Made by a program: the position numbers and the translations under genes | The notes under the pieces: model-generated | Seen by the model: the letters and a program-made list of their open reading frames with translations, nothing else | Told to the model about the DNA's origin: nothing | The model's database searches: none | From: Candidatus Bathyarchaeia archaeon | Lineage (GTDB): Archaea > Thermoproteota > Bathyarchaeia > Bathyarchaeales > Bathycorpusculaceae | Assembly (NCBI GenBank): GCA_049512075.1 | Contig: JBEKXL010000002.1 | Location: 64,001-128,000, forward strand | Length of the DNA stretch: 64,000 bases | Direction of reading: 5' to 3' | Shown here: positions 1 through 64,000 of the stretch, piece after piece | Layout: each line of letters opens with the position of its first letter | How positions within the stretch are numbered: position 1 is the stretch's first letter

Positions 1-94
1 AGCTAGTTAGACAATCACTAGCCATTCCTTCCCCTCTTAAGCGCACGCGCTCTTATCCAACGTTTTTCCAACGTATAGCGCGCACTAGAACAGG

Positions 95-817
95 TTAGGG
101 GTATTGTTGTCCATAGTGTTTTGCTAGTAGGGATAGGTCTGAGAGGCCGACTTTGCCGTCGCCGTTTATGTCCGCGTTGGCGTTCCACTTTGGACTGTCT
201 GGTGTGGTGCCGTAGGCTTTTGCGAGGATGGATAGATCAGACAGGCTGACTTTGAAGTCGCTTTTGATGTCGCCTGAAATTGTTACCGTTACAGTGCCCG
301 TGTAAGTGAAGTTGTTGGCTGCTTCATTGACTCCGTTTGGCTCGCAATAGGCACTCAGTGTGTAGTTGCCATAGGCGCAGTTTGAAGTGTTTCCACCACA
401 AACGAGGTTAACTGAAGATCCATTCAACAAGTTGAAAACATTGGTGTTGTTCAGAGTTGTTGCGTTAGCAGACAGAGTCAGCGTAACGTTTTCAGGGTTG
501 TCTCCAGCGTTGTTGATCGTAACGTTCATTGGAATTGGGTAACCTTGGCCAACTACGGTTTTGGAAGCTGTAAAACTTGCTACACAAGGCGCAGTAAGAT
601 TGACATTCTGACCTGCATCTATTTGCGAAGTCAAGACATCAGAGATTGAGCAGCCTTGCTGAGTCGTACTGAAACAGGTGACGGTGGCATTCAACACATT
701 GTCTCCAGCACTTATTGACAATCCTGAACTCGAAGGTGTGAGGGTGTAATTGAGGTAGCCTTGAGTTGTCGATGCATTCAAAAAGTACGTATATCCAACA
801 ATCTGACCAGATGCGTA
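95..817 (-). pseudogene. 5'-truncated surface protein: CARDB/Ig-like domain plus C-terminal dockerin-like domain
   Basis: C-terminal duplicated Ca-binding dockerin motifs (GDIKSDFKVSLSDL...ADINGDGKVGLSDL). The frame stays open upstream of 781 (YASGQIVGYTYF) up to the GC linker at 816-828. No signal peptide or plausible start. Confidence 0.75.
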
Positions 818-826
818 GCGCGCGCG

Positions 827-1792
827 CTGGAGAAAGGTTGCTTCGTTGTAAGGGACAAAGAACAGAATGTTCAGCGTTATCCTTTGTTCGAGAACGAGAT
901 AGGGGAAGTAGTTCTGAAAAGCGGCAATCTTGTTTCAACAGGAGCCTTAGCTTCTCTGGGATTCTGGGACATAGACGTTCTGATCGTTACCCAGAGGGGT
1001 CAGCCTGTCGCCATGTTGAAAGGCCTAGACGATGATAGCCACGTTAAAACTCGAATCAGTCAATATGAAGCCTCTGAGAATGGCAAGAGAGCCTCCGTCG
1101 CTAAGAAGATAGTAGCCTCTAGAATTGAAACCGAGAACCTTGTCCTAAGAAAATATGGCTTGCGACAACATGACCTACTTACAGTTAAGAGGGCAATTGA
1201 AGAAGTCAATTCTGGAAACATAACAACCAAGCTCATGGCAATTGAAGGCCATTGTTCAAAACAATACTTCAAACAGGTCTTCCAACTATTCCCCAGTTTC
1301 ATTCGAGTTGAGAATCGTAAAACCTTCAAGGCCTACGATGGACTCAACAATCTTTTCAACCTTGCCTACACCGTTCTGAAATGGAAAGTTTACAGAGCCA
1401 TAGTTAGGGCGAAACTTGAACCGTATCTGGGCTTCTTGCATTCTGAACAGTTCGGTAAACCTTCTCTGGTCTGCGATCTGATGGAGCCATATAGGTGCCT
1501 AATTGACGATTTTGTTATCCAATATTGCCAGAGCCTGAAAAGGAAAGATTTTGGTATGAAACACGAAGACTACTCTTCCAACAGAAAGGGAGAAAGGGAA
1601 TATTTGAACAAGGGTTTGGCAAAAGACATGATGAACAAGCTGAACTTCTTCTTTGAATCAACAATTCAAATACCTAGAGTGAAGCACGGCAACAAACAAA
1701 CCGTGGAGACTCTGATTAACGAAGAAACAATGCTATTCGCCAGATACCTGAGAGACGAGAAACCGAATTGGCATCCAAGGATCGTCAAGTAA
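827..1792 (+). CDS. cas1: Solo Cas1 endonuclease/integrase, probably missing its N-terminal ~15-20 residues
   Basis: Cas1 motifs MAIEG, NNLFNLAY, LEPYLGFLH, SLVCDLMEPYR (catalytic E/H/D-E retained). Similarity begins at EKGCFVV, immediately after the GC run; the ORF-track start at 761 overlaps the opposite gene. Confidence 0.85.
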   Translation: MEKGCFVVRDKEQNVQRYPLFENEIGEVVLKSGNLVSTGALASLGFWDIDVLIVTQRGQPVAMLKGLDDDSHVKTRISQYEASENGKRASVAKKIVASRIETENLVLRKYGLRQHDLLTVKRAIEEVNSGNITTKLMAIEGHCSKQYFKQVFQLFPSFIRVENRKTFKAYDGLNNLFNLAYTVLKWKVYRAIVRAKLEPYLGFLHSEQFGKPSLVCDLMEPYRCLIDDFVIQYCQSLKRKDFGMKHEDYSSNRKGEREYLNKGLAKDMMNKLNFFFESTIQIPRVKHGNKQTVETLINEETMLFARYLRDEKPNWHPRIVK

Positions 1793-1812
1793 GGCGCTAG
1801 GGACGAAATGGT

Positions 1813-2547
1813 CTACACAGTTTTCTTTTTCATCCACAGAAGCCCGATTATCATCCACACAGTAAAAGGTCTTTTACTATGCGTTCCTAACGCAAACCAT
1901 GTGTCATATTTCTCTTTCATGTTGTGATAGCACATTTCGGTTACTTTCTGTTTTGCAGTCTCCTTGTTCGGATAGTTGTTCCAAAGTACATGCGCCCCCC
2001 AGTCGAAGCATTCCATATAATGGGGATGCCTCTGACAAACTTCACAGGGTTCTTCGCAGTTCCATTTATAGAAAAGACCAACATTGCCATAAGGCTGCTT
2101 CCGGAAAACTCTGCCATTCAAGGTTAGCTGGACCACTTGCTTCTTACGTTCAATGATATCAAATCCGACGATCTGTGGTTTTACAAGGACGAGTGATCGT
2201 TTCTCGCTGATTGGCACGTCCAGCGACTTCTCGGACAAATCAACAAGAAAACGCCTTCGCTCTTCCCTGTCAGTTAGCTTCTTGCCCGATTGGATGATGG
2301 AGAAAGGTTCTATTTTTCTGCTTTCAATTCGCGGATCGCGATCGGGTTCTGTGGTCCTTACTTTAATAAAATCCCAACGGTGTATTTTTCTCGCAACACT
2401 ACCCAAACGCATCGGATAAAGGCGCCTCCATTCCTTTTTCTCATTTACACCGGCTGTGCAAACAAGGTAAGACCCATGTTTACCGCTCCAATTCGGGGCA
2501 GCTTCCACAAGTACCAGGACTGATTCATCTTGATAAACCGTAGGAAT
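1813..2547 (-). CDS. Uncharacterised protein with VCTAG...WRRLYP motif (OB-fold-like family often seen in defence loci)
   Basis: Motifs LVEAAP-x6-YLVCTAGV-x5-WRRLYP and C-terminal FALGTH...WMIIGL. The frame is open from 2547. Confidence 0.6.
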   Translation of the reverse strand: MPTVYQDESVLVLVEAAPNWSGKHGSYLVCTAGVNEKKEWRRLYPMRLGSVARKIHRWDFIKVRTTEPDRDPRIESRKIEPFSIIQSGKKLTDREERRRFLVDLSEKSLDVPISEKRSLVLVKPQIVGFDIIERKKQVVQLTLNGRVFRKQPYGNVGLFYKWNCEEPCEVCQRHPHYMECFDWGAHVLWNNYPNKETAKQKVTEMCYHNMKEKYDTWFALGTHSKRPFTVWMIIGLLWMKKKTV

Positions 2548-3552
2548 CTACTCCGTCCTCTGAAATCCTATCACACAGACGATTTCATTATCATCCCAGT
2601 TCTCATGAAGATTCCGCCAAACTTCCTTGAACTCCTTCAATGTATAGCCGCCTTCTTTCTTAGCATCGTTTTCTGTGAAATCTCCAAGTCGTTTCCTTTG
2701 GATGGAAGTTATGCGCAGATTAGCAAAATGGGGTTCCCAAACAGCAGCATGAATTGTCGCCCCAACAACAATTTTTGGATCTGGCAGTCCTTTCCGTGAG
2801 GTTTGAGTCTTTGTACCTTCAAGAATCGGCTGCATATGGGTGAGTCGAAAAGGCATTTCGTAAGGGGCCTCTACGACTTCTTTGAAGATTTGCTGTATTG
2901 ACTTTTCAGGTTCTTTTGCGGCTTTTGATATCACTTCTCTTGCCTGTCTTCGATAAATGGGTCTTCTTGCAATTTCCTTCGCTATCGACACTTGTTTCGA
3001 GGGTTCCTTTATCTGTCGAGTTATTGTTACGGCCGTGTCCCAATCGATTTTGCCCTGTTCACGAGGAACCCCGATCTTGGCAGCAGGTGCTATCATGACC
3101 TGCAATTCTCTAGGCGCGTTCACTAATTCAAGCCACGCATTAATCGTCCTATCAGAGACCCCTAACGTTTTGGCCACGGCGGCAGTATTGGGAAACTTTG
3201 AAGAGTATCTCTCCATAAGCTGCTTGCAACTATTGCCTTTTTCGACTGCATTCAAATCCGCGCGCTGAATATTCTCAATTAAGCTGAGTTCGATAACGTC
3301 CTCATCTGAATAGTCTCGTATCATTACAGGAACTCTTTCGAGTCTGGCCTTTTTTGCAGCCCTGTAGCGTCTTTCACCCACGACAACTTCGTAATGATCC
3401 CCCACAGGACGTATGATGATTGGTTGGAGCAAACCTTTTTCTTTTATGTTCTGGGCCAACAGATCGAGTTCTTCATTATCAAAATCCAATCTTGGATTGA
3501 AACGGTTCGGCCGAATTTTGTTCAATTCAATTTCTTTTATATCTCCAGCCAT
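2548..3552 (-). CDS. ParB/Srx N-terminal domain + HTH + C-terminal ASCH domain fusion
   Basis: GLLQPIIIR, VVVGERRYRA, LIENIQRADL (ParB); ILEGTKTQTSR and DAKKEGG (ASCH). Start placed at MAGDIKEI. Confidence 0.85.
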   Translation of the reverse strand: MAGDIKEIELNKIRPNRFNPRLDFDNEELDLLAQNIKEKGLLQPIIIRPVGDHYEVVVGERRYRAAKKARLERVPVMIRDYSDEDVIELSLIENIQRADLNAVEKGNSCKQLMERYSSKFPNTAAVAKTLGVSDRTINAWLELVNAPRELQVMIAPAAKIGVPREQGKIDWDTAVTITRQIKEPSKQVSIAKEIARRPIYRRQAREVISKAAKEPEKSIQQIFKEVVEAPYEMPFRLTHMQPILEGTKTQTSRKGLPDPKIVVGATIHAAVWEPHFANLRITSIQRKRLGDFTENDAKKEGGYTLKEFKEVWRNLHENWDDNEIVCVIGFQRTE

Positions 3553-3695
3553 CCCAATCACTCTCCCATGATGCAAATTCCACAACCGACTTAACTATGA
3601 CTGCCTCGCCGGATTTATAAGACTTGCAGGGCGCACCATCGCGCACGTGATGCGTGAGTTTTTTATCCCAGCACTTTTGATAGTGTAAACGTTGG

Positions 3696-5786
3696 TTGGT
3701 CAAAATGGAGATATCGCAGCTGAGAGAGTTGCAAAACCATTTCGAAGTTGCTCGAGCAAGCACCCAAGAAGCCCAACAATTGTATAAAGAATGTGAGGAC
3801 CTTACTTCGCAGTTCCAGCAGAAGTTTCGTCGAGATAAAATAGGTTCAATGACTCTCCCAGAGTACGTTGTAGGTCACGAAAATAAGGATTCCTTTTGCT
3901 ACTGGCTGCAATTCAAAACTAGTAAGGTTGGAGAAATCTTCGTTGGTGGCGCAGCTTTAGCGTTTGGAGTCTATTATAGCAAGAAAGACAACGCCTACAG
4001 GGTTTTTGACGGAAGTAAAGTTGGCGTAGTGCCTGACGATGAGGCATCTAAGCAATTGGAAAGGATTAAGGCCGGATTAGTTGAACTGTTGAGTTTTGCT
4101 GAAAAGAAAGCTTTTGCAGATATGATAAGGGTCTCAAAACAATTACTTCTCGATTACCAAGTCGTAGGGAAAATTCTAACTCTTTATTTTCCTGAAAAAT
4201 ACTTGGGTGTCTTTTCGAATGGACATGTGAACGAATTCCTTGAAAGTTTTGGAAAACTAGACGATAAGACAAAAGATTCACACATCTTTGAAAGAAGATC
4301 GATACTTCTGGAATTCAAAGAGAACGATGAAATAATGAAGAATTGGACAAACAAGAAGTATGTTGATTTTCTTTATAAGGAAATACTCAAAACGCATGTG
4401 CCTGCATCCTATTTCGTTTTGCGGACAGGCAGCGAAGAATACTCAGATCAGCCGGAATCAAAATACAATTTCAAGGAATCTATCCCGGGTTCTGTCCAGC
4501 TTCGAGTAGCTGAAAACAATGGCTGGTTCGTCTATCTCGAGAAAGATGTCTTCTATGGAACTGGCAGAATTGGCAAAATTTCATCTTATGAAAAAGATGG
4601 CGTAACGTACTACGATGCCGAAATACTGGATTACATTAAGATAGATCCTGTAAAGTTCGACACCATTAAAGACAGACTAAGCTTCAAATCCATAGGCCAA
4701 CCTGGCATCCAAAGAATATCTGAGGCTGACTTCAAAATCATTGCAAAAAGCCCAAAAATTCCGGCCCTTACTCTTCACCCAATTGAAGATATCGTCAAAT
4801 ATATAAAATCAAAAGGATTCTTCTTTCCTATAGAGACTATAATCAATTATCACACATGTCTGTTGACGAAGCCTTTCGTCATTCTGTCAGGAATTACAGG
4901 AACAGGCAAGACCAAACTAGCAGAACTTTATGCTAATGGTCTATACGGAATTGAAAAGGATAATCCATACTACAGAAAAGTAGCTGTCCAATCAAACTGG
5001 AGCGACAGCAAACCACTTCTGGGTTATTACAACCCGTTCATAGGAGCGTATCACACGACTCCTTTCCTTCAGTTTGTTCTGAAAGCAATTGAAGACTGCG
5101 ACAGCTGCGGCCTCAACAACGGGGGGAAATGTTCAGATTCCACCAAATGCAGCTCAAAATATTTCGTATGCTTAGATGAAATGAACCTCGCCCACGTAGA
5201 ATATTACTTCGCAGATTTTCTAAGCGCAATGGAGACAGAAAACAAGACGATAAATCTTCACCCTGCAGGTACAAAAACTGAAGAAGGAACGTCAATACCT
5301 AGTAAGATTCGAATACCTGATAATTTCTACGTCATCGGCACCGTCAATATTGACGAGACAACCAAGGAGTTTAGTCCCAAAGTACTAGACCGGGCCAACA
5401 CAATTGAGCTAGACATCGTAGACCTAGAGAAGTGGAAAGAAATCCAGCTGAGCTTAGGCATCAAAATAAACGAGGAAGCATTCAAGGTCATAAACGAAAT
5501 CCACTCTATACTGAGAAAATATAGTCTGCACTTCGGCTACAGAGTTTGCAACGAAATAATCAAGTATATCGAAAACTCGAAACTGAGCCTCTACGAATCT
5601 CTAGACCTTGAGATAAAACAAAAAATACTACCAAAACTAAGTGGAGACGACAATCCCCGACTCAGAAAAAGTCTTGAAGAACTCAACCAATATCTCACAG
5701 GTAGACAGTGCGAACAGTCGCGAACCAAAGTCGCAAACATGCTTGAAAAATTGAATCAGTATGGTTTCACATCCTTCTATGACTAG
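3696..5786 (+). CDS. McrB-like AAA+ GTPase (type IV restriction) with N-terminal recognition domains
   Basis: Walker A GITGTGKT, Walker B CLDEMNLA, McrB signature GTVNIDETT...KVLDRAN; EVE/PUA-like segment at about aa 238-350. Confidence 0.85.
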   Translation: MVKMEISQLRELQNHFEVARASTQEAQQLYKECEDLTSQFQQKFRRDKIGSMTLPEYVVGHENKDSFCYWLQFKTSKVGEIFVGGAALAFGVYYSKKDNAYRVFDGSKVGVVPDDEASKQLERIKAGLVELLSFAEKKAFADMIRVSKQLLLDYQVVGKILTLYFPEKYLGVFSNGHVNEFLESFGKLDDKTKDSHIFERRSILLEFKENDEIMKNWTNKKYVDFLYKEILKTHVPASYFVLRTGSEEYSDQPESKYNFKESIPGSVQLRVAENNGWFVYLEKDVFYGTGRIGKISSYEKDGVTYYDAEILDYIKIDPVKFDTIKDRLSFKSIGQPGIQRISEADFKIIAKSPKIPALTLHPIEDIVKYIKSKGFFFPIETIINYHTCLLTKPFVILSGITGTGKTKLAELYANGLYGIEKDNPYYRKVAVQSNWSDSKPLLGYYNPFIGAYHTTPFLQFVLKAIEDCDSCGLNNGGKCSDSTKCSSKYFVCLDEMNLAHVEYYFADFLSAMETENKTINLHPAGTKTEEGTSIPSKIRIPDNFYVIGTVNIDETTKEFSPKVLDRANTIELDIVDLEKWKEIQLSLGIKINEEAFKVINEIHSILRKYSLHFGYRVCNEIIKYIENSKLSLYESLDLEIKQKILPKLSGDDNPRLRKSLEELNQYLTGRQCEQSRTKVANMLEKLNQYGFTSFYD

Positions 5787-5810
5787 CACCCATTAGAGGG
5801 CAACGCTTGC

Positions 5811-7421
5811 ATGGAAGACAAAAAACTCATCTTCAAGATAGACGGGGTAGAGAAGGACCTATCCGAAATCATAGAAGTCGACGAGCTTCAAAAATGCGTT
5901 TTCTCAATAGAACTTGACCAGGATGTGCCCCTTTCACTCTTCATAAATCAAAAAGAGGTTGAAATGGATCAAATCCTTAAGAAAGAAGCTCACGCGGGAT
6001 ATTACTACCGCTCAAGATTGCCTTATCCCTTTGATGAAATTGGGATTTATGTTCTTAAGCTGGTCACAGATGGAAGGCAAATAACTCAAAAGATTAGAGC
6101 TAGGCCGATAAAGATCTCCATGGAAGACTACCGAGTTATTTTGGAGGATATTAGGAAAGAGACTTACAACTTGGTTTTCTCCGTTTTTGGACAGAGTTCA
6201 GAAGATATCCGGTTGGCCCATCTCTCTGGGCAAACAAGCTTCATAGAATACATTTCATTTTTCAGAAGAAATTTCAGCGATTTCTGCGAGGTATTCAGAA
6301 GGATTGAGAAGGACCCCAACTGCGATCTAATTAAAAGGGAAAGAATAGCCGAGATATACGATACGAACATTTTCGATGATATAATCGAGTTTGAGAAGAC
6401 AGAAGACGCTATTTCTCCAATTGAGCGAAAACTTGGCTTCTACCCGAAGCGAGTTTCACTTCTTGAGAGTGCAAGATCCTTCAATGTCTATGAAAATAGG
6501 CTACTCAAACATTTCTTAGGACTTATCATCAACAAGACAGCCTTTTTGGAATCGGCACTGATTGAGGAAATAAAGACAACACAAGATAACAGTGATTTTT
6601 TTGCCGGTTCGAATGAAAGGATAAAGAAGTTGGAGGAGCTCAAGAAGGAATGTGGAAGATACGAAAAAGTCGCTCAGAACATGTGGAAAAGAAACTTTCT
6701 TGATAACGTTTCCAAGATGAATGTCGTGAAAACATCAATGGTTCTGCAAAAAGAACCGAGGTACCGATCTTTTTACAAGCTGTATCAAGATTTCAGAAAA
6801 AATTCTTTGGTAGAAATCAATTCTGATTATTTCTATATACCCATCAGACGGGCTTGGCAAGTATATGAGATCTGGGCGTTTCTGAAGGTCGCAGAGGTCC
6901 TCGTTAGAAAAGGGTTCGTTCCTCAACAAGGGTTGTTCAATACTTCAGAAAGAATGAGCCATGACGTCAAAAATGTTAATTTCAATTTTAATCTGAAAGA
7001 GAATATTCCTCTACTAGAACTGAAGGGAAAAAACCTTGCGGCAAGAGTGTACTACCAGCGGTCTTATGCAGTTGCTTTCATCAGTGGCTACGGGTCTACA
7101 GATCCTTATGAAAAGAAACCAGACATAGCAATCGAGTTTTTCACAAATAATAACCCAATCCCTGAAATAGTCATTCTTGACGCCAAATACAAAATAGTCG
7201 AAGAAAGACCTCCGCAAAGTACCCTGAAAGATATGAGCTATTATGTTGAAACTATCTGCGATGAGGATAAAAACAGAATCGTGAAGAGTGCGCACGCAAT
7301 ATACCCGGGCAAGTACACAGAAAGCTACGGAAGATGCGGTTATGTCGGGCTTATTCCAAAAGGAGACATGTCCAAATTCGACAAAGATATCGAAAAACTA
7401 ATCTCAGCATATTTGCAATGA
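5811..7421 (+). CDS. McrC-like DUF2357 + PD-(D/E)xK nuclease
   Basis: NVYENRLLKHF, VYEIW, KPDI...ILDAKYK; lies directly downstream of the McrB-like gene. Confidence 0.8.
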   Translation: MEDKKLIFKIDGVEKDLSEIIEVDELQKCVFSIELDQDVPLSLFINQKEVEMDQILKKEAHAGYYYRSRLPYPFDEIGIYVLKLVTDGRQITQKIRARPIKISMEDYRVILEDIRKETYNLVFSVFGQSSEDIRLAHLSGQTSFIEYISFFRRNFSDFCEVFRRIEKDPNCDLIKRERIAEIYDTNIFDDIIEFEKTEDAISPIERKLGFYPKRVSLLESARSFNVYENRLLKHFLGLIINKTAFLESALIEEIKTTQDNSDFFAGSNERIKKLEELKKECGRYEKVAQNMWKRNFLDNVSKMNVVKTSMVLQKEPRYRSFYKLYQDFRKNSLVEINSDYFYIPIRRAWQVYEIWAFLKVAEVLVRKGFVPQQGLFNTSERMSHDVKNVNFNFNLKENIPLLELKGKNLAARVYYQRSYAVAFISGYGSTDPYEKKPDIAIEFFTNNNPIPEIVILDAKYKIVEERPPQSTLKDMSYYVETICDEDKNRIVKSAHAIYPGKYTESYGRCGYVGLIPKGDMSKFDKDIEKLISAYLQ

Positions 7422-7571
7422 CATAAAACTTGTTCAATATTGTCTAAGAGAATGAAACCAATGTGACGTGCACATTTTTGTGAAGGTTAGTTTTTACTAA
7501 AACTGCACTACTCGTCACACGCGCAACATTGTCCACGGGGTAATGAGTTTCGAATTCTGCTCTAGCGCGGG

Positions 7572-10500
7572 CTAAATAGACTCTTCCTCAGTATGTCTGC
7601 ATCCTTTAGTGCCATAATTAACGCAGCCAAAGAAAGGTCGCCCATATTTGTCTTGCCTTGGGACAAGGTAACCATCTTCGCATTTCGGGCATGCTTTCGC
7701 CTGAAAAGAGCATTTATCATTGGAGCACAGATATTTTGAGTTATCCTTGTATAGAAAACCGTTGCCACCTTCTGAGTAATCCTCTCTGCATTTTGGACAA
7801 CTCCTCGGAACATAGCTGCAATACGGGCTGTTGCTACATTCGTACCATCCGCGCATTTCATTCCTAACAATAATTCCAGTTGTGCAGACTGGACAATTAA
7901 TACTCCTTTTCAGCTTCTGCCCAGTTGTATTAATCTCATAACCGTTATTTTCTATCTCAGTGACAAAAGTTGAAACATTGAATGGTTCATCAACAACTAA
8001 GTAGACATGCTTTCGAGCTCTTGTGATTGCCACATAGAATAGTCGTCTTTCTTCGGCGTTCGGGAAATTTTCACTTTTGGCCTTAACCAAATCCAATACA
8101 GGGTCATTTTCGATTTGGCAAGGAAAACCGCGTTCTCCGCTTCTTAACCCTATTACTATGACAGAATGGACTGTGCGTCCTTTTGACTTATGTATTGTCG
8201 TGTACTCTATCTCAAGCTTAGGATTATTCAATATTAATTCGTCGATATTACTTGGTTTTCCTATTTCTTCATACCTGTTTAATATCAAGATTTTTTCTTT
8301 TTCTTGGGCGTCTCGATTTATTTCTTGAATTATTCTTTCGAGTGCGGATTCCGTTTTTTCTTTGACAATGGTCACAGCAGGTTTATTGTCTTTCTTTTTG
8401 CTTATGATTTGTTTGCGTATCTGGTATGAGTTTTCAAGGATAAATCTGGTTGAAAAGTCACACAATTTGTCGCTGAATCTGTGGGTCTCCTGTACTAATC
8501 GTATTTCGCTGGGACCAAAATATCTTTCGAAATGAGTCATAATAGAGATATCGCTACCTGCGAACCGATTGATTGACTGCCAATCATCACCCACGCAGAA
8601 GAGTTTGGAGTTATTTTGGTTAAGCAAGGCTTTTAGAAACCTGTATCTACTTTGCGAAATGTCCTGAAACTCATCAACTAATACATATTGGAATGGAGAT
8701 ACGTACTTGTTCTGTTCAATCAAGTTGGTAGCTTTGTTGATCATGTCGTTGAAGTCAATTTCGCCATTTTGCCAAAGACATTCTTCATAGTCTTTGTAAA
8801 TGACTGAGAATATATCTAGGAAAGCTTTTGTTCTCGTATCATCTGGACTAATTTCGCTTTTCAGTGTCTCGAGACTTTTTCCACTTGACTTGAACAAGTT
8901 TAGGAAGGTAGACAGAAGCGAGGCTAGAGAATTGACTTTGCCCATTTCGTTCAATTTATCGAAAATTTGATTACTTGGGAGTGGAGCAAATACTACTCCT
9001 CGTCTTAAAAGTTCCGTTTCGAGCTTTTTCAACAGGTTGCCCGCCTGCCTTTCGTAGGTGAAGGTTTTGATCAATGTCGTTTCGTTCTTCTCATGCAGGG
9101 CAACTTTCCAATTCATGTCTGCTATGTACTTTTCCCGTGGAACCCAGGGCGCTGTTCCTCCATTTTCATCTATGCCGAAATGCTCTATGTAAATTCCTGA
9201 TTCTGGAAGGGTGAAATCGGGTTTGTATTGACCGTGCTCTGCATCCGATGTTTTTTCTTTATAGGGGTGTTCGTAGATGTAATTTACTCCGTTTACGTAG
9301 AGGAAATTGGCAATTTCGCATTCTTCAAGACTCTCCACCCTATGCCCTTGCAGTGCGCGGGTTCCGTTATCCCTTAGGTATTGATAGTATTCTCCCAGAG
9401 AGTTGAACTCGAATATGCTCCTATACATTTGGAAATTCCAAAGGAAGTAATCATTAATGAGTCTGGCAAAATTCTCTTCTTTCATTCTATTTCTTATCAA
9501 TTCAAGAATTCTTGATTTGGAGGCAAGCTCATCTTTTGCTAAGGGGGATAGGGTTGGCATGTCCTTTTTTGACTTGCCAATTATTCCACGTCCTAAGCTG
9601 TGAAACGTCTTCACTGTAAACTTGATACCAGTTTTATTGTTGACTTTCTTTTCATTCTCCTTAGCAACAGACTTGTTGAAAGCTATGAGTAGTATGTTTT
9701 CTGGAGCTGCCAGTCCTTTTGACACTATATAGAACGCTTTTCCTAAGAGGGTTGTAGATTTTCCAGTTCCTGCGCCTGCAACTACAAGGTTATTGGCTTC
9801 GTCTACGACAATTGCTCTTTTTTGTTCTTCAGTCAAAGTATTTCCATCGATTTTTTCAAATAACTCGGATTTTAGAATCTCTTCTTCAACATAACTCTTA
9901 TTACGCTCTCCTAAGAGCCGCTCACCATCGTTATGGATTGATACAACTAAGTCAAGCGAATCCTGAAAATCGATTTCTGTGACACCTTTTGCCTTACATT
10001 GTTCGGCGATGGGGACTAGGTTTCTCCATTGTTCTTTCCACGACTTCAGTTCTCTCTTGGAGAAGTATTGTTGCCTATTATAGAGTGATGTGAAGTCTTT
10101 CTCAGCTTGCAAAAATGTTTCTCCAAGTTTCATTGTTTTCTGTTTTAGTATGTTTCTTTCAAGCTTCTCGTTATAGCCAATAACAAACTGCCTTGACTGC
10201 GCTATTTCACTAAGTGTTGAAGAAATGAGTTCTGAATCAAGAAAGTTCAAGGGCTTCAGGTATTCCATATCCGCTTTGAATGTCCCAAAAAGATTCAGTA
10301 ATTTCTCCTCTTGTTCGTTTGACAAGAATTCGTGATGGGCCTCGATGGCTTTAAGTTGCTGTCTTTGAACCTCCAAAGTGTCCCTGATGCGAGATTCAAC
10401 GTTCTTTGTCAGAAGAGCTTTCTGCGTCTCATATTGCAGTATGTGCTGATCGACGTCTCTATAAATGAAACGGCCAATTCCAATTTTCTTCAAGATTCTG

Positions 10501-10592
10501 CGAATACGCTTAGCTCTCATTAGTTTAACGATTTGCCGGTGTAGATTTTTCAACTCTTCAACTGCCGATCGCAACGGCATCGTTTCAGTCAC
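7572..10592 (-). CDS. UvrD/DNA helicase IV-like SF1 helicase with C-terminal topoisomerase-type Zn ribbons
   Basis: AGAGTGKS, VLVDEFQD, VGDDWQSI, TIHKSKG, EERRLFYVAITRA; internal KPDF...IEHFG nuclease-like insert; repeated CPxC motifs. Confidence 0.9.
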   Translation of the reverse strand: MTETMPLRSAVEELKNLHRQIVKLMRAKRIRRILKKIGIGRFIYRDVDQHILQYETQKALLTKNVESRIRDTLEVQRQQLKAIEAHHEFLSNEQEEKLLNLFGTFKADMEYLKPLNFLDSELISSTLSEIAQSRQFVIGYNEKLERNILKQKTMKLGETFLQAEKDFTSLYNRQQYFSKRELKSWKEQWRNLVPIAEQCKAKGVTEIDFQDSLDLVVSIHNDGERLLGERNKSYVEEEILKSELFEKIDGNTLTEEQKRAIVVDEANNLVVAGAGTGKSTTLLGKAFYIVSKGLAAPENILLIAFNKSVAKENEKKVNNKTGIKFTVKTFHSLGRGIIGKSKKDMPTLSPLAKDELASKSRILELIRNRMKEENFARLINDYFLWNFQMYRSIFEFNSLGEYYQYLRDNGTRALQGHRVESLEECEIANFLYVNGVNYIYEHPYKEKTSDAEHGQYKPDFTLPESGIYIEHFGIDENGGTAPWVPREKYIADMNWKVALHEKNETTLIKTFTYERQAGNLLKKLETELLRRGVVFAPLPSNQIFDKLNEMGKVNSLASLLSTFLNLFKSSGKSLETLKSEISPDDTRTKAFLDIFSVIYKDYEECLWQNGEIDFNDMINKATNLIEQNKYVSPFQYVLVDEFQDISQSRYRFLKALLNQNNSKLFCVGDDWQSINRFAGSDISIMTHFERYFGPSEIRLVQETHRFSDKLCDFSTRFILENSYQIRKQIISKKKDNKPAVTIVKEKTESALERIIQEINRDAQEKEKILILNRYEEIGKPSNIDELILNNPKLEIEYTTIHKSKGRTVHSVIVIGLRSGERGFPCQIENDPVLDLVKAKSENFPNAEERRLFYVAITRARKHVYLVVDEPFNVSTFVTEIENNGYEINTTGQKLKRSINCPVCTTGIIVRNEMRGWYECSNSPYCSYVPRSCPKCREDYSEGGNGFLYKDNSKYLCSNDKCSFQAKACPKCEDGYLVPRQDKYGRPFFGCVNYGTKGCRHTEEESI

Positions 10593-10899
10593 TGATTTTC
10601 AGGCCACCGCGATCCCCATTACATTTCTTATCTTATATTGAGTTTTCCAAATTAGCGTTAGTTAGCCCGCGCGCTAGCTCCACGCTAACGTACTGTTTCC
10701 TTGCTAACTAACTAACCCCCTACTGTGATCTCCATTATTGTTTATTTTTGGCCGTGTTTTGCAAAATTAGCCTAGTTAGCTGGTTAGCAAAGGATCAATA
10801 CTATACGAAGATGTATAGCACAACCTAAGCTAACTTGCTAACTAACCGTAAGGGTGGCAAAATCAGTGACCCGTAGAGTAGGTGACCATGGCATTGGTT

Positions 10900-10920
10900 G
10901 GTTGGGGTAAAGTTTACCCC
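10900..10920. repeat. Palindromic GGTTGGGGTAAAGTTTACCCC site, copy 1
   Basis: 17-bp palindrome at 10904-10920; second copy at 15490-15510. Confidence 0.75.
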
Positions 10921-11229
10921 TTAGAACGCACGCACGCTCTCTCGCTCTCTACTACTCTCTGCTTCTTACTCGCACAACACCATGCCCTTTACCTTCCAAC
11001 CTACCTACATATACATACCTACCTAGTGACACTCGCACGCTGTGCGAGTGTGATCATATAAAACGGGGGGAGAGGAGAGACACACGAGCACAAACACGCA
11101 CAAGAGAGAGACAAGACTATCTACGGCGGCTACTAGGTGTAGTTGTTTTCTGCTTTTGTGTGCTGCTACTACTATTAGTTAACCTAGTACACCTTGTTTT
11201 CTGACGCTCAAGCAAGCGTTGATTCTGAA

Positions 11230-11395
11230 TAGCGCGCTAGCGTGTTCCTAAATTCCCTTTTCTGGGCGTGACGAGTTGGTTCATGTCCTACAGACGATAC
11301 TTCTCGCATCAATAGTCACACGGTCATCCACGAACCAAGCGAGCCTATAACAAAAACCAGCTCGCGAATGAATTTAGGAACAGGCATGCGCGCTA
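11230..11395. mobile_element. 166-bp MITE-like element with 26-bp imperfect terminal inverted repeats
   Basis: TAGCGCGCTAGCGTGTTCCTAAATTC (11230-11255) matches the reverse complement of 11370-11395 (TAGCGCGCATGCCTGTTCCTAAATTC) at 23/26; no ORF inside. Confidence 0.55.
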
Positions 11396-11554
11396 GACAG
11401 CGGATTCTTCGACAATCTAGTAACCACTGACGACTTGAACGGCATAGACAACGACAAGGTGATCAGCATCATTCAGGACATCAAGAGCGATAGTCTGAAG
11501 GTTTCAAAAAGCGACAAATTCTCGAAACATCACTATGAGCTCTGCACAAATTAA
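11396..11554 (+). pseudogene. Orphan 3' gene fragment (52 codons)
   Basis: Protein-like open frame DSGFFDNLVTTDDLNG...ELCTN* begins at GCGCGCTAG; in-frame stop at 11375 and no start codon before the fragment. Confidence 0.35.
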
Positions 11555-11602
11555 GGGTCGAAACTCGCCCTAGTCAACCGCCTGAAACGCCTAGCGCGCG
11601 CA

Positions 11603-14600
11603 CTACTGTTGCGAGTGCTCTTGAGAGTACGAGAACCACCCAGTTGTTTTCGCTAGCCGGACTTTCAGTTCACAACCCTGCGTGCTCAGAACCCTCAGAT
11701 TGAGTTTTGTAGCCTTCACTTGGTCCTCTGTTCCAGCCATGAGTAACGCAAGCAATGCGTAGATCTTGCGGTATTCCAGACCAACAATGCCTTCCATGTA
11801 TTCTTGATCGTCTAGTGGAAACTTCAATTGATCCTTCCCCTCAAACGCTTCTATGAACCTCTCCACTTCCATTTTTGTCAGTTCGATCGGTGTCAGTGTT
11901 TCGCGATCCTTAAAATTACCGAAACTGAAAAGGGAATCACTTGGACTTGCGAACCTGAAGCAGTCAGGTTTCAGAAGCCTCAAATATGCGTTGTTCATGT
12001 CCATCATGAAGCGCATAGATTTTTGCAGGAAACTGTAAACATAATCTTGCTCAGGTGCTCCTATCGAATCTTCCTTCATATGCGCCACTCTTATATTGAA
12101 GTCAGCGAATGTGGCAAGATAACTGTCCAATTCTTGTTCACTCCCCTTAAAAATGGACGTGAATAAACAATTCCAGTTATGTCGTCCTTCCGGGCTACCA
12201 TGCATTCCTGTCATCAAATTCCTGTATTGCCCTCGATTCAATTGCTGAAACTCATTGCGGGACACTGAAAAACCTTTGGATGTCTCCTGTTCAATGTTCT
12301 TGGCTATGTACTTTCTGGAGTCTGCGTCAAGAAATCTCATTCTGTTCTCAAAGCTGCCATACAATATCGTGAAGACATTGTACAGAAAGGTCCGAAGTTT
12401 TCTCTCTGTTACCCTTGTCAATCTGCCAGCGACTTCGTCATATCGGTTCTCTCTCCACAAATCTCTACATTCATGAAGCAATCTTATCTCGTCATTTTTC
12501 AGACCAACTAAGGGTATGTGCAGCTGTTGGGATTTCTCATATTCTTCCTTAAAGAAGTTGAAGACCAATGGGAAAGCTTCTCGATAGATTGACACAACCT
12601 GGGCCACGAGTCTCCTTTTGTCTTCATATTCCAAAGCAACTGCCCTTGTGAACTGCTGTATAACTTCTGGTGACCACCAAAAATCCTTCCAGAAGGACAG
12701 AATCTGCAAATCACTACCTCCGATAGATCTTGGGATTTTCTCATATGCTTGATATGTAGTGGTCAGCTTTGCAAGCGAAGTCTTGCATCTTTCTACAAGT
12801 GCATTTGCTTCTTCTTCACTGTCTAGGTATTTGTAACCTGACTCTATTATTTCACAATGAAGATTTCGGGCACTCTCTAGATGCTCACGAACCAAATCGT
12901 GTTTCATCTTGGATAGCATAGCGTCAAGACTCTGGATTTCTTCACTTCTTAGTTTCAGTTTTCTTTTCTCCGCTTGAGATTCTACAAAGTACAGTCTTGG
13001 CAAATAATCCTCCAAAGACAAATTGTAACGTCGTATTATCTGCCCGTTCACATGTAGCAATTCTTTCGAGATTCTCCAGACTAGTCTGCCCTCATCCACT
13101 TTCCGTATGAGACCTGCACGGGCGAGTTGCTGAAGAAAAGGTGCCTCTTGTTCTCGAATCTCAGAGTCTGGCAAGCTTTTCCTCTCATATATGGACACGA
13201 GTACTTCAAAGCATCGTCTTTTTTGAGCCGGCTTGAGTCCTTTAGCTCCATACAAAAGCTTATTGATTTGCCTTCTTGCCGCGTCGTCCTTCTCCAAAAC
13301 TGATTTTATCTCTTCTAGTGTGCTTACAGGAATCTTGACGGGATTAGCACTGAGCGCATCAAAATGATTAGCCTCGAATTCATTGATGACCTCACGCATT
13401 ATTCTTCTGAATGTTATTTCCTGTCCATTGTACTGCAGTCCCTTGTAGATCTTCTCAATGAAACGACGTTCCAGCTGACGAGGATTATCAGGGTTTTTTG
13501 CAAACGCTCGCAATCTCCTGTTAATGGCGTCGTGTGCAATATCCATCTTCAGCGGAGGTATGCGTTCTAGTGCATGCACAGAGCCAGAGAAAAGTGGGTC
13601 GTTTGTCATCTTCTTCTCCCATTCAAGTGAACCAGCAACAAAAAAGGCAATGTTCAATTTGGATTCCCTACGCAGTTTCGATCCAAGCACCTGAAGGTGG
13701 CTCATAAATCTCATCGCCTTTTCCAGATCACCTTTGTGTAAATCATCGATGAAAACTACGAAACCTTTTGCGAAACGCTCAATCTTCTGATCAGCCAGCG
13801 CAATAAGAAGCTGTGCAATCGCCTTCTCATCATCTGAAGCATCTAAGGATGGCAGACCCCTACCCGTCAGGACAGAATACAAACGAATTAGTTCCGTGTT
13901 CAGTTGCCGTCTGAACTCAAAAACCAACTCGCGGACCTCAAACTCTCCTCCAAGCTGGATGTAAATTGGGTATATCCTGCAATCATATAGCAAAGGCTCG
14001 ACATATTCAAAGAAAGTTGTCTTTCCAGAACCAAATTGGCCAAAGACAACGATATTTCTGAAAAGGTCTTTCGGGTTCTTTTCAATCAGGGTCACATACT
14101 TGTTGAAAATCTCCGTCTTGCATACAACCTGATCATACAGGGCACGGTCAATTTCCTCAAGCCCTTCTAGTCGGTGAAAAGGGTCTTCCCTCAGACCTAG
14201 CTTATTCCACCAAGGCACATATGGTATGTCTAGATCTGAGGACTCTCCGTTTTCAGGTATTTCAGGAACCATGTAGTCTTCTTCATCTAGAATTGATGGA
14301 ACGGAAAAATATTGTTCTGTCCTTTCCGCAATCTCTTGATCCAATTCTTGGAGTTCTTCTTTCTTTTCTTGAATGACCTCCTCTCTAGCTTGTTTTTTAA
14401 ATTCCTCTTTCAGTTTCTCTCCATATTCTGCCTCTTTGATTTTTGACACGTCGACTAAAGGTTCGTTCTTCTCAAGTTTGAGGCGTAGCCTCTCACGATA
14501 ATAGGTCTTATTTGACACTTTATCTCTGAAAAAAGGCAGGGCCAGAATACTTTCGAGGTCACTCTCATTTCCAATCTGGGCGCTGTTAATCATTCCCTCC

Positions 14601-14767
14601 AGAATTTCTGCGGCAATGTCAGAGTCTTTGGGGACGCTCCGCTCTCTAGCGAATTTCAAGAAGAATTCCTGTTTGAGCCTTTTGAATACCTCAGCGGGAA
14701 AAGGATCGACTCGGAACATTGCCGAATTTCGCTTTATGAACAAACGAATGGCTTCGCGCCTGTCCAA
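11603..14767 (-). CDS. Large P-loop (STAND/AAA-like) NTPase with wHTH and possible Swt1/HEPN-like C-terminal region
   Basis: LGLREDPF pre-motif, Walker A GQFGSGKT, Walker B VVFIDD; LQQLARAGLIRK wHTH-like; ERKLRTFL...NIRVAH Swt1-like. Confidence 0.6.
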   Translation of the reverse strand: MDRREAIRLFIKRNSAMFRVDPFPAEVFKRLKQEFFLKFARERSVPKDSDIAAEILEGMINSAQIGNESDLESILALPFFRDKVSNKTYYRERLRLKLEKNEPLVDVSKIKEAEYGEKLKEEFKKQAREEVIQEKKEELQELDQEIAERTEQYFSVPSILDEEDYMVPEIPENGESSDLDIPYVPWWNKLGLREDPFHRLEGLEEIDRALYDQVVCKTEIFNKYVTLIEKNPKDLFRNIVVFGQFGSGKTTFFEYVEPLLYDCRIYPIYIQLGGEFEVRELVFEFRRQLNTELIRLYSVLTGRGLPSLDASDDEKAIAQLLIALADQKIERFAKGFVVFIDDLHKGDLEKAMRFMSHLQVLGSKLRRESKLNIAFFVAGSLEWEKKMTNDPLFSGSVHALERIPPLKMDIAHDAINRRLRAFAKNPDNPRQLERRFIEKIYKGLQYNGQEITFRRIMREVINEFEANHFDALSANPVKIPVSTLEEIKSVLEKDDAARRQINKLLYGAKGLKPAQKRRCFEVLVSIYERKSLPDSEIREQEAPFLQQLARAGLIRKVDEGRLVWRISKELLHVNGQIIRRYNLSLEDYLPRLYFVESQAEKRKLKLRSEEIQSLDAMLSKMKHDLVREHLESARNLHCEIIESGYKYLDSEEEANALVERCKTSLAKLTTTYQAYEKIPRSIGGSDLQILSFWKDFWWSPEVIQQFTRAVALEYEDKRRLVAQVVSIYREAFPLVFNFFKEEYEKSQQLHIPLVGLKNDEIRLLHECRDLWRENRYDEVAGRLTRVTERKLRTFLYNVFTILYGSFENRMRFLDADSRKYIAKNIEQETSKGFSVSRNEFQQLNRGQYRNLMTGMHGSPEGRHNWNCLFTSIFKGSEQELDSYLATFADFNIRVAHMKEDSIGAPEQDYVYSFLQKSMRFMMDMNNAYLRLLKPDCFRFASPSDSLFSFGNFKDRETLTPIELTKMEVERFIEAFEGKDQLKFPLDDQEYMEGIVGLEYRKIYALLALLMAGTEDQVKATKLNLRVLSTQGCELKVRLAKTTGWFSYSQEHSQQ

Positions 14768-15110
14768 GATATTCGCATCCTTAACTCATCAAAAGTTATA
14801 TCCGTTGTCGAATTTAAGGTTGTGGCAAGTGTGACCTGGAGCGCGCAGGCGTGCTAAACTCCGAAGAGTTATCATAACCGTATGAAGGATGTTTTATTTA
14901 TTTACGACCAAAACAACAACCCGTAAGAGAATCAGAGAAGATGTAAGGATTCGAATCCTCACCTTATACCAGAATCAATGTTGAGACCTGACTTGCAACC
15001 TAACTGAATTAAACTTGCGTGGGCTTTCATTTCTTAGTAAATTACAAGCAACAGTCGCGCGCGCTAGGCAATATTGCTATGAGAAAAAAGAAGGGGCAGA
15101 TATTTTTGTT

Positions 15111-15416
15111 CTATTTCAGGAAGAGTTTCGCGCTTTCTTCAAGAGTCATTACTGGAAAAACTTCATTGTTGTGGAGCGCCCCCCAAGCCATCATTTCAGG
15201 TTCCATCGAAAGTTTCATCAATGCCTCGAAGCTTGCATCCCACAAAAATACAAAGCGGTGATTTCCCCCATCATGCCATCCCCCGACAAGCTTAACACCG
15301 TGCTTCTTTGTTAGTTTATCCAGTTTTGCGCTGAGGTTGCTACTTGCCTTCATCGCTTTCTCATTGTTCAGCGGACAACTTTCAGGCGAATGTCTTGAAA
15401 TCTGCATAAAGAGCAT
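15111..15416 (-). CDS. Small ferredoxin-like-fold protein (DUF3303/GYD-like)
   Basis: HSPESCP motif, GVKLVGGW, terminal PVMTLEE. Confidence 0.55.
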   Translation of the reverse strand: MLFMQISRHSPESCPLNNEKAMKASSNLSAKLDKLTKKHGVKLVGGWHDGGNHRFVFLWDASFEALMKLSMEPEMMAWGALHNNEVFPVMTLEESAKLFLK

Positions 15417-15489
15417 AATACAACCTTCTAGGACAACTGTTTGCTTGTCTAAGTATATATAATGTTCGCATCGCGTCTTTGTGTGTGTG

Positions 15490-15510
15490 GGGGTTAAGTT
15501 TACCCCAACC
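15490..15510. repeat. Palindromic GGGGTTAAGTTTACCCCAACC site, copy 2
   Basis: 19/21 match to the reverse complement of 10900-10920. Confidence 0.75.
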
Positions 15511-15678
15511 CAAATTCTTAATCCACCACTCTCTTACACATACACTCACTCAGCGCGCACAGAAAGAGTCTCTAAGGCCAGCTAGGGCAGTAAAGTATCG
15601 AAAAGTAGTGCCTAAATATATATATGCTTGTAGCTTAAGAATGGCTCTGTAGTTAGTCAGTTGCAGGTTGGCTTGCAC

Positions 15679-16071
15679 ATGACCAAACCAGTTCACGTTG
15701 GCGAGTTGAGAGTCGGCGGGTACATGGTAATCGACGGCGAACCATGTCATATTGTTGACATAGACAAGTCGAAGCCGGGAAAGCACGGTTCAGCCAAGGC
15801 TAGAATAACGGCCGTAGGTGTTTGGGATGGGGTTAAGAGAAGCTTTGTGAAGCCTGTTGATCTTGGCGCGGAGGTGCCAATAATCGATAAGCGTACGGGC
15901 CAAGTGTTTGCAGTGAACCCGACCGGTGTTCAAATTATGGACCTAGAGACTTACGAGTACTTTGATGCTCCCTATCCGCAAGAAGAAGAGCTGAAGGCAA
16001 AACTGGCGCCCGGCGTGGAAATTGAGTATTGGCGGATACTCGGAAAAATGAAGATCATGAGAGCAAAATAG
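15679..16071 (+). CDS. eif5a: Translation factor aIF5A
   Basis: Hypusine motif SKPGKHGSAKAR. Confidence 0.97.
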   Translation: MTKPVHVGELRVGGYMVIDGEPCHIVDIDKSKPGKHGSAKARITAVGVWDGVKRSFVKPVDLGAEVPIIDKRTGQVFAVNPTGVQIMDLETYEYFDAPYPQEEELKAKLAPGVEIEYWRILGKMKIMRAK

Positions 16072-16127
16072 ATTGAAACTTCGGGTTTCCGTATTGCATT
16101 AATGATCCCTGTTCTCTGATGATGGCT

Positions 16128-16334
16128 TTATTCCCACCATTTCCACTTAAGTGCACTGAACAAGCTGTAGAGAGCCAGCAGGATTATTCCCCAACTTAAC
16201 GCGATTCCTGCGATTCTGAGCAAATCATTTAGTGTGTTGTTGTAGATTATGTAACCGCTTATTCCACACAGCCCGACTAGAACGAGAATGAAAATCGCGA
16301 TATGGATTGCTCTTTCGCCTGCCAGATTCCTCAC
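16128..16334 (-). CDS. Small two-TM membrane protein
   Basis: Two hydrophobic segments; no overlap with neighbouring genes. Confidence 0.55.
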   Translation of the reverse strand: MRNLAGERAIHIAIFILVLVGLCGISGYIIYNNTLNDLLRIAGIALSWGIILLALYSLFSALKWKWWE

Positions 16335-16507
16335 CCACTAAACTGTTCTAGTTCGTATCGTCTTTTGTTGTTAAAAGACTTTCGTCAAGGTTTATTTCAG
16401 CGTCTTACATATCGTGGTTTGAGGCCGATGATGCTAGAAGAGCCGTCGGATTTGTGAAGATAGTTAGGTGCTGAGGCTTCATTGCTGTTTCTGACGGAGA
16501 TTGTGTG

Positions 16508-16930
16508 TCAGCGTTTGCGGGGTAACTTGATTTCCAGGATTCCTTTCTTGTGTTGAATCTTCATTTTGTCCATGTTGACTGTTACTGGGATGCGGATCCA
16601 AGCATGGAATCTTTGAATCACGCCTTTCCTGTGTGTTATCCCAAGTTCGGTGAGACGTATTTTCTTCTTCATTTCAGCGAGTATCTCGAGAGAAGAACCA
16701 TCAACTGCTTTGACTTGAACGGTATCTTCCTTTGCGTAAGGTAAGTCAACTGTGACTATCACTTCTGTGGGCGTTACCGTTATTTCACGCAGAGGTTCTA
16801 TCGCGCAGGTTTTCAGATCCCAGCATGGTCTTTCACTCAGGGTTTCTCTGACCATGTCAGCCCATTTTTCCATATCTTCAAAGTACTCGTCTATCATGTC
16901 AGAAATTGACGCCTTCTTCCTAATGGACAC
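16508..16930 (-). CDS. Hsp20/alpha-crystallin family protein
   Basis: EPL...VTVDLP, KGILEIKL. Confidence 0.85.
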   Translation of the reverse strand: MSIRKKASISDMIDEYFEDMEKWADMVRETLSERPCWDLKTCAIEPLREITVTPTEVIVTVDLPYAKEDTVQVKAVDGSSLEILAEMKKKIRLTELGITHRKGVIQRFHAWIRIPVTVNMDKMKIQHKKGILEIKLPRKR

Positions 16931-16944
16931 CGGTCATCTCCTCC

Positions 16945-17691
16945 TTATGAAACGTACATTGGGATGTCGTATTCTTGGCCCTTCTTCATCTTTGTCATCT
17001 CTTCCTGAGTTCGTTTCATCACGTCTCTCGCTCTTAGTCGGATTTCCTCGCCTTTCTCCAACAATTTTGCAACGTTCACTTTCAATCCCGTTATCTTCGC
17101 GAGTTCCTTCAGAACTTCTGCCGCCGCCTCTGGATCTGGATAGTTGGGGAAACACTGAGCGAGCAGTGTTATGGCAGGTGATCCTGCTTCTGCAGCGCGT
17201 TGAAGCACAACTGCCTGGGGGCCAACCATGTATCCTTCTGTCAGAATCTCCAGGCCCTTTTCTTTAGCGGTCTTCAATGCCTCAGCGTTTGATGCTGCGG
17301 CGAAGGATTTCAGTTCTGTAACATCTTGTCTGTCTTGGATGGGCATTCCGCTGAGTGAAATCATCATTTTGACGTCTTTGCTCTTTGCCCAGTTAATTAG
17401 CGCGTCCATTATCGGATAGATCACGTCTGTGGGTATCGGTACTTCTGAGACCGCCAAGAGAGTGTCTTGGCCTGCGAAGATCCTTATCGAGGAGTGCGGT
17501 AAGCCCTCATGCAGAACGATGAGTGGCGGGAGTAGATTCGAATTCAGGTAGGCTACTTCAGTCAGTCCTAGCTCGTCGATTAAGTGTGAAGCAGCTATCA
17601 CTCCTACCAGTCCAACGTCTGGGAAAGCGAAAATTAAGGTGGCCCTAGGCGGTACGTTCTTTATCTCGATAATTTTGACTTCTTCATTCAA
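16945..17691 (-). CDS. Proteasome assembly chaperone (PAC2 family)
   Basis: FPDVGLVGVIA, YPDPEAAA, C-terminal MY. Confidence 0.9.
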   Translation of the reverse strand: MNEEVKIIEIKNVPPRATLIFAFPDVGLVGVIAASHLIDELGLTEVAYLNSNLLPPLIVLHEGLPHSSIRIFAGQDTLLAVSEVPIPTDVIYPIMDALINWAKSKDVKMMISLSGMPIQDRQDVTELKSFAAASNAEALKTAKEKGLEILTEGYMVGPQAVVLQRAAEAGSPAITLLAQCFPNYPDPEAAAEVLKELAKITGLKVNVAKLLEKGEEIRLRARDVMKRTQEEMTKMKKGQEYDIPMYVS

Positions 17692-17808
17692 ATTTATCCA
17701 CTCAAACCCCTCTAGAAGAAGTGTGAAATCTAAAAAGCTTACGGAAGCAGGGCCTGAAGAACGGAATAGCTATTAATGGCATGAAACGATGTAAATCTGG
17801 AGAAAAAC

Positions 17809-19143
17809 ATGTCTCTCGATCACCTGGGTTCGTCACTTTACGAAGCTTTGAAGAAGGTTTTCAAGGCTTCCGTTGTAGACGAAGCCACAGTCAAGGAGCT
17901 TGTGCATGATGTGCAGAAGGCTCTGCTCCAAGCGGATGTTAACGTTAAACTCGTGCTCGACATTTCCAAAAGAATAGAAGAAAGGGCACTGAAAGAAAAA
18001 GTTCCACCTGGCATTTCAAGACGCGAGCACGTGGTAAAAGTCGTCTATGAAGAGATGACGCGTTTCCTAGGAGAAAAGCCAGCTCCGATAAAAATGGAGC
18101 CGGGAAAGAGAAGAATAATAATGCTCGTCGGCATCCAGGGTTCTGGAAAGACAACTGCCGCAGCTAAACTGGCAAGATACTTTCAAAAGAGGGGCTTGAA
18201 GCCCGCTGTGATTTGCGCCGACACTTTTCGACCCGGCGCTTACGCTCAGCTTCAACAACTCGCAAACAGAATCAACATCCCCCTCTATGGGGACCTAAAA
18301 GCGAAAGATCCCGTTAAGGTCGTTACTGAAGGTTTGAAACAATTTGGCGACAAGGACATGGTCATAGTCGACACTTCCGGCCGTCATAAAGAGGAACACG
18401 AACTCATCAAAGAGATGAAGATGCTTGAGAGAAGCATCAAACCTGACGAAGTTATGCTCGTTATCGACGGAACAATTGGCCAGCAAGCGTTGGCCCAGGC
18501 CAAAGCCTTCAATGAAGCCACGCCCATTGGCTCGATACTCGTCACGAAACTCGATGGGTCTGCAAGGGGAGGCGGCGCTCTCTCTGCGGTAGCGGCCACC
18601 GGTGCGCCCATAAAGTTCATTGGCACCGGAGAAAAAACGGAGGACGTGGAGGCTTTCGTTCCTTCGCGTTTTGTTGGTCGTCTGCTTGGAATGGGTGACT
18701 TGGAAACGCTCCTTGACAAGGTGCGTGAGGCCGAGATAACTGTTCCAGAAAAGAAAGCCAAGGCTATCCTGAGTGGCAAATTCACGTTGACAGACATGTA
18801 TGAACAGTTCGAAGCTATGAAGGGAATGGGCACCTTCAAGAAACTCTTGAACTTGATTCCAGGAATGTCTTACAAAATCCCGGATGAAATGTTGAACACT
18901 GCTGAGGGCCGTTTGGAAAAGTGGCGCGTGATGATTCAGTCTATGACGGCAGCTGAGAAGGAGAACCCGAAAATCTTCAACGCTTCAAGGATGAAACGCG
19001 TAGCCAGGGGTTCTGGCACCAGCGAGAAAGAAGTGAAGGAGCTTCTGAAACAGTACACGATGATGCGACGCATGTTGAAGACGATGCGCAGACAAAAGAA
19101 ACTTCCCTTCTTCGGAAAAGGGCTGCCAGCGGGCCTCAAGTAG
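17809..19143 (+). CDS. srp54: Signal recognition particle protein SRP54
   Basis: GIQGSGKTT, DTSGR, TKLDG, M domain (RVARGSG). Confidence 0.98.
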   Translation: MSLDHLGSSLYEALKKVFKASVVDEATVKELVHDVQKALLQADVNVKLVLDISKRIEERALKEKVPPGISRREHVVKVVYEEMTRFLGEKPAPIKMEPGKRRIIMLVGIQGSGKTTAAAKLARYFQKRGLKPAVICADTFRPGAYAQLQQLANRINIPLYGDLKAKDPVKVVTEGLKQFGDKDMVIVDTSGRHKEEHELIKEMKMLERSIKPDEVMLVIDGTIGQQALAQAKAFNEATPIGSILVTKLDGSARGGGALSAVAATGAPIKFIGTGEKTEDVEAFVPSRFVGRLLGMGDLETLLDKVREAEITVPEKKAKAILSGKFTLTDMYEQFEAMKGMGTFKKLLNLIPGMSYKIPDEMLNTAEGRLEKWRVMIQSMTAAEKENPKIFNASRMKRVARGSGTSEKEVKELLKQYTMMRRMLKTMRRQKKLPFFGKGLPAGLK

Positions 19144-19172
19144 CAGTGCCAGATTCTCAGAAGGCATGTTGA

Positions 19173-20507
19173 ATGAGCATTTTGCAAGAAGCTCAGAGGA
19201 TGCTTGAGAAATATCCCCTCTGTGACCGTTGTCTGGGCCGACAATTTGCGCTCCTGGGACATGGCGTTGAGAACGAGGACAGGGGAAGGGCGATAAAACT
19301 GGCGTTGACGCTTGAGGCTCATGCGTTGGCGTTTTCGGAAAGCAAACGGGGCGTGAAGGCTCTCAAGGTTTTGGAGACGAATGGTTTTTCCAAAGTCGCA
19401 AAGGAAATACTCAACAGACTGGGAGAGCACATTGGGGCTGAAGATTATCCGGAAACATGTTTCTTGTGTGAGGGCAAGCTTGATCTTCGTAATGAGTTGG
19501 CGGAGAAAACTCTGGGTCTTCTCAGTGATTACGAGTACAGCAGTTTCCTCGTGGGCGTAGAATTGCCCTTGACAGTTGGCGAACGAGAGGATGAGTTTAG
19601 GGCAGAGTTTGGCGTCAGCCAGGGTGAGAGTCTCCGCAAAGAGTTCGCGAGGACTATCGGTAAAAGAGTTGCAGAGCGGAGCGGGAAGGAAGTAGACTTC
19701 AAAAAGCCAGAGATCGTCGCGCTCGTCGAGCCCTTCTCTGGTCTTGTGAGACTTCAAGTCAACCCTCTCTTCATAGCTGGCCGATACAAAAAACTCGTCA
19801 GGAGCATTCCTCAGTCGAAATGGTTCTGTTCGGGATGCTGGGGGAAAGGTTGCGAGAAATGTAACTGGACTGGAAAAATGTATCCGGAGTCGGTGCAGGA
19901 AATAGTTGAGAAGCCGTTGTTGGAGGCAACAAGTGGTTCAGGTGCTTCGTTTCACGCTTCTGGAAGAGAAGACATCGATGCTCGCATGCTGGGCAACGGC
20001 AGGCCTTTTGTGATTGAAATCGCGGCTCCGAAAAAGCGTTTCCTGGACCTTGAAAAAATGGAAGACGCGGTGAACGCGCATGGGGTGAGCAAGGTCGAGG
20101 TTTCAGGTCTGAGGTTCGCAAATAGAGATGTCGTCAGGAAGTTGAAGGGAGACGAATCTAAGCAGAAAGAATATCGGGTGTTCATAGAATTTGAAAACAA
20201 GATCACGGCCAAGGACATGCGCTTCTTGGAGAAGAGCCTTACAAACGTCATGATTAAACAGAATACCCCTGTTCGCGTTTTGCACAGACGCGCTGATCTG
20301 ACGCGGGAAAGGTACATATACGACGTGGGCGTTAAGAAACTGTCGCCAAGAAAGGCTGAAATGAGATTACGATGCCAAGGAGGGCTCTACGTTAAAGAAT
20401 TGGTTACTGGGGATGAGGGAAGAACGGTGCCCAGCGTTTCAGAACTTCTCAAAAACAAAGCGAAGCCCATGGAACTTGATGTTCTGAACATAATTATGGA
20501 AGATTAG
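19173..20507 (+). CDS. pus10: tRNA pseudouridine(54/55) synthase Pus10
   Basis: LCDRCLGRQF, SGREDIDARMLG, GGLYVKEL. Confidence 0.96.
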   Translation: MSILQEAQRMLEKYPLCDRCLGRQFALLGHGVENEDRGRAIKLALTLEAHALAFSESKRGVKALKVLETNGFSKVAKEILNRLGEHIGAEDYPETCFLCEGKLDLRNELAEKTLGLLSDYEYSSFLVGVELPLTVGEREDEFRAEFGVSQGESLRKEFARTIGKRVAERSGKEVDFKKPEIVALVEPFSGLVRLQVNPLFIAGRYKKLVRSIPQSKWFCSGCWGKGCEKCNWTGKMYPESVQEIVEKPLLEATSGSGASFHASGREDIDARMLGNGRPFVIEIAAPKKRFLDLEKMEDAVNAHGVSKVEVSGLRFANRDVVRKLKGDESKQKEYRVFIEFENKITAKDMRFLEKSLTNVMIKQNTPVRVLHRRADLTRERYIYDVGVKKLSPRKAEMRLRCQGGLYVKELVTGDEGRTVPSVSELLKNKAKPMELDVLNIIMED

Positions 20508-20517
20508 GAGAAGTGTT

Positions 20518-20817
20518 ATGATCAAGAAGTCGAAGGGTTTTCGTTCGAGTGCACGCCGTCTCTTGACAAAGGGGATTAGAGAGCATGGAAAACTGAGGCT
20601 GAGCAAGCTGCTCCATGAGTATCAGCCTGGGACCAGTGTTGTCGTCAAGATAGACTCGAGTGTCCACAAAGGCATGCCGCACAGGCGCTACCACGGGAAA
20701 GTCGGCATTATACTCAACAAGCGGGGACGGAGTTATGTAGTGAGTGTTTCGCAAGGAGACGCTATTAGAGAGATCATTGTCAGACCTGAACATTTGGAAC
20801 CTTGGAAGAGTGATTAG
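20518..20817 (+). CDS. rpl21e: 50S ribosomal protein L21e
   Basis: HKGMPHRRYHGKVG, VRPEHL. Confidence 0.97.
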   Translation: MIKKSKGFRSSARRLLTKGIREHGKLRLSKLLHEYQPGTSVVVKIDSSVHKGMPHRRYHGKVGIILNKRGRSYVVSVSQGDAIREIIVRPEHLEPWKSD

Positions 20818-20818
20818 A

Positions 20819-21157
20819 ATGTCGGAAAAGAGCCTGACCGAAAAGAAACTGAGTCTCCCCCAGGTTAAGAAGCTGCTGGAGTCTATAGGTGAAGCAAACC
20901 TTGATCAGCTACAGCGCCGTACGTTCGATTACGTGTCAAAGTTTTCGAAAACCGACCCCGAATCTGCCATAAAACTGGTTGGAAAACTCGTGGCAGATTA
21001 CGGTCTAGACGAGGTAGAGGCAGTGCAAATAGTCAACTGCATGCCCAAGAGTATTGAAGAGTTGAGAGTGTTTCTGGCGGGTGGACGAAAAATCATCGAG
21101 ACAGCCAAACTAGAAGCTATAGTGAACTTGTTGGATGAACATCGAAAATTGAAATAG
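20819..21157 (+). CDS. rpo4: RNA polymerase subunit Rpo4 (F)
   Basis: DYVSKFSK, QIVNCMPKSIEELR; conserved position after rpl21e. Confidence 0.92.
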   Translation: MSEKSLTEKKLSLPQVKKLLESIGEANLDQLQRRTFDYVSKFSKTDPESAIKLVGKLVADYGLDEVEAVQIVNCMPKSIEELRVFLAGGRKIIETAKLEAIVNLLDEHRKLK

Positions 21158-21208
21158 GCTGGTCGATGCTAACTATTTTAAGCAATAAGAGACTAAATAG
21201 AGGAAATT

Positions 21209-21784
21209 ATGACGATGATGGAGAAGCGGTACGAAGAGTTCGCTCGTATCTTGGACTTTCTGCAGCACGGTCGCCCTGGGGTGCACGTTTCAGGACGAGC
21301 CGGCTACCGAGCGGGAGCTTTGGTCCAGTTGGTGGGCGAAGAGTTCTTCACCCTTCTAGAGGCATTGGTTAAGGAAGGCATGATACTAAAGCCTCATGAT
21401 CGTGTTTTCGTTGGCAAGGAGGCCCGTGAAGAAATAACGTACATTATCGGTCGAATAAGCTATGATGAGTTAACCGCAGCCGCCAAAACAGAGCTTCCAA
21501 CGGTGATCAACGAGATCGTGCTGAACCGTGAGAAGTGGTTCGTTCAATTCTTCAACACTGCACGGGCTGTCACACCGAGGATGCACGCTTTGGAGCTGGT
21601 TCCAGGAATAGGCAAAAAATACATGTGGCAGGTTATAAATGAACGAGAGAAGAAACCTTTTGAGAGTTTTGAAGAATTACAGAAACGCACGGAATTGCCT
21701 AACCCGGTTAAATTGATAACAAAGAGAGTAATGGAAGAGTTGGGTGGCGACAGCAAGTATCGACTATTCACGAGGGCACAATAG
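21209..21784 (+). CDS. DUF655 putative RNA-binding protein
   Basis: FTLLE, RMHALELVPGIGKK; conserved synteny. Confidence 0.92.
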   Translation: MTMMEKRYEEFARILDFLQHGRPGVHVSGRAGYRAGALVQLVGEEFFTLLEALVKEGMILKPHDRVFVGKEAREEITYIIGRISYDELTAAAKTELPTVINEIVLNREKWFVQFFNTARAVTPRMHALELVPGIGKKYMWQVINEREKKPFESFEELQKRTELPNPVKLITKRVMEELGGDSKYRLFTRAQ

Positions 21785-21810
21785 CCCAATCCATCGTCTA
21801 GCGGGGTAGA

Positions 21811-22632
21811 ATGAGTCTCCTAGAAGAAACGAAGTCTCTGCTTCGAAGATATCGAATTGAGCCGAAGAAGACTTTAGGCCAAAACTTCATGGTTGAATCA
21901 CAAGTTTTTCAAAAGATGGTCCACTACGCCTCACTCGATTGTGATGATACGGTGTTGGAGATAGGTGCTGGGCTGGGTTTCTTGACTCGTTTCCTGAGCG
22001 GGAAATGCAAGAAGGTTCTTGCAGTTGAAGTTGACGCGAGGCTTGTTAGCATTTTGCGTGAACAGCTTAGCTGCGCATCCAACGTGAAAATAATCGAAGG
22101 CAACGTTCTCAGGATCACTCTCCCTTCATTCAACAAAATCGTTTCAATTCCGCCCTATCAAATCTCGTCCCGTCTACTCGTATGGCTATTCAAAAGGGAC
22201 TTCGACTGTGCAGTCTTGGTTTTTCAAAAGGAATTTGCAGATCGGCTTATGGCCACTGTTGGAAGTGAAGACTACGGATGGTTGACGGTTTTCACGTACT
22301 ATCATGCACAAGTTGAGCTTCTGGATGAGATTCCCAAATCTATGTTTTATCCACATCCAAAAATAGATTCAACCATAGCATGCCTGAGGCCAAAGAAACC
22401 ACGGCCATCTCTGCTAAGGAATGAGGCATCCTTCCAACGCCTCCTTCAAGTTCTCTTTACGCGGCGCAATAGGACGGTTAGAAACGCAGTTCTGACATAC
22501 CTAAAGTATGGACGTGGTGCAACAAAGGAAGACGTGGTCAAAATTGCTGATTCTCTCCCTCTGGGCAGCAAGCGAGTGCGGGAACTTGCACCCGAAGATT
22601 TCGGAGCATTAGCTAATGCGATTGTCAAGTAG
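21811..22632 (+). CDS. rsmA: 16S rRNA m6,2A dimethyltransferase
   Basis: LGQNF, EIGAGLG, PYQISS, QKEFADR. Confidence 0.95.
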   Translation: MSLLEETKSLLRRYRIEPKKTLGQNFMVESQVFQKMVHYASLDCDDTVLEIGAGLGFLTRFLSGKCKKVLAVEVDARLVSILREQLSCASNVKIIEGNVLRITLPSFNKIVSIPPYQISSRLLVWLFKRDFDCAVLVFQKEFADRLMATVGSEDYGWLTVFTYYHAQVELLDEIPKSMFYPHPKIDSTIACLRPKKPRPSLLRNEASFQRLLQVLFTRRNRTVRNAVLTYLKYGRGATKEDVVKIADSLPLGSKRVRELAPEDFGALANAIVK

Positions 22633-23233
22633 GGTGGTCTTTGCCGACTGTGTTTTCAACATCTTGGAAAACGTTTACGAGCCGGCCGAGGATTCTTTCC
22701 TCTTTGCTGAAAACTTGAGGGTTAGAGGTGGCTGTAAGGTCGTTGACATGGGCACTGGTTGCGGGATATTGGGCGTGATTGCAGCGAAGAAGGCAAATAG
22801 GGTGATTGCGATTGATGTAAATCCCTACGCTGTCAAATGCGCGAAGAATAACTCGGAGATCAATGGTGTTGGCAATCACATGTCTTTTATTCAAGGAGAT
22901 CTGTTTGCGCCCCTCAGAACTAGAAAAGAATTCGATCTAATCCTATTCAACGCTCCGTACCTGCCATCAGAAGAGAATGAAAAGGACTCTTGGATGGGGT
23001 GGGCTTGGGCTGGAGGTGTTTCTGGAAGAAACGTGATTGACAGGTTCCTTTGTGAAGCTCCAAAATATCTTAGACCCGGCGGAGAAATCATGTTGATGCA
23101 ATCAACGCTTTCTAATGTGGAGCAGACTTTACGCCTTCTCGAGGAGAGAGGCTTGGAGGCAAACGTTATTGCGAAGCAAGATCTTCCATTCTTTGAGTCG
23201 ATAGTCCTTGTCAGAGGAGTGTGCAGCTCGTGA
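22616..23233 (+). CDS. HemK/PrmC-like methyltransferase
   Basis: VYEPAEDS, DMGTGCG, FNAPY. Confidence 0.92.
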   Translation: MRLSSRVVFADCVFNILENVYEPAEDSFLFAENLRVRGGCKVVDMGTGCGILGVIAAKKANRVIAIDVNPYAVKCAKNNSEINGVGNHMSFIQGDLFAPLRTRKEFDLILFNAPYLPSEENEKDSWMGWAWAGGVSGRNVIDRFLCEAPKYLRPGGEIMLMQSTLSNVEQTLRLLEERGLEANVIAKQDLPFFESIVLVRGVCSS

Positions 23234-23274
23234 AACGTGCAGGCCTATCAAAAATTGACAAGAAATGAAGAGGG

Positions 23275-26073
23275 TTGAGTTTGGCGACAAAATCTTGGCA
23301 CGCATTGAGTCCGGAAGAAACATTGAAGGAATTGAACTCCTCTGAACATGGTTTGAGTCAGGCAGAAGTGCAGAAACGCTTGGCCGAATATGGTATGAAC
23401 GAACTGCAGAAAGAAAGAGGGCCTTCTCCCGTAAAGATGTTCTTAAAACAATTCAAAGATATACTAATCATCATATTGCTGGTCGCCACAGCGCTTTCGA
23501 TTGCCACTAATGAAATTGTAGACGCTGTGGTTATAATTGCCATAGTTATAGCCACCGCGGTTTTAGGATTCGTGAACGAATTCCGTTCGGAGAAAGCTGT
23601 TGAAGCTCTGAAGAGGATGACGGCGCCAACCGCAACAGTACTGCGAGATGGGAAAGAAGTGAAGGTTGTTGCGAGTGAGATTGTTCCTGGCGATGTTGTT
23701 CTCTTATTCACGGGGGATAAGGTTCCGGCCGATGCGCGACTCATCGAATCCGTGAACTTGAAGGTGGATGAAGCTTCGCTGACCGGAGAGTCATCTCCTG
23801 TTAACAAGAATGTTGATGCTTGTGCTAAGGGACTCCCGATAAATGACCGGCGAAGCATGGCCTTTGCTGGAACAGTGGTAGTTTTCGGTCGAGGCAAGGC
23901 AGTTGCCACGTCAACAGGTATGAACACAGAGTTTGGAAAAATCGCCAAAATGGTCCAGCTGAGCACCGAAAAGGAAACACCGCTTGAGAAGAGAACTCGG
24001 TCTATCGGCAAGTGGATCGGCATCTTATGCGTTGCAATCTGTCTCGGTGTAGGTGCGATTGGCTTTGTAGAAGGAAACAAGATACTTGACATGATATTGT
24101 GGGGCATCAGTCTGGCTGTGGCAGCCGTTCCTGAAGCCCTGCCTGCAATAGTAACCGGCGCACTTGCCGTGGGTATGTACCGAATGGCAAAGGTGAACAC
24201 GATAGTGAAGAAGCTGCCTGCTGTAGAGACGTTGGGCTGCACTGGCGTCATATGCTCTGACAAGACTGGAACCATGACAAAAGGCGAAATGACTGTGCAG
24301 AGAATCTATCTCGATAATCAAAGCTTCAAAGTCTCAGGAGTTGGCTACGAGCCCGAGGGAGAATTCCTCTTCGAGGACCGGAAGATAGAACCGGAAGAGG
24401 GGCTCCGCACACTCTTGATTGCTGCGGTCTTGTGCAATGACGCCAAACTGGAAAAAGACACTGCGTCGGAAAGATGGGCTGTCAAAGGAGACCCCACCGA
24501 AGGAGCACTAGTCGTCGCAGCGGCAAAAGCAGATTTGTGGAAGGAAGAGCTAGAAGGGCAACAACCCCGCATAGGTGAGCTGCCGTTCTCTTCTGAGACA
24601 AAGCGCATGACAACCATGCACATCGTTTCTGGCAAGAAGAAAATAGCATACATGAAAGGGGCCCCTGAAATAGTTCTCAGCAAATGTACAAGAGTCTTTG
24701 CAAACGGAAAGGCGGCCAAACTGACCGATAGTGGTAGGGCCAGCATTCTCTCCGTGAATGAAGCCATGGCTAGACAAGCCCTGAGGAACTTGGGCATTGC
24801 ATTCAGGCAGCTGCCTGACACAGTAGAGGCTTGCGACGAAAGAATCGAGAAAGGCTTCACCTTCTTGGGCATCGTGGGCATGATTGATCCGCCCCGCGAC
24901 GAAGTCAAAGACGCAATATCCACCTGCAAAAGAGCCGGTATAAACGTCGTGATGGTCACAGGAGACCACAAGCTCACCGCAGTAGCCGCGGCCAAAGAGC
25001 TCAACCTGCTTGGCGAAAATGAAGAAGAAGGAAAAGTTCTCACAGGCACAGAATTGGAAACGCTGACCGATGAACAATTAGCCGCCATGGTGGACAAAGT
25101 TGTAATCTATGCACGTGTTTCGCCTGAACACAAGATGAGAATCGTCAAGGCTTGGAAAGCTAAGAGCAAAGTCGTGGCGATGACTGGAGATGGAGTTAAC
25201 GACGCTCCCGCGTTGAAAATGGCTGACATAGGCGTTTCGATGGGTGTAACCGGAACCGAGGTAACCAAAGAAGCGTCGGACATGATATTGACAGACGACA
25301 ACTTTGCCTCTATAGTAAAGGCGGTGAGAGAAGGGCGCGAAATCTACGACAACATCAAGAAATGCCTGACTTACCTGATGCGATGCAACATAATGGAAAT
25401 CCTAGTAATGTTCATTGCAGTAATCTCCGTCCCATTTCTAGCAAGGATGAACTCGTCAGCAACAGATGCCGCCGTGGTAAGCAGCGCAACGATAGCGTTG
25501 ACCGCGGCGCAACTTCTATGGGTAAACCTGACCACCGATGGGTTGCCCGCAATTGCGTTAGGCATTGACCCCGCCGACCCGGACATTATGGACAGAAAAC
25601 CGCGTGATCCAAACGAGAGCATCTTCACACCGGAAGTCAAAGCCTACATGTCTCTGGTACCGATACTGATGACAGCTCTGCTCCTGTTCGGATACTTCTA
25701 TTATCAACCATGGCTGCCGCCTACGCTGGACATATCTGGCAAAGTGATATACAACCCGCTGCTTGAAGCTCGAACACAGTTGCTTACGTCCATGATCCTT
25801 ATGGAATTAGCCAATGCCATATCGGCACGATCACTAAATTACCCCATTTGGAAGGTAGGCGCGTTTAAGAACAAGCTCCTGTGGTTCGCTGTTGCCTTAT
25901 CTTTCATCCTTCAACTCTTCGTACTCTACACGCCAGGCGTCAACTCAGTTTTCGCCGTGGCCGCCCCCGAACCGCTTGACTGGGCGTTTGCGATACTGTT
26001 CACGGCGATAACCTTCGGTTCACTGGAGACTGCAAAGTGGATAAGAAGCAGGAGACGCAGGAAACAGGGTTAG
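23275..26073 (+). CDS. Type II cation-transporting P-type ATPase
   Basis: DKTGT, TGES, PEAL, GDGVNDAPAL. Confidence 0.96.
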   Translation: MSLATKSWHALSPEETLKELNSSEHGLSQAEVQKRLAEYGMNELQKERGPSPVKMFLKQFKDILIIILLVATALSIATNEIVDAVVIIAIVIATAVLGFVNEFRSEKAVEALKRMTAPTATVLRDGKEVKVVASEIVPGDVVLLFTGDKVPADARLIESVNLKVDEASLTGESSPVNKNVDACAKGLPINDRRSMAFAGTVVVFGRGKAVATSTGMNTEFGKIAKMVQLSTEKETPLEKRTRSIGKWIGILCVAICLGVGAIGFVEGNKILDMILWGISLAVAAVPEALPAIVTGALAVGMYRMAKVNTIVKKLPAVETLGCTGVICSDKTGTMTKGEMTVQRIYLDNQSFKVSGVGYEPEGEFLFEDRKIEPEEGLRTLLIAAVLCNDAKLEKDTASERWAVKGDPTEGALVVAAAKADLWKEELEGQQPRIGELPFSSETKRMTTMHIVSGKKKIAYMKGAPEIVLSKCTRVFANGKAAKLTDSGRASILSVNEAMARQALRNLGIAFRQLPDTVEACDERIEKGFTFLGIVGMIDPPRDEVKDAISTCKRAGINVVMVTGDHKLTAVAAAKELNLLGENEEEGKVLTGTELETLTDEQLAAMVDKVVIYARVSPEHKMRIVKAWKAKSKVVAMTGDGVNDAPALKMADIGVSMGVTGTEVTKEASDMILTDDNFASIVKAVREGREIYDNIKKCLTYLMRCNIMEILVMFIAVISVPFLARMNSSATDAAVVSSATIALTAAQLLWVNLTTDGLPAIALGIDPADPDIMDRKPRDPNESIFTPEVKAYMSLVPILMTALLLFGYFYYQPWLPPTLDISGKVIYNPLLEARTQLLTSMILMELANAISARSLNYPIWKVGAFKNKLLWFAVALSFILQLFVLYTPGVNSVFAVAAPEPLDWAFAILFTAITFGSLETAKWIRSRRRRKQG

Positions 26074-26138
26074 AAAGACTTAAATTTGAAACGATGTGAA
26101 AAAAGCTTCTAACAACAGAAATTGAAGGCCGAAAAGAA

Positions 26139-26714
26139 ATGAGCGAGAAATTGGCAAATCCAGCGCCGCTTGGACTGTTAGCCTTCGGACTAACAACCGT
26201 TCTGCTGAATCTGAGCAACGCTGGCATTTTTACAAACGGTCTTAGCATGATATTGGCAATGGGCATAGCTTACGGTGGCCTAGCTCAGATCATAGCTGGA
26301 GCGATGGAATTTAGGAAGGGAAATACGTTTGGCACAGTTGCATTCTCTTCCTATGGCTTCTTTTGGTGGTCTCTTGTCCTCCTTCTGTTACTTCCAAAGG
26401 TTTCGGGTCTCGGGTTTCTAGCACCCGAAGCAAACGCTATGGCAGCGTATTTCTTCATGTGGGGCCTGTTCACCTTCGTGATGTTCTTTGGGACGTTGAA
26501 AGCAAACCGGGCAATCCAGTTTGTTTTCATGAGCCTGGCAATTCTGTTCTTCCTTCTGACTGCTCATGAGTTGACTAATGACGCAACGCTGGGCACAATA
26601 ACAGGCTACGAGGGGGTCATTTGCGGACTGAGCGCCGTATATCTAGGCTTGGCTGAGGTGTTGAACGAGGCTCATGGAAAGGCTTTCCTGCCCATAGGTC
26701 CTATGAACAAATAG
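26139..26714 (+). CDS. satP: Acetate uptake transporter (GPR1/FUN34/YaaH-SatP family)
   Basis: ANPAPLGL and SYGFFW; adjacent to acs. Confidence 0.92.
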
Positions 26715-26798
26715 ATGCCTTCACCTTCCTATTTTCAGCCAAAAACGTTTATATTTCTGAAAGGGCGTTTGTCCACGAACTTCACGGAAGGATGAAAC

Positions 26799-28739
26799 AT
26801 GTCGGAAGCCAGTTTGCCATTCAATGATAAGGTGTATCCGGAAAGCAAGTTGAAAGAAGAATGGGAGAAATCCATAAAGAACCCGCAGGAGTTTTGGGCT
26901 GAAAAGGCTAAAGCCATCGATTGGTTCAAGACATGTGACAAGGTTCTGGACGATTCCAACCGACCCTTCTACAAATGGTTCTCAGGTGGCGTTCTGAACA
27001 TATGCTACAACGCGCTTGACAGACATTTGAAAACATCCAGGAAGAATATGCTGGCCTATATTTGGGAAGGGGAAGATGGAGAAGTTAGGACTTATTCGTT
27101 CTATCAACTTTATCGCGAGGTAAACAAGCTCGCAAAAATCTTCAAAGATCTGGGGCTCAACAAAGGCGACAGAGTGGCTGTCTATCTGCCGATGATCCCG
27201 GAGCTTCCGATCACGCTGCTCGCATGTGCTCGAATAGGCGCCGTTCACACAGTGGTCTTTTCAGGTTTCAGCGCAGAGTCCCTTGCGGACAGGATGAACG
27301 ATTCAGGAGCAAAGCTTCTGGTGACTGCTGACGGTGCTTATCGCCGTGGAAAGACGATGACTCTCAAGGACACTGCGGATCGTGCATTGCAGAGTGCGCC
27401 CGGCGTCCAAAAAATGGTCGTTGTCAAGAGAACTGGACAGGATGTTCCCATGAAAGAAGGAAGAGACGTCTGGTACAATGAGGCAATGAGCAAAGTCGAA
27501 CCAAATGCGTACGTTGCGCCTGAGCCCATGGAAGCCACAGAACCTCTGTTCATTCTGTACACGTCTGGAACTACAGGCAAGCCCAAGGGGATCCAGCATG
27601 GCATCGGAGGCTACCTAGTCTGGGCGTACTGGACTCTCAAGTGGGGTTTCAACCCTAACGAGGAGGACATTTGGTGGTGTACAGCCGACATAGGCTGGAT
27701 CACCGGGCACACGTACAACGTTTATGCTCCATTAGCATTGGGAGTGACCTCGCTGATTTTCGAGGGAACACCAGACTATCCAGCTCAGGACAGATGGTGG
27801 GAGATAATCGAGAAGCACGGAGTGACAATACTCTACACTACTCCCACAGCGATTAGGATGTTCATGAAGTTCGGCGAGCAATGGGCAACGAAACACGACA
27901 TCAGCTCCCTTAGACTCTTGGGAACAGTCGGAGAACCGATAAACCCCGAAGCGTGGAAATGGTACCACCGCATCATAGGAAAAGGAAAACTGCCCATCAT
28001 AGACACTTGGTGGCAGACCGAAACGGGCGGATTCATGATAGCCCCGCTTTCAGGCCTAGAACTCGTGCCCTTGAAACCCGGGTCAGCCACAAACCCTTTG
28101 CCCAGCGTCTACGCAGAGGTCTATGATGAAAACGGGCAACCGACGCCGACGGGCACGAAAGGATTCCTGGTGATCAAAACCCCTTGGCCCGGAATGCTTG
28201 AAACAATATGGAAGGATCCTGAAAGGTACAAGCAAACCTACTTCGGAAGATGGCCGAACATCTACTACTCAGGCGATTACGCAGTGAAGGATCCAGAGGG
28301 CTACTTCTGGCTGCTCGGGAGAGCTGATGAAGTGTTGAAGGTGGCCGGGCACAGGATAGGCACTGTCGAACTTGAAAGCGCGCTCGTATCACACCCCGCT
28401 GTTTCGGAGGCAGCGGTTATGGGTAAAGAAGATGCGCTCAAAGGCGAAGTTCCAGTAGCCTTCGTCACGTTGAGAAGCGGCTTCCAACCGTCAGACGAGC
28501 TGCGGGCCGACCTTGTGAAACACATAAGAAACACCATAGGCCCAATAGCAACACCAGACGCAATCGTAATCGTAAACAGGCTTCCCAAGACGCGGAGTGG
28601 GAAAATCATGAGAAGGCTCCTGAAGGCAGTGCTAGCCGGCGCAGCCTTAGGCGACGTCTCAACCCTGGAAGACGAAGCTTCAGTCGACGAGATCAAAGCA
28701 ACATACGATGAACTGAAAAGGCAACTCGAAAAGAAGTAG
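26799..28739 (+). CDS. acs: AMP-forming acetyl-CoA synthetase
   Basis: YTSGTTGKPKG, DTWWQTETG, LPKTRSGKIMRR. Confidence 0.97.
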   Translation: MSEASLPFNDKVYPESKLKEEWEKSIKNPQEFWAEKAKAIDWFKTCDKVLDDSNRPFYKWFSGGVLNICYNALDRHLKTSRKNMLAYIWEGEDGEVRTYSFYQLYREVNKLAKIFKDLGLNKGDRVAVYLPMIPELPITLLACARIGAVHTVVFSGFSAESLADRMNDSGAKLLVTADGAYRRGKTMTLKDTADRALQSAPGVQKMVVVKRTGQDVPMKEGRDVWYNEAMSKVEPNAYVAPEPMEATEPLFILYTSGTTGKPKGIQHGIGGYLVWAYWTLKWGFNPNEEDIWWCTADIGWITGHTYNVYAPLALGVTSLIFEGTPDYPAQDRWWEIIEKHGVTILYTTPTAIRMFMKFGEQWATKHDISSLRLLGTVGEPINPEAWKWYHRIIGKGKLPIIDTWWQTETGGFMIAPLSGLELVPLKPGSATNPLPSVYAEVYDENGQPTPTGTKGFLVIKTPWPGMLETIWKDPERYKQTYFGRWPNIYYSGDYAVKDPEGYFWLLGRADEVLKVAGHRIGTVELESALVSHPAVSEAAVMGKEDALKGEVPVAFVTLRSGFQPSDELRADLVKHIRNTIGPIATPDAIVIVNRLPKTRSGKIMRRLLKAVLAGAALGDVSTLEDEASVDEIKATYDELKRQLEKK

Positions 28740-28835
28740 CATCCACTTCATCTCTTTTTCCATTCTAGACGGTGCCAGTGTAATCTCAAGAGTTCATGGA
28801 GAAGTCAGTTTGTCAGCTGTACCCACCGTGCTTTT

Positions 28836-30128
28836 TTATGGGTAGAATCTTCTGGTGGTCCTTGGGAAGGGTATGGCGTCTATTATGTTGTCCAGATCAA
28901 GCATCCATGTTATCAGTCTTTCTAGTCCCATTCCGAACCCGACGTGCGGTACAGTTCCGTAGCGTCGCAGGTCGATGTACCAGTCATAGTCTTCTTCTTT
29001 CAGTCCTAGTTCTTTAAGTCTTGCAACGAGTTTTTCCTTGTCATCTTCTCTCGCACCGCCGGTGGATATTTCCCCTATTCTTGGAACAAGCATGTCGGTT
29101 GACATGGCTAGGTCCGGTTTGTCCCTGTGGATCTTGCAGTAGAAGGCTTTGATCTGCTTGGGATAGTCGTATATGAAGAAGGGTTTGCCGAAGTCGTCTG
29201 CGAGAGCCTTCTCTTCTTCGTATCCGAGATCGTCCCCCCATTTTGTCTTGAAGTTCTTCGCGTTCAGCTTTTCGATTGCTTCCGTGTATGTTATTTTCGG
29301 GAAGGGCGTCTTCACCGAAGCGAGTTTTGCAAGGTCTGCGCCCAATTCTTGAAACTCTGGTTTGCAGGTCTCAACGGTTCGCCGGCAAATGTGGGCCAGG
29401 AGCTCTTCTTCCAGCCGTGTTAAGTCGTTCATGTCTGCGAAGGCTTGTTCGGCTTCGATGTGCCAATACTCGGTCAGGTGCCTGATAGTTCGGCTCTTCT
29501 CTGCCCTGAAGGATGGAGCTATGCAGTAGACTTTTTCCAGCGAGTATATCAAGATCTCAAGGTATAACTGGGCGCTTTGGGTCAGGTACATGTTCTGGTC
29601 AAAGTACTTCAAGCCGAAGAGCGTTGAACCGCCTTCGCAAGCGCTCGTAATAAACATTGGTGGAGAGACTTCGGTGAATTTCTGGTTCTCAAAGAATTCA
29701 CGCGTGAACTTTTGCACCTGGCTTCGCACTTTCATCACTAGGCTCATCTTGCGGCTTCGAAGCCACAGGTGACGCACATCGCGCAAGAACTCTTCGCTCT
29801 TATCTTTCGTTATTGGAAAGAGGTCGGCCAAGCCTATTATCGCCATTTTTTCTGTGACAACTTCATACCCGCCCGCAGCGCGTGCATCTTTCCTCACAAC
29901 CCCTTCCAGCGCCAGTGAAGATTCGATCGTGATCTTCTCAGCATCTTCCCAAGCCTGGCTCTCTTTCTTGACTGGGCATTGGATGATTCCAGTTGAGTCA
30001 CGTATCAGTAGGAATACTGTCTGTTTTCCCTCTCTCTTGCGGTAGATCCACCCTCTAATCGCGATTCTCTGGTCTTCAAATCCCCCAGAAAGAACCCGTT
30101 GAATCGGCGTGAAGCTCATACGTGTCAA
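28836..30128 (-). CDS. asnS: Asparaginyl-tRNA synthetase
   Basis: OB fold, CEGGSTLF, YLTQSAQLYLE, FRAEKSRT, PHVGFGMGLERL. Confidence 0.9.
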   Translation of the reverse strand: MTRMSFTPIQRVLSGGFEDQRIAIRGWIYRKREGKQTVFLLIRDSTGIIQCPVKKESQAWEDAEKITIESSLALEGVVRKDARAAGGYEVVTEKMAIIGLADLFPITKDKSEEFLRDVRHLWLRSRKMSLVMKVRSQVQKFTREFFENQKFTEVSPPMFITSACEGGSTLFGLKYFDQNMYLTQSAQLYLEILIYSLEKVYCIAPSFRAEKSRTIRHLTEYWHIEAEQAFADMNDLTRLEEELLAHICRRTVETCKPEFQELGADLAKLASVKTPFPKITYTEAIEKLNAKNFKTKWGDDLGYEEEKALADDFGKPFFIYDYPKQIKAFYCKIHRDKPDLAMSTDMLVPRIGEISTGGAREDDKEKLVARLKELGLKEEDYDWYIDLRRYGTVPHVGFGMGLERLITWMLDLDNIIDAIPFPRTTRRFYP

Positions 30129-30172
30129 CCTTCTCTTCCAATACTGTTTGCAGACCTAAAAATCTATCCTGA

Positions 30173-30272
30173 ATTAGCGCGCGCTAATCGATTTGTTACG
30201 TTTGATGTTTCTCCCAACATTCCAAAAAGCTATCACAGTTTGCTACTGTTACGTTTTGGAGTTGTGAAGAAG
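30173..30272. repeat. Dispersed ~100-bp repeat, copy A (starts with perfect 16-bp palindrome ATTAGCGCGCGCTAAT)
   Basis: Aligns with 34151-34250; contains two TGTTACGTTT boxes. Confidence 0.85.
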
Positions 30273-30505
30273 AATTTTGCGCCCTTGATGAAAGTTTTGA
30301 TCTGATTGACAATAGGTAGCAGGCGTGATGATTGCGCGCGCGGTGAACTATCATGTGAAGTCGATTTGCTTGGCTGTTCAGCGAGAGGTTACGTGCTGTT
30401 GAGGGAAGACAAGCAGACTTGACACATTTTCCCTAGCGGAATAATCTGTATATGCATGTCTTGGTTCGGTTGGCTAGTGAGAACAACTGTAATGATGTTT
30501 AAAGA

Positions 30506-32461
30506 ATGTTGACCAAGTTTGTTTCACTGATTCTTGCAATCTCTTTAGTAGTTACATTAGGCGTGTTTATCCCCCTGGCGATTGATCATTTCAATGACAA
30601 TACGTTTAGCGACATCACGATTTTGGACACTCCTCCTCTTCTTGAAGCTCTACAGCAGGTGCAAGATAGAGGGATTTATATGTGCATTCATGGATGGCGC
30701 CACGAGGATTTCTCTACGCTTACAGCTCAGCAAGCCTTGGACGCTGTTGAGAAGAGCCTTGAAGTCTTTAGGAAAGCAAACCTCGTTCCAGCCGCCTTCA
30801 TACCTCCCTACCAAGACTTTGGCACGCTTCCCCCATCTGTCAGAGCAGCCATAGAAAGCACAGGAATAGCTACAAGCCTTCCAGTGCTCAAGTCGAACGG
30901 CACTCGAGTTGCTGGTTACGGTTGGCTCTGGCGCACGATGAAGAGTTTCGAGGATAATCGATACCGAGCCGCGGCTGCTTCTATCATCTCTGAACAACCT
31001 ACGTCGATTTACCTGCACGTAGAAGATTGGAATCCTTTTCTGAAACAGTTGATGTGTGACTACCTTCAAGAAACTCAAGTCGTCAACGTGACTATCCGTA
31101 TCGACGATATAGAAGTCAACACTCCGGTGGAAAAAATCATTGACATGGCTGATTTACTAAACTACACTTCTGTGGGGCGTGTCGCGTATTCCATCATTCC
31201 TTCTGGAACCTGGCGAGGCGGCGACCCAACGATTTACGGCATTAGCGTAAACAACATATTCCATTCATACTGGTTCTTCTTCTTGGCAACAGCATTCTTC
31301 CCTTTCGCATTCCTGTTTCTGTGGCGGGGCATGTCGTCGCGAAATAGAGGAGGGGGTAAGACCGACGAAAATCACGCATCTGATGACCCTCATGCAAAGC
31401 CTCCCGAGGGCGGACAGCTTGTTTCAGTTGTCGTTCCAGCTTACAACGAAGAAGAAAACATCGGCAGATGCATAGAAAGCATTCTAACCCAAGATTTCAC
31501 CGGCCAGCTGGAGCTTATTATCGTTAACGACGGCTCAACCGACAAAACCTCCGAGATCGCTTCAAAATATCCTGTGAAATTAATTGATCTCCCGAAGAAT
31601 GGCGGCAAAGCCCAAGCTTTGAACGTTGGAACAAGAAGCGCGCGAGGCGAAATCATAGTATTTTCTGATTCAGACTCCGAAATGTCACATGGGGCTTTGA
31701 CGTCGATTTCAAAATGTTTCGAAGATGATCCAGATGTTGAAGCAGTCGCCGGGAATGTTCTCGTTAAGACCTCAGACGGAAAACACAGTTTTCTACGAGA
31801 TTTCCAGGAAATCGAGTACCTTTTGGAGCAGGAAGTCAGTCGTTTCCTTCAGAGTAGCGAAGGCAAAGTGCTGGTCTGCCCTGGGCCGCTCTTTGCCGTG
31901 AAGCGAAGAATCGCCGAGAAAACACCGTTTAGCAGCGTCACAGTCGTAGAAGATGCGGATTTCACCCTTTGCGTTCTGAGGAAATATTCAAAAATAGTTC
32001 GAGTGTCCGAGGCAATGGTCTATACGGACGTGCCGAAGTCGATTCGAGCTTGGCTCAACCAAAGAAAAAGATGGTGGTACGGCAACCTGCAACTCTGGAA
32101 GAAACATGGAGAATGGGCTAAACGAAATCCATGGATGATCCTGAATTACCTCGCGTTTCCCATTAGCATTCTATCTATCCTTATGACGATTCTGCTTCCC
32201 TATCTCTTCTCGACGTTTGACAACTTGAACATGATCTTGCTTCGAGGGATACTATACCTCGTCACTCCCTGGATGTTGTTCACCCTTTTCACTTGGCCTT
32301 TTTTCGTCAAGAAGAACAGAAAACTTTTGTTTATGCTAGTGCCCTACTACTTGATATACGCAACGATGAAAATGCTGCTGATCGCCTACCTGTACATCTG
32401 TTATTTGTCGCGAAGGGGTGTCGTAATAAGATTCGGTTCAAAGGATATGCGAGTGAGGTGA
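30506..32461 (+). CDS. Polysaccharide-deacetylase-like (DUF2334) domain fused to a processive GT2 glycosyltransferase
   Basis: IHGWRH and FIPPY; VVPAYNEE, DGSTD, DSD, VEDAD, QRKRW; C-terminal TMs. Confidence 0.88.
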   Translation: MLTKFVSLILAISLVVTLGVFIPLAIDHFNDNTFSDITILDTPPLLEALQQVQDRGIYMCIHGWRHEDFSTLTAQQALDAVEKSLEVFRKANLVPAAFIPPYQDFGTLPPSVRAAIESTGIATSLPVLKSNGTRVAGYGWLWRTMKSFEDNRYRAAAASIISEQPTSIYLHVEDWNPFLKQLMCDYLQETQVVNVTIRIDDIEVNTPVEKIIDMADLLNYTSVGRVAYSIIPSGTWRGGDPTIYGISVNNIFHSYWFFFLATAFFPFAFLFLWRGMSSRNRGGGKTDENHASDDPHAKPPEGGQLVSVVVPAYNEEENIGRCIESILTQDFTGQLELIIVNDGSTDKTSEIASKYPVKLIDLPKNGGKAQALNVGTRSARGEIIVFSDSDSEMSHGALTSISKCFEDDPDVEAVAGNVLVKTSDGKHSFLRDFQEIEYLLEQEVSRFLQSSEGKVLVCPGPLFAVKRRIAEKTPFSSVTVVEDADFTLCVLRKYSKIVRVSEAMVYTDVPKSIRAWLNQRKRWWYGNLQLWKKHGEWAKRNPWMILNYLAFPISILSILMTILLPYLFSTFDNLNMILLRGILYLVTPWMLFTLFTWPFFVKKNRKLLFMLVPYYLIYATMKMLLIAYLYICYLSRRGVVIRFGSKDMRVR

Positions 32462-32485
32462 ACAGGAACGAGGTTCTCTGCCATT

Positions 32486-34132
32486 TTGCTTGCTACGTTG
32501 CTGCTGGGATCATGTTTTGTCTTTTCCTCGGTGCGCGCTGCTCAGAGTGGGCCCTTGCTAGGTGTCTATCCCGATTTTGATTTTTCAAAATCAGCTGATT
32601 ACTGGTCCAATCTAGCCAGCAGCATAGGAGGCGGCAATGGGTTGATCGACTTGACCGTTGCCGAGGCAACAAATGAAAGCATCGTGATACTGCCTTTCCC
32701 CTTCGAGCCAACTGGTTATCTGGAAAGTTCCAGTCAGACAGATCTGGTTGAACCTTATCTTGACAGGTTCGAATCTGACGGCCTCAAGGTAATTCTTTCA
32801 ATCCAACCCTTAATGTCAGATGTGACAGAGCTCATAGACATCGTTCTCTCAAGGTTTGGCCACCACTCAAACATTCTTGGGGTAAACGTTGACCTGGAAT
32901 GGAAGCAAAGTGGAACTCCTAACTACGTTAGCAACAGAGAGCGAGATCTGTGGCTTAACGAGACAAAGAGCAAGAGATCTGACCTCAAACTGTTTCTCAC
33001 CTATTACAAAGACTACACCCATTTCCCACAAGACACAACCGATCTCGTGGTAATGTTTGACGGAGAGGGAGACACGCAAACCAATCTTCTCAACAAATTT
33101 GAGCAGATTGCAAGCCATTATGATTCGGTAGGCATTTATACAGGTTATTCCTCAAGTGTTCCTCCAACCGCCTCTCTACAAAGAATACTAAGCGCGGTCC
33201 CGAAAACTCAATACATTATTCACGCGTCAGCTGTTTCCTCCGAGATGCCGACCCTCGTGTTTGAGATGGACGGAGTGCAAGTCGACTATCAGGAACACAC
33301 GACAATCAACTTGCTGGATCTTTGTCTCACAAAAAACATGCCTCTCGTATGCGGAGTCGTTCCACAAGGTCTTGACAACCTAAGTCTAGGCGGAGGTTAC
33401 TTGCCCAGCTACCTCAGAGATCTTCACCAAAATTACTTCGACATTTTCGAGATGGCTCAACTCGGCTACACAAACAACGATTCAGAAATACTCGCAGGCA
33501 AGACGTACCAAGAACAAAAAACGGTGATAGAAAAAGGACTTCAAATAATGAAATCCGTCGGAATCTCACCTACGACTTTTGTCCCGCCTTCAGGCTCAGC
33601 CGACGATACGACGCTCACAGTGGCAGAGGAACTTGGATTCAAGAACTTCGTCGATCTCTATGAAAACTTGTCATCTAGCAAACTCCTGATACTAGATTCA
33701 TGGGTCTCGCTCATTGATCAAACCGCAAACGGCACGAAACTGAAATCGCCAGAACAACTGATGGCAGAGATTGATCAGAAAGCCCCCGGTGATCTCACGA
33801 TCATCGAATATCAGATTCAGGATTTCGTCAACAACTCCCGAACAAAAATGACGGCGCTATCTAAAATAATAGATTCTTTGATTTCAAGTGAGAAATACGT
33901 ATTCATGACGGAGAGACAGTATCAAGAGACTCTCGGCTACAATTCCACATCAAACCCGGATGGCACGACGCCGTCGCCGACACTTCCAGAGTGGGAGATT
34001 CTTCTCGCTTTAGGAACTTCAGTAACTATTGCGGTCACTATTCTTTTAGCAAGAAAAACTCGCGGCCTGAAGAAATTGGGCCTCAGCAGGTCACGAAATA
34101 GAAAAAAATCAAGAGCGCGCGCCGCAAACTAA
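32486..34132 (+). CDS. Secreted TIM-barrel/DUF2334 deacetylase-like protein with C-terminal membrane anchor
   Basis: Signal peptide, TFVPP motif, P/T-rich linker, LPEW + TM + basic tail. Confidence 0.7.
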   Translation: MLATLLLGSCFVFSSVRAAQSGPLLGVYPDFDFSKSADYWSNLASSIGGGNGLIDLTVAEATNESIVILPFPFEPTGYLESSSQTDLVEPYLDRFESDGLKVILSIQPLMSDVTELIDIVLSRFGHHSNILGVNVDLEWKQSGTPNYVSNRERDLWLNETKSKRSDLKLFLTYYKDYTHFPQDTTDLVVMFDGEGDTQTNLLNKFEQIASHYDSVGIYTGYSSSVPPTASLQRILSAVPKTQYIIHASAVSSEMPTLVFEMDGVQVDYQEHTTINLLDLCLTKNMPLVCGVVPQGLDNLSLGGGYLPSYLRDLHQNYFDIFEMAQLGYTNNDSEILAGKTYQEQKTVIEKGLQIMKSVGISPTTFVPPSGSADDTTLTVAEELGFKNFVDLYENLSSSKLLILDSWVSLIDQTANGTKLKSPEQLMAEIDQKAPGDLTIIEYQIQDFVNNSRTKMTALSKIIDSLISSEKYVFMTERQYQETLGYNSTSNPDGTTPSPTLPEWEILLALGTSVTIAVTILLARKTRGLKKLGLSRSRNRKKSRARAAN

Positions 34133-34150
34133 CCCTCATACTTATTCTCT

Positions 34151-34250
34151 GAGCGCGCGCGGGCTTCAATTTGTTACGTTTAATGTTTCTTCCAACATTC
34201 TGAGAAGTGCTTCAGAGAGTCTTACTGTTACGTTTTGAATGGTGAAAGAA
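34151..34250. repeat. Dispersed ~100-bp repeat, copy B
   Basis: GAGCGCGCGCG followed by ATTTGTTACGTTTAATGTTTCTTCCAACATTC...TACTGTTACGTTTTG. Confidence 0.85.
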
Positions 34251-34379
34251 ACTGGGCGAGAGCCAGACACTTACCGATTTCTGAGGTTTTCGTGCATGAT
34301 TGGAAACTGTGAAGGGCCTTGCAGCGCCCGCTGAGCATGTTTTTTAAGCTTTCCAACGATCTTGTAAGAAGGGATAATA

Positions 34380-35966
34380 GTGTACCAAGTCCCTTGGAAG
34401 GAATACTCAGAAGAGGAAATCCAACAAACGCTGTCTTACCTCTTCAAGTGTAAGGGCTATAATGTTTACAATGCTCACAAGGCAGACAGACGCGGCGAAA
34501 TGGGAGCAGATCTAGAATGCACAAGACCCGCTGAAGCCGAGAAAATTCTGGTTAGCGTCAAAAAGAAACCCCAACAAAAAGACATCCTTCAACTTGAAAC
34601 CTTGGCAAAGAGAGACGCCAAGACAAAAATATACGTATACGTCGAGGAACCTTCTGCATCATTCAAGGAAGCAATGAGCAAGAAATCGGAGATTAGCTTC
34701 TGGGACTCTGAGAAACTGACTTCAGAGACTTTTAGAACAGACTTACGTTTCTATCTTTTTCTCATAATTGAGAACAATATCGAAAGAACTAGTTATCGAA
34801 TAACATTCTCTTTCTGCAAATTGTATTTTGATCTAGAAAAGGGTAAGATGAAGATTCAAGAACCCGCGGAAGGAGACGTCGAAATGATGAACCTCCTCTG
34901 GAACGCAAAAGATAGAAGCGCGAGCCTACACAAATCTCTCAGAACACTCCAAGAAATCTACGAGAACACTTACTTAACCTCAGTCGATTACAGGGAAACA
35001 GAGTCAATCGTGAACGGATTCCTAAAGGGACTGTTCAATCTACACATAAACTCCTTGAAACCCCTCGAAATTCTTTTCAAAGAATTCATGACTAAGTATC
35101 CGAATAACTTCGCGCAGTTCTGCCTTCAAACCAAGGATCGTTCTAATTGGGTATTCTTCTTCACACATTTCCCTGAACTTCTTCCAGGCAACATAATCAA
35201 ATCTTTCGAAACCGAGGAAAAGGAAGCTGCAAAACTGCGAAAATTCTTCGACAAGAGTGGAGCCACTCCCACTCCTCCAGAAACTCTGGGTGAGATTTTG
35301 GCGGACATTTCACGAATCCTCGCTAACGGCGCCTATTGGTTAGAAGACGTTGTTGACGACCTTCACAGTATCGCTTTTTTTGGAAAATGGGAGAAAATGA
35401 GGGAAAAGACCCCCAAATGGCTGCGTCTCTGGGAAAATGAACGTGGACTCGGGTATCAATTTGAACTTGATCAAAAGAAAACCACAGATAAAGAAACATT
35501 GCCAAAGATGAGTGAACAGAAGCCATCAAGACAACCTCCAAGAAAATCACTTGTTCATTCAAAAGGGAAGCGTTGCTTCGTGCTGATGCCTTTCAAAGCA
35601 AATTTCCGCAGATTGTATGAGAACCATATTAGGCCTGTACTTGAAAACAACGGCTTCAAGGTCATGAAATCTGATGATATCTACACACCCACAGTTATCA
35701 CAGACGACATTAAGACCTACATAGGAAGCTCCGACCTGGTGCTAGCAGATGTTACGAACAAGAACCCGAACGTCCTGTATGAGCTGGGCCTCGCTCATGC
35801 GATCGGAAAAGAAACAATCATAATAACGCAAAACGAAGAAGACATCCCTTCTGACTTCAGACATTTGCGTTATTTCGAGTACGACGATGACGAAGAAGGC
35901 TGGAAATCGCTGAGAGAATGTCTTGACAAGGTGACGAGTTCAACAAAGACTCTTGGAAAACAATAA
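34380..35966 (+). CDS. Mrr-like restriction endonuclease domain + helical region + nucleoside-deoxyribosyltransferase/TIR-like domain
   Basis: N-terminal GEMGADL...VSVKK (Mrr_cat-like); C-terminal CFVLMPF...ADVTNKNPNVLYELGLAHA. Confidence 0.7.
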   Translation: MYQVPWKEYSEEEIQQTLSYLFKCKGYNVYNAHKADRRGEMGADLECTRPAEAEKILVSVKKKPQQKDILQLETLAKRDAKTKIYVYVEEPSASFKEAMSKKSEISFWDSEKLTSETFRTDLRFYLFLIIENNIERTSYRITFSFCKLYFDLEKGKMKIQEPAEGDVEMMNLLWNAKDRSASLHKSLRTLQEIYENTYLTSVDYRETESIVNGFLKGLFNLHINSLKPLEILFKEFMTKYPNNFAQFCLQTKDRSNWVFFFTHFPELLPGNIIKSFETEEKEAAKLRKFFDKSGATPTPPETLGEILADISRILANGAYWLEDVVDDLHSIAFFGKWEKMREKTPKWLRLWENERGLGYQFELDQKKTTDKETLPKMSEQKPSRQPPRKSLVHSKGKRCFVLMPFKANFRRLYENHIRPVLENNGFKVMKSDDIYTPTVITDDIKTYIGSSDLVLADVTNKNPNVLYELGLAHAIGKETIIITQNEEDIPSDFRHLRYFEYDDDEEGWKSLRECLDKVTSSTKTLGKQ

Positions 35967-36123
35967 CCCTTGATTCGCATATGGTTTTGGGTTGAAATGA
36001 TCAGCAAATAGTGAGTTAGCGCACGCTCGGAGTGACAAGCTAACCACGGCAGCTCTGCATGAAACCATAGCTCGCGCCCTTCAGGTGAGCGATTTTACCT
36101 ATTCGGCAAAACCTATGCGATCT

Positions 36124-37599
36124 TTATTTCTTCGGCGGATGTTTTGCGTTGAACTTATCTTTTGAGAGGAGTTTTAGGCCATGTTTGACCTGGACAGAAT
36201 TCAAAGCATGCTTGACCCCTAGTAGATACATAAGAGGCAGATTCTCCCCTTCTTCATCGATTACTTTGTATATCTGTTCCTCACTCGACCAACCTTCTTT
36301 TGTAGCCATTCTATCGAATCTCTTTTCCATATGACCGATCATCTTTTTGAACTTCGGCTCAAGTAGTGCATGCCACATCGAAGCGAGATCTTGAACATTC
36401 TGTTTAAATGGTTTCTCTGTTTTCATTTGTAGTAGATTGTCTCTCGTCCGCTTCAGTATTTGGTTTGAAATGCCCTCGAAATCAGCCTCACGCGTGTCTA
36501 TATCAAGAGCTAACATCATTTCTTTGATCTGATCGATCGTTCCTTTCCGACACTTTCCTTTGTCTTGGTGGGAAAAGCAATTGTCGCAGTTAGTGACATA
36601 ATATTCCTCCCCAAAGGGTCCCTTCTTCTCAAAACGGATAACCAAGTTTTTTTCGCCTAGGCTTTTCAACGTTTTTGAAATGGTAGATTTGTCCATTGCT
36701 GTGAAGCTGGCAATTTCAGTAACAGAAAGACTCATATTATCTAACAATCTTAGGCATACTTTAGAAGCCTGGCCTGCCTGTAACCGTGTAGATGAGTCTA
36801 TCTCATGGATTAGCCTTTGAGGGCCGTATACATCGGTAGGCAATTGCCATTGATCTCTTGTCTTTCCAAATCGAAGCCTTTTTAGAAATCTTTCAACGTT
36901 TGCCGTATCGAAAGAGTATACTTGGTCAATTATCTCAAATGTGTCGATTTGATTCTTCTTAGATTTGGCAATCGCAGAAACCGCGTATACAAGTTTCTCA
37001 TATGCATCCTCTGTTATCGATGGGGGTCTATGAGGCAATCGTACCTTGTTCGTGATCTTCCATTTTCCATTATCATGCCCCAACAATCTAACATAATGAC
37101 CCTTTGTGGACAAAACCAGTTTGTCTACAACCTCGGCCATTTCGCTCTGTGGCGGAACTAAGACTTTGGCCACATCTTTACTGGCAAATGCATCTTTGCT
37201 GGCAAGTGAAGAATGCCCTCCCTCCATAACATAGTAAACTGCCCAGCGTATGGCTTTTTCAACATTCGTTTGGACTCCCTCCGTAAAATCGAAGAACATT
37301 TCGAAGTCTTCGCTCTTCCTCAATGTGCGATTTTCATTTCTTACCAATAATCCAGAACCCACAAGAAGATCAACTGCTTGTGGCAGAATCCTCAGCAACC
37401 TTTGCTGCTGGACATAATACTTGTTGATGGAATCGGTGTCCCCTGTCTCACTTGAGAGTGCCCCCTTGATCGTCCGCTCAGAGAAAGACTCGGAATCAAC
37501 TTGAGCGATTTCTTTTAACATATCATTGTAGATACCAAGAGCAAGCCAGGGCGGCACTGTCCTCAGGGTTTTAGTCTTCCAATCTTCCCATATCTGCAT
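36124..37599 (-). CDS. Multi-winged-helix DNA-binding protein with Cys cluster
   Basis: LSVTEIASFTAMDKSTISKTLKSLGEKNLV (MarR/TrmB-like HTH); CDNC...C. Confidence 0.6.
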   Translation of the reverse strand: MQIWEDWKTKTLRTVPPWLALGIYNDMLKEIAQVDSESFSERTIKGALSSETGDTDSINKYYVQQQRLLRILPQAVDLLVGSGLLVRNENRTLRKSEDFEMFFDFTEGVQTNVEKAIRWAVYYVMEGGHSSLASKDAFASKDVAKVLVPPQSEMAEVVDKLVLSTKGHYVRLLGHDNGKWKITNKVRLPHRPPSITEDAYEKLVYAVSAIAKSKKNQIDTFEIIDQVYSFDTANVERFLKRLRFGKTRDQWQLPTDVYGPQRLIHEIDSSTRLQAGQASKVCLRLLDNMSLSVTEIASFTAMDKSTISKTLKSLGEKNLVIRFEKKGPFGEEYYVTNCDNCFSHQDKGKCRKGTIDQIKEMMLALDIDTREADFEGISNQILKRTRDNLLQMKTEKPFKQNVQDLASMWHALLEPKFKKMIGHMEKRFDRMATKEGWSSEEQIYKVIDEEGENLPLMYLLGVKHALNSVQVKHGLKLLSKDKFNAKHPPKK

Positions 37600-37617
37600 A
37601 GTGTCAATATTCTCCTA

Positions 37618-37723
37618 GTTGACAAAGAACATCATCTATCAACTAGTTGATATTACGCTCTATTAAATGTTCCAGTTGATTGCCGCTCTATTAGAGGCAT
37701 CCTGTTGATTTCTAGCTCTATTG
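37618..37723. promoter_or_regulatory. Phased direct repeats (GTTGAT-N4-5-GCTCTATT, 29-bp period) plus 16-bp palindrome; candidate operator or iteron array
   Basis: GTTGA at 37618, 37646, 37675, 37704; TATCAACTAGTTGATA at 37637-37652. Confidence 0.65.
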
Positions 37724-37786
37724 AATCTAAAAAAACGTTTTTCTGCCTCCGATCTAGCTATTGTTTGAGAACAGCGAGGTGTAGAT

Positions 37787-38032
37787 ATGAAATGCAAAAA
37801 GTCTGTCAAAACCTCCACCATGGACACTGTGCAAAAAATGGTCTCAACTGTGAAGTGGATCAGAAATGATTTCCTGAGGTTTTTATTGTTGACAGTAATC
37901 GTGATTGTTTCCGGTAGCGGGGGCGTAGCATACGCTTATGGCTGTAGGCTGGGAATAGTCTTGCTAATCGCAATCATGCTTTTTGTTCTTGCCGCCCTTT
38001 ACATTTTCAATAACTCCAAACGAGAATACTAA
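37787..38032 (+). CDS. Small membrane protein
   Basis: Two hydrophobic helices; GAGGT precedes the ATG. Confidence 0.45.
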   Translation: MKCKKSVKTSTMDTVQKMVSTVKWIRNDFLRFLLLTVIVIVSGSGGVAYAYGCRLGIVLLIAIMLFVLAALYIFNNSKREY

Positions 38033-38126
38033 AATAATTACGGTATTGATTTTTGTCTGAGCTATGTAAAAGTAGGAATACGGCCTTTCTGCCCACACGT
38101 GCGAAGGGGGAAGGGACTGAAACGGT

Positions 38127-40816
38127 TCAGTAGTTCGAACCGCCAATTATCATTTTGAGGCAATCACAATAGGCGGTGACCGCACGGCAATTAACAGTCT
38201 TTGACAATCCGAAGCTGACTCCGTCGAGTTGTGCGGCCGCGGGCCAGTCATATCCGTATGCTTGTGGTCCGACAACTTCAGAAGGACCTCCTCCAACGTA
38301 GCCTATCTGCAACCAGAAATCTGGTATCTGCTGCCATAGGAGTATTGGCGGACGTTGCTCATGCTTGTTCCTGCGTCAAGTTTGCCGAAAGTCCCTGGAA
38401 TTTGTGCACTGACCACGTAGTTGCAGTATATACTGTAGGCACGCGTTTTGAAACCAGAATACGTGCAGGGATTGGCTGGAAAGTTCGTGAGGCTTGTAGT
38501 GCCGTAGATTGCTTGACTTGTGGTGGCGGTACTGTATGCGATTCGAAGGGCTTTGCCCGATGCTATAGCATCAGCAACTAGCCAGTAATAGTTGTTCTTG
38601 ATGAGTTGTGGAGTTGTGGACAAGGCAACTGTTATCCAACCAGAGTATCCAGCCGCGACAGTTGTGGCTCCTTGGCTTAGGAGGGTCGTTGGGACGCCAG
38701 AATTGTCGTTGTATATGGCGACCTCTAAAGCTATGCTTAGTCCGTTGATTTCTTCGACGTAGAGAGCTAGGCTCTGGGCAGTTCCATATTCCAGCATCTG
38801 GTACCTGCTTCCGTAAAAGTATGAGCATAGATTACTCCTGCTGCTGCCAATGTCGACCTTGCCGAATTTTGGGTAAGACTGTTCAGTTGTGAAGCCCCAA
38901 CTGTAAGCGGATGGCATGTTCTGACCTTTCAGATTCATTGCGCCAGATGATATGGTGACTGTGTAGGATGTTTCATAAACCAGGGGGGAATTTGGCGTGA
39001 ATGTCATAACAGCTCCGTCGGGGCTCCAAGTGAACAAGCCAGGAACAGATGGGTTTATGCTAAACGCGTTTTGAACAGAAATCTGATTCATGGCTTCAGT
39101 GAAGGTAACCTGTACTTTTGCAGTTAAAGCGACATTCTGAGCATTTGAATTTGGAACTTGGTTGAGAACGTAAGGTGGAATATGTTCATTGACGAAGTAA
39201 TTGCAGCAAATACTGTACGCGCGGGCGTTGAACCCAGAAGAGACACAGGGATTGGTTGGGAAACTCGCGAAACTTGTCGTGCTGTAAAAAGCTTGATTCG
39301 TTGTCCCTGCGCTATAAGCGATTCTAAGCGATTTGCCAGAGGCAATTGCGTTAGCAACCAGCCAATAGTAGTTGCCTGGTAGCAGGTTTGGATGTGTTGA
39401 GAGTGTGACAGTTACCCAGTTTCGGTAGCCTGCGGGAATATTAGTTGTTCCTTGGGCTAAGAGAGTGCTCGGTTTGCCCGCGTTGTCGTTGTATATTGCC
39501 ACTTTCAGAGGTCTGTTTTCGCCGTTCATTTCCTCAACGTAGAGAGATATGCTTTGAGCGAAGCAGTCTTCTAGAGCTTGGTATTTGCTGCCGTAGGTGT
39601 ACGTGGCGAGGTTGCTTCTGCTAGCTCCAACGTCGATTTTCCCAAAGTGAGGCGGCATTAGAGGATAATGGTCTATGCTAACGTCATAGACAGTGTAGGG
39701 AGTGTCGCCAATTCCGTCTGGACCTATCACGGTCTGCTGGGGCCATTGGTATAGGTCAGTTCCACCATAATTACTCCAATAGTTGCCACCAATTGGATAA
39801 CTAGAGTTCCAGTCTATAACGTGTAATCCTTCAACATCTTCTGCGGGAACGGTAGCTTGAACAACATTGTTGATGAATCTATTGTGGTAGAAGAGCATAT
39901 TTATGGAAACATATGTTGAGACGTCGAGGTTGACCCCGTAGTTGTTGTCTTCCAGCGTATTGTTGTAGAATGTTCCGCCTATCCAATAGTCGCGTACATT
40001 AGAATAAATGGCGTAAAAGTCGTGCCAAAAGCAATTCCCACTGACTTTTAGATTTGAACAGGTTTGTCCAACATACAAGCCTATTGTACTAAGGTATATT
40101 CTGTTGTTGGTCACTTCCGCCGCTATCTCTGCCGTCTCTGGCACGCCACCGAGACTCAATGCGGTGTCACATCTTTCAAATAAATTCCCAGTGATGTTCT
40201 GGGTTCCTCCCGCAATAAATATGCCCGACTCTTTCAGATAATTGTCCATAATGGTGACAGAAACGGTGCCGGTAGTGCCAGAGATTCCTACTAGACCGTT
40301 TTCTACTGTATTGTTTACGAGAGTGTAGGGACCAGGTAATATCCAGTCATCTGGTCCGCCTGGAATGAACCCTAACTCTATAGACGCGTTCCTTACTAGG
40401 TTGTTTTTGATAACAGTATTCTGTCCGCCATCGTCGATTATCGAACCGTTCTGGATAGTGAAACCGATAATTTGAACGTTAATCGCCTCCGCATGCTCTT
40501 TTATCATTCTTACCCGAAACGTGTTTCCTGTCTTTCTTCCGTCCACTATAGCGTTTTGGTTTTCAGCGATTAGTGTGAGGTCAAGTTTTCCAGTAAGAGT
40601 CACTTCTTCGTAGTAGGTTCCTTGCTTCACGAGAATGGTGTCTCCATCGCCTGCAGCATTGACTGCTTCTTGTATTGTGTGGAAGTCTGCTGGTCCATTG
40701 TCATCTACAATCCAAGTCTTAACAGCCTTAGATGGCGGAACATATGCAGCTAAAGTCAAAATTCCTACCAAAATCACCATTACTAACAGCTTAGAAAATG
40801 ATTCTCCAATCCTCAC
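38127..40816 (-). pseudogene. Secreted beta-helix (NosD/CASH) + Ig-like (Big_5) + repeated beta-sandwich surface protein, frameshifted near its 3' end
   Basis: Signal peptide, ADFHTIQEAV, GGNYWSNY...DGIGDTPY, VTFTEAMN. The third FGKxDxG repeat breaks after YGSRYQ, and the tail continues in another frame (38127-38312). Confidence 0.7.
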
Positions 40817-40911
40817 AAATTCTCTCTCCGGTAGCGCGCGTGGTATACTAGTAGTTCACTCAGGGGGATAAGATTTATGGAACCGTCTTCTATGTCACTC
40901 TCTTACGCGCG

Positions 40912-40929
40912 TGTTATCTCGTAGATAAC
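40912..40929. repeat. Quasi-palindrome TGTTATCTCGTAGATAAC, copy 1
   Basis: 16/17 identical to 42551-42567. Confidence 0.7.
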
Positions 40930-40975
40930 CCCCAGCATACGCTATGCAGTAACCTAAAGTAGAAAGAACAGCATA

Positions 40976-42532
40976 ATGTTTGGTGGATTTTGCAGAAGTC
41001 TGAAAACTATGGGAACGTGCACTTCGGTGACCTCGACTAAATTCATTGTACTATCCGTTTGCTTGCTGATGCTGACATTGAATATTGAAATCTCTGCAAC
41101 AATCGAAACCAGCTATGCCGCGCCTAACGAAAATGTGAACGTCACTGACATGGGATTTGGAATAAACTATCTCTCGACCCACTATCACTACGAAACTCAT
41201 TACCTCTTGAATGAAACGATTGAAAGAGATTTTGAACTGTTCAATAGCCATGGCCTTAAATATGTCAACTTGGTTGCTGTTTGGAAATATTTGGAACCGA
41301 GCCTTGGCTATTACAACTATACGGCACTCAACGATCTAAAAAGAGTGTGTAACTATGCCTTACAGTATGGTCTTTCAGTTATCATAGATTTTCACACGAG
41401 TGTGAAGAAAACCAGTGATGGCTACTGGACCATGCCAGATTGGCTTTCTCCCCGCTGCTTTGAAACCGTGTTTAATAATGCTACTGCAAGGGGGGCATGG
41501 CTGGATTTCCTTGGAAATTGCACTGCTTACCTAGACAGTGAAGAAAGCATATACAGTTGGCACATGATGAATGAACCAGCGATAGGGGATTGGGCGTGCA
41601 ATGTTACAGTTGATGAATTTGTTGAACTCTGGGCTGAAATGAAAAATACGATTCGGGCGCAATCGGCAAAACCGATTTCAATAAGATTTGGAGCGAAAGC
41701 CATAAGCGATGATTTTGGACTTGACCCGAGAATATACGATTTGTGCGATTACGTGTCTTTGAACTGGTATGAAGAAAATTGTAGCCGCTATATCCTCGAA
41801 GAAAACGTTAGGAACATCTCTCAGCATAAGCCAGTGATGATCAGCGAATTCGGATACAAGACAGACGACGACCAGCTTCAGGCAATTGCATACAGCGACT
41901 ATATTCATTTGTTCAGGTCTTTAGGCATCAAAGACTGCATTGCCTGGTACTGGAGAGCAGACAACGATAGGGGAGACGACCCTCCTCAAGCAGGCAAAGG
42001 GTATAATTTGGCAAAAAACCTTCAGGGGGAACCTAGGCCCGCATTCCTTCTGATGGAGAATGTCCCCCCAGAAATCAACAATGTATCTCAGAGCCGTTCT
42101 GCAGATAACGTCGGGCCTAATCGTGAAGTCAGAGTTAATGCGTCAGTCACAGATGCGTCCGGCGTAGGATCGGTGGTTCTGAATTATACAGTCAACGGCA
42201 CCGTGCAAATTTCTATTAACATGACAAGCATTGAACAAGACAGCTGGAATTGCGCTATCCCTGCCTTTTCGTGTGGTACGAATGTTTCCTATGTGATAGT
42301 TGCACATGACAAGGCTGGCAACGTTGCTACATCAGAAGAATATCGGTATGAAGTGGGACTCTTGCTTGCCATTTTAGCAAACGCTTATGGTTCACACTGC
42401 GCCAACTACCATTACCAAGAAGAACCAGCCTCGCCAAATTGGAACCCCAACGCGGACCTGAACAATGATGGCATAGTGCGCCTTCAAGATCTTGTCCTTC
42501 TGGCTGTACGATACAGGCAAGACGACCCCTAA
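40976..42532 (+). CDS. Clan GH-A (GH5/GH42-like) glycoside hydrolase with Ig-like and partial dockerin-like domain
   Basis: IIDFH, MMNEP acid/base, ISEFG nucleophile; C-terminal NADLNNDGIVRLQDL. Confidence 0.82.
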   Translation: MFGGFCRSLKTMGTCTSVTSTKFIVLSVCLLMLTLNIEISATIETSYAAPNENVNVTDMGFGINYLSTHYHYETHYLLNETIERDFELFNSHGLKYVNLVAVWKYLEPSLGYYNYTALNDLKRVCNYALQYGLSVIIDFHTSVKKTSDGYWTMPDWLSPRCFETVFNNATARGAWLDFLGNCTAYLDSEESIYSWHMMNEPAIGDWACNVTVDEFVELWAEMKNTIRAQSAKPISIRFGAKAISDDFGLDPRIYDLCDYVSLNWYEENCSRYILEENVRNISQHKPVMISEFGYKTDDDQLQAIAYSDYIHLFRSLGIKDCIAWYWRADNDRGDDPPQAGKGYNLAKNLQGEPRPAFLLMENVPPEINNVSQSRSADNVGPNREVRVNASVTDASGVGSVVLNYTVNGTVQISINMTSIEQDSWNCAIPAFSCGTNVSYVIVAHDKAGNVATSEEYRYEVGLLLAILANAYGSHCANYHYQEEPASPNWNPNADLNNDGIVRLQDLVLLAVRYRQDDP

Positions 42533-42550
42533 CCCCTTATCGCGCTTTGA

Positions 42551-42567
42551 TGTTATCACGTAGATAA
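42551..42567. repeat. Quasi-palindrome TGTTATCACGTAGATAA, copy 2
   Basis: Lies just after the GH stop codon and is preceded by CGCGC. Confidence 0.7.
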
Positions 42568-42581
42568 TCTAAAGGTTATGA

Positions 42582-43055
42582 TCAAGTGTCTCCTCTATAT
42601 ACATCTGGCTCTGTATATCTTTTGCCCGCATCAGGTGGAATATAGTTTCTGCTTCTGCTACTGCCACTGCCGGAATGCTTTAGATTTTCTTGTCTGGCTT
42701 GCTCTATTTGACGTTTCTCCATTATACGTCTTGGAAGGCAATTCTTGCGGAAATTGCGATAAGTCTGAAGACAAACTTCTTTTGGAATCTTCTCTCTGTT
42801 GCAGCACCATTGTTCTCCTGAAAAAGCATGATATTTGCATTTTGGAGCATCTGGATCCTGTGGAAGCTCCTCTTTATTCTCTGGTTTGAGAAGGTTGTTC
42901 ATCTCTTTTGCATGGAAATACCAGTTCCAAAAGGTGATAAACTGCTCTTTTTGATTTCCTCCATCAAAAGTCTTCAGCTCTTTTTCAAGCTGTGTCATAA
43001 GCTTTGACGGAATCCAAACTTCGAAAAGTCGATTCTTCTTTTTGAAATCAGACAC
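42582..43055 (-). CDS. Hypothetical Cys-rich protein, possibly of mobile-element origin
   Basis: RHH-like start (FEVWIPSKLMTQL) and CKYH...CC...C...C cluster; start at GTG 43055 is a guess. Confidence 0.4.
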   Translation of the reverse strand: MSDFKKKNRLFEVWIPSKLMTQLEKELKTFDGGNQKEQFITFWNWYFHAKEMNNLLKPENKEELPQDPDAPKCKYHAFSGEQWCCNREKIPKEVCLQTYRNFRKNCLPRRIMEKRQIEQARQENLKHSGSGSSRSRNYIPPDAGKRYTEPDVYRGDT

Positions 43056-43664
43056 AGGATCGTCAGTATTAGTATTGTGTAAGAGTTCAAGTCCTTTTCC
43101 CAGGCATCGAAAAGCTAGAAAAGAGCTTCTTTTCGGAGGTTCGGAACATCGCTCATCCTCCTTTTTGGCTTTGGAGCTTGATTCAGCAGCGTAAAAAGCA
43201 TGGGAAAAATCGAAAAGCTCAAAATGAGGAAAAACGTCGTGCACATCGAGCAGATTTTGTTCCTTTTTGGGAATGGAGCATAATGCTCTTCGAAAAACTG
43301 TGAGAAAACAGTCAGTTGAAAACCTTGATAACTTTGTTATAATAAAAAACAAGGAATAGTCCATCCGATTTCCAGAAATTCGACTCATTCCTTAGAGAAC
43401 TGGTTTTTGTGGACAACTGCAAAAAAGGGCCAGAAAACACCATCAGTTATATTGTCTTTTTGAAAATTCTCGAAAAAGCTGACTGTTACGTCATTGTTAC
43501 GCCGAAATGTTACAAAAGCATGGTATTCTCCGTATATTCCATGTTTGCGCGCGCTTGAACTTCTTTAGCGCTGCGCGCGTACTGTTCGCATGGAACTGGT
43601 TAACCCGCGACAGACGCTGGCAAAACGTGTTTGTTCTTCATAAAAGAAGGGGAGAAAGGAGGGC

Positions 43665-45662
43665 CTAGCTGAGGCTGATCTCCTTGAGGAGGGACAGGTC
43701 GGCTAGGCTGTTTAGCTCTATCTTTCCTTGTGAAACCGTGTAGAGTACGTCGCCAATGTACAGTGCCCTGTTCACGATGAGTGTGCTCGGGGGCATTCCT
43801 GCCGTCTCTGCGTGAGTGATGTTGCCTTTCAGCACGAGTCCGTCGGAGAGTGTGATGTTGTAGACGTACACGCCTTGCCACATTTGCGTGCCGTAAGCGC
43901 CGTCCGGTATTCCTTTGGGATACAGGCTCGTGGGATACTGGCTTGGGTCTATTTCTGCGACTGTAACGGGGATCACGAGCAGGTCCATTTGTTTGTCGAA
44001 CAAGAGCGCCTTGTGATCGTAGAGGACGGGTGAGTCTGAGCCTCTGTCGCCGATTGTGACACTCGACATCTGCACTGGGTTGCTGACGTTTGAGACATCG
44101 AATATGGAGATTTTGATGCCTTGGTACCAAGCGAAGTATCCGCTTTCCGCTTCAACAGTCTCTTTGCCGACGCCGATCAGGTGGTTCTCGTCGTAGGGTT
44201 GCAGATAGTCCGAGTAGCCCGAAACTGTCAAGTTGCCAAGAACCGTGGGTGAAGTTGGATCTTTGAGGTCGACAACGAACAGCGGGTCAGTCATCTGGAA
44301 GGTCACGAGATAGCATCTGTCTCCAGTGAACCTTGCTGAGTGGAAGTTCTCTCCCAATGAGATGTTTTCAAGTCTTCCGACGATAGTGAGGTTCATGTTC
44401 AACACGTACACGTTGGTGCTTTGCATGTTCGAGATTATGGGTGTGCCTAGTGGCTTGGTGATGTTGACGTTTTGGGCTTCTTGGGTCCATGTAGTTGTTG
44501 CTATTCTGAAGTAGTCGCCGTATTCATCCATTGAAAACTGGTTCAGCACTTGTCCGGGCACTTCTCCCTGCGCCACTGCTGTCAGGTTGTTGTTATGCAC
44601 TTGGACGCGGCATATTGTTGTTTCTTCGGTCGTGTTGGGGAAGGTCACGTACATGTTGCTGAGTGAGACGTACATGTTGCTGGCTTGGCCCATCATGATT
44701 GTCATGGTTGTGGGCTCTTCTGAAGCGTCCTGCACGTTCAGAGCGACGAAAGTCGAGTATGCCAGGTAAGCGTCGGAAACGTTCGAGTAGTAGATTGCCG
44801 TGGCCGGGATTTCCTTGGCGTTCTCGTTTGAGTAGATCGTTGGATGGATGACCGTGTCGTTCAGAAGATAGGCTGGCGTGGTTGTCACAAGGTAGACGTA
44901 ATCTCCTATCATCCGCGAGTCCAAGTAATCAGCCGTCATCGTGAAATTCCTCAAAAGACTAGGGTTAGCCCTGTTAGAAACGTCGTAAACCCTCACGTAA
45001 GTCTGTGTCTGACTCACATACATGTTGTACGTGCCCTGGGAAAACGCCGTTAGCAAGGGTAGGCTGTAGTTCGAGCCGACAACAGCCAATCTCTCACCGC
45101 TGACAAAGATTCCAGCCGGAGCAAAGTCATCACATTCTATTCTTGAGACCACTCCTGCACTCGGCAGAGAAGCGTTCACGATGAAAACAGTGTTTCCCGA
45201 GACCGTGTAGATGTATTCTCCGTCAGTCTTCACAGTATCCAGTTCATCAACCCCCGCAACTTGGACGTTTGTAGTCGAGTAAGAAGATATGGCGAGGTTT
45301 TGACCGGTCGTAGGCGCGGAGGCAGGTTGAATTATATCGAGAGGTGAGAGGATGGCGGGCGAGGCCGAGAATACCCAAACGTTTGTGCTGTTTGAGGCGC
45401 TCGGGATCCATGTGTTTAACACGCCGGACGATCCCAAGATTGGGACGTACTGGTTCCGATTTGCGTTAGATTCTAGGAAGCTCTTGAGGTCGGCTTCTGA
45501 TGAGAAGGTTTTAAGGGTTGAAGCCGACGTCAGAGGGATTTCAGGTACGAAACCAAGGTTGTAACAGAGTACTCCGAGAATCACGGCGAGAAGAACCGCG
45601 ATGACACCGTAGGTTCGAGCTTTCTTCTTGATTTCCTTTTGCATCTTGAATCGCCACCACAA
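43665..45662 (-). CDS. Secreted beta-propeller domain protein (Beta_propel family)
   Basis: YSTTNVQVAGVDE, LNQFSMDE, DPLFVVDL, GYSDYL. Confidence 0.9.
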   Translation of the reverse strand: MWWRFKMQKEIKKKARTYGVIAVLLAVILGVLCYNLGFVPEIPLTSASTLKTFSSEADLKSFLESNANRNQYVPILGSSGVLNTWIPSASNSTNVWVFSASPAILSPLDIIQPASAPTTGQNLAISSYSTTNVQVAGVDELDTVKTDGEYIYTVSGNTVFIVNASLPSAGVVSRIECDDFAPAGIFVSGERLAVVGSNYSLPLLTAFSQGTYNMYVSQTQTYVRVYDVSNRANPSLLRNFTMTADYLDSRMIGDYVYLVTTTPAYLLNDTVIHPTIYSNENAKEIPATAIYYSNVSDAYLAYSTFVALNVQDASEEPTTMTIMMGQASNMYVSLSNMYVTFPNTTEETTICRVQVHNNNLTAVAQGEVPGQVLNQFSMDEYGDYFRIATTTWTQEAQNVNITKPLGTPIISNMQSTNVYVLNMNLTIVGRLENISLGENFHSARFTGDRCYLVTFQMTDPLFVVDLKDPTSPTVLGNLTVSGYSDYLQPYDENHLIGVGKETVEAESGYFAWYQGIKISIFDVSNVSNPVQMSSVTIGDRGSDSPVLYDHKALLFDKQMDLLVIPVTVAEIDPSQYPTSLYPKGIPDGAYGTQMWQGVYVYNITLSDGLVLKGNITHAETAGMPPSTLIVNRALYIGDVLYTVSQGKIELNSLADLSLLKEISLS

Positions 45663-45716
45663 TGCTATGTCTTCATTGGATTTTATCCTAAGCCTTAGTA
45701 CATCGTGTTCCAGAAG

Positions 45717-46163
45717 CTAGTACGGTTTCAGAGACCATATGCGGAGGGCTTCAAACCAGAAGATTGACGTTACAATGGCTCCGAACGTGAGGATGAACAG
45801 GTTTTCACGCGTGAACCCCTGCATCAACACGAACACGTAGAAAAGATAGAAGGAGGTTGAGAAGAGCGCGTAGAAAAAGTACCTCGGAAACAAGAGCCTC
45901 CCCAGCTTGACAAAATGGCGAAGCACTCCAATCTTGACTTCGCTGGTTAACGAATAATTGCCGCCGACCTCCTCCTTCTTGACCAATCCCAACTGCCGAA
46001 GCTGTTCAAGATGATGTTGCGCCACGCTCGGGCTGCTGAAACGCAGCGTTTTCTGAACTTCACGAACGCTCATAGCGCGACCATTCCTGAGAAGAAGCCA
46101 GTACACGTTCCAATCCTTTCCACGAAGCGCGTACTCAAAGACAGCGTCATCTTCAGCGTTCAA
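45717..46163 (-). CDS. Winged-HTH protein with two C-terminal TMs
   Basis: VREVQKTLRFSSPSVAQHHL; LFPRYFFY. Confidence 0.8.
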   Translation of the reverse strand: MNAEDDAVFEYALRGKDWNVYWLLLRNGRAMSVREVQKTLRFSSPSVAQHHLEQLRQLGLVKKEEVGGNYSLTSEVKIGVLRHFVKLGRLLFPRYFFYALFSTSFYLFYVFVLMQGFTRENLFILTFGAIVTSIFWFEALRIWSLKPY

Positions 46164-46220
46164 AGAACAACATGCCTCTCCACCATAGTACCTACCCAGT
46201 GTTGCTTATAATTCCAGTTA

Positions 46221-46555
46221 TTAGAACGGTAGACGGAGAGTATCTGCAATTGCTCTTTCGACGTCTTTTGCGGCTTTGTTTCCGTCTATTATTCTCCAGT
46301 TGCCTGTCGACACCAAAGAAAGGGTTTTTCTCCTGACCCGTTTAAGGTTCTCCAAGCTTTCGAACACTTCCATCGTGCTGCTCGTTCGTAGTATTCTTCT
46401 ATCCGCTTCTGGACGTACGTCGAATAAGAACATGTAACCTGATGCTGGAACGATGGAGGCGAGAAGTCGTAGCCAATCTTGTACAACGGTGACGGCAGAT
46501 AGGCGGTCTCGAGCGGGTATCGAACAAAAATCATGTTGTCGTATCTTCTCTAAGG
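46221..46555 (-). pseudogene. Thymidylate-kinase-like gene remnant
   Basis: FVRY...TAYLPSPL in one frame joins FDVRPE...RRI...FESLENLKRVR...IIDGNK in another; in-frame TAG; P-loop half missing. Confidence 0.55.
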
Positions 46556-47131
46556 AAGGTTTCCAATCATTATGTGCATAAACTTCGCGCTCCACCACGT
46601 AAGACAATTCCCACACGCCCCCCAAATTTTGGCAGCATCAAGCCGCCATCTCACGTCGCCCTCCACCAGAAACCTCTCGCCAACGAAACACCACACAGCC
46701 CCAACCTCGACCCTCAACACCCAACCCATCCTGCACCGCCAACGGAACAAACAGGAGATTTGAACGCCGCTTCCGTCCTGGGCCTTGAACGTTGCAGGCT
46801 CGACGAATCGCAACAACCGACAAATGCCTTTCCATTACTTTCCAGTACTAAAAATACCTTTTCTCGCCTTTCCCAGCCTTTTCAGGACGCGGTCCAAGCT
46901 TAACCCAAGGCCCACGGTTGGAAAGAAACCTAAAACAGGCTTTTCAAAATCAAGTTGCACCGCGGATTTACAACGAGACTTCTGGCCGTCCACGCTAGAG
47001 AGCGTGCGCTCTTCCGTGAAACATGAAGCGTCTTATCCATCTCTCCTGACACAACGATTAAGGCCAGCACGCAGGCGTAGCTGAAAAACATTAGGAGAAC
47101 GTTTGAAAAGACATCTTCAAAAAGCAACGTT

Positions 47132-47983
47132 TCACCTCACAGCGCCGACGATGAACGCTACCAGTCCGATAATAAACCACAGAAGCACGTTTTTCTTGAT
47201 CTTTCTAGCGTTTTCCCTTGAATAATCCTTGAGGAGCATGAAGGATGACGCTGCAAGTCCAATATCAGTTATGAGCACTAGGGGAATGAACCAGAAGGAT
47301 ACAAGGTTAAGAAGCCAAGGTATCGGACTCAGCAATACGGCAAGGACGTAGAATGAAGCGGCTGCTATTGCGGCTCTCTTTTCTCCGTAGCGCACAGCCA
47401 TGGTTTTAACGTTCGCAGCCATGTCTCCTTTCACATCAACTATCCCCTTGGTTATCTCTCTTCCAGTGTTTGAAAGAAAAGCCATGGAAGCAAAAAGCAG
47501 AACATTCACTCTGACCTCAGCCATGATCGCTATACTTCCGTAAATGAAGGGTATTGCCACACATATGCTGACGAGAAAGTTACCTGGCAGGCCGATTCTC
47601 TTTCCAACGGTCGTGTAGCCGGCGAAGACCATCCAAGCGACTATGGCGGTGATGAGGCAGTACGGATTTGTCAAGTACGCTGCGACGAAACTTAGAATTG
47701 AAAGGATTGCGGCAAACATCAGGGCATTTCTGGGTTTAATTAGACCGCTCGGGATGGGACGTTTCGGTTCATTTACAGCATCGATCTGCCGGTCGTAGTA
47801 ATCGTTTATCGTCATTGAGGCAGCGGTCAGCATGAAGCCGGTGAGAAAGCCATAAGCAAGGCCTTGCCAAGAACTTTCAACATTAGTCGGGTTGGCAAGC
47901 GTTGCTCCAACGATGACAGCGACTCCTATCATTATACAGTTCACCGGACGGATTAAGCGTGCGTAGCCGCCAAGTTTGCTCAT
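47132..47983 (-). CDS. Digeranylgeranylglyceryl phosphate synthase (UbiA family)
   Basis: INDYYDRQIDAVNEPKRPIPSG; GREITKGIVDVKGD. Confidence 0.9.
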   Translation of the reverse strand: MSKLGGYARLIRPVNCIMIGVAVIVGATLANPTNVESSWQGLAYGFLTGFMLTAASMTINDYYDRQIDAVNEPKRPIPSGLIKPRNALMFAAILSILSFVAAYLTNPYCLITAIVAWMVFAGYTTVGKRIGLPGNFLVSICVAIPFIYGSIAIMAEVRVNVLLFASMAFLSNTGREITKGIVDVKGDMAANVKTMAVRYGEKRAAIAAASFYVLAVLLSPIPWLLNLVSFWFIPLVLITDIGLAASSFMLLKDYSRENARKIKKNVLLWFIIGLVAFIVGAVR

Positions 47984-48111
47984 AATCGTTCAGACCTTGC
48001 CTCGATTCTTAAGGTTTTCAGCAGAGTGGGTTTATAAAATTCGCGGATGAATTCGAAAGTTTAATACGTTTCACGTGAATAATCCATTGAAAGCTTGTTG
48101 GTGATGACATC

Positions 48112-49383
48112 TTGAGCAGCAACTATTCGTTGGACAGGTTGAGAGTCATAATTCCAGTCGGGGGAAAAGCCACTCGCCTCCTACCGCTTACGGCGGAGAC
48201 CAGCAAGGCGTGCCTGCGACTGTTGAACAGGCCAATGATAGATTTTTCGTTGTTACCCCTTGCACGCCAAGGCATTAAGAACTTCATTTTCGGTGTTAAG
48301 GGCTACACTAACTACAGGGATTTGCATGATTATTTTGAGTCGGGCTACGGGTTTTCTGCTAGGTATGGCATAACACCGCGAGTTCACATAAAGTATCAAC
48401 CAAACGTGGACGATTTTGGAAGCGCAAGCTCTGCCATGATAAACATGGAATACTACGATGTCCAGGATCCGGTTTTCGCAGTTCAAGGCGACAACATTTT
48501 TGATGTCGACGTGAAGAAACTCGTGAAGTTTCACGAAAAAAAGGGCGCCCTCATGACCATAGCGTTGAGGAGAGTCGAAAACGTCGAAGGCTACGGAATA
48601 GCTGACATAAACAAGGAAATGAGGATTTCCAGGTTTGTTGAAAAACCCACGCCCAAGGAGGCTCCCTCAGACCTTGCCAACACCGGTCTGTACATGTTTT
48701 CTCCCGAAATAAGGAAGATATTCAAAGAAAAAGGAGTCACGCAGCTAATCAAAGAGAGACATCGCTTAGACTTCGGCTATGATTTCATTCCCTACTTGAT
48801 AAGCACTGGCAGACCAGTTTACGGCTTCGCCTTGGAGGGAAGCTGGTACGATGTGGGAACACCTCGACGTTATTTGGAAGCCATGCATGACATGCTGGAC
48901 GGACGCTTTTCGTCACTGACCGATTTCGGTGGAAGAATCGATGAGGGAAAACGGATATGGGTCCAGGGAGAAAGCACGGAGTCGATGAAGAGAAGGAGGG
49001 AAATCCTCCGGAAAATCAAGCAGAAGAAAATAGAGATTGAAGGATCTGTCCTCATCGGAAGACACTGCAAGATAGCAGACGGAGTGAGAATAGTCAACTC
49101 GTGCATTGACAACTACACGCAAGTTGGCAAGAACGTGGAAATAGAAAACTCCGCAGTCATGGACAGGGTCATAGTGGGCGACAATGCTGAGGTGAAAGAG
49201 AGCATCATAGGACGACACGTAACCGTCCAATCAACCTCGAAAAAACCCACAAAAATAGATTCAACCACGGTCATAGCCGACGACGTGGTAATAGCTGAAG
49301 GCTGCATGCTGGAAGGGACGAAAATCTATCCACATCAATACGTAAGAGGAGAGTTCACAAACCAAACACTGATGCCCGGCTAA
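48112..49383 (+). CDS. Sugar-phosphate nucleotidyltransferase (NDP-sugar synthase)
   Basis: GGKATRLLPLT, FVEKP, WYDVGT, hexapeptide tail. Confidence 0.9.
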   Translation: MSSNYSLDRLRVIIPVGGKATRLLPLTAETSKACLRLLNRPMIDFSLLPLARQGIKNFIFGVKGYTNYRDLHDYFESGYGFSARYGITPRVHIKYQPNVDDFGSASSAMINMEYYDVQDPVFAVQGDNIFDVDVKKLVKFHEKKGALMTIALRRVENVEGYGIADINKEMRISRFVEKPTPKEAPSDLANTGLYMFSPEIRKIFKEKGVTQLIKERHRLDFGYDFIPYLISTGRPVYGFALEGSWYDVGTPRRYLEAMHDMLDGRFSSLTDFGGRIDEGKRIWVQGESTESMKRRREILRKIKQKKIEIEGSVLIGRHCKIADGVRIVNSCIDNYTQVGKNVEIENSAVMDRVIVGDNAEVKESIIGRHVTVQSTSKKPTKIDSTTVIADDVVIAEGCMLEGTKIYPHQYVRGEFTNQTLMPG

Positions 49384-49480
49384 ATCCAATCAACGTGCCA
49401 TATCAATCTTGTACGGGACCGCCAACGTTTAAATCTGTTTTTCCAGATTAAGACAACATTCTCAACGGTGAAGATCCAAC

Positions 49481-49951
49481 ATGCCTGTCAACTTGATGGA
49501 AATCAGGACGAGAACGGTTTCGGCAAACGATTACCTCAGCAATTTGGAAGAGCCTTTCAATGAGAAATTTTTGACGAGGAAACAAACATATCAGCTTAAT
49601 CGAGAAGCAATCAGTCAACTCAGAGCATTTGCGGGTAAATACGTGATCATTGCTTTTTCAGCAGGATGGTGCACGGACTGCGCAGTAAACGTTCCAGTTT
49701 TGGCCTTGATAAATGAGGCCGCAGGACTGGAGGTCAGAGTCTTTGGGGGTCTGAAGAAAGATCCGCTGGGTCAAGGACACAAATGGCGAATCCCACCTTC
49801 GCCGCAGGAAGTGGAAACATTCAACGTTGAAAAGATTCCGCTAATCATACTAGCTGACACAGATGGGAGAGAAATAGGCAGAATAGTTGAAAACCCCTCG
49901 CACCAACCTACTCTAGAACAAGAAATCAGCGAAATCATCAAGTCCAAGTAA
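49481..49951 (+). CDS. Thioredoxin-family protein
   Basis: WCTDC, KIP, GRIVENP. Confidence 0.85.
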   Translation: MPVNLMEIRTRTVSANDYLSNLEEPFNEKFLTRKQTYQLNREAISQLRAFAGKYVIIAFSAGWCTDCAVNVPVLALINEAAGLEVRVFGGLKKDPLGQGHKWRIPPSPQEVETFNVEKIPLIILADTDGREIGRIVENPSHQPTLEQEISEIIKSK

Positions 49952-49993
49952 TAGTCGCGCTCTGCAACTCTTTACACTGTTATGATTGCGTGT

Positions 49994-50551
49994 TCAGGCT
50001 TTGAACCATTTGAAGATCAAATATTTTATCTTGTCCTTCTCTAGGCCGGGTACTGCTATGATGAATCTTTTTCGAACGGTGGTTGCTAGTCTTCCAGCTT
50101 TGACAATTTCTGTGGCCGTCATCTCAGAGTCGGCCAGTTTCACAGAGACCATGTAAGGGGCGTGTTCTACGCCTGGTCCGTGTTTGTAGACTGCGAAGTC
50201 GCATCCGAACTTTATTCCGGGTGTTACGACGAGGCCGTTGTCGCGAAGGTCACGATAGACAGAGTATTTTTCTTCAAACTCATCGTACAGTTGCTTGGCC
50301 ATCTGGCGGAGTTTTTTGAGGCTTACCTTCTTTTTTGCGGTTCCTTCATACACGGTTATGTTTTCTTTTTCGACAAGGTACAGGCCTTCCATCAGATCCA
50401 GAATGAGGGGAACGGTGAATTCTGGGATTTTGGGTTTGGCGATTCCAAGGGGTTTTCCGTAGAAACCTTTCTTGTAAAGTTCCGAGCCTTCTTCTGGGTT
50501 CCAAACCACCAGGAAGTTTTCGATTAGCTCCACGCCGATCTTCTTGCGCAC
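49994..50551 (-). CDS. endA: tRNA-intron endonuclease, catalytic subunit
   Basis: VYRDLR...GIKFGCDFAVY...HAPY...RLATTVRK. Confidence 0.93.
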   Translation of the reverse strand: MRKKIGVELIENFLVVWNPEEGSELYKKGFYGKPLGIAKPKIPEFTVPLILDLMEGLYLVEKENITVYEGTAKKKVSLKKLRQMAKQLYDEFEEKYSVYRDLRDNGLVVTPGIKFGCDFAVYKHGPGVEHAPYMVSVKLADSEMTATEIVKAGRLATTVRKRFIIAVPGLEKDKIKYLIFKWFKA

Positions 50552-50566
50552 CGTCTTTCTCGCCCT

Positions 50567-51226
50567 TTACATCATAAACGAGAGAATTCGCGCTGCGTCG
50601 GAAGCGTCTTCTGCTTTGTCCGCTGAGTCCTCCAGCAACTGCAAAACATCTCTCAGCAGGATCAATGCGGGGAAGTCCACTTTGCTGCCGAGGAGTTTTA
50701 TCTCGAGGTCCCGGTAGAGCGCGTCAACGTTTTGTTCGGCAATCTCTACGTCTCTGGCCTTTTCCATGGTCTTGGTTGAGCCGTAGTTGAGTGCCATTGC
50801 CATCTCTCTGAGCTTGAGCACCGTTTCGAAAACAGCCTCTGAAAGCTTCAGCAAATCCTTCTTTATGTCCATCGGCACGTTCCAGTTGTGCTGCATGATC
50901 TCGACAAGTCGGAAGGCTATGCCTTCGGAAAAATCTGCGATTTCACTGGTCAAGTTCGTGAACCTTAGGAAATCCTCTCTGCTGAGCAGGATTGCTCCTA
51001 TTTCGGCGAGTTCCTGTGAAACCAATCGCCTTGCCTTGTCCACTTCAGCTTCGCCACCTGTGACTTCGTTGAAAAGCTGTGTTGCCCTGTCCTTGTCGTT
51101 CTTCATGAAGTAATCTATCATCTGAGGGACTTTTCTGGTCAGGTCTAAGACCTTCCGTAGGTGGTCTTGGCAAACGTTTAAGGCTCTGCGCTTCACGCGT
51201 TCTTCAGTTTCTGCTGGAAGTACCAA
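50567..51226 (-). CDS. DUF47/PhoU-like phosphate transport regulator
   Basis: Repeated ExxVD helices, LEDSADKAED. Confidence 0.85.
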   Translation of the reverse strand: MVLPAETEERVKRRALNVCQDHLRKVLDLTRKVPQMIDYFMKNDKDRATQLFNEVTGGEAEVDKARRLVSQELAEIGAILLSREDFLRFTNLTSEIADFSEGIAFRLVEIMQHNWNVPMDIKKDLLKLSEAVFETVLKLREMAMALNYGSTKTMEKARDVEIAEQNVDALYRDLEIKLLGSKVDFPALILLRDVLQLLEDSADKAEDASDAARILSFMM

Positions 51227-51311
51227 TGGTTTTTCCCGCCCGCAAAAAGGGCCGTTTTTCCCTGACTTTAGATATGCCTAATTGTTAAAAAAGGTAACGA
51301 AAGCTTCGCGT

Positions 51312-53069
51312 TCAAATCGGAGTGCCCAGCTCTTCAAAGTTGATTTTCCAACGGAAATACTTGCGCAGAAGCTCGGGTAACTCTTCGATTCTGCTTCTGA
51401 CCTGCTTCCAAGTGTCTCGGTCGCGGATCGTCACGGTTTCATCTTTGAGGGTGTCGTAGTCAACTGTGATGCCCAGGGAAACGCCGACCTCGTCTGCACG
51501 CGCGTACCGTCTGCCAATAGACCCCGCATCGTCATACTCAGCCACGAAACCTTCGTTAAGCAACATTCTGTGCAGCTCCAACGCCTTTTCAGGCAGTCCG
51601 TCCTTGTTCATGAGAGGGTATATGCCGACTTGTACGGGAGCAATGTCTCTTGGAAAGCTCAGCAAGGCTCTGTCCTCTTTGAGTTGGTAAGCATATTCAA
51701 AAGCTACGTAGAAGAGTCGGTCGGAGCCGAAGGTCGGTTCGATGACGTAGGGTATGAAGCGTCTTCCGCGTTCAAGGGTTTTCTCACGCTTGATGTCTAC
51801 GTGCTCCGGCAGAACTCTGTACTCGTCGAGCACAAAGTAACCGTCCTTTTTCAAGGCCTTTTCTAACTCTTCTGGGTCTGTTTTGGAAAGCATTTCAGCG
51901 ACTTTTCCAGCTTCTTTCTTGAAGGCAGGTCCCAGCTTGGCCATGACAGGCTTAATGACGATTTGTTCTCTCTCAATGGGCTTTTCATATTCTTTGAAGA
52001 CGTGCATGTCCTGACCGCTGAATTCCGCGTGTCGTTTCAAGTCGTAGTCTGTTCGGCAGGCGCAAGCGTTCACTTCAAGCCAGCCCCATCGTTCAACGAG
52101 GACCTCTTGGTCGAAGGTTTCTGATGAGTAGTGAGCTCTCTCCCACGGATGCTTTTCGATGAAACGCTGTTTTTCAGCCGGGACACCCAAATCGACGAGC
52201 AACTTCTTTTCCAGCGCCATGAAAACCGCTTGCCACTCAGCCTTGACGTACTTCTTTTCCAGCGCTTCCTTCACGGTTACCTCGGTGATTTGCTCCGAGC
52301 CTTCCAATCTGTCCTTTGCCAGAAGCAGCCGCAATGTTTCATTTTCCACGTTTTTCAGCAGGTAACAGTCCGGCTCTTCAGGATCATAGAAGAATTCCAG
52401 GTCGGCGATGGTGAATTCCCTTAACCGCACCAAGCCCTGTCGCGGTGAAATCTCATTCCTCAAGGCTCGGCCTATCTGCATCGCGCCAAAGGGAAGCTTC
52501 TCACGCGCCATTTCATAGAGCCGCTTGAACTCTACAAATATGCCTTGCGCGGCTTCGGGCCTTCCATAGCCCACCGCGTCCGAATAAGGACCTATGCTTG
52601 TTTTGAACATTGTCAGAAACAATCTGGGCTCGTTGAAGATTCCGTCACACTCTGGACAGCGAATCTTCAGCTTCTCAATCGTCTCCTTCAGTTCAGCCAA
52701 GCTCATTTTTTCTGCTTCTGACTCGCTTATCTTTGCAACGTCACGAAGCAGGTGATCAGCGCGAAACCACTTTTTGCATGTCGAACACTCAACCATGGGT
52801 TCCTTGAAATGCTCAATATGGCCTGAAGCCTCGAAAACCTTTTCAGGAGTGATTACGGGGGACTCTATCTCCATGATTCCAAGCTTGTAAACAAAGAGCT
52901 CCCTGAGTTTTCTCTCGATGTTCTGCTTCACTCTAGCGCCTAAATAGCCATAGGTTGCGAAGCCACTTGCGCCGCCGTAGATTTCGTAGGATTGCCAAAA
53001 AAAGCCTCTTCGACGTGCCAATTCATTTATGGCCGTGAACTTGTCAAATGTCTTCGTTTCATCCGCCAT
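51312..53069 (-). CDS. glyS: Glycyl-tRNA synthetase (alpha2 type)
   Basis: RRRGFF, RPEAAQG, RNEISPRQGL, SIGRRYARADE. Confidence 0.96.
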   Translation of the reverse strand: MADETKTFDKFTAINELARRRGFFWQSYEIYGGASGFATYGYLGARVKQNIERKLRELFVYKLGIMEIESPVITPEKVFEASGHIEHFKEPMVECSTCKKWFRADHLLRDVAKISESEAEKMSLAELKETIEKLKIRCPECDGIFNEPRLFLTMFKTSIGPYSDAVGYGRPEAAQGIFVEFKRLYEMAREKLPFGAMQIGRALRNEISPRQGLVRLREFTIADLEFFYDPEEPDCYLLKNVENETLRLLLAKDRLEGSEQITEVTVKEALEKKYVKAEWQAVFMALEKKLLVDLGVPAEKQRFIEKHPWERAHYSSETFDQEVLVERWGWLEVNACACRTDYDLKRHAEFSGQDMHVFKEYEKPIEREQIVIKPVMAKLGPAFKKEAGKVAEMLSKTDPEELEKALKKDGYFVLDEYRVLPEHVDIKREKTLERGRRFIPYVIEPTFGSDRLFYVAFEYAYQLKEDRALLSFPRDIAPVQVGIYPLMNKDGLPEKALELHRMLLNEGFVAEYDDAGSIGRRYARADEVGVSLGITVDYDTLKDETVTIRDRDTWKQVRSRIEELPELLRKYFRWKINFEELGTPI

Positions 53070-53201
53070 TTCTGTTCAGTCTCTTCTAGACTAAACATTT
53101 CGGAGACTTTAAGCTTACTAGAACGATACACAAGCTTCCACTCTTCAGTTCTTAATAGCCTCTAATCTGCATGGGCGACAGCGTAGCATTTTTTAAGTCA
53201 C

Positions 53202-54296
53202 GTGCTAATTAAGAACTGCAAAACAAGGTGTCACAACTTGCAGAAAATCAAGGTTGCACTGGTCGGTGTTGGAAACTGTGCATCAGCCCTCGTTCAGGGC
53301 TTGCAGTACTATGGTACTCTCGCCAAGGAAGAACGTGTCGGCCTGCGGAATCCCGTGCTCGGAGGTTTTCATCCGAAGGACATCGAAGTCGTCGCGGCGT
53401 TCGACATAGGCGGCCGAAAAGTGGGCAAAGACTTGTCTGAAGCCATCTTTGCGGAGCCCAACAATGTCTCAAAACTGGCTGACGTGCCACCGTCTAGCGT
53501 CGTCGTGCGTAAAGGTCCTGTTCTTGACGGGTTGGGCGAGTACACCAAGCATGTTGTCCAGATAAGCCCTCATCCCGAAGCAAACGTTGCAGCGGTTTTG
53601 AAGGAGAGCAACGCTGATATTGTACTTAACCTGCTTCCGAGCGGAGCGGTGAAAGCTTCTCAATGGTATGCTGAGCAAGCCTTGATTTCAGGGTGTGCCT
53701 TCGTGAACGCGCCCCCCAGTTTCATCGCCAGCGACGCTGTGTGGGCTCAGAAATTCGAGGCGGCTGGGTTGCCGGTTGTGGGAGACGACTTGATTGATCA
53801 GGTTGGCGCGACCACCTTGCACAAGACATTGTTGCGGCTTTTGTCGATGAACGGTGTTCACGTTACTGAAACTTATCAGCTTGACGTAGGTGGAGGCACA
53901 GAGTCATTAGATACGTTAGATCGGACCAGAGACGTTAAACGTGCTGTCAAGACTCAATCTGTTGAAGCAGCGTTGCCTTACGCGGCAGCTGTTGTTGCTG
54001 GTTCCACGGATTACGTGGACTTCCTGAAGAACAGGCGTGACAGTTACTTCTGGATCAGGGGGGTGCACTTCTGCAACGTGTCGGTTCAGATAGATCTGAA
54101 GCTTTCAACCGTTGACGCGCCGAACGCGGGTTCTGTTCTGCTTGACGTGTTGCGGGCGGTAAAAATGGCTCTGGAAAGAAAGATGAAAGGTGCCCTAATG
54201 CCCGTCTGCGCCTATGGCTTCAAGCATCCGCCTCAGTTAGTGACGCTTGACATGGCTGAAAAAATGTTCGCCCAATTTGTCGCCGAGGAAGAGTGA
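53202..54296 (+). CDS. ino1: Myo-inositol-1-phosphate synthase
   Basis: GVGNCASALVQG, VVGDD, YQLDVGG; true start may be slightly downstream. Confidence 0.88.
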   Translation: MLIKNCKTRCHNLQKIKVALVGVGNCASALVQGLQYYGTLAKEERVGLRNPVLGGFHPKDIEVVAAFDIGGRKVGKDLSEAIFAEPNNVSKLADVPPSSVVVRKGPVLDGLGEYTKHVVQISPHPEANVAAVLKESNADIVLNLLPSGAVKASQWYAEQALISGCAFVNAPPSFIASDAVWAQKFEAAGLPVVGDDLIDQVGATTLHKTLLRLLSMNGVHVTETYQLDVGGGTESLDTLDRTRDVKRAVKTQSVEAALPYAAAVVAGSTDYVDFLKNRRDSYFWIRGVHFCNVSVQIDLKLSTVDAPNAGSVLLDVLRAVKMALERKMKGALMPVCAYGFKHPPQLVTLDMAEKMFAQFVAEEE

Positions 54297-54306
54297 ACAG
54301 GTCCCT

Positions 54307-55419
54307 CTACTTCAGGGCAAGCCTTTGCAGTTCGCGCAAGACTTTTTCTTTCACGCCAGTCTGCTCTAGCTTTTGCTTCAACAGCGTTATCGTCTTCACC
54401 GGCGTCGGGTCTATGCCGCGCAGGACGGCCAAGTACACGCTTGTGAAATCTCCAGTGCAAATGACGGAAGCCATCTTTGCCAGGCGGCTCTCTCCGCGGC
54501 TGTGAACGTCGAAGAGCTTCTCTATCTGTCGGCTCATCAATTCTTTTGTAACCTCGATTCTCCGGCGTATTTCAGGCGGTTCTTCAGCGTCGCGGATGAA
54601 GATTACGGAGAAGTGCTCTGCGAATTTTTCCGCTTCTTCCCAGCCTACGATCTCGTTGTGGTCAAGTTCGGGAAAGAATTCCCATTTTGCCGGGTTCTTG
54701 CTGTTCTCGTTAAACTGCGTCTTAAGCCGCTGGGCAACTGTTCGATGAAACCCGAAGCCGTATATCGCCGGAACGGTTCCATTGATGTTCACTGCCAGCT
54801 TCTTTGAGAAGTTGCGGTCTGATGGCCTCTCAGGAGAGTTGTCCGCGCTGACTTGCTCCAGTACTCTGATTGTTTCCAGAATCTCATCATTAGCGCCGGA
54901 AATCAAACCGATTTTTTCAAGTGTAGTAATCAAGGGCAAGAAAAGGTATGGGAGAGTTGCGCGTGGCGCCATTCCTGAGGGGACGAGTATATGAGGAAAA
55001 CCCAGTTTTTCAGAGAACTCGTGCAGTTTTCCACCCGAACTCACGCAGACAATCATGCATTTTCTTTTGATGGCGTCACGGAAGACGCTGAGGGTTTCCT
55101 CAGTTTCCCCCGAGTAACTGACTACGAGCACGAGTGTGTGCTTGTTTGCATACGCAGGTAGCGAGTATTCTTTGCACACTTCGACGGGAACGGTGATTCT
55201 GTCTCTTGTCCAGTCTTTTAGCAGTTCGCCGCCTATGCCAGAGCCGCCCATGCCTGCAACGACTATCGTGTCAGGTTTGGGGTAATCGATCAAGAGGGTT
55301 TTGGCGAGTTTTGCGGCTTGTGCATAATGTTCAGGAACTTCAACACAGAAGGAAAGCATGTCGCTCTTGTCGATTCTTCTGATCCCGTCGGGATCATCAA
55401 CAATTTCCAGTCTTGTCAT
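54307..55419 (-). CDS. Bifunctional phosphoglucose/phosphomannose isomerase
   Basis: GMGGSGIGG, SYSGETEET, NENSK, PELDHNEI. Confidence 0.93.
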   Translation of the reverse strand: MTRLEIVDDPDGIRRIDKSDMLSFCVEVPEHYAQAAKLAKTLLIDYPKPDTIVVAGMGGSGIGGELLKDWTRDRITVPVEVCKEYSLPAYANKHTLVLVVSYSGETEETLSVFRDAIKRKCMIVCVSSGGKLHEFSEKLGFPHILVPSGMAPRATLPYLFLPLITTLEKIGLISGANDEILETIRVLEQVSADNSPERPSDRNFSKKLAVNINGTVPAIYGFGFHRTVAQRLKTQFNENSKNPAKWEFFPELDHNEIVGWEEAEKFAEHFSVIFIRDAEEPPEIRRRIEVTKELMSRQIEKLFDVHSRGESRLAKMASVICTGDFTSVYLAVLRGIDPTPVKTITLLKQKLEQTGVKEKVLRELQRLALK

Positions 55420-55521
55420 CTCCTTGTTCTCCTTCCCCTGTTCTGAAAATAATGTGATGCTTCGAGTTTTTAAACAAATTGCTCAATAATAGTCTTCACC
55501 AAGAGCAGGAAGGAAACCGCG

Positions 55522-56382
55522 TTGGCGAAGAAGAGACTTTGCATAGCAATACCTATCTCCGTCGTGTCTGATACGCCGCACTTACGTGAAAAGACTTCCA
55601 AAATAGGCTTAATAGGCAGAGCAGCTGCTATTTTCAGAGTTGACGAAATCGTAGTCTTCCCAGACGCTCCTAGCGGCAGTCAGAAGACTGAGGCAGATTT
55701 GGTTTCGACGTTGTTGAGCTATCTGGAGACCCCGCAATATCTGCGGAAGAGACTGTTCAAGCTGAACCCGCATCTGCAGTACGCAGGCATACTCCCGCCT
55801 CTGCGGACACCGCACCATCCTCTGAACCGTCGAGTGAAGGAATTGAGAGTCGGCGAATTTCGTGAGGCCGTCACATTATCCAGGACAGAGAAGCAGACTT
55901 TCGTGGATATCGGTGTCGAACAGCCGGCGTTAATCCGAGGCAAAGATTTGGCCGTCGGCAAGCGGGTCACTGTCAGGGTCGTCAAAGTTGGGAAGGTTGT
56001 CGAGGTCGAGCTGGCGAATCGAGATGAAGCACCCTCGTACTGGGGTTACACTGTCACGGTGGAAAATCGTCCGTTCGGCAGTTTCGTGGAAAAGAGGGGT
56101 TTCGATCTGACCGTTGCCACTTCCAGGTACGGCTCACCTTTTGCCGATGTGACTGGAGAAATCGTTGAAAGATGGAAAGCCGCAAACACGGTTCTGGTGG
56201 CTTTTGGTGCCCCCGGCCAGGGTTTGGGCGACATAGTTAAGCGTGAGGGTCGCCGGTTGAGTGAGCTTGTGGACTTTGTCGTGAACACGGTTCCCATGCA
56301 GGGAACGGAGACTGTTAGGACCGAAGAGGCGCTCGTCGCTTCTTTAGCCATCTTTAACCTCATTCTCGAGTTGAAGAGATAA
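55522..56382 (+). CDS. SPOUT RNA methyltransferase (DUF171 family)
   Basis: ETPQYLRK, LPPLRTPHH, QGTETVRTEEA. Confidence 0.92.
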   Translation: MAKKRLCIAIPISVVSDTPHLREKTSKIGLIGRAAAIFRVDEIVVFPDAPSGSQKTEADLVSTLLSYLETPQYLRKRLFKLNPHLQYAGILPPLRTPHHPLNRRVKELRVGEFREAVTLSRTEKQTFVDIGVEQPALIRGKDLAVGKRVTVRVVKVGKVVEVELANRDEAPSYWGYTVTVENRPFGSFVEKRGFDLTVATSRYGSPFADVTGEIVERWKAANTVLVAFGAPGQGLGDIVKREGRRLSELVDFVVNTVPMQGTETVRTEEALVASLAIFNLILELKR

Positions 56383-56617
56383 AGCCACGTTTCGGTATAT
56401 CGCTACCATAGGCGAGATGCAGCAACGATATAATTCTCAAGTTCAATTCTTGAAGAAGGGTCATAAAGGATGTTAAGAATGTCATTTTCCCGTAAAATGC
56501 ATTGAAGGTGCAAAGCTGTTTTCTTTGCATAAAGAGATAAATGTGCGTTGTACGTATGTGCCCGTATGCGTTTCGCATCTGATAGCGACTTTGACGGAGT
56601 AAGCCTTCGTATGATGG

Positions 56618-58030
56618 ATGAGGGCTAATCAAATGGTGAAGGATAAGAAGTTCGCATTTCTTGCAATAATCCTGCTGTGTGCTGCTGTGTTCTTAGCGGT
56701 GTCAGCTGTCAGGCCAGCTTTTGCAGCAAGTGATAGCGACGCCGGAACAAATCGGATACAATTGGTCGTTAGGCCCTTGGTTGTATTGAACTACTCGGCA
56801 GTTCCAGGCCAGGGGTTTGGTGTCAGCATTAATGTCACCGCATTAGGAACGCTTGACCTTCACGGGTTCACGATGAGATTGGGCTACGATCCAACTCTGA
56901 TTAACTGCACATATGTTGGAGAGGGTGATGTCTTCAAAGGCTTCAGTATCACTAATGCCTCGCTCATAGACAACGCTTTAGGCAATGTATATGTTTCTAT
57001 GAATCTCACGTCTCAAAGTGCGACGGTCAACAACAATGGGACTCTGTTCACTCTTACGTTTCAGGTGAAGGGCACGGGCGAGACGAGCCTTCACATCTAC
57101 GATGCTGTTCTGTATGGTCCTGGGAGTACGTATATTCAGTTTACGGCGTATGACGGGTATTTTAACAACAAATTCAAATTTGACCTAACGATGCCTCTGA
57201 CTCTTCTGGCAGTCACGTTCGCCTCTATGTTTCTAAATCCTAAGATCGAGAACAAACTCAAAGGAGTGTTTGAAGAGACTGAGTTTCGGGTCCGGGACGC
57301 TGTTTTGCTTGTTGGCGTGATGGTCGTCATGATCACCCTGATAGTTATCGTTCGACAGCTTAGTACCGTTTTGACGGTGCTGTTTCTGTTTGCCTACTCT
57401 CTGCTGCTCTACACGTTTAGTTATCTACTGTCCAACAAGCGTTGGTACATAGGAATCATAGCGCCGGCGGTTTTCATTCTGTTATACGTGTTCCTAAGAG
57501 ACAGTTTTATCTGGACCTATTACCTGTCTAACGTTTACGGTCTTGTTTTCGCCATCTTGATCACTCTTTACCTAGCAGGTCTGTTTAACTGGAAAACCAC
57601 GGCGGTTTTCGGCGTCCTGATAACAGCCATGGACATAGTTCTGGTCTTGGTGACGAAAACGATGGTGCAGGCTGCCAGTGCAGTGGCGAGCCTGAGTCTT
57701 CCAGTGCTGGTTTCTCTCCCCCTCGTTCCGTTGATTACGACCGGAACAGGCTTATTGATACTGAGCCTAGGCCTGGGAGACTTTTTCTTTGCGGGCTTGC
57801 TTGCCATTCAAACATACAAGAAATACGGGAAACGCTTGGCCATCGCCTCGGTCGTGGGAATGACCATATCGTTCTCCATTTTCGAAGCGTCAATTCTGAC
57901 CTACAATATAGGAGCGTTTCCAGGCACCCTTATGATTATCTGCGGATGGGTACCTTTCGTGCTGGTCCAAACTTTGAGAAACTGGAGAAAGACTAAGGGC
58001 GCGAACCTAAAACAGGTGGTTCCCAGTTAG
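56618..58030 (+). CDS. Cohesin-domain + presenilin/SPP-like GxGD intramembrane protease fusion
   Basis: Signal peptide; cohesin motifs (LGYDPTLI, GTLFTLTFQV, DGYF); ~9 TMs with MD, LGLGDF and FPG. Confidence 0.75.
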   Translation: MRANQMVKDKKFAFLAIILLCAAVFLAVSAVRPAFAASDSDAGTNRIQLVVRPLVVLNYSAVPGQGFGVSINVTALGTLDLHGFTMRLGYDPTLINCTYVGEGDVFKGFSITNASLIDNALGNVYVSMNLTSQSATVNNNGTLFTLTFQVKGTGETSLHIYDAVLYGPGSTYIQFTAYDGYFNNKFKFDLTMPLTLLAVTFASMFLNPKIENKLKGVFEETEFRVRDAVLLVGVMVVMITLIVIVRQLSTVLTVLFLFAYSLLLYTFSYLLSNKRWYIGIIAPAVFILLYVFLRDSFIWTYYLSNVYGLVFAILITLYLAGLFNWKTTAVFGVLITAMDIVLVLVTKTMVQAASAVASLSLPVLVSLPLVPLITTGTGLLILSLGLGDFFFAGLLAIQTYKKYGKRLAIASVVGMTISFSIFEASILTYNIGAFPGTLMIICGWVPFVLVQTLRNWRKTKGANLKQVVPS

Positions 58031-58972
58031 AAATGGCTTTTCACCGACCGTGCTCAATAGCACGTTCTTGAACCCCATCTCACGGAATTGTTCAGCTATT
58101 CTCCCAGCATTCTTCTTGTAGGTGTTGATGAAGACTGATGGGCCAGTGTCCATCGAGTACCACGCCGGGGTTCCTTCTTCTCTCATTCGGATAACCTCTT
58201 TTATTACGCGAACCGTGTCTGGCTCCCACAGCATCATGTGAGACTTGCCAGTCATAGTGATTGCATGAAGATTCAGCGTGTCTTCCTCAGCAAGCTTGCC
58301 TATCGTTACCGTGTCTCCTTTCCAGACGGCTTTTTTCATTCTCTCAAGCAGACTCTTGATGTTTTTCAATCTTGCCTTGAACAGACATGAGCTGAGCACC
58401 TCTGCGTGTGCCTCGTCAGTCTTCACGTCCGAGCGAACGGGTACGATTACCATCGAAAAATCTATGCTTCTTGAAGTTTCTAACTGTTCAGCGTATGACC
58501 TGCCGTTTCTGTTGACGTACCATATTGCGAAGCCTCCGGCCAAGCTCCTTGTGGCAGAACCTGCCCCGAGCCTGACGATTTCTGAGAGTGAAACGGCGTC
58601 AATGTCGAGATCGAGTGCTTCTACTGTGGCGAGGCCTAGAGCCGCGAAACCGGAGGCTGAAAACCCCAGGCCCTTACCTGTTTTAAGGCTGTTCTGAGAG
58701 ACGACTTTGAATCTGCCAGAATACTCCGCGAGTTCTTTGAGTTTATCAAGTACGGTTTCAACTCGCCTCCTTTCAGTGGCGTCTGGCTGTCTTCCGTTGA
58801 TTGTTATTTCGCTTTTCTTTGATTCTTGCAGAGTCTCAACGGTCGTCATGGTGGACAAGGCTTGCATACAGACGGATATGCTGTCATGGTAGGGGATCCT
58901 CTGCTTAGGATTCTTCAATCCGTGATACTTTATCAGTCCCTGTATTGGGTGAGCTGCAACAGTAGCTTTCAA
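58007..58972 (-). CDS. mvaD: (Di)phosphomevalonate decarboxylase
   Basis: AHPIQGLIKYHG...PYHDSIS, GLGFSASG, MDTGPSV. Confidence 0.9.
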   Translation of the reverse strand: MKATVAAHPIQGLIKYHGLKNPKQRIPYHDSISVCMQALSTMTTVETLQESKKSEITINGRQPDATERRRVETVLDKLKELAEYSGRFKVVSQNSLKTGKGLGFSASGFAALGLATVEALDLDIDAVSLSEIVRLGAGSATRSLAGGFAIWYVNRNGRSYAEQLETSRSIDFSMVIVPVRSDVKTDEAHAEVLSSCLFKARLKNIKSLLERMKKAVWKGDTVTIGKLAEEDTLNLHAITMTGKSHMMLWEPDTVRVIKEVIRMREEGTPAWYSMDTGPSVFINTYKKNAGRIAEQFREMGFKNVLLSTVGEKPFLTGNHLF

Positions 58973-59057
58973 CGCTGATCGCCCGAGAAAATGCTGGAAT
59001 ATGAGCTAGTAAACTCTTGTTATTAGTGTGACTTAGAAAATGGAATAAAGGGAGGTT

Positions 59058-59372
59058 TTAACCGAATAATGCGCCTAGACCTTCAAGTGCTGCTTCTTCT
59101 TTCTGTTTCTCGTCTTCCTTCTTTTCCTTCTTTTCTTCCTTGGGTTTGGCTTCTGCTGCTGGCGCTGCTGGAGCTGCTGCTGGTGCGGCCATCATCGTTG
59201 AGGCTGACTTGATTGCCTCGTCAATCTTGACTTCAGCCAGAGAAGCTACGAGTGCTTTGACGCGCACTGTGTCGGCGTTCATGCCTGCCGCCGTCAGGAC
59301 CTGTGTCAAGTTTGCTTCGTTTATCTCTTTTCCTGCCTTGTGAAGGAGCATTGCAGCGTAAATGTATTCCAT
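59058..59372 (-). CDS. rpl12: Ribosomal stalk protein L12/P1
   Basis: [11 protein letters not shown]...GLGALFG. Confidence 0.97.
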
Positions 59373-59399
59373 ACTTTTTCACCTCTCAACTCAACTATT

Positions 59400-60284
59400 T
59401 TAACTTTTTTCAGTTGGCGCAACCTTTTGCTCTAAGGTGGACAATCTACTACTTAAACTTAACATTTCAGCATGGGCCTTTCGAACCAAGTCCTCTATCG
59501 TCTCCTTAGTGGGTATCGCCGCGTTTATTGAAAGCGCGTATGCTTGTCTGTGGGCTATCTGCAATAGTATAGCCATGTTTTCTTCTGTCGGATAGGCAGC
59601 GCTCAGAGAAAGTGCAAGAGAATCGGCGTAGGCTCTTTCAATGTCATGTTTTATTTCATCCAGGTCTAGTCTAAGCTGCTCTTGAGTTATAATTAGGCCC
59701 TCTTCGAAAACGTAGGTCATCGCCAGGCCGGACTCAACGGGTTTGATTCCGAGTTTTGACAACATGCTGGCAAGCCTTTCATTGATTGCTTCACCTTTCT
59801 TGACGACCAACGTGTCCTTGTTTATCCAGACGCTTCCAGATTCAATTCTAGTTGGCAAGCCAACAGCGTTCAGTTGACTGATTATCGGTCCAGGAGGTTG
59901 GCCGGTGTTTCCCGCTGGGACTACTACGTCGAAGGCTGCTACGTCCCCTGATTTGGCCGTTGTCTTGACCTTTCCCCTTTCCAGAATCAGGGCCAGTTTG
60001 AACGGATCCTCATCTGTGAATATGTAAACATTCGACCCCTGAAGGTGTTCTTCAAGTCTCTTCAGGTCTGGCTTCTCCTTGCAGTTTTCTATCGCCAGTT
60101 TCATCAGAGTGTTCTTCATGACTCTCATGTACACCTTTTCCGCCAAGTTCTTCTTGAATTCCTGCATTTGCGCAGCCCTGACCTTCTGCAGGCTGGCGAT
60201 GCCGACGACCTTGTATTTCTTTATAAGGTCTGTTATTTCTTCGACATCTTTGATTTTTTGTTGAAGAACTTGTTCGGATGGCAT
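59400..60284 (-). CDS. rpl10: 50S ribosomal protein L10/P0
   Basis: KNTL, AGNTGQPPG, KLGIKP. Confidence 0.96.
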   Translation of the reverse strand: MPSEQVLQQKIKDVEEITDLIKKYKVVGIASLQKVRAAQMQEFKKNLAEKVYMRVMKNTLMKLAIENCKEKPDLKRLEEHLQGSNVYIFTDEDPFKLALILERGKVKTTAKSGDVAAFDVVVPAGNTGQPPGPIISQLNAVGLPTRIESGSVWINKDTLVVKKGEAINERLASMLSKLGIKPVESGLAMTYVFEEGLIITQEQLRLDLDEIKHDIERAYADSLALSLSAAYPTEENMAILLQIAHRQAYALSINAAIPTKETIEDLVRKAHAEMLSLSSRLSTLEQKVAPTEKS

Positions 60285-60299
60285 TCAGTTCCACTCTTT

Positions 60300-60950
60300 C
60301 TAAGGTTTAATCTTCACGGGCGCGCCCATGGCTGTTTTGATGTAGGCAAACTTGATATTTTTCATTCCTCTCTTGAGCTTTCCTTCCAAAACCCTCAGTA
60401 CCGCCATGATGTTGTCGGTTATTTCTTCGTCTTTCATGTTCTCCATTCCGATGCGAGACTGCAGAGTAGGCTGGTTGCGCATTCTTATCGTAACGGTTTT
60501 TCTGTGCTTCGCTATCAGGCTCGCTATGTCTGCTGACGGTGGCACTGGTACAGGCATTTTTCCTCTTGGACCTAGGACAGAGCCTAAGGTTTTTCCGATT
60601 AGGGGCATCAATGGGGCTTCGGCTATGAAGAAATCGTATTGATTGGCTATCTTGCGCATTTCCTGTTTCTTGCCAGCTAGGCCTTCAAGCTCAGATCTTT
60701 CAAGAACATGATCCGCGTTTGCCTTTTTCGCTTTCATTGCGAGTTCTCCTTGGGCGATGACGCATATCTTGTTTGGTTTCTCAAGAGCGTGTGGTAGCTC
60801 GACGACTTCTTGGATTTTGGCCTCAGGCGATTTCATGTCGATGTCTTGCAGTTTCAGGATCAGCTCTACGGATTGGTTGAACTTTCTCTTTTCAGATTTC
60901 TCCCTTGCTTCTTTCACTGCGTTTAGTATGGTCTTTTGGTCTAAGGGCAT
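60300..60950 (-). CDS. rpl1: 50S ribosomal protein L1
   Basis: RKFNQSVEL, LGPRGKMP. Confidence 0.97.
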   Translation of the reverse strand: MPLDQKTILNAVKEAREKSEKRKFNQSVELILKLQDIDMKSPEAKIQEVVELPHALEKPNKICVIAQGELAMKAKKANADHVLERSELEGLAGKKQEMRKIANQYDFFIAEAPLMPLIGKTLGSVLGPRGKMPVPVPPSADIASLIAKHRKTVTIRMRNQPTLQSRIGMENMKDEEITDNIMAVLRVLEGKLKRGMKNIKFAYIKTAMGAPVKIKP

Positions 60951-61009
60951 TTTTGGGTCCTCGTGCCAGTGAGGGAATGGAACGGGGTTATAAAAGTATT
61001 CGCTTGATT

Positions 61010-61498
61010 CTAGTTCTTACTAAATATTTCGTCGTACTTGCCGTCGTCAATTTCCCGTTGCACTTCACGGGGATCTTTGCCTTCGGCGGTCACTCCCATG
61101 CTGACGCAGACTCCGAGAATCTCCTTTGTTGCTGTCTTGAGGTTTCTTGCTAGAAGTTCTGCGCGTTTCATTTTGGCTATGCGCACGACCTGGTCGATGG
61201 TGAGGTTGCCTACTTTCTGCGTGCTTGGAGTGCCCGAACCTTTCTCGATTTTGAGTTCACTGACAATCAGGGCGGATGCTGTGGGCGTTCCAATGGTCAC
61301 GTCAAACTCTTTGGTATCGGGGTCCACGAGTACTTTAACTGGAACCTTCATTCCGGCATAGTCTTTTGTCAATTCATTTATCTTGTTGACGATCGCCATG
61401 ACGTTTACGCCTAAGGGACCGAGCGCTGGGCCCAAGGGCGGTCCGGCGTTTGCTTGTCCTCCGCTAACGAGGAGTTCGATGGTTTTCTTGTCAGCCAT
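61010..61498 (-). CDS. rpl11: 50S ribosomal protein L11
   Basis: AGPPLGPALGPLG, GVCVSMG. Confidence 0.97.
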   Translation of the reverse strand: MADKKTIELLVSGGQANAGPPLGPALGPLGVNVMAIVNKINELTKDYAGMKVPVKVLVDPDTKEFDVTIGTPTASALIVSELKIEKGSGTPSTQKVGNLTIDQVVRIAKMKRAELLARNLKTATKEILGVCVSMGVTAEGKDPREVQREIDDGKYDEIFSKN

Positions 61499-61499
61499 C

Positions 61500-61988
61500 T
61501 TATATTTCACTACCGCTTTTTGTTTTTGATTTTTCAACGAGCTTTACGTAATCGGAATTCACGGTTATCGGCAGCGTGAAAGTTGCTTCGAGAAGCTCGA
61601 GGGTGACCTCTGCCTTGGTTTTGTCGATTCGAGTTATTTTTGCCCGCATGCCCTTGAAGGGTCCACCGGTCACTTCGACTATGTCGTTTTCACTTAACTC
61701 TTCAATAATCGGTTTCTTAACGATGTATCTTTCAATCTCTGCAAAGCTCACGATGCCCGGTATCCTTGACCGTACGTGTTTCACGCCTGTTATTGCTTCT
61801 TCCACCAGATGCGGGCCTTGAGCCTCTATGAAAACGTACCCCCTTAATGCTTCGGGCACGAGAATGGCTTTTACAGGTATCTTGTTCATTTCGACCTTTG
61901 CGGCAACGAGCCTGGCGACGTTCCTCTCCTGGCCGGTTGTTGTTTTAACGGCGAAAATCTTCGGCTGGATTTCCTCGTGCCCTTCCAT
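61500..61988 (-). CDS. spt5: Transcription elongation factor Spt5
   Basis: TTGQE, GYVFIE, KOW GGPFKG. Confidence 0.96.
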   Translation of the reverse strand: MEGHEEIQPKIFAVKTTTGQERNVARLVAAKVEMNKIPVKAILVPEALRGYVFIEAQGPHLVEEAITGVKHVRSRIPGIVSFAEIERYIVKKPIIEELSENDIVEVTGGPFKGMRAKITRIDKTKAEVTLELLEATFTLPITVNSDYVKLVEKSKTKSGSEI

Positions 61989-62008
61989 GAACGTTTCTTC
62001 CTTCTGTC

Positions 62009-62191
62009 CTAAGCTGCGGAGCTGCCAGGGTTCAAAACGGCTGATAACACTTTTATTACAAACCCTATCAATCCAATTGCTGAGATGCCAAGGAGACATA
62101 TTTTTATTGAGAGCCAGAGTTCGCTTCTTCCAGGTTTAATAGCAAGCCTTAACGTTCTTCCACACTGAGACAGGAAATCTCTTAAGCCCAT
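62009..62191 (-). CDS. secE: Protein translocase SecE/Sec61gamma
   Basis: RTLRLAIKP + TM with GLIGFVI; synteny with spt5. Confidence 0.92.
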   Translation of the reverse strand: MGLRDFLSQCGRTLRLAIKPGRSELWLSIKICLLGISAIGLIGFVIKVLSAVLNPGSSAA

Positions 62192-62243
62192 GGTTCATCG
62201 CTTCCTCAACATTCCAATCTGATATAAACGTTACTATAGTCCG

Positions 62244-63050
62244 CTAGATAAACCCGCGCGTTTCTATTAACTTTTCCCTTTCGTCTCTTTGATAGGGAGA
62301 AAAATCGGTCTTCGCCAAGGTAGGTTTAGCGTCGCTTTTTCTGCGGAGCTTTTTCGAGGCGCTTCTTCTTCTTGAGGATAACACACCGAGTGCAATAGCT
62401 ATTGCGACGGTGACCCACAGCAACAGCCACCATAAGATTGGCGCGCTCCACATGTTTGTCTCGCTCACGAGCACGTCTGTGTACCCGGCCCCAAGGTACT
62501 TCAATCCCTCTGTCAGAACGCCTGACTGTTTGTCCCAATAGAAGACGTAGTTGTTCCCTTGCCAAGTGAAGTTTGTGAAGATGACTGTTCTGTCTGCACC
62601 AGCATAGGATTTCGTTGTTTCGCCAAAGACGGTCTGGTTGCCAAACCCTTGGCCTAAGTAAACGGAATCATTTATGCCCAGTCCTGCAGGAATGAAATAC
62701 ACGCGTGCATTGAACCACGGGTCCATCATAATATCGTCTTGAGCGTCCCGGGACGTCAAATCAATAGTCTTTGTTTCGTTCATTATAGTCAAGCTCGAAG
62801 TGTAAAGTGTAGCGTTAACCGTGACATTCGCTCCTTCAACACTCAGAAACTCCATTCTCACCAATTGATTACTTGGCAGACCACTTGCAATTTGCATCTC
62901 GTCTTGCAACTCATATTCTATCCAGTCTCCACTCTTTCCACCGAACGTGAGGCTTGCCAAGGCTGAGACACTGGCAATTGAAAACGCAAGAAACAACATG
63001 ACAATGATTGTGCCTGCTTGAATTGTTTTCATCTGATTCTTCCCGTTCAA
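62244..63050 (-). CDS. Membrane-anchored secreted hypothetical protein
   Basis: Signal peptide, KSGDWIEY, YWDKQSGVL, C-terminal TM plus basic tail. Confidence 0.7.
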   Translation of the reverse strand: MNGKNQMKTIQAGTIIVMLFLAFSIASVSALASLTFGGKSGDWIEYELQDEMQIASGLPSNQLVRMEFLSVEGANVTVNATLYTSSLTIMNETKTIDLTSRDAQDDIMMDPWFNARVYFIPAGLGINDSVYLGQGFGNQTVFGETTKSYAGADRTVIFTNFTWQGNNYVFYWDKQSGVLTEGLKYLGAGYTDVLVSETNMWSAPILWWLLLWVTVAIAIALGVLSSRRRSASKKLRRKSDAKPTLAKTDFSPYQRDEREKLIETRGFI

Positions 63051-63075
63051 ATGGAAATGTGGTTCAAGGGAAGGG

Positions 63076-63900
63076 TTAAACTTTTTGGATATGGAGGTGT
63101 ATTTTGTTGAGCATTTCGAGGACTGTGGGTTTGTCGTCTCCCTTTATTCCTTTCCAGTCCAGAACTGCATATTCCACTTTTTCCAGTGTCCTATTGATAC
63201 ATTGCTGAAGGATTCCTGAGTCTATCTGCGATACAGAATGCTTCGGTATAATATGGCCGAATGCAACCTCCGTTTCCAGTGCTATTTTAGTGAACTTGCT
63301 GTTGTAGTGGGGTCCACCTATGCCTAACACTGTCTCGGCTGAGACGATTCGGAATTTTGAGACCGCTCCCATTGCGGCGTGAGCAACGGCTTCTGCAGCT
63401 GCCGTATCGTTCCATTGCTCAGGCGAGCTTCCGAGTTCGGCAAACATGGTGGGGGTATTCAATGATGGTCCGTGATGAGTGCCTTCGTACGAAACTTCGT
63501 ACTTGAGCTGCATTTCTTCTCTCATCTTCGACATAACCTTTAGAGCCTCTCGCATGGCATTGCCTGGAGAAACTGAAACTTCCCGTGGCTTACCTCCTAA
63601 CTCTGCCGGTCCTAAATTGCCTGGTGTGTGAACTGAGAGTGTGGGTGTGCCGCTCATGCTGCTGTGTCTTGAGATGAACACTATTAGCTCGGGATCGATG
63701 AAGAATGTGGTCAAATCCTGCGCGTATATGGACTCTTGGTTCAGAGTTATGAGCTGGACGTCTTTGCCGTTAACTTGGCCAGCGTATGTCGTGTTTTCTT
63801 GAAATCTTGCTGTTGTTTCATTGAAACGGTATTTGGTCAACAGCTGTTTCTTGATGTTGAGGCTTGCTGGATCCTTGTTTGAGGCTACGACCAAAATCAT
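63076..63900 (-). CDS. dtdA: Archaeal D-aminoacyl-tRNA deacylase
   Basis: SRHSS, VHTPGN, EGTHHGP, GIGGPHY. Confidence 0.95.
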   Translation of the reverse strand: MILVVASNKDPASLNIKKQLLTKYRFNETTARFQENTTYAGQVNGKDVQLITLNQESIYAQDLTTFFIDPELIVFISRHSSMSGTPTLSVHTPGNLGPAELGGKPREVSVSPGNAMREALKVMSKMREEMQLKYEVSYEGTHHGPSLNTPTMFAELGSSPEQWNDTAAAEAVAHAAMGAVSKFRIVSAETVLGIGGPHYNSKFTKIALETEVAFGHIIPKHSVSQIDSGILQQCINRTLEKVEYAVLDWKGIKGDDKPTVLEMLNKIHLHIQKV

Positions 63901-64000
63901 CGGCTATTCTTCCGCATGTAAGGTGTAGTGTTCTGGAAAAAAGGTTTCCATAAAGCTTATAATTCCCGAAGTCGGTTGAAGCGTTGAAAGTTCAGCCAAG

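Follow-up and report, generated by a model that had tools for sequence, protein, structure and literature searches.

Are the short runs of alternating G and C that lie among the accessory genes of this DNA the cores of a recombination site, or are they scars written when DNA ends are joined? By the window we mean the whole stretch of DNA analysed, 64,000 nucleotides from an uncultured peat archaeon of the Bathyarchaeia whose genome of 2.7 Mb is 99.8% complete (G000); its sister species is G002. The initial annotation leaned towards scars, and the deletions sealed by a run, the solo run insertions and the captured gene fragment described below argue in the same direction. The runs are probably scars, a constant filler written at DNA joints during end joining in this lineage; it is as though a fixed linker served to reunite broken DNA, along a so far undescribed pathway.

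Alternating G/C runs in the window and the genome

The eight runs of at least 8 nt that had been picked out by eye were all exactly placed, with lengths of 10, 8, 9, 8, 9, 8, 9 and 8 nt, and the window holds no others (Table 1). All eight fall in sequence without a collinear G002 homologue (29.0 kb), and the core blocks (35.0 kb) have none. The claim that housekeeping genes are free of runs thus holds as a count of zero in the core, but mostly expresses a general intergenic bias: over the intergenic bases of the core part alone, 2.95 runs were expected and 0 seen (P(0) = 0.05). The window is not a hotspot for runs, with 8 per 64 kb versus 13.6 expected from the genome mean. The placing of runs at the edges of island and core was borne out, with G002 homology blocks ending 33 nt from the run at 15553, 2 nt from that at 30177 and 37 nt from that at 43573. 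At the first of these edges, the end of the matching G002 block (G2C5 191285-191292) directly bears GCGCGCGC. At the second, asnS homology with all four congeners ends 2-6 nt before the run at 30177, and at the third, the run at 43547 is followed by a 7-nt run at 43573-43579, with G002 homology back from 43616. The ~95-nt repeat found between 30177 and 30334 has eight copies, six of which begin 3-4 nt after a run.

Table 1. Runs, run-bounded segments and strain-variable sites in the window
Feature	Position	Context
Run GCGCGCGCGC (10 nt)	818..827	Start of homology between the genome's two full-length Cas1 paralogues
~165-nt repeat	11230..11397	GCGCGC bounds both sides; 95-97% identical to at least four G002 copies
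Run GCGCGCGC (8 nt)	11594..11601	Abuts the stop end of the minus-strand gene 11603-14767 (1054-aa STAND-like ATPase)
Run CGCGCGCGC (9 nt)	15056..15064	Gene-poor stretch, defence-like island on one side and core block on the other
GCGCGC (6 nt)	15553..15558	33 nt ahead of the start of the core block (eIF5A)
Extra GCGCGCGC in related strains, missing here	28796..28797	Convergent acs/asnS spacer
Island, 13,379 nt: 'a' + GCGCGCGC ... GCGCGCGC	30176..43554	Missing whole in contigs of two other metagenome studies
Run GCGCGCGC (8 nt)	30177..30184	Left terminal run of the 13.4-kb island
Run GCGCGCGCG (9 nt)	30334..30342	With 30177, brackets a 149-nt segment holding the ~95-nt repeat
Run GCGCGCGC (8 nt)	34115..34122	In the last codons of ORF 32486-34132; first of a pair bracketing 30 nt
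Run GCGCGCGCG (9 nt)	34153..34161	Second copy of the ~95-nt repeat 4 nt later
5,004-nt stretch replaced by GCGCGCGCT in other strains	34661..39664	No run at either end here
GCGCGCG (7 nt)	40834..40840	With CGCGCG at 40906-40911, in the spacer of divergent NosD/Big_5 and GH5 genes
Run GCGCGCGC (8 nt)	43547..43554	Right terminal run of the island

Across the 2.725 Mb counted, the genome carries 581 alternating G/C runs of at least 8 nt, and GCGCGCGC is its top 8-mer, with 1292 counts on both strands versus 89 expected from an order-3 Markov background and 60 from order-1, a genome-wide excess of ~14x over the order-3 expectation. Run lengths (6 nt, 669; 7, 195; 8, 284; 9, 186; 10, 105; 11, 3; 12, 2; 13, 1) cluster at 8-10 nt and then cease, with just six runs longer than 10 nt; the other five dinucleotide alternations decay geometrically with length. 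The enrichment is confined to the G-first phase of the alternation, maximal GCGCGCGC numbering 250 versus 34 for CGCGCGCG, and (GC)5 numbering 90 versus 15 for (CG)5. The length of the GC run does vary, as had been remarked, but less than claimed, since it has a phase-specific 8-mer core, is less often a 10-mer and is rarely longer.

Immediate A..T flanks occur at 46-56% in the G phase only and surround 169 of the 390 even-length runs, extending the palindrome one base past the run and no further. Complementary letters in flank columns 2-10 are found for 21-29% of even-length runs and a palindrome arm reaches beyond ±1 in 54 of 390, both at chance level, so that the CTAG-type (TAG/CTA) flanks originally described are not a general feature. 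When the flanks of all 581 runs were summed, no 7-mer stood at more than 42 positions within 80 nt of the runs, which have no common cis sequence in their flanks. By gene calls that are crude and were made for the present analysis, 501 of the 581 runs (86%) are intergenic.

Runs at junctions between genomes, strains and paralogues

The runs mark junctions at which DNA was deleted, inserted or rearranged, and their positions and the polarity of several of these events are matters of observation. For 257 of 492 intergenic runs, at least one flank has a homologue in G002, and 133 of these runs (52%) sit at an indel, a one-sided end of homology or a split locus relative to G002, versus 156 of 870 control positions (18%) drawn from 2000 random intergenic ones (OR 4.9, p = 2.6e-25). 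Within G000, 103 runs lie at most 12 nt from the end of a paralogous HSP and two lie inside one.

About ten clean cases were found in which a run stands in place of a segment; three were polarised by outgroups, and two more were attempted without yielding a polarity. At C1:89124, ~1046 nt lost in G000 are retained in G002 and G003; at C2:167086, 606 nt lost in G000 are contiguous in G004 and G003; and at C5:18734, 725 nt lost in G000 are contiguous in G004. The ancestral ends of all three deletions lack a run. Comparison with the sister species also revealed run-only insertions or small replacements, four in G000 and three to four in G002. Pure run insertions measure 8-13 nt, and same-length or near-length replacements were also seen (gcactttc by GCGCGCGC; 9 nt by 8 nt). 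When DNA is inserted into a pre-existing run, a run remains on both sides (8 becoming 9+7, 10 becoming 6+10, and 10 becoming 6+6). At C35:3316-3416, 101 nt between two runs are 98% identical to the interior of a P-type ATPase gene at C29, where the source region has no runs, and there are four further captured-fragment cases.

Variant joints in the window were read from Logan contigs of other metagenome studies, not from raw reads. At the island-free joint (30175->43555), both terminal runs are gone, no extra letters are present and the empty site has no run; its depth is 25 in X7 and 15.5 in X10, and X10 record 1 is contiguous across it. No homologue of the island was found in the examined part of G002. 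The 5,004-nt deletion has one end within an Mrr_cat gene (34380-35966) and the other within the NosD/Big_5 gene (38303-40816), with a joint depth of 18.8 in X10 (side 255) and 2.4 in X7, and the solo GCGCGCGC at 28796 has depths of 40.4/40.4 in X7 and 19.4/19.4 in X10. Contigs of X7 and X10 also terminate or begin at 34156-34164.

Runs do not accompany every change. Read by eye, the 25 collinear gaps that separate G000 and G002 include ~15 without a run. A run is also missing from the deletion that G004 itself has at C1:89 kb, and from the break at the ancestral neighbour of asnS, which now lies at C3:143.8 kb. The description of runs at almost every module boundary was thus overstated and, as many indels in the same genomes lack a run, the run-writing pathway is not the only one.

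Probable end-joining scars and competing readings

In the mechanism that we propose, breakage, deletion or the capture of stray or foreign DNA would each be followed by the joining of two ends through a filler whose core is 5'-GCGCGCGC-3', less often (GC)5, often with 1-3 A/T-rich letters on either side. A simple re-joining or deletion would give a single joint with a single run, and a captured fragment, whether island or cassette, would carry a run at both ends; the next break or insertion would favour existing runs. Scars within genes would mostly be removed by selection, while intergenic runs would build up and then decay neutrally. As to the chemistry, we infer either that the same short tail is placed on both 3' ends and the tails anneal, or that ligation inserts a linker, an 8-10-mer annealed to itself. 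These two routes are judged likeliest because the filler core is self-complementary.

Counting against the scar model, certain segments between runs exist in several copies that share the same boundaries and run lengths, among them a 270-nt unit with ~8 copies and runs of 9 nt on the left and 8 nt on the right, the window's ~165-nt repeat, and a 412-nt element that has terminal inverted repeats and lies inside a run in G002, although this last one is a passenger case. Such segments look like defined units that move, and the scar model then needs an extra assumption, namely that DNA is cut at runs and afterwards captured again.

Insertions at end-joining junctions comprise TdT N-nucleotides, polymerase-theta templated insertions and additions by the bacterial and archaeal LigD PolDom with Ku. 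Like these, the runs are letters from neither parent at a joint, found together with deletions and fragment capture, and G000 encodes a Ku/LigD operon. They differ in being fixed, phase-specific, self-complementary and 8 or 10 nt long, neither random nor locally templated, and in that neither Ku/LigD nor PolX tracks the motif. In eukaryotes, break repair captures organelle and retro-element DNA at yeast and plant junctions with microhomology or random filler; the gene interior pasted into an intergenic site at C35:3316-3416 is similar, but the runs provide a constant linker on both sides. Junction insertions are treated in the available portions of PMC3898472, PMC5042397, PMC3333859 and PMC11724360.

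It is unlikely that the run is instead the minimal end of cut-and-paste mobile DNA, with a transposase reading (GC)4-5 and solo runs as footprints or abutted ends. Such an enzyme would account for the copying of run-bounded units with fixed boundaries, as in the 270-nt unit, for the G002 copies of the window's ~165-nt repeat, for the gain or loss of the island exactly from run to run and for the run left on each side of insertions into existing runs, and the patchy class distribution, even within a genus, suits a horizontally moving determinant. However, neither the island nor the 270-nt copies have a target-site duplication or an inverted repeat past the run, on which grounds an insertion sequence or MITE was rejected for both, and there is no conserved subterminal sequence. 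In addition, a solo-run deletion between run-free parental ends would need three steps (insertion, adjacent deletion and excision), and the 101-nt gene-interior fragment between runs is not an element. No transposase is associated with the runs among those checked, both named by eye: a run lies near one of three IS6-like copies (16 nt past the end) and within ~260 nt of two of three IS200-type copies. REP/BIME sequences (RAYT transposases) are 20-40-nt imperfect hairpin palindromes with conserved flanking bases. They too number in the hundreds as short extragenic palindromes, often in close pairs, whereas the runs are 8-10 nt long with no palindrome past ±1 and no common flank.

Integron-like crossover at the runs by a conservative site-specific recombinase, with circular cassettes re-entering at other runs, is very unlikely, although single genes or short segments are bracketed by runs, existing runs receive insertions and a palindromic core would fit a dimeric enzyme. 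The run-free empty site of the island already strains this reading, which moreover can neither make a run at deletion joints from run-free parents nor insert a solo run, and no recognition sequence extends past ±1. Integron attC sites are long, structured and conservatively recombined by IntI, and the empty site keeps one copy of the site. Cassette arrays and CALINs resemble the present case in their variable regions of genes or short segments, each bracketed by a repeated site, but differ from it in that the island's empty site has no run and runs appear at deletions.

We give very little credence to a functional intergenic signal that coincides with variable DNA, be it a protein-binding site, a Z-DNA former, a terminator or an insulator. 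The intergenic bias is strong and some runs abut stop codons, 20 of them lying within 5 nt of one, but run density is near-equal across spacer types (0.97 per kb for tandem, 0.69 for divergent and 0.90 for convergent ones), and distances to gene starts and stops are broadly spread. The sister species is identical at only 17 of 42 orthologous sites, runs arise in gene-destroying deletions, and an Rfam search of the window gave no match.

A HIP-like iterated palindrome, in which methylation-directed mismatch repair would convert near-matches to GCGCGCGC, is highly improbable. Such an origin has been proposed for the cyanobacterial HIP1, GCGATCGC. Elhai describes alternate HIPs, each with its own cognate methyltransferase, where a palindrome is frequent (PMC4390886). 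As presented in the portions of the papers available (PMC4390886, PMC5861425), HIPs are, like GCGCGCGC, lineage-specific octameric palindromes rich in GC and over-represented beyond any other word of their genome, and same-length replacements are also found here. HIP1, by the same portions, is linked to cognate methyltransferases, whereas the C5 DNA methyltransferase family PF00145, the one methylase class searched for, was above cut-off in none of the five genomes of the present genus. Furthermore, the runs are 86% intergenic and tied to indels and rearrangements, not point changes, and the comparison of G000 and G002 sites gives no sign of conservation.

An artefact of assembly, amplification or binning is barely credible: every genome involved is metagenome-assembled and the junctions are known from contigs, but runs are kept at orthologous sites in independent assemblies, G002 shows the same run-length histogram as G000, the excess follows lineages and not studies, the variant joints occur in contigs of two studies each, and contig ends lie near runs in 13 of 172 cases versus 10.7% expected, which is no enrichment.

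Candidate enzymes, spread and decay

The initial annotation had looked to a recombinase, primase, polymerase or ligase co-distributed with the motif, and the candidates tested do not track it. In G000, profile matches place Ku (1.3e-40), a LigD-PolDom (LigD_Prim-Pol, 3.8e-83) and a ligase/phosphoesterase (DNA_ligase_A_M and LigD_N) together in one operon at C16:5124-8191. Ku was found in 7 of 26 motif-rich versus 82 of 275 other genomes (OR 0.87, p = 0.83; kin genomes are not independent, so cross-genome p-values overstate the evidence). It was not found in the motif-bearing congeners G001 (77% complete) and G003 (93% complete) and is present in G010, a genome without the motif. Ku/LigD was rejected as the writer of the runs because its presence fails to follow the motif across genomes. 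PolX, reverse transcriptase (RVT_1) and Prim-Pol were absent or not co-distributed with the motif, and a search for an extra PriS copy found none. Homologues of the window Cas1 occur in 8 of 26 enriched versus 36 of 275 other genomes, while the strongly enriched family f26 has none among its 10 genomes; Cas1, too, does not co-distribute with the motif. A casposon has, besides Cas1, a polymerase of family B, terminal inverted repeats and a target duplication of 14-15 bp. In the window, ORF 761-1792 has its Cas1 domain from residue 23 onwards, and the match to the paralogue at C1:348849-349808 is confined to residues 22-341.

The motif excess is common to all five species of the genus (five species assemblies), and 26 of 301 genomes of the class are motif-rich, in a patchy distribution that is uneven even inside one genus. 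A hand count of 42 collinear, same-length sites in G000 and G002 gave 17 identical, 15 altered but still at least 6 nt, and 10 degenerate, and one-mismatch copies of AGCGCGCGCT number 409 versus 92 and 118 for two control words; together these sequence comparisons indicate that the runs decay neutrally. In the window, the 40834 and 40906 runs may be decayed or short members. Among the shorter relatives that had been listed, those at 1793 (GGCGCTAGG), 3631 and 42541 are trivial, while those at 41, 7562, 36016 and 47001 resemble one-mismatch decayed copies.

Form, position and distribution of alternating C/G runs

The assembly of the window's own genome (G000) measures 2.73 Mb in 86 contigs with 47.5% G+C, and the window, on contig C2, divides by Pfam content into islands and core blocks (see table). 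The initial annotation had located by eye eight maximal stretches of alternating C and G of 8 nt or more (hereafter runs); its coordinates are exact and the window holds no further run. The genome averages 13.6 runs per 64 kb, so the window's eight fall short of the mean. Searches of the window for RNAs gave no Rfam match at the gathering threshold and no tRNA, and a C/D-box sRNA considered by eye at 34115-34161 and 30168-30342 was dropped as the C box is missing.

Genome-wide, alternating C/G stretches number 669 at 6 nt, 195 at 7, 284 at 8, 186 at 9, 105 at 10, 3 at 11, 2 at 12 and 1 at 13, while every other dinucleotide alternation falls off geometrically with length. Counted against a Markov background, a check that had been suggested at the outset, the motif is far in excess: GCGCGCGC is the top 8-mer of the genome, occurring 1292 times (both strands) versus 89 expected under an order-3 and 60 under an order-1 model. 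The excess is phase-specific, with 250 maximal GCGCGCGC versus 34 CGCGCGCG and 90 (GC)5 versus 15 (CG)5, and the 9-mers are the 8-mer core lengthened by a chance neighbouring base. An A..T pair flanks 46% of the 8-mers and 56% of the 10-mers. As neither a palindromic extension nor a logo signal was found past ±1, the (C)TAG frame of the initial annotation reduces mostly to one base. No 7-mer is enriched in the run flanks, and this, with the flat logos, led us to reject one mobile element whose flanking sequence is conserved. Just one pure GC insertion was detected among paralogues.

According to a crude gene call made for this analysis (2500 genes, 78% coding), 501 of the 581 runs are intergenic, 8 lie at gene edges and 72 are coding, where 455 would be expected. 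Runs are about equally dense in tandem, divergent and convergent spacers, their distances from starts and stops vary widely, and run-bearing spacers are longer (median 381 nt versus 124 nt). Neighbouring runs lie 20-300 nt apart in 115 pairs versus about 27 expected, with heterogeneous content between them and no preferred spacing. On these grounds, run placement does not match that of promoters, terminators or a HIP1-like word.

The five species of the genus have 115, 29, 87, 69 and 98 genomic copies of AGCGCGCGCT, with controls at 2-6, whereas 26 further genomes from the same family and order have 0-9 copies. A survey of 301 class genomes at least 80% complete identified 26 as motif-rich (at least 10 copies and at least five times the control), from at least six families; families f35 and f26 are among the uniformly rich ones, and in the window's own family the motif is rich only in scattered genera or single species. 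The sister species (G002) also has a run-length histogram with the same cut-off as G000. From this distribution, the runs are a real, heritable and patchy feature. The motif-rich genus has genomes of 2.2-2.7 Mb (four genomes at least 93% complete) versus 0.9-2.0 Mb in most of the relatives searched.

Features with coordinates (positions are in the window unless a contig, C, is given)
Feature	Genome	Position	Details
Defence-like island	G000	1-15.5 kb	Dockerin protein, lone Cas1, ParB_N+ASCH, DUF2357+PD-(D/E)XK (adjoining a 696-aa protein without family), UvrD-type helicase (1006 aa), STAND-like ATPase (1054 aa)
Core block	G000	15.6-30.1 kb	eIF5A, Hsp20, PAC2, SRP54, Pus10, Rpb4, KsgA, P-type ATPase, acetyl-CoA synthetase, asnS
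Second island	G000	30.5-43.4 kb	GT2, DUF2334, Mrr-like protein, MarR-like protein, NosD/Big_5, GH5
Core resumes	G000	from 43.6 kb	
Lone Cas1	G000	761-1792	No other cas gene adjacent
Other Cas1 copies/fragments	G000	C1:348849-349808, C43:4-969, C1:361142-361339	
Polarised deletion	G000	C1:89124	About 1046 nt lost, found in G002 and G003
Polarised deletion	G000	C2:167086	606 nt lost, contiguous in G004 and G003
Polarised deletion	G000	C5:18734	725 nt lost, contiguous in G004
Second asnS 5' segment	G002	C5:164393-164581 (locus L005)	Repeats the final 180 nt of the region covering the upstream and 5' part of asnS
End-joining operon	G000	C16:5124-8191 (locus L137)	Complete, bacterial-type: LigD-PolDom, Ku, ligase/3'-phosphoesterase
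~160-nt repeat (examples)	G000	C13:8803-8965, C9:10789-10951, C14:3172-3325	Non-coding, about 40 places
~95-nt repeat	G000	30188-30284, 34166-34263	Two TGTTACGTTT boxes around a short hairpin
TGTTAC(G) boxes	G000	43470-43515	Clustered at right island end
412-nt element	G002	C1:16611-17036	About 35-nt terminal inverted repeats; copies in G001
Empty site of 412-nt element	G000	C14:8000-8009	GCGCGCGCGC
TATA-binding protein lookalikes (examples)	G000	C36:9530-10093, C21:1776-2336, C1:104874-105440	187 aa, seven paralogues, by eye
Alba-like protein (example)	G000	C32:5618-5905	95 aa, four paralogues, by eye

Runs at joints between related genomes

The initial annotation had proposed an alignment with close relatives, and in the sister species, whose core genes are about 95% identical to those of G000 and of which 1.57 Mb (68% of the genome) was fetched, runs were enriched at indel and rearrangement joints. 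Flanks of 150 nt from 492 intergenic G000 runs and 2000 random intergenic positions were compared by BLAST. Sites were collinear and of the same length for 8.5% of runs versus 27.3% of controls, longer in G002 for 6.3% versus 2.0%, homologous up to the site from one side only for 17.3% versus 5.1%, and joined from flanks at different loci for 1.8% versus 0.15%. When only sites with a homologue are counted, 133 of 257 runs were of junction type versus 156 of 870 controls (OR 4.9, p = 2.6e-25). Paralogous alignments within G000 have 103 runs at most 12 nt from an end and just 2 inside, and the opening 10 kb of contig C1 in G002 are a mosaic of 300-650-nt blocks matching different G000 contigs, with a run at 6 of the 11 joints inspected. 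Contig ends near runs are not enriched.

Runs had also been placed at island/core edges, and at three such edges they lie 33, 2 and 37 nt from the ends of G002 blocks. In the 1.57 Mb of G002 compared, the defence-like island has no collinear homologue. The asnS region is homologous to all four congeners up to 2-6 nt before run 30177, and all four lack a run at the matching site. The second asnS 5' segment in G002 ends exactly where the asnS homology block does and continues directly with CGCGCGCGC. That nearly every boundary carries a run was too broad a claim: many do, far from all. No run lies where the ancestral asnS neighbourhood was broken at C3:143.8 kb, nor in about 15 of 25 collinear gaps (collinear-gap and site-class tallies are hand counts from printed alignments). 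The 31 kb of housekeeping genes do lack runs as reported, but this becomes marginal after coding density is considered (2.95 expected, P = 0.05).

In about ten clean cases, a G000 run with 0-3 mostly A/T letters stands in place of 148-1785 nt of G002, and the replaced segments are ordinary sequence whose ends carry no run. Three of these are polarised as deletions (see table). Outgroups gave no polarity for C12:23002, C16:47157 and C16:27815, the congener G004 being too diverged at the last. At the locus of the 725-nt loss, the congener G003 has a separate, larger deletion of about 947 nt (C1:738901-738905 versus L109:2400-4050); this may be a hotspot where deletions recur. Window variants, read from contigs rather than raw reads, came from Logan contig sets. 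Contigs of two studies, neither of them the likely source, have GCGCGCGCT in place of 34661-39664, a stretch with end points inside the Mrr-like and the NosD/Big_5 genes. The segment 30176-43554 (13,379 nt) is missing without residue from X7 and X10, contig sets of two such studies, and the gap opens with the letter preceding the left run and closes with the final letter of the right one; 35-39 kb of the window lies outside X7/X10 contig cover and is not counted as absence.

Runs also appear by themselves, as 8-13 extra nt in G000 or G002 where the counterpart has nothing or a few different letters, and as GCGCGCGC inserted after 28796 in Logan contigs of related strains. The 101-nt segment C35:3316-3416, which has a run at either end, matches the interior of a P-type ATPase gene on C29 at 98% identity, and the gene is free of runs at the matching piece; four further cases of this kind were recorded. 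Where an existing run has received an insertion, a run remains on either side with a variable total (8 to 9+7, 8 to 4+4, 10 to 6+10 and 10 to 6+6), and the event at C16:38285 is better read as such an insertion than as a deletion. At 42 sites collinear with G002, 17 runs are identical, 15 are altered yet 6 nt or longer and 10 are degenerate, and one-mismatch copies of the motif are four-fold enriched.

A probable constant filler at DNA joints and its rivals

The simplest account of these observations, and one we consider fairly probable, is that, when DNA ends are joined in this lineage, a constant filler that is self-complementary is written into the joint. What we infer of the mechanism beyond the appearance of constant filler at joints is as follows. 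One joint would yield one run and a captured fragment two, and the A..T symmetry would be expected of two identically tailed ends or of a linker with matching ends. Purifying selection would purge 8-nt insertions from genes, producing the intergenic bias. Existing runs are favoured for later insertion and may be fragile or cut; run-bounded segments would then be released and recaptured, which would account for multi-copy units with fixed boundaries.

A conservative recombination site could not make a run where both parents have none, and it would leave a run at the empty site. A transposon would need three steps per deletion scar, and there is neither target duplication nor shared subterminal sequence, while the internal gene fragment between two runs would be unexplained. 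HIP-like conversion predicts neither the tie to indels nor the intergenic bias, and no C5 methylase was found in the five genomes of the genus.

A bolder form of the filler account, which we regard as rather doubtful, is that certain Bathyarchaeia possess a dedicated, undescribed end-joining route placing a (GC)4-5 oligonucleotide at every broken end, as an engine of gene shuffling. The self-complementary oligonucleotide would cap or bridge each break and might be self-propagating, with existing runs templating primase-length 5'-G...C-3' oligomers that would self-anneal and be ligated into new breaks. Foreign or stray DNA would be pasted into the chromosome by the same route, making it a main driver by which genes would be gained, lost and shuffled in these genomes, which are unusually large.

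The nearest known systems are end-joining junction insertions, HIP1, REP/BIME elements and integron cassettes, each of which fails a defining feature tested, and among the papers listed by searches of the freely accessible literature we found no description of the phenomenon. If the filler account is true, DNA-repair and gene-acquisition chemistry would have a readable signature, the same eight letters per joint, and deletions, insertions and captured genes could be counted from genomes of an abundant uncultured archaeal class. If the runs are scars, they may also explain the larger genomes of the motif-rich genus. An enzyme activity making or ligating a defined self-complementary oligomer at DNA ends would be implied, one without a described counterpart and a potential tool.

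Candidate enzymes and repeats near runs

The initial annotation had envisaged a recombinase, primase or ligase co-distributed with the motif; Ku, PolX, the reverse transcriptase, Prim-Pol and Cas1 all fail in this role. Ku, an evident suspect given the complete operon in G000, has no class-level association with the runs (7/26 motif-rich versus 82/275 other genomes). It is present in the motif-free genome G010, and searches of two motif-rich genomes, G003 (93% complete) and G001 (77% complete), did not find it. Its occurrence in 89 of 301 class genomes is well above our expectation for archaea. Prim-Pol (PF09250) occurs among five congeners only in G000, the reverse transcriptase RVT_1 (PF00078) in 0 of 31 genomes, and the PolX palm domain is absent from G000 and found mainly in the non-enriched family f24. 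PriS is single-copy in each congener, with no extra paralogue, and a third, LigD-type ATP-dependent ligase is confined to G000, G002, G004 and G010. Homologues of the window Cas1 gave a weak association (OR 2.95, p = 0.036, kin genomes not being independent), which we discount for this non-independence and for their absence from motif-rich family f26. Cas1 homologues in other class genomes are multi-copy with frequent stops; together with the several G000 copies and fragments, this suggests a casposon-like mobile family.

Among repeats, each copy of the ~160-nt repeat carries two copies of attacatctgacattacaa and accounts for the excess 8-mer ACATTACA; many of these repeats are not close to a GC run. 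Supposed truncated copies capped by runs were rejected, being this core repeat, which occurs without runs too. The ~95-nt repeat has eight genome copies, six of them beginning 3-4 nt past a run, and TGTTACG repeats at both island ends were rejected as a general flank signal, being confined to this family. The 412-nt element splits a GC run in G002, leaving GCGCGC on either side. The TATA-binding-like and Alba-like paralogues lie on 400-600-nt modules that are often run-bounded and recur across species at 85-98% identity.

Follow-up and report, generated by a model that had tools for sequence, protein, structure and literature searches.

The window (the whole stretch of DNA analysed, 64 kb of a Candidatus Bathyarchaeia genome, G000) contains at 812-828 a real DNA joint with a class-specific self-complementary filler; the full reading, in which the filler probably comes from end joining, has about an even chance. 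The 3' remnants of two unrelated genes, cas1 and a dockerin-protein gene, were joined head-to-head with the short filler between them, and the promoters and starts of both genes were lost. The filler, ancestral to neither gene, belongs to a class largely restricted to one Bathyarchaeia genus, with around 580 copies in G000. The features of the window are collected in Table 1.

Table 1. Coordinates of the joint, the gene remnants and the GC runs in the 64-kb window.
Feature	Position	Strand	Remarks
Degenerate palindrome copy AGCGCACGCGCT	40-51	none	Adjoins a 38-nt repeat (1-38) that occurs elsewhere in the genome
Degenerate palindrome copy AGCGCGCACT	77-86	none	3 nt past the point where homology to the G001 orthologue ends and 8 nt beyond the dockerin stop codon
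3' remnant of secreted dockerin-protein gene	89-811 (coding 95-811)	-	Residues 796-1033 of the 1033-aa orthologue
ORF as read by gene callers	761-1792	+	343 aa, TTG start; first 22 codons are antisense dockerin plus GC run
Junction filler TGCGTAGCGCGCGCGC	812-827	none	Homology to neither gene; holds AGCGCGCGCGCT (817-828)
cas1 remnant	828-1792	+	Codons 1-18 and the A of codon 19 missing; otherwise open, 321 codons
GC run of at least 8 bases	11594-11601	none	Inside variable island 1-15590
Further GC runs of at least 8 bases	15056-15064, 30334-30342, 34115-34122, 34153-34161		
GC run, left border of 13.4-kb island	30177-30184	none	Where the block common to four same-genus genomes ends (30171-30175)
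GC run, right border of 13.4-kb island	43547-43554	none	Followed by an 18-nt core-gene remnant, then a second run
18-nt remnant of split core gene	43555-43572		Match to the relatives' continuation judged by eye
GC run after the 18-nt remnant	43573-43579		

Gene remnants and structure of the joint

The ORF at 761-1792 shows matches to Cas_Cas1 (PF01867, 166.4 bits, cut-off 22.3) and TIGR00287 (168.9 bits, cut-off 71.7). Both begin at residue 23, that is nt 827, exactly where a sequence-only reading had the plus frame become Cas1-like, and at profile position 12-13, leaving the N-terminal domain incomplete. DNA homology to an intact 341-aa cas1 paralogue of the same genome (G000:C1:348874-349804, 81%), against which the missing codons were judged, starts at nt 828. 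Remnant and paralogue show 80.4% amino acid identity and a dN/dS of 0.126. Neither cas2 nor a CRISPR array was found near the remnant, the window containing only two small tandem repeats; its neighbours are one gene without known family and a ParB-ASCH gene, and the intact paralogue is likewise solo.

On the other side of the joint, the minus-strand remnant shows a dockerin type I match (PF00404, 33.4 bits, cut-off 22.9). Judged against the orthologue of the same-genus genome G001, whose homology covers 89-811, of the 1033 codons about 795 are gone, and with them the signal peptide, the beta-propeller repeats and the bulk of the protein. The G001 orthologue and 11 of 13 dockerin paralogue ORFs show a signal-like N-terminal stretch, as judged by eye. 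The missing 5' part was not found elsewhere in the assembly (99.76% complete), the best other matches being paralogues 40-62% identical. The 1.2 kb that lie upstream of this orthologue in G001 contain no cas1, and therefore the ancestral neighbourhood was not recovered.

The proposal of two decapitated genes lying head-to-head thus holds, with cas1 short of 18 codons and one base and the dockerin gene reduced to residues 796-1033. The same reading took the dockerin frame to be plausible up to 817 and the 12-bp palindrome to be all that separates the genes. The frame indeed lacks a start codon above 781 as well as a hydrophobic N-terminus or signal peptide, and the exact 12-mer AGCGCGCGCGCT is present at 817-828, but the homology to the G001 orthologue extends to 811 and not to 817. 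The residues 'YA' are for this reason filler, and the DNA belonging to neither gene is 812-827, 16 nt, more than the 12-mer. The segment 812-828 reads TGCGT followed by AGCGCGCGCGC, compared with a class consensus of (T)A-GCGCGCGC-T(A), and T828, the last base of the palindrome, is common to filler and cas1. With up to two mismatches the 12-mer is matched 13 times in the window where 1.53 would be expected, and 13 was reached in none of 100 shuffles. A search for a pre-existing GC run at the break site of intact relatives found none, either in the cas1 paralogue (...TTGGGAA/TGGAG...) or in the G001 dockerin orthologue (...GAGAATGAG/TCTGGTCAG...), and therefore the run is junction material, as had been supposed.

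The source genome is a metagenome assembly, and bridging of the joint was examined in assembled Logan contigs, which stand here in place of raw reads or read pairs. Contigs of four public sequencing runs cross the joint and the surrounding 800-840 without a single difference, covering 232/297-880 (649 nt in X2-X4, 584 nt in X5) at the depth of the neighbouring DNA. The intact cas1 paralogue is present alongside the joint at similar depth, and the junction-spanning ORF is on record on four contigs (identical entry P0012). An Rfam scan of the whole window gave no match, and a scan of 1-2600 for bacterial-type promoters and terminators, which covers no archaeal signals, gave nothing above shuffles.

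As judged from sequence, the cas1 and dockerin pieces are in all likelihood dead gene remnants within a mosaic island. The joint is as likely to derive from captured pieces, put together as a mosaic, as from one in-place deletion, because the other end of the dockerin remnant also has degenerate runs (40-51 and 77-86). One deletion, several events and fragment capture cannot be told apart.

The GC-run class

G000 contains 581 GC runs of at least 8 bases, 575 of them of 8-10 bases, with the consensus A-GCGCGCGC-T. An A precedes the run at 334/580 sites and a T follows it at 338/580. The excess is discrete at lengths 8, 9 and 10 (284, 186 and 105 runs) compared with 195 at 7 and three at 11. There are 646 copies of GCGCGCGC where composition predicts about 27 by our arithmetic, and other GC octamers show 9-35. 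The 10-mer AGCGCGCGCT has 115 copies in G000 and 29-98 in all four same-genus genomes (29 in G001, 69 in G003), 63 in one genome of another genus (G021) and 0-11 in 35 other relatives. Around the run no extended palindrome was found, complementarity falling to 22-27% from flank position 2 outward; nor was a conserved subterminal sequence found beside the runs, as only 26 of 1160 flanks cluster and there are no flank families.

By ORF-based gene models made for this analysis, about 75-79% of the runs are intergenic compared with about 18-20% of random positions (120/581 are genic), and the strongest enrichment, around five times background, is at convergent gene ends. Measured from a run, the stop codon upstream (median 106 nt) is closer than the start codon that follows (153 nt). 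Density is 26.25 per 100 kb outside shared blocks and 6.24 inside, a difference of about fourfold, and some islands show a run between nearly every gene pair (C1:336-338 kb and C1:355-362 kb, for example). Runs also bound a repeat of about 280 nt, present in at least six copies with runs at both ends, and several gene fragments: three cas1 pieces, a 149-nt piece, and 102 nt of a P-type ATPase gene that match their source at 98% identity. Contig ends fall at 14 run sites against 11 expected, without enrichment.

Runs as homology breakpoints

That runs mark homology breakpoints genome-wide is supported by two comparisons. Within G000, a paralogue match ends at the run at 107/565 sites and at 13/565 controls, which are motif-free intergenic positions, while a match crosses the run at 2/565 sites and the control position at 22/565. 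In the comparison with G002 (about 95% identical; 1.585 of 2.327 Mb compared), a synteny break adjoins the run at 89/565 sites compared with five controls, and 67/565 run sites are spanned compared with 230 controls. These statistics support the suggestion that breakpoints are where the linker is created or put to use.

Eighteen collinear cases show left flank, run and right flank in one genome and left flank, segment and right flank in the other, the segments measuring 89-2379 nt. Roughly 10 of them contain no GC run of six or more bases, and in the allele with the segment long ORFs run across its borders. Polarity was obtained from one outgroup case of each kind. The outgroup G004 has a 776-nt segment unbroken where G000 has ACCGCGCGCGT, which is therefore a derived deletion plus filler, and a unit of about 10-12 nt in G002 is missing from both G000 and G004 and is therefore a pure insertion. 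Outgroup searches for three further cases were empty or one-sided, and at C16:27814 the outgroup spacer is of like length with a sequence too diverged for polarity. No target duplication was seen at the polarised and collinear run events.

Between G000 and G002, 54/78 simple indels and 39/80 replacements have no run of at least 8 bases at their borders. Where sites are spanned, the run is intact in the other genome at 26/67 and 26/44, and most others differ by 1-3 substitutions; decay of the runs looks neutral.

Origin of the joint

Under the end-joining reading, double-strand breaks would be repaired with variable loss of DNA at the ends, and a fixed palindromic unit would be added to, or would bridge, both broken ends; any two unit-carrying ends would be joinable because the unit pairs with itself. 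In this reading a unit at a non-homologous joint is either inserted alone (8-12 nt), substitutes for lost DNA of 43 nt to about 11 kb, or borders DNA that was inserted, and it then decays by ordinary point mutation. Against this reading it counts that, to our knowledge, known end joining adds no constant sequence, that Ku was not found in the motif-rich G003 and G021 but was found in three motif-poor genomes, and that many structural differences between G000 and G002 are free of the run. Generalised, the reading becomes a genus-specific DNA-joining pathway that would place one invariant, self-complementary linker of 10-12 nt, (T)AGCGCGCGCT(A), at non-homologous joints by means of a new kind of polymerase or transferase, a proposal whose chance we place somewhat below even. 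A candidate writer would be a primase-polymerase making a unit-length GC oligomer. With such a pathway, broken or foreign ends would become mutually sticky and a readable scar would mark many earlier deletions, insertions and captures of fragments. The joints point to a DNA-joining process without earlier description.

The palindrome might instead be a minimal non-autonomous mobile element, a 10-12-bp 'mini-REP' moved by an enzyme encoded elsewhere and provoking adjacent deletions; the sequence at 817-828 would on this view be one copy, and DNA to its left and right would have been lost. This is unlikely, although the unit is inserted whole at new sites and is lineage-specific, and three loci compared between G000 and G002 (C3:154940, C21:34245 and C23:24226) show a longer allele with an internal run and extra DNA on both sides of it, and a shorter allele that keeps only the run. 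Transposition by Y1 (HUH) enzymes leaves no target duplication, and five matches to such transposase genes are present in G000, but the family was not found in the motif-rich G003, G004 and G021. Symmetry stops at the flanking A/T, giving no hairpin of REP size, only 26/1160 flanks have a sequence in common, and there is no conserved cleavage tetranucleotide. The roughly 10 deleted segments without a run count further against a mobile element, which would need an insertion and then two deletions each time. More improbable still is that the run is the core site of an integron-like, cassette-forming site-specific recombination, in which the joint would be a cassette boundary and the genes or pieces between runs cassettes. 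Consistent with it are the nearly complete separation of island genes by runs, the position of the runs closer to the upstream stop (106 nt) than to the next start (153 nt), the run-bounded repeat of about 280 nt, and the alternation of run with run-segment-run alleles at three loci (C33:10338, G002 C2:114086 and G002 C15:14606). Relatives, however, lack a run at their empty sites, as seen for cas1, the dockerin gene, the 30175 border and about 10 collinear cases; genes are cut by runs at arbitrary codons, pure insertions of the unit occur free of cargo, and no partner structure of attC size is present.

The run could also be a selected intergenic signal (terminator, insulator, protein-binding site or DNA-uptake tag), left at the joint from an old intergenic region. 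The intergenic share of the runs and the roughly fivefold excess at convergent gene ends would agree with this, as would a lineage-specific over-representation like that of HIP1 and of uptake sequences, of which it is typical. The signal is nevertheless very doubtful: conservation between the 95%-identical genomes does not go beyond the neutral expectation, runs are about four times denser outside shared blocks, they arise by insertion and not by substitution, and they replace coding DNA. A stem of 4-5 pairs is besides too short for a terminator hairpin, and the bacterial-type scan of 1-2600 was empty. An assembly or library artefact would be compatible with a metagenome assembly supported by contigs and not by raw reads, but it is barely credible, as independent contigs from four sequencing runs under four study codes carry the joint at full depth, a 12-nt repeat is below the word length of assemblers, runs gather substitutions between species like real DNA, and contig ends are not enriched at them (14 against 11 expected).

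Candidate enzymes

None of the enzyme families examined tracks the motif. G000 contains a PolDom-Ku-ligase operon (G000:C16:5124-8191) with a Ku gene at G000:C16:6054-6590 (Pfam, 140.7 bits); the ORFs on its two sides were recognised as LigD-type polymerase and ATP-dependent ligase by visual inspection of their sequences. No Ku was found in the motif-carrying G001, G003 (93% complete) and G021 (98% complete) and was found in the motif-poor G010, G020 and G040, so that as determinant of the motif it shows a partial fit only to motif density. Y1_Tnp (PF01797) is found in G000, G001 and G002 and also in the motif-poor G014 and G020, and was discarded as the motif enzyme since its presence does not fit motif density. 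Cas1 was discarded as a sufficient agent of GC runs, the same Cas1 family being full-length in the motif-free G008, G012 and G030.

Comparison with known systems

Literature searches on GCGCGCGC in archaeal intergenic DNA gave no match, those on palindromes, genomic islands and deletion in Bathyarchaeia gave nothing relevant, and no published match to the GC-run joints was found. REPs form imperfect hairpins, 20-40 nt long, that carry a conserved tetranucleotide and occur together with a RAYT (Y1/HUH), and REP/BIME are extragenic palindromes in hundreds of copies without target duplication. The GC runs resemble them in being dispersed and extragenic, in hundreds of copies and without target duplication, but their unit is of 10-12 nt with nothing conserved beyond, and Y1_Tnp was not found in three of six motif-rich genomes. 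Integron attC are structured sites of 55-141 nt served by IntI. Integron arrays and the islands have in common genes each followed by a site-like repeat, variable regions and occasional gene fragments, whereas the GC repeat is of 10-12 nt, shows no structure of attC size, and occurs also at empty sites and inside broken genes.

Telomere fusions by Borrelia ResT and protelomerase sites show palindromic junctions with an alternating C/G centre flanked by TA, and these sites are palindromes of at least 40 nt. A palindromic alternating C/G sequence flanked by TA at fused DNA ends is common to the GC runs and the fossil fusions of ResT, but no extended symmetry is present around the Bathyarchaeia run. 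Ku/LigD and V(D)J joints (N, P and filler) are similar in the untemplated short insert, the variable flank loss and the lack of target duplication, and the PolDom-Ku-ligase operon of G000 is a further likeness to Ku/LigD repair. N additions by terminal transferase are G+C-rich. Known end-joining fillers vary in sequence or copy nearby DNA, whereas the GC insert is one fixed palindrome of defined length, and we know of no described counterpart of end joining with a defined self-pairing linker.

HIP1 (GCGATCGC) of cyanobacteria is described as a short G+C-rich perfect palindrome, lineage-specific and many-fold over-represented, with a function long unknown; in the same accounts it is abundant within genes, kept by selection and tied to orphan methyltransferases (PMC5861425, PMC4390886). 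The Bathyarchaeia GC run is likewise a short perfect palindrome, many-fold over-represented and lineage-specific. Unlike the genic, conserved HIP1, the runs are about 75-79% intergenic, clustered in variable DNA and subject to approximately neutral decay; they enter by insertion, and no C5 methyltransferase (PF00145) was found in G000. Copies of HIP1 are reportedly present at the ends of a deletion in the smt locus of Synechococcus.

If the proposed reading is true, these genomes would tag their own rearrangement history, and rates and types of illegitimate recombination would become countable in an uncultured peat archaeon; an end-joining chemistry in which a defined self-pairing linker is added would also be indicated, with potential as a tool. 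GC joints bear on the assembly of gene cassettes and fragments into variable islands, and on annotation, as gene callers read through them: the recorded 343-aa 'Cas1' begins with 22 antisense and linker codons.

Layout of the window

No GC run of at least 8 bases was found in the core blocks of the window, 15591-30175 and 46666-64000. Loose contig ends at 35/38 indicate other continuations of the 38-nt repeat at the left end. Two insertions at 16078-16111, of 4.5 kb and 3.1 kb, lack clean borders. G002 contains a 1.5-kb element, inserted without a GC run, that has ordinary inverted ends and a 9-bp duplication.

Structure of the cas1-dockerin junction

The head-to-head junction between the cas1 and dockerin genes of G000, a Candidatus Bathyarchaeia genome of 2.73 Mb in 86 contigs, shows the exact palindrome AGCGCGCGCGCT at 817-828, between two gene remnants, as a sequence-only reading had proposed. 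This palindrome is not, as that reading also held, their sole separator, since DNA that belongs to neither gene begins directly after 811, where dockerin homology stops (Table). The minus-strand frame to the left contains a dockerin domain, and neither a start codon above 781 nor a signal peptide was found in it, in agreement with the same reading. Its orthologue in G001, a genome of the same genus, shows 82% DNA identity over 89-811 and encodes 1033 residues with propeller repeats and a signal-like N-terminus (by eye), of which the window retains only 796-1033. The missing part was not found elsewhere in G000, where the best other matches are paralogues of 40-62% identity. The plus-strand ORF 761-1792 encodes Cas1 (Pfam, 166.4 bits; TIGR00287, 168.9 bits), and the match starts at residue 23 (nt 827; profile position 12-13), exactly where the frame had been read as becoming Cas1-like. 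Since the 81% DNA homology to the intact G000 paralogue starts only at base 828, the window cas1 lacks 18 codons and one base. Both genes are therefore without their 5' ends, as was claimed. At the break, the paralogue reads TTGGGAA/TGGAG and the G001 orthologue GAGAATGAG/TCTGGTCAG, both without a GC run, so the run is not ancestral at this point. The two cas1 copies show 80.4% protein identity over 321 aligned codons, with dN 0.125, dS 0.99 and dN/dS 0.126; both were functional while they diverged, and the truncation brought no additional damage.

The DNA of the window, C2:64001-128000 of G000, is contained in peat and wetland sequencing runs, and the closest Cas1 homologues carry names that assign the genome to Bathyarchaeia. 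Logan contigs from four public runs, with four study codes, bridge the junction with zero differences (232-880 in three, 297-880 in the fourth), which gives it support at the level of contigs, not raw reads. Their depth equals that of adjacent contigs, the intact cas1 paralogue is visible as a loose end at 828 with similar depth, and a 343-aa ORF spanning the junction is recorded on four contigs. Since a degenerate run (77-86) lies 3 nt from the end of dockerin homology at 89 in the G001 comparison, and another (40-51) adjoins a 38-nt dispersed repeat, the dockerin remnant is bounded by runs on both sides, as are small captured fragments of G000. The junction may come from one deletion in a formerly divergent gene pair, or may be a mosaic of pieces. 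The ParB-ASCH and P-loop genes beside it look like a defence-island neighbourhood.

Table. Location of the junction filler, cas1 copies and other elements (window positions unless a contig is given)
Feature	Location	Description
Junction filler	812-827	TGCGTAGCGCGCGCGC; homologous to neither gene
cas1 piece cut at run	C1:361088-361339	
cas1 piece cut at run	C7:37403-37570	
cas1 piece cut at run	C22:36813-36896	
Solo cas1, full copy (intact paralogue)	G000:C1:348834-349859	341 aa, start MKTKVLKIALDGRGSYLGMEKGCF
Solo cas1, full copy	G000:C43:7-1020	
Solo cas1, window copy	828-1792	
38-nt repeat	1-38	87-95% identity on G000 C11 (twice), C1 and C12; also in G004 and G002 (same genus); ends at degenerate run 40-51
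ParB-ASCH gene	2548-3585	ParB-N/HTH protein fused to ASCH domain
P-loop gene and partner	3696-7421	696 aa, P-loop motif by eye; partner 536 aa; adjoin ParB-ASCH gene
165-nt element	11230-11397	GCGCGC at both ends; at least six copies in G002, 95-97% identity
Severed gene	28.9-30.18 kb (-)	Kept in four relatives; cut from its first codons by a 13.4-kb island
5' remnant of severed gene	43555-43572	18 nt between two GC runs, far island side (by eye)
Repeat, about 147-280 nt	G000:C1:371004-371154; C3, C4, C5, C6, C8, C13, C26, others	More than 20 copies; internal direct repeats GTAATGTCAGATGTAAT; GC runs bound several copies
End-joining operon	G000:C16:5124-8191	LigD-type primase-polymerase, Ku, ATP-dependent ligase (polymerase and ligase named by eye)

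Distribution of the GC runs

G000 contains 581 alternating G/C runs of at least 8 bases. The run-length histogram shows an approximately four-fold decay per base through length 7 (195 runs), followed by 284, 186 and 105 runs at lengths 8, 9 and 10, and three at length 11. The 5' base is A in 334 and the 3' base T in 338 of 580 sites; past these the flanks are random and non-complementary. Only 120 of the 581 runs are genic, versus 80% of random positions, according to our approximate ORF models. The 10-mer AGCGCGCGCT has 115 copies in G000; the other four congeneric genomes have 29, 87, 69 and 98, a genome from a different genus has 63, and the 35 remaining relatives have 0-11. Its reversed control has 0-7. 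The 165-nt element of the window looks like a miniature mobile element.

GC runs at breakpoints

Paralogous DNA lies within 400 nt of the run in 339 of 565 testable sites, versus 130 of 565 motif-free intergenic control positions of G000. The paralogue match ends at the run in 107 sites (13 controls), which bears out the proposed tie between the GC linker and breakpoints, and passes through it in two (22 controls). The partner end is deep within a predicted gene in 37 of 115 site-sides. Besides the cas1 pieces, a 102-nt stretch from the interior of a P-type ATPase gene is flanked left and right by runs and shows 98% identity to its run-free source. Just 26 of the 1160 flanks are similar to any other, so the run ends belong to no ordinary transposon family.

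G002, about 95% identical to G000 within shared blocks, was compared over 1.585 of its 2.327 Mb. A continuous G002 match crosses 67 of the 565 sites (230 controls), and 89 adjoin a G002 break (five controls). Run density is 6.24 per 100 kb in shared blocks versus 26.25 outside, and 74 runs are within 30 nt of one of the 438 block edges (13 controls). In the window, no run of at least 8 bases lies away from the two variable islands and their borders; at one border, the block common to four relatives stops at 30171-30175, the run begins at 30177 and the relatives are run-free onward.

The same 1.585 Mb contains 158 collinear differences of at least 30 nt. Among 78 simple indels, the short allele contains a run in 16 (the long alleles measure 43 to 10,922 nt), the long allele has one at a single border in eight, and 54 show none; among 80 replacements, 41 show a run at one border at least and 39 none. 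The run thus ranks as a major, though not the sole, signature of structural change. An example of the other changes is a 1.5-kb insertion (G002:C5, about 172121-173605) with inverted ends GGTTCTGTTAACTTGTC..., a 9-bp target duplication and a gene encoding a small secreted protein; its end sequence is found again beside the 30175 breakpoint in G002.

Direction and possible origin of the events

Eighteen collinear cases (12 in G000, six in G002) show left flank, run and right flank in one genome, and in the other 89-2379 nt at the position of the run. About 10 of these segments lack any GC run of at least 6 bases, and long ORFs (e.g., 254, 311, 364 and 367 aa) pass across the borders of segment-bearing alleles. 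One deletion and one insertion were polarised. At C13:24738, the outgroup G004 has the 776-nt segment together with its two flanks in a single 84%-identical stretch, so ACCGCGCGCGT in G000 is a derived deletion with filler. At G002:C18:10362, the unit is missing from both G000 and G004, which makes this a gain of about 10-12 nt, with loss of 2-3 nt, in G002. The spanned sites show about eight more bare indels of 8-12 nt, another of 5 nt and, in two cases, a small replacement; none of these showed a target duplication, nor did G002:C18:10362. Most remaining differences are 1-3 substitutions inside the run, and 26 of 67 and 26 of 44 runs have an intact counterpart in the other genome, near the neutral expectation.

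The unit enters whole, at arbitrary end points, with loss of zero to thousands of bases and no duplication; it is not conserved afterwards, and both inserted DNA and small captured fragments have it at their borders. Break repair would write it into non-homologous joints, and, since it pairs with itself, it could bridge any two ends. The fillers have the form (T)A-GCGCGCGC-T(A), with 0-3 bases trimmed off or appended, as expected of a ligated or templated linker. As possible agents, Ku (found in 6 of 41 genomes searched), the solo Cas1 family, a Y1 transposase and a C5 methylase were considered; none follows the motif across genomes. G000 carries a complete end-joining set in one operon, which is rare in archaea.

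No cas2 or CRISPR array was found near the solo cas1 genes. Genomes of these Bathyarchaeia each carry several complete copies of the family together with numerous short fragments, a pattern that resembles a mobile-element transposase-like gene more than an adaptation module, and the family has 2145 homologues in public data.
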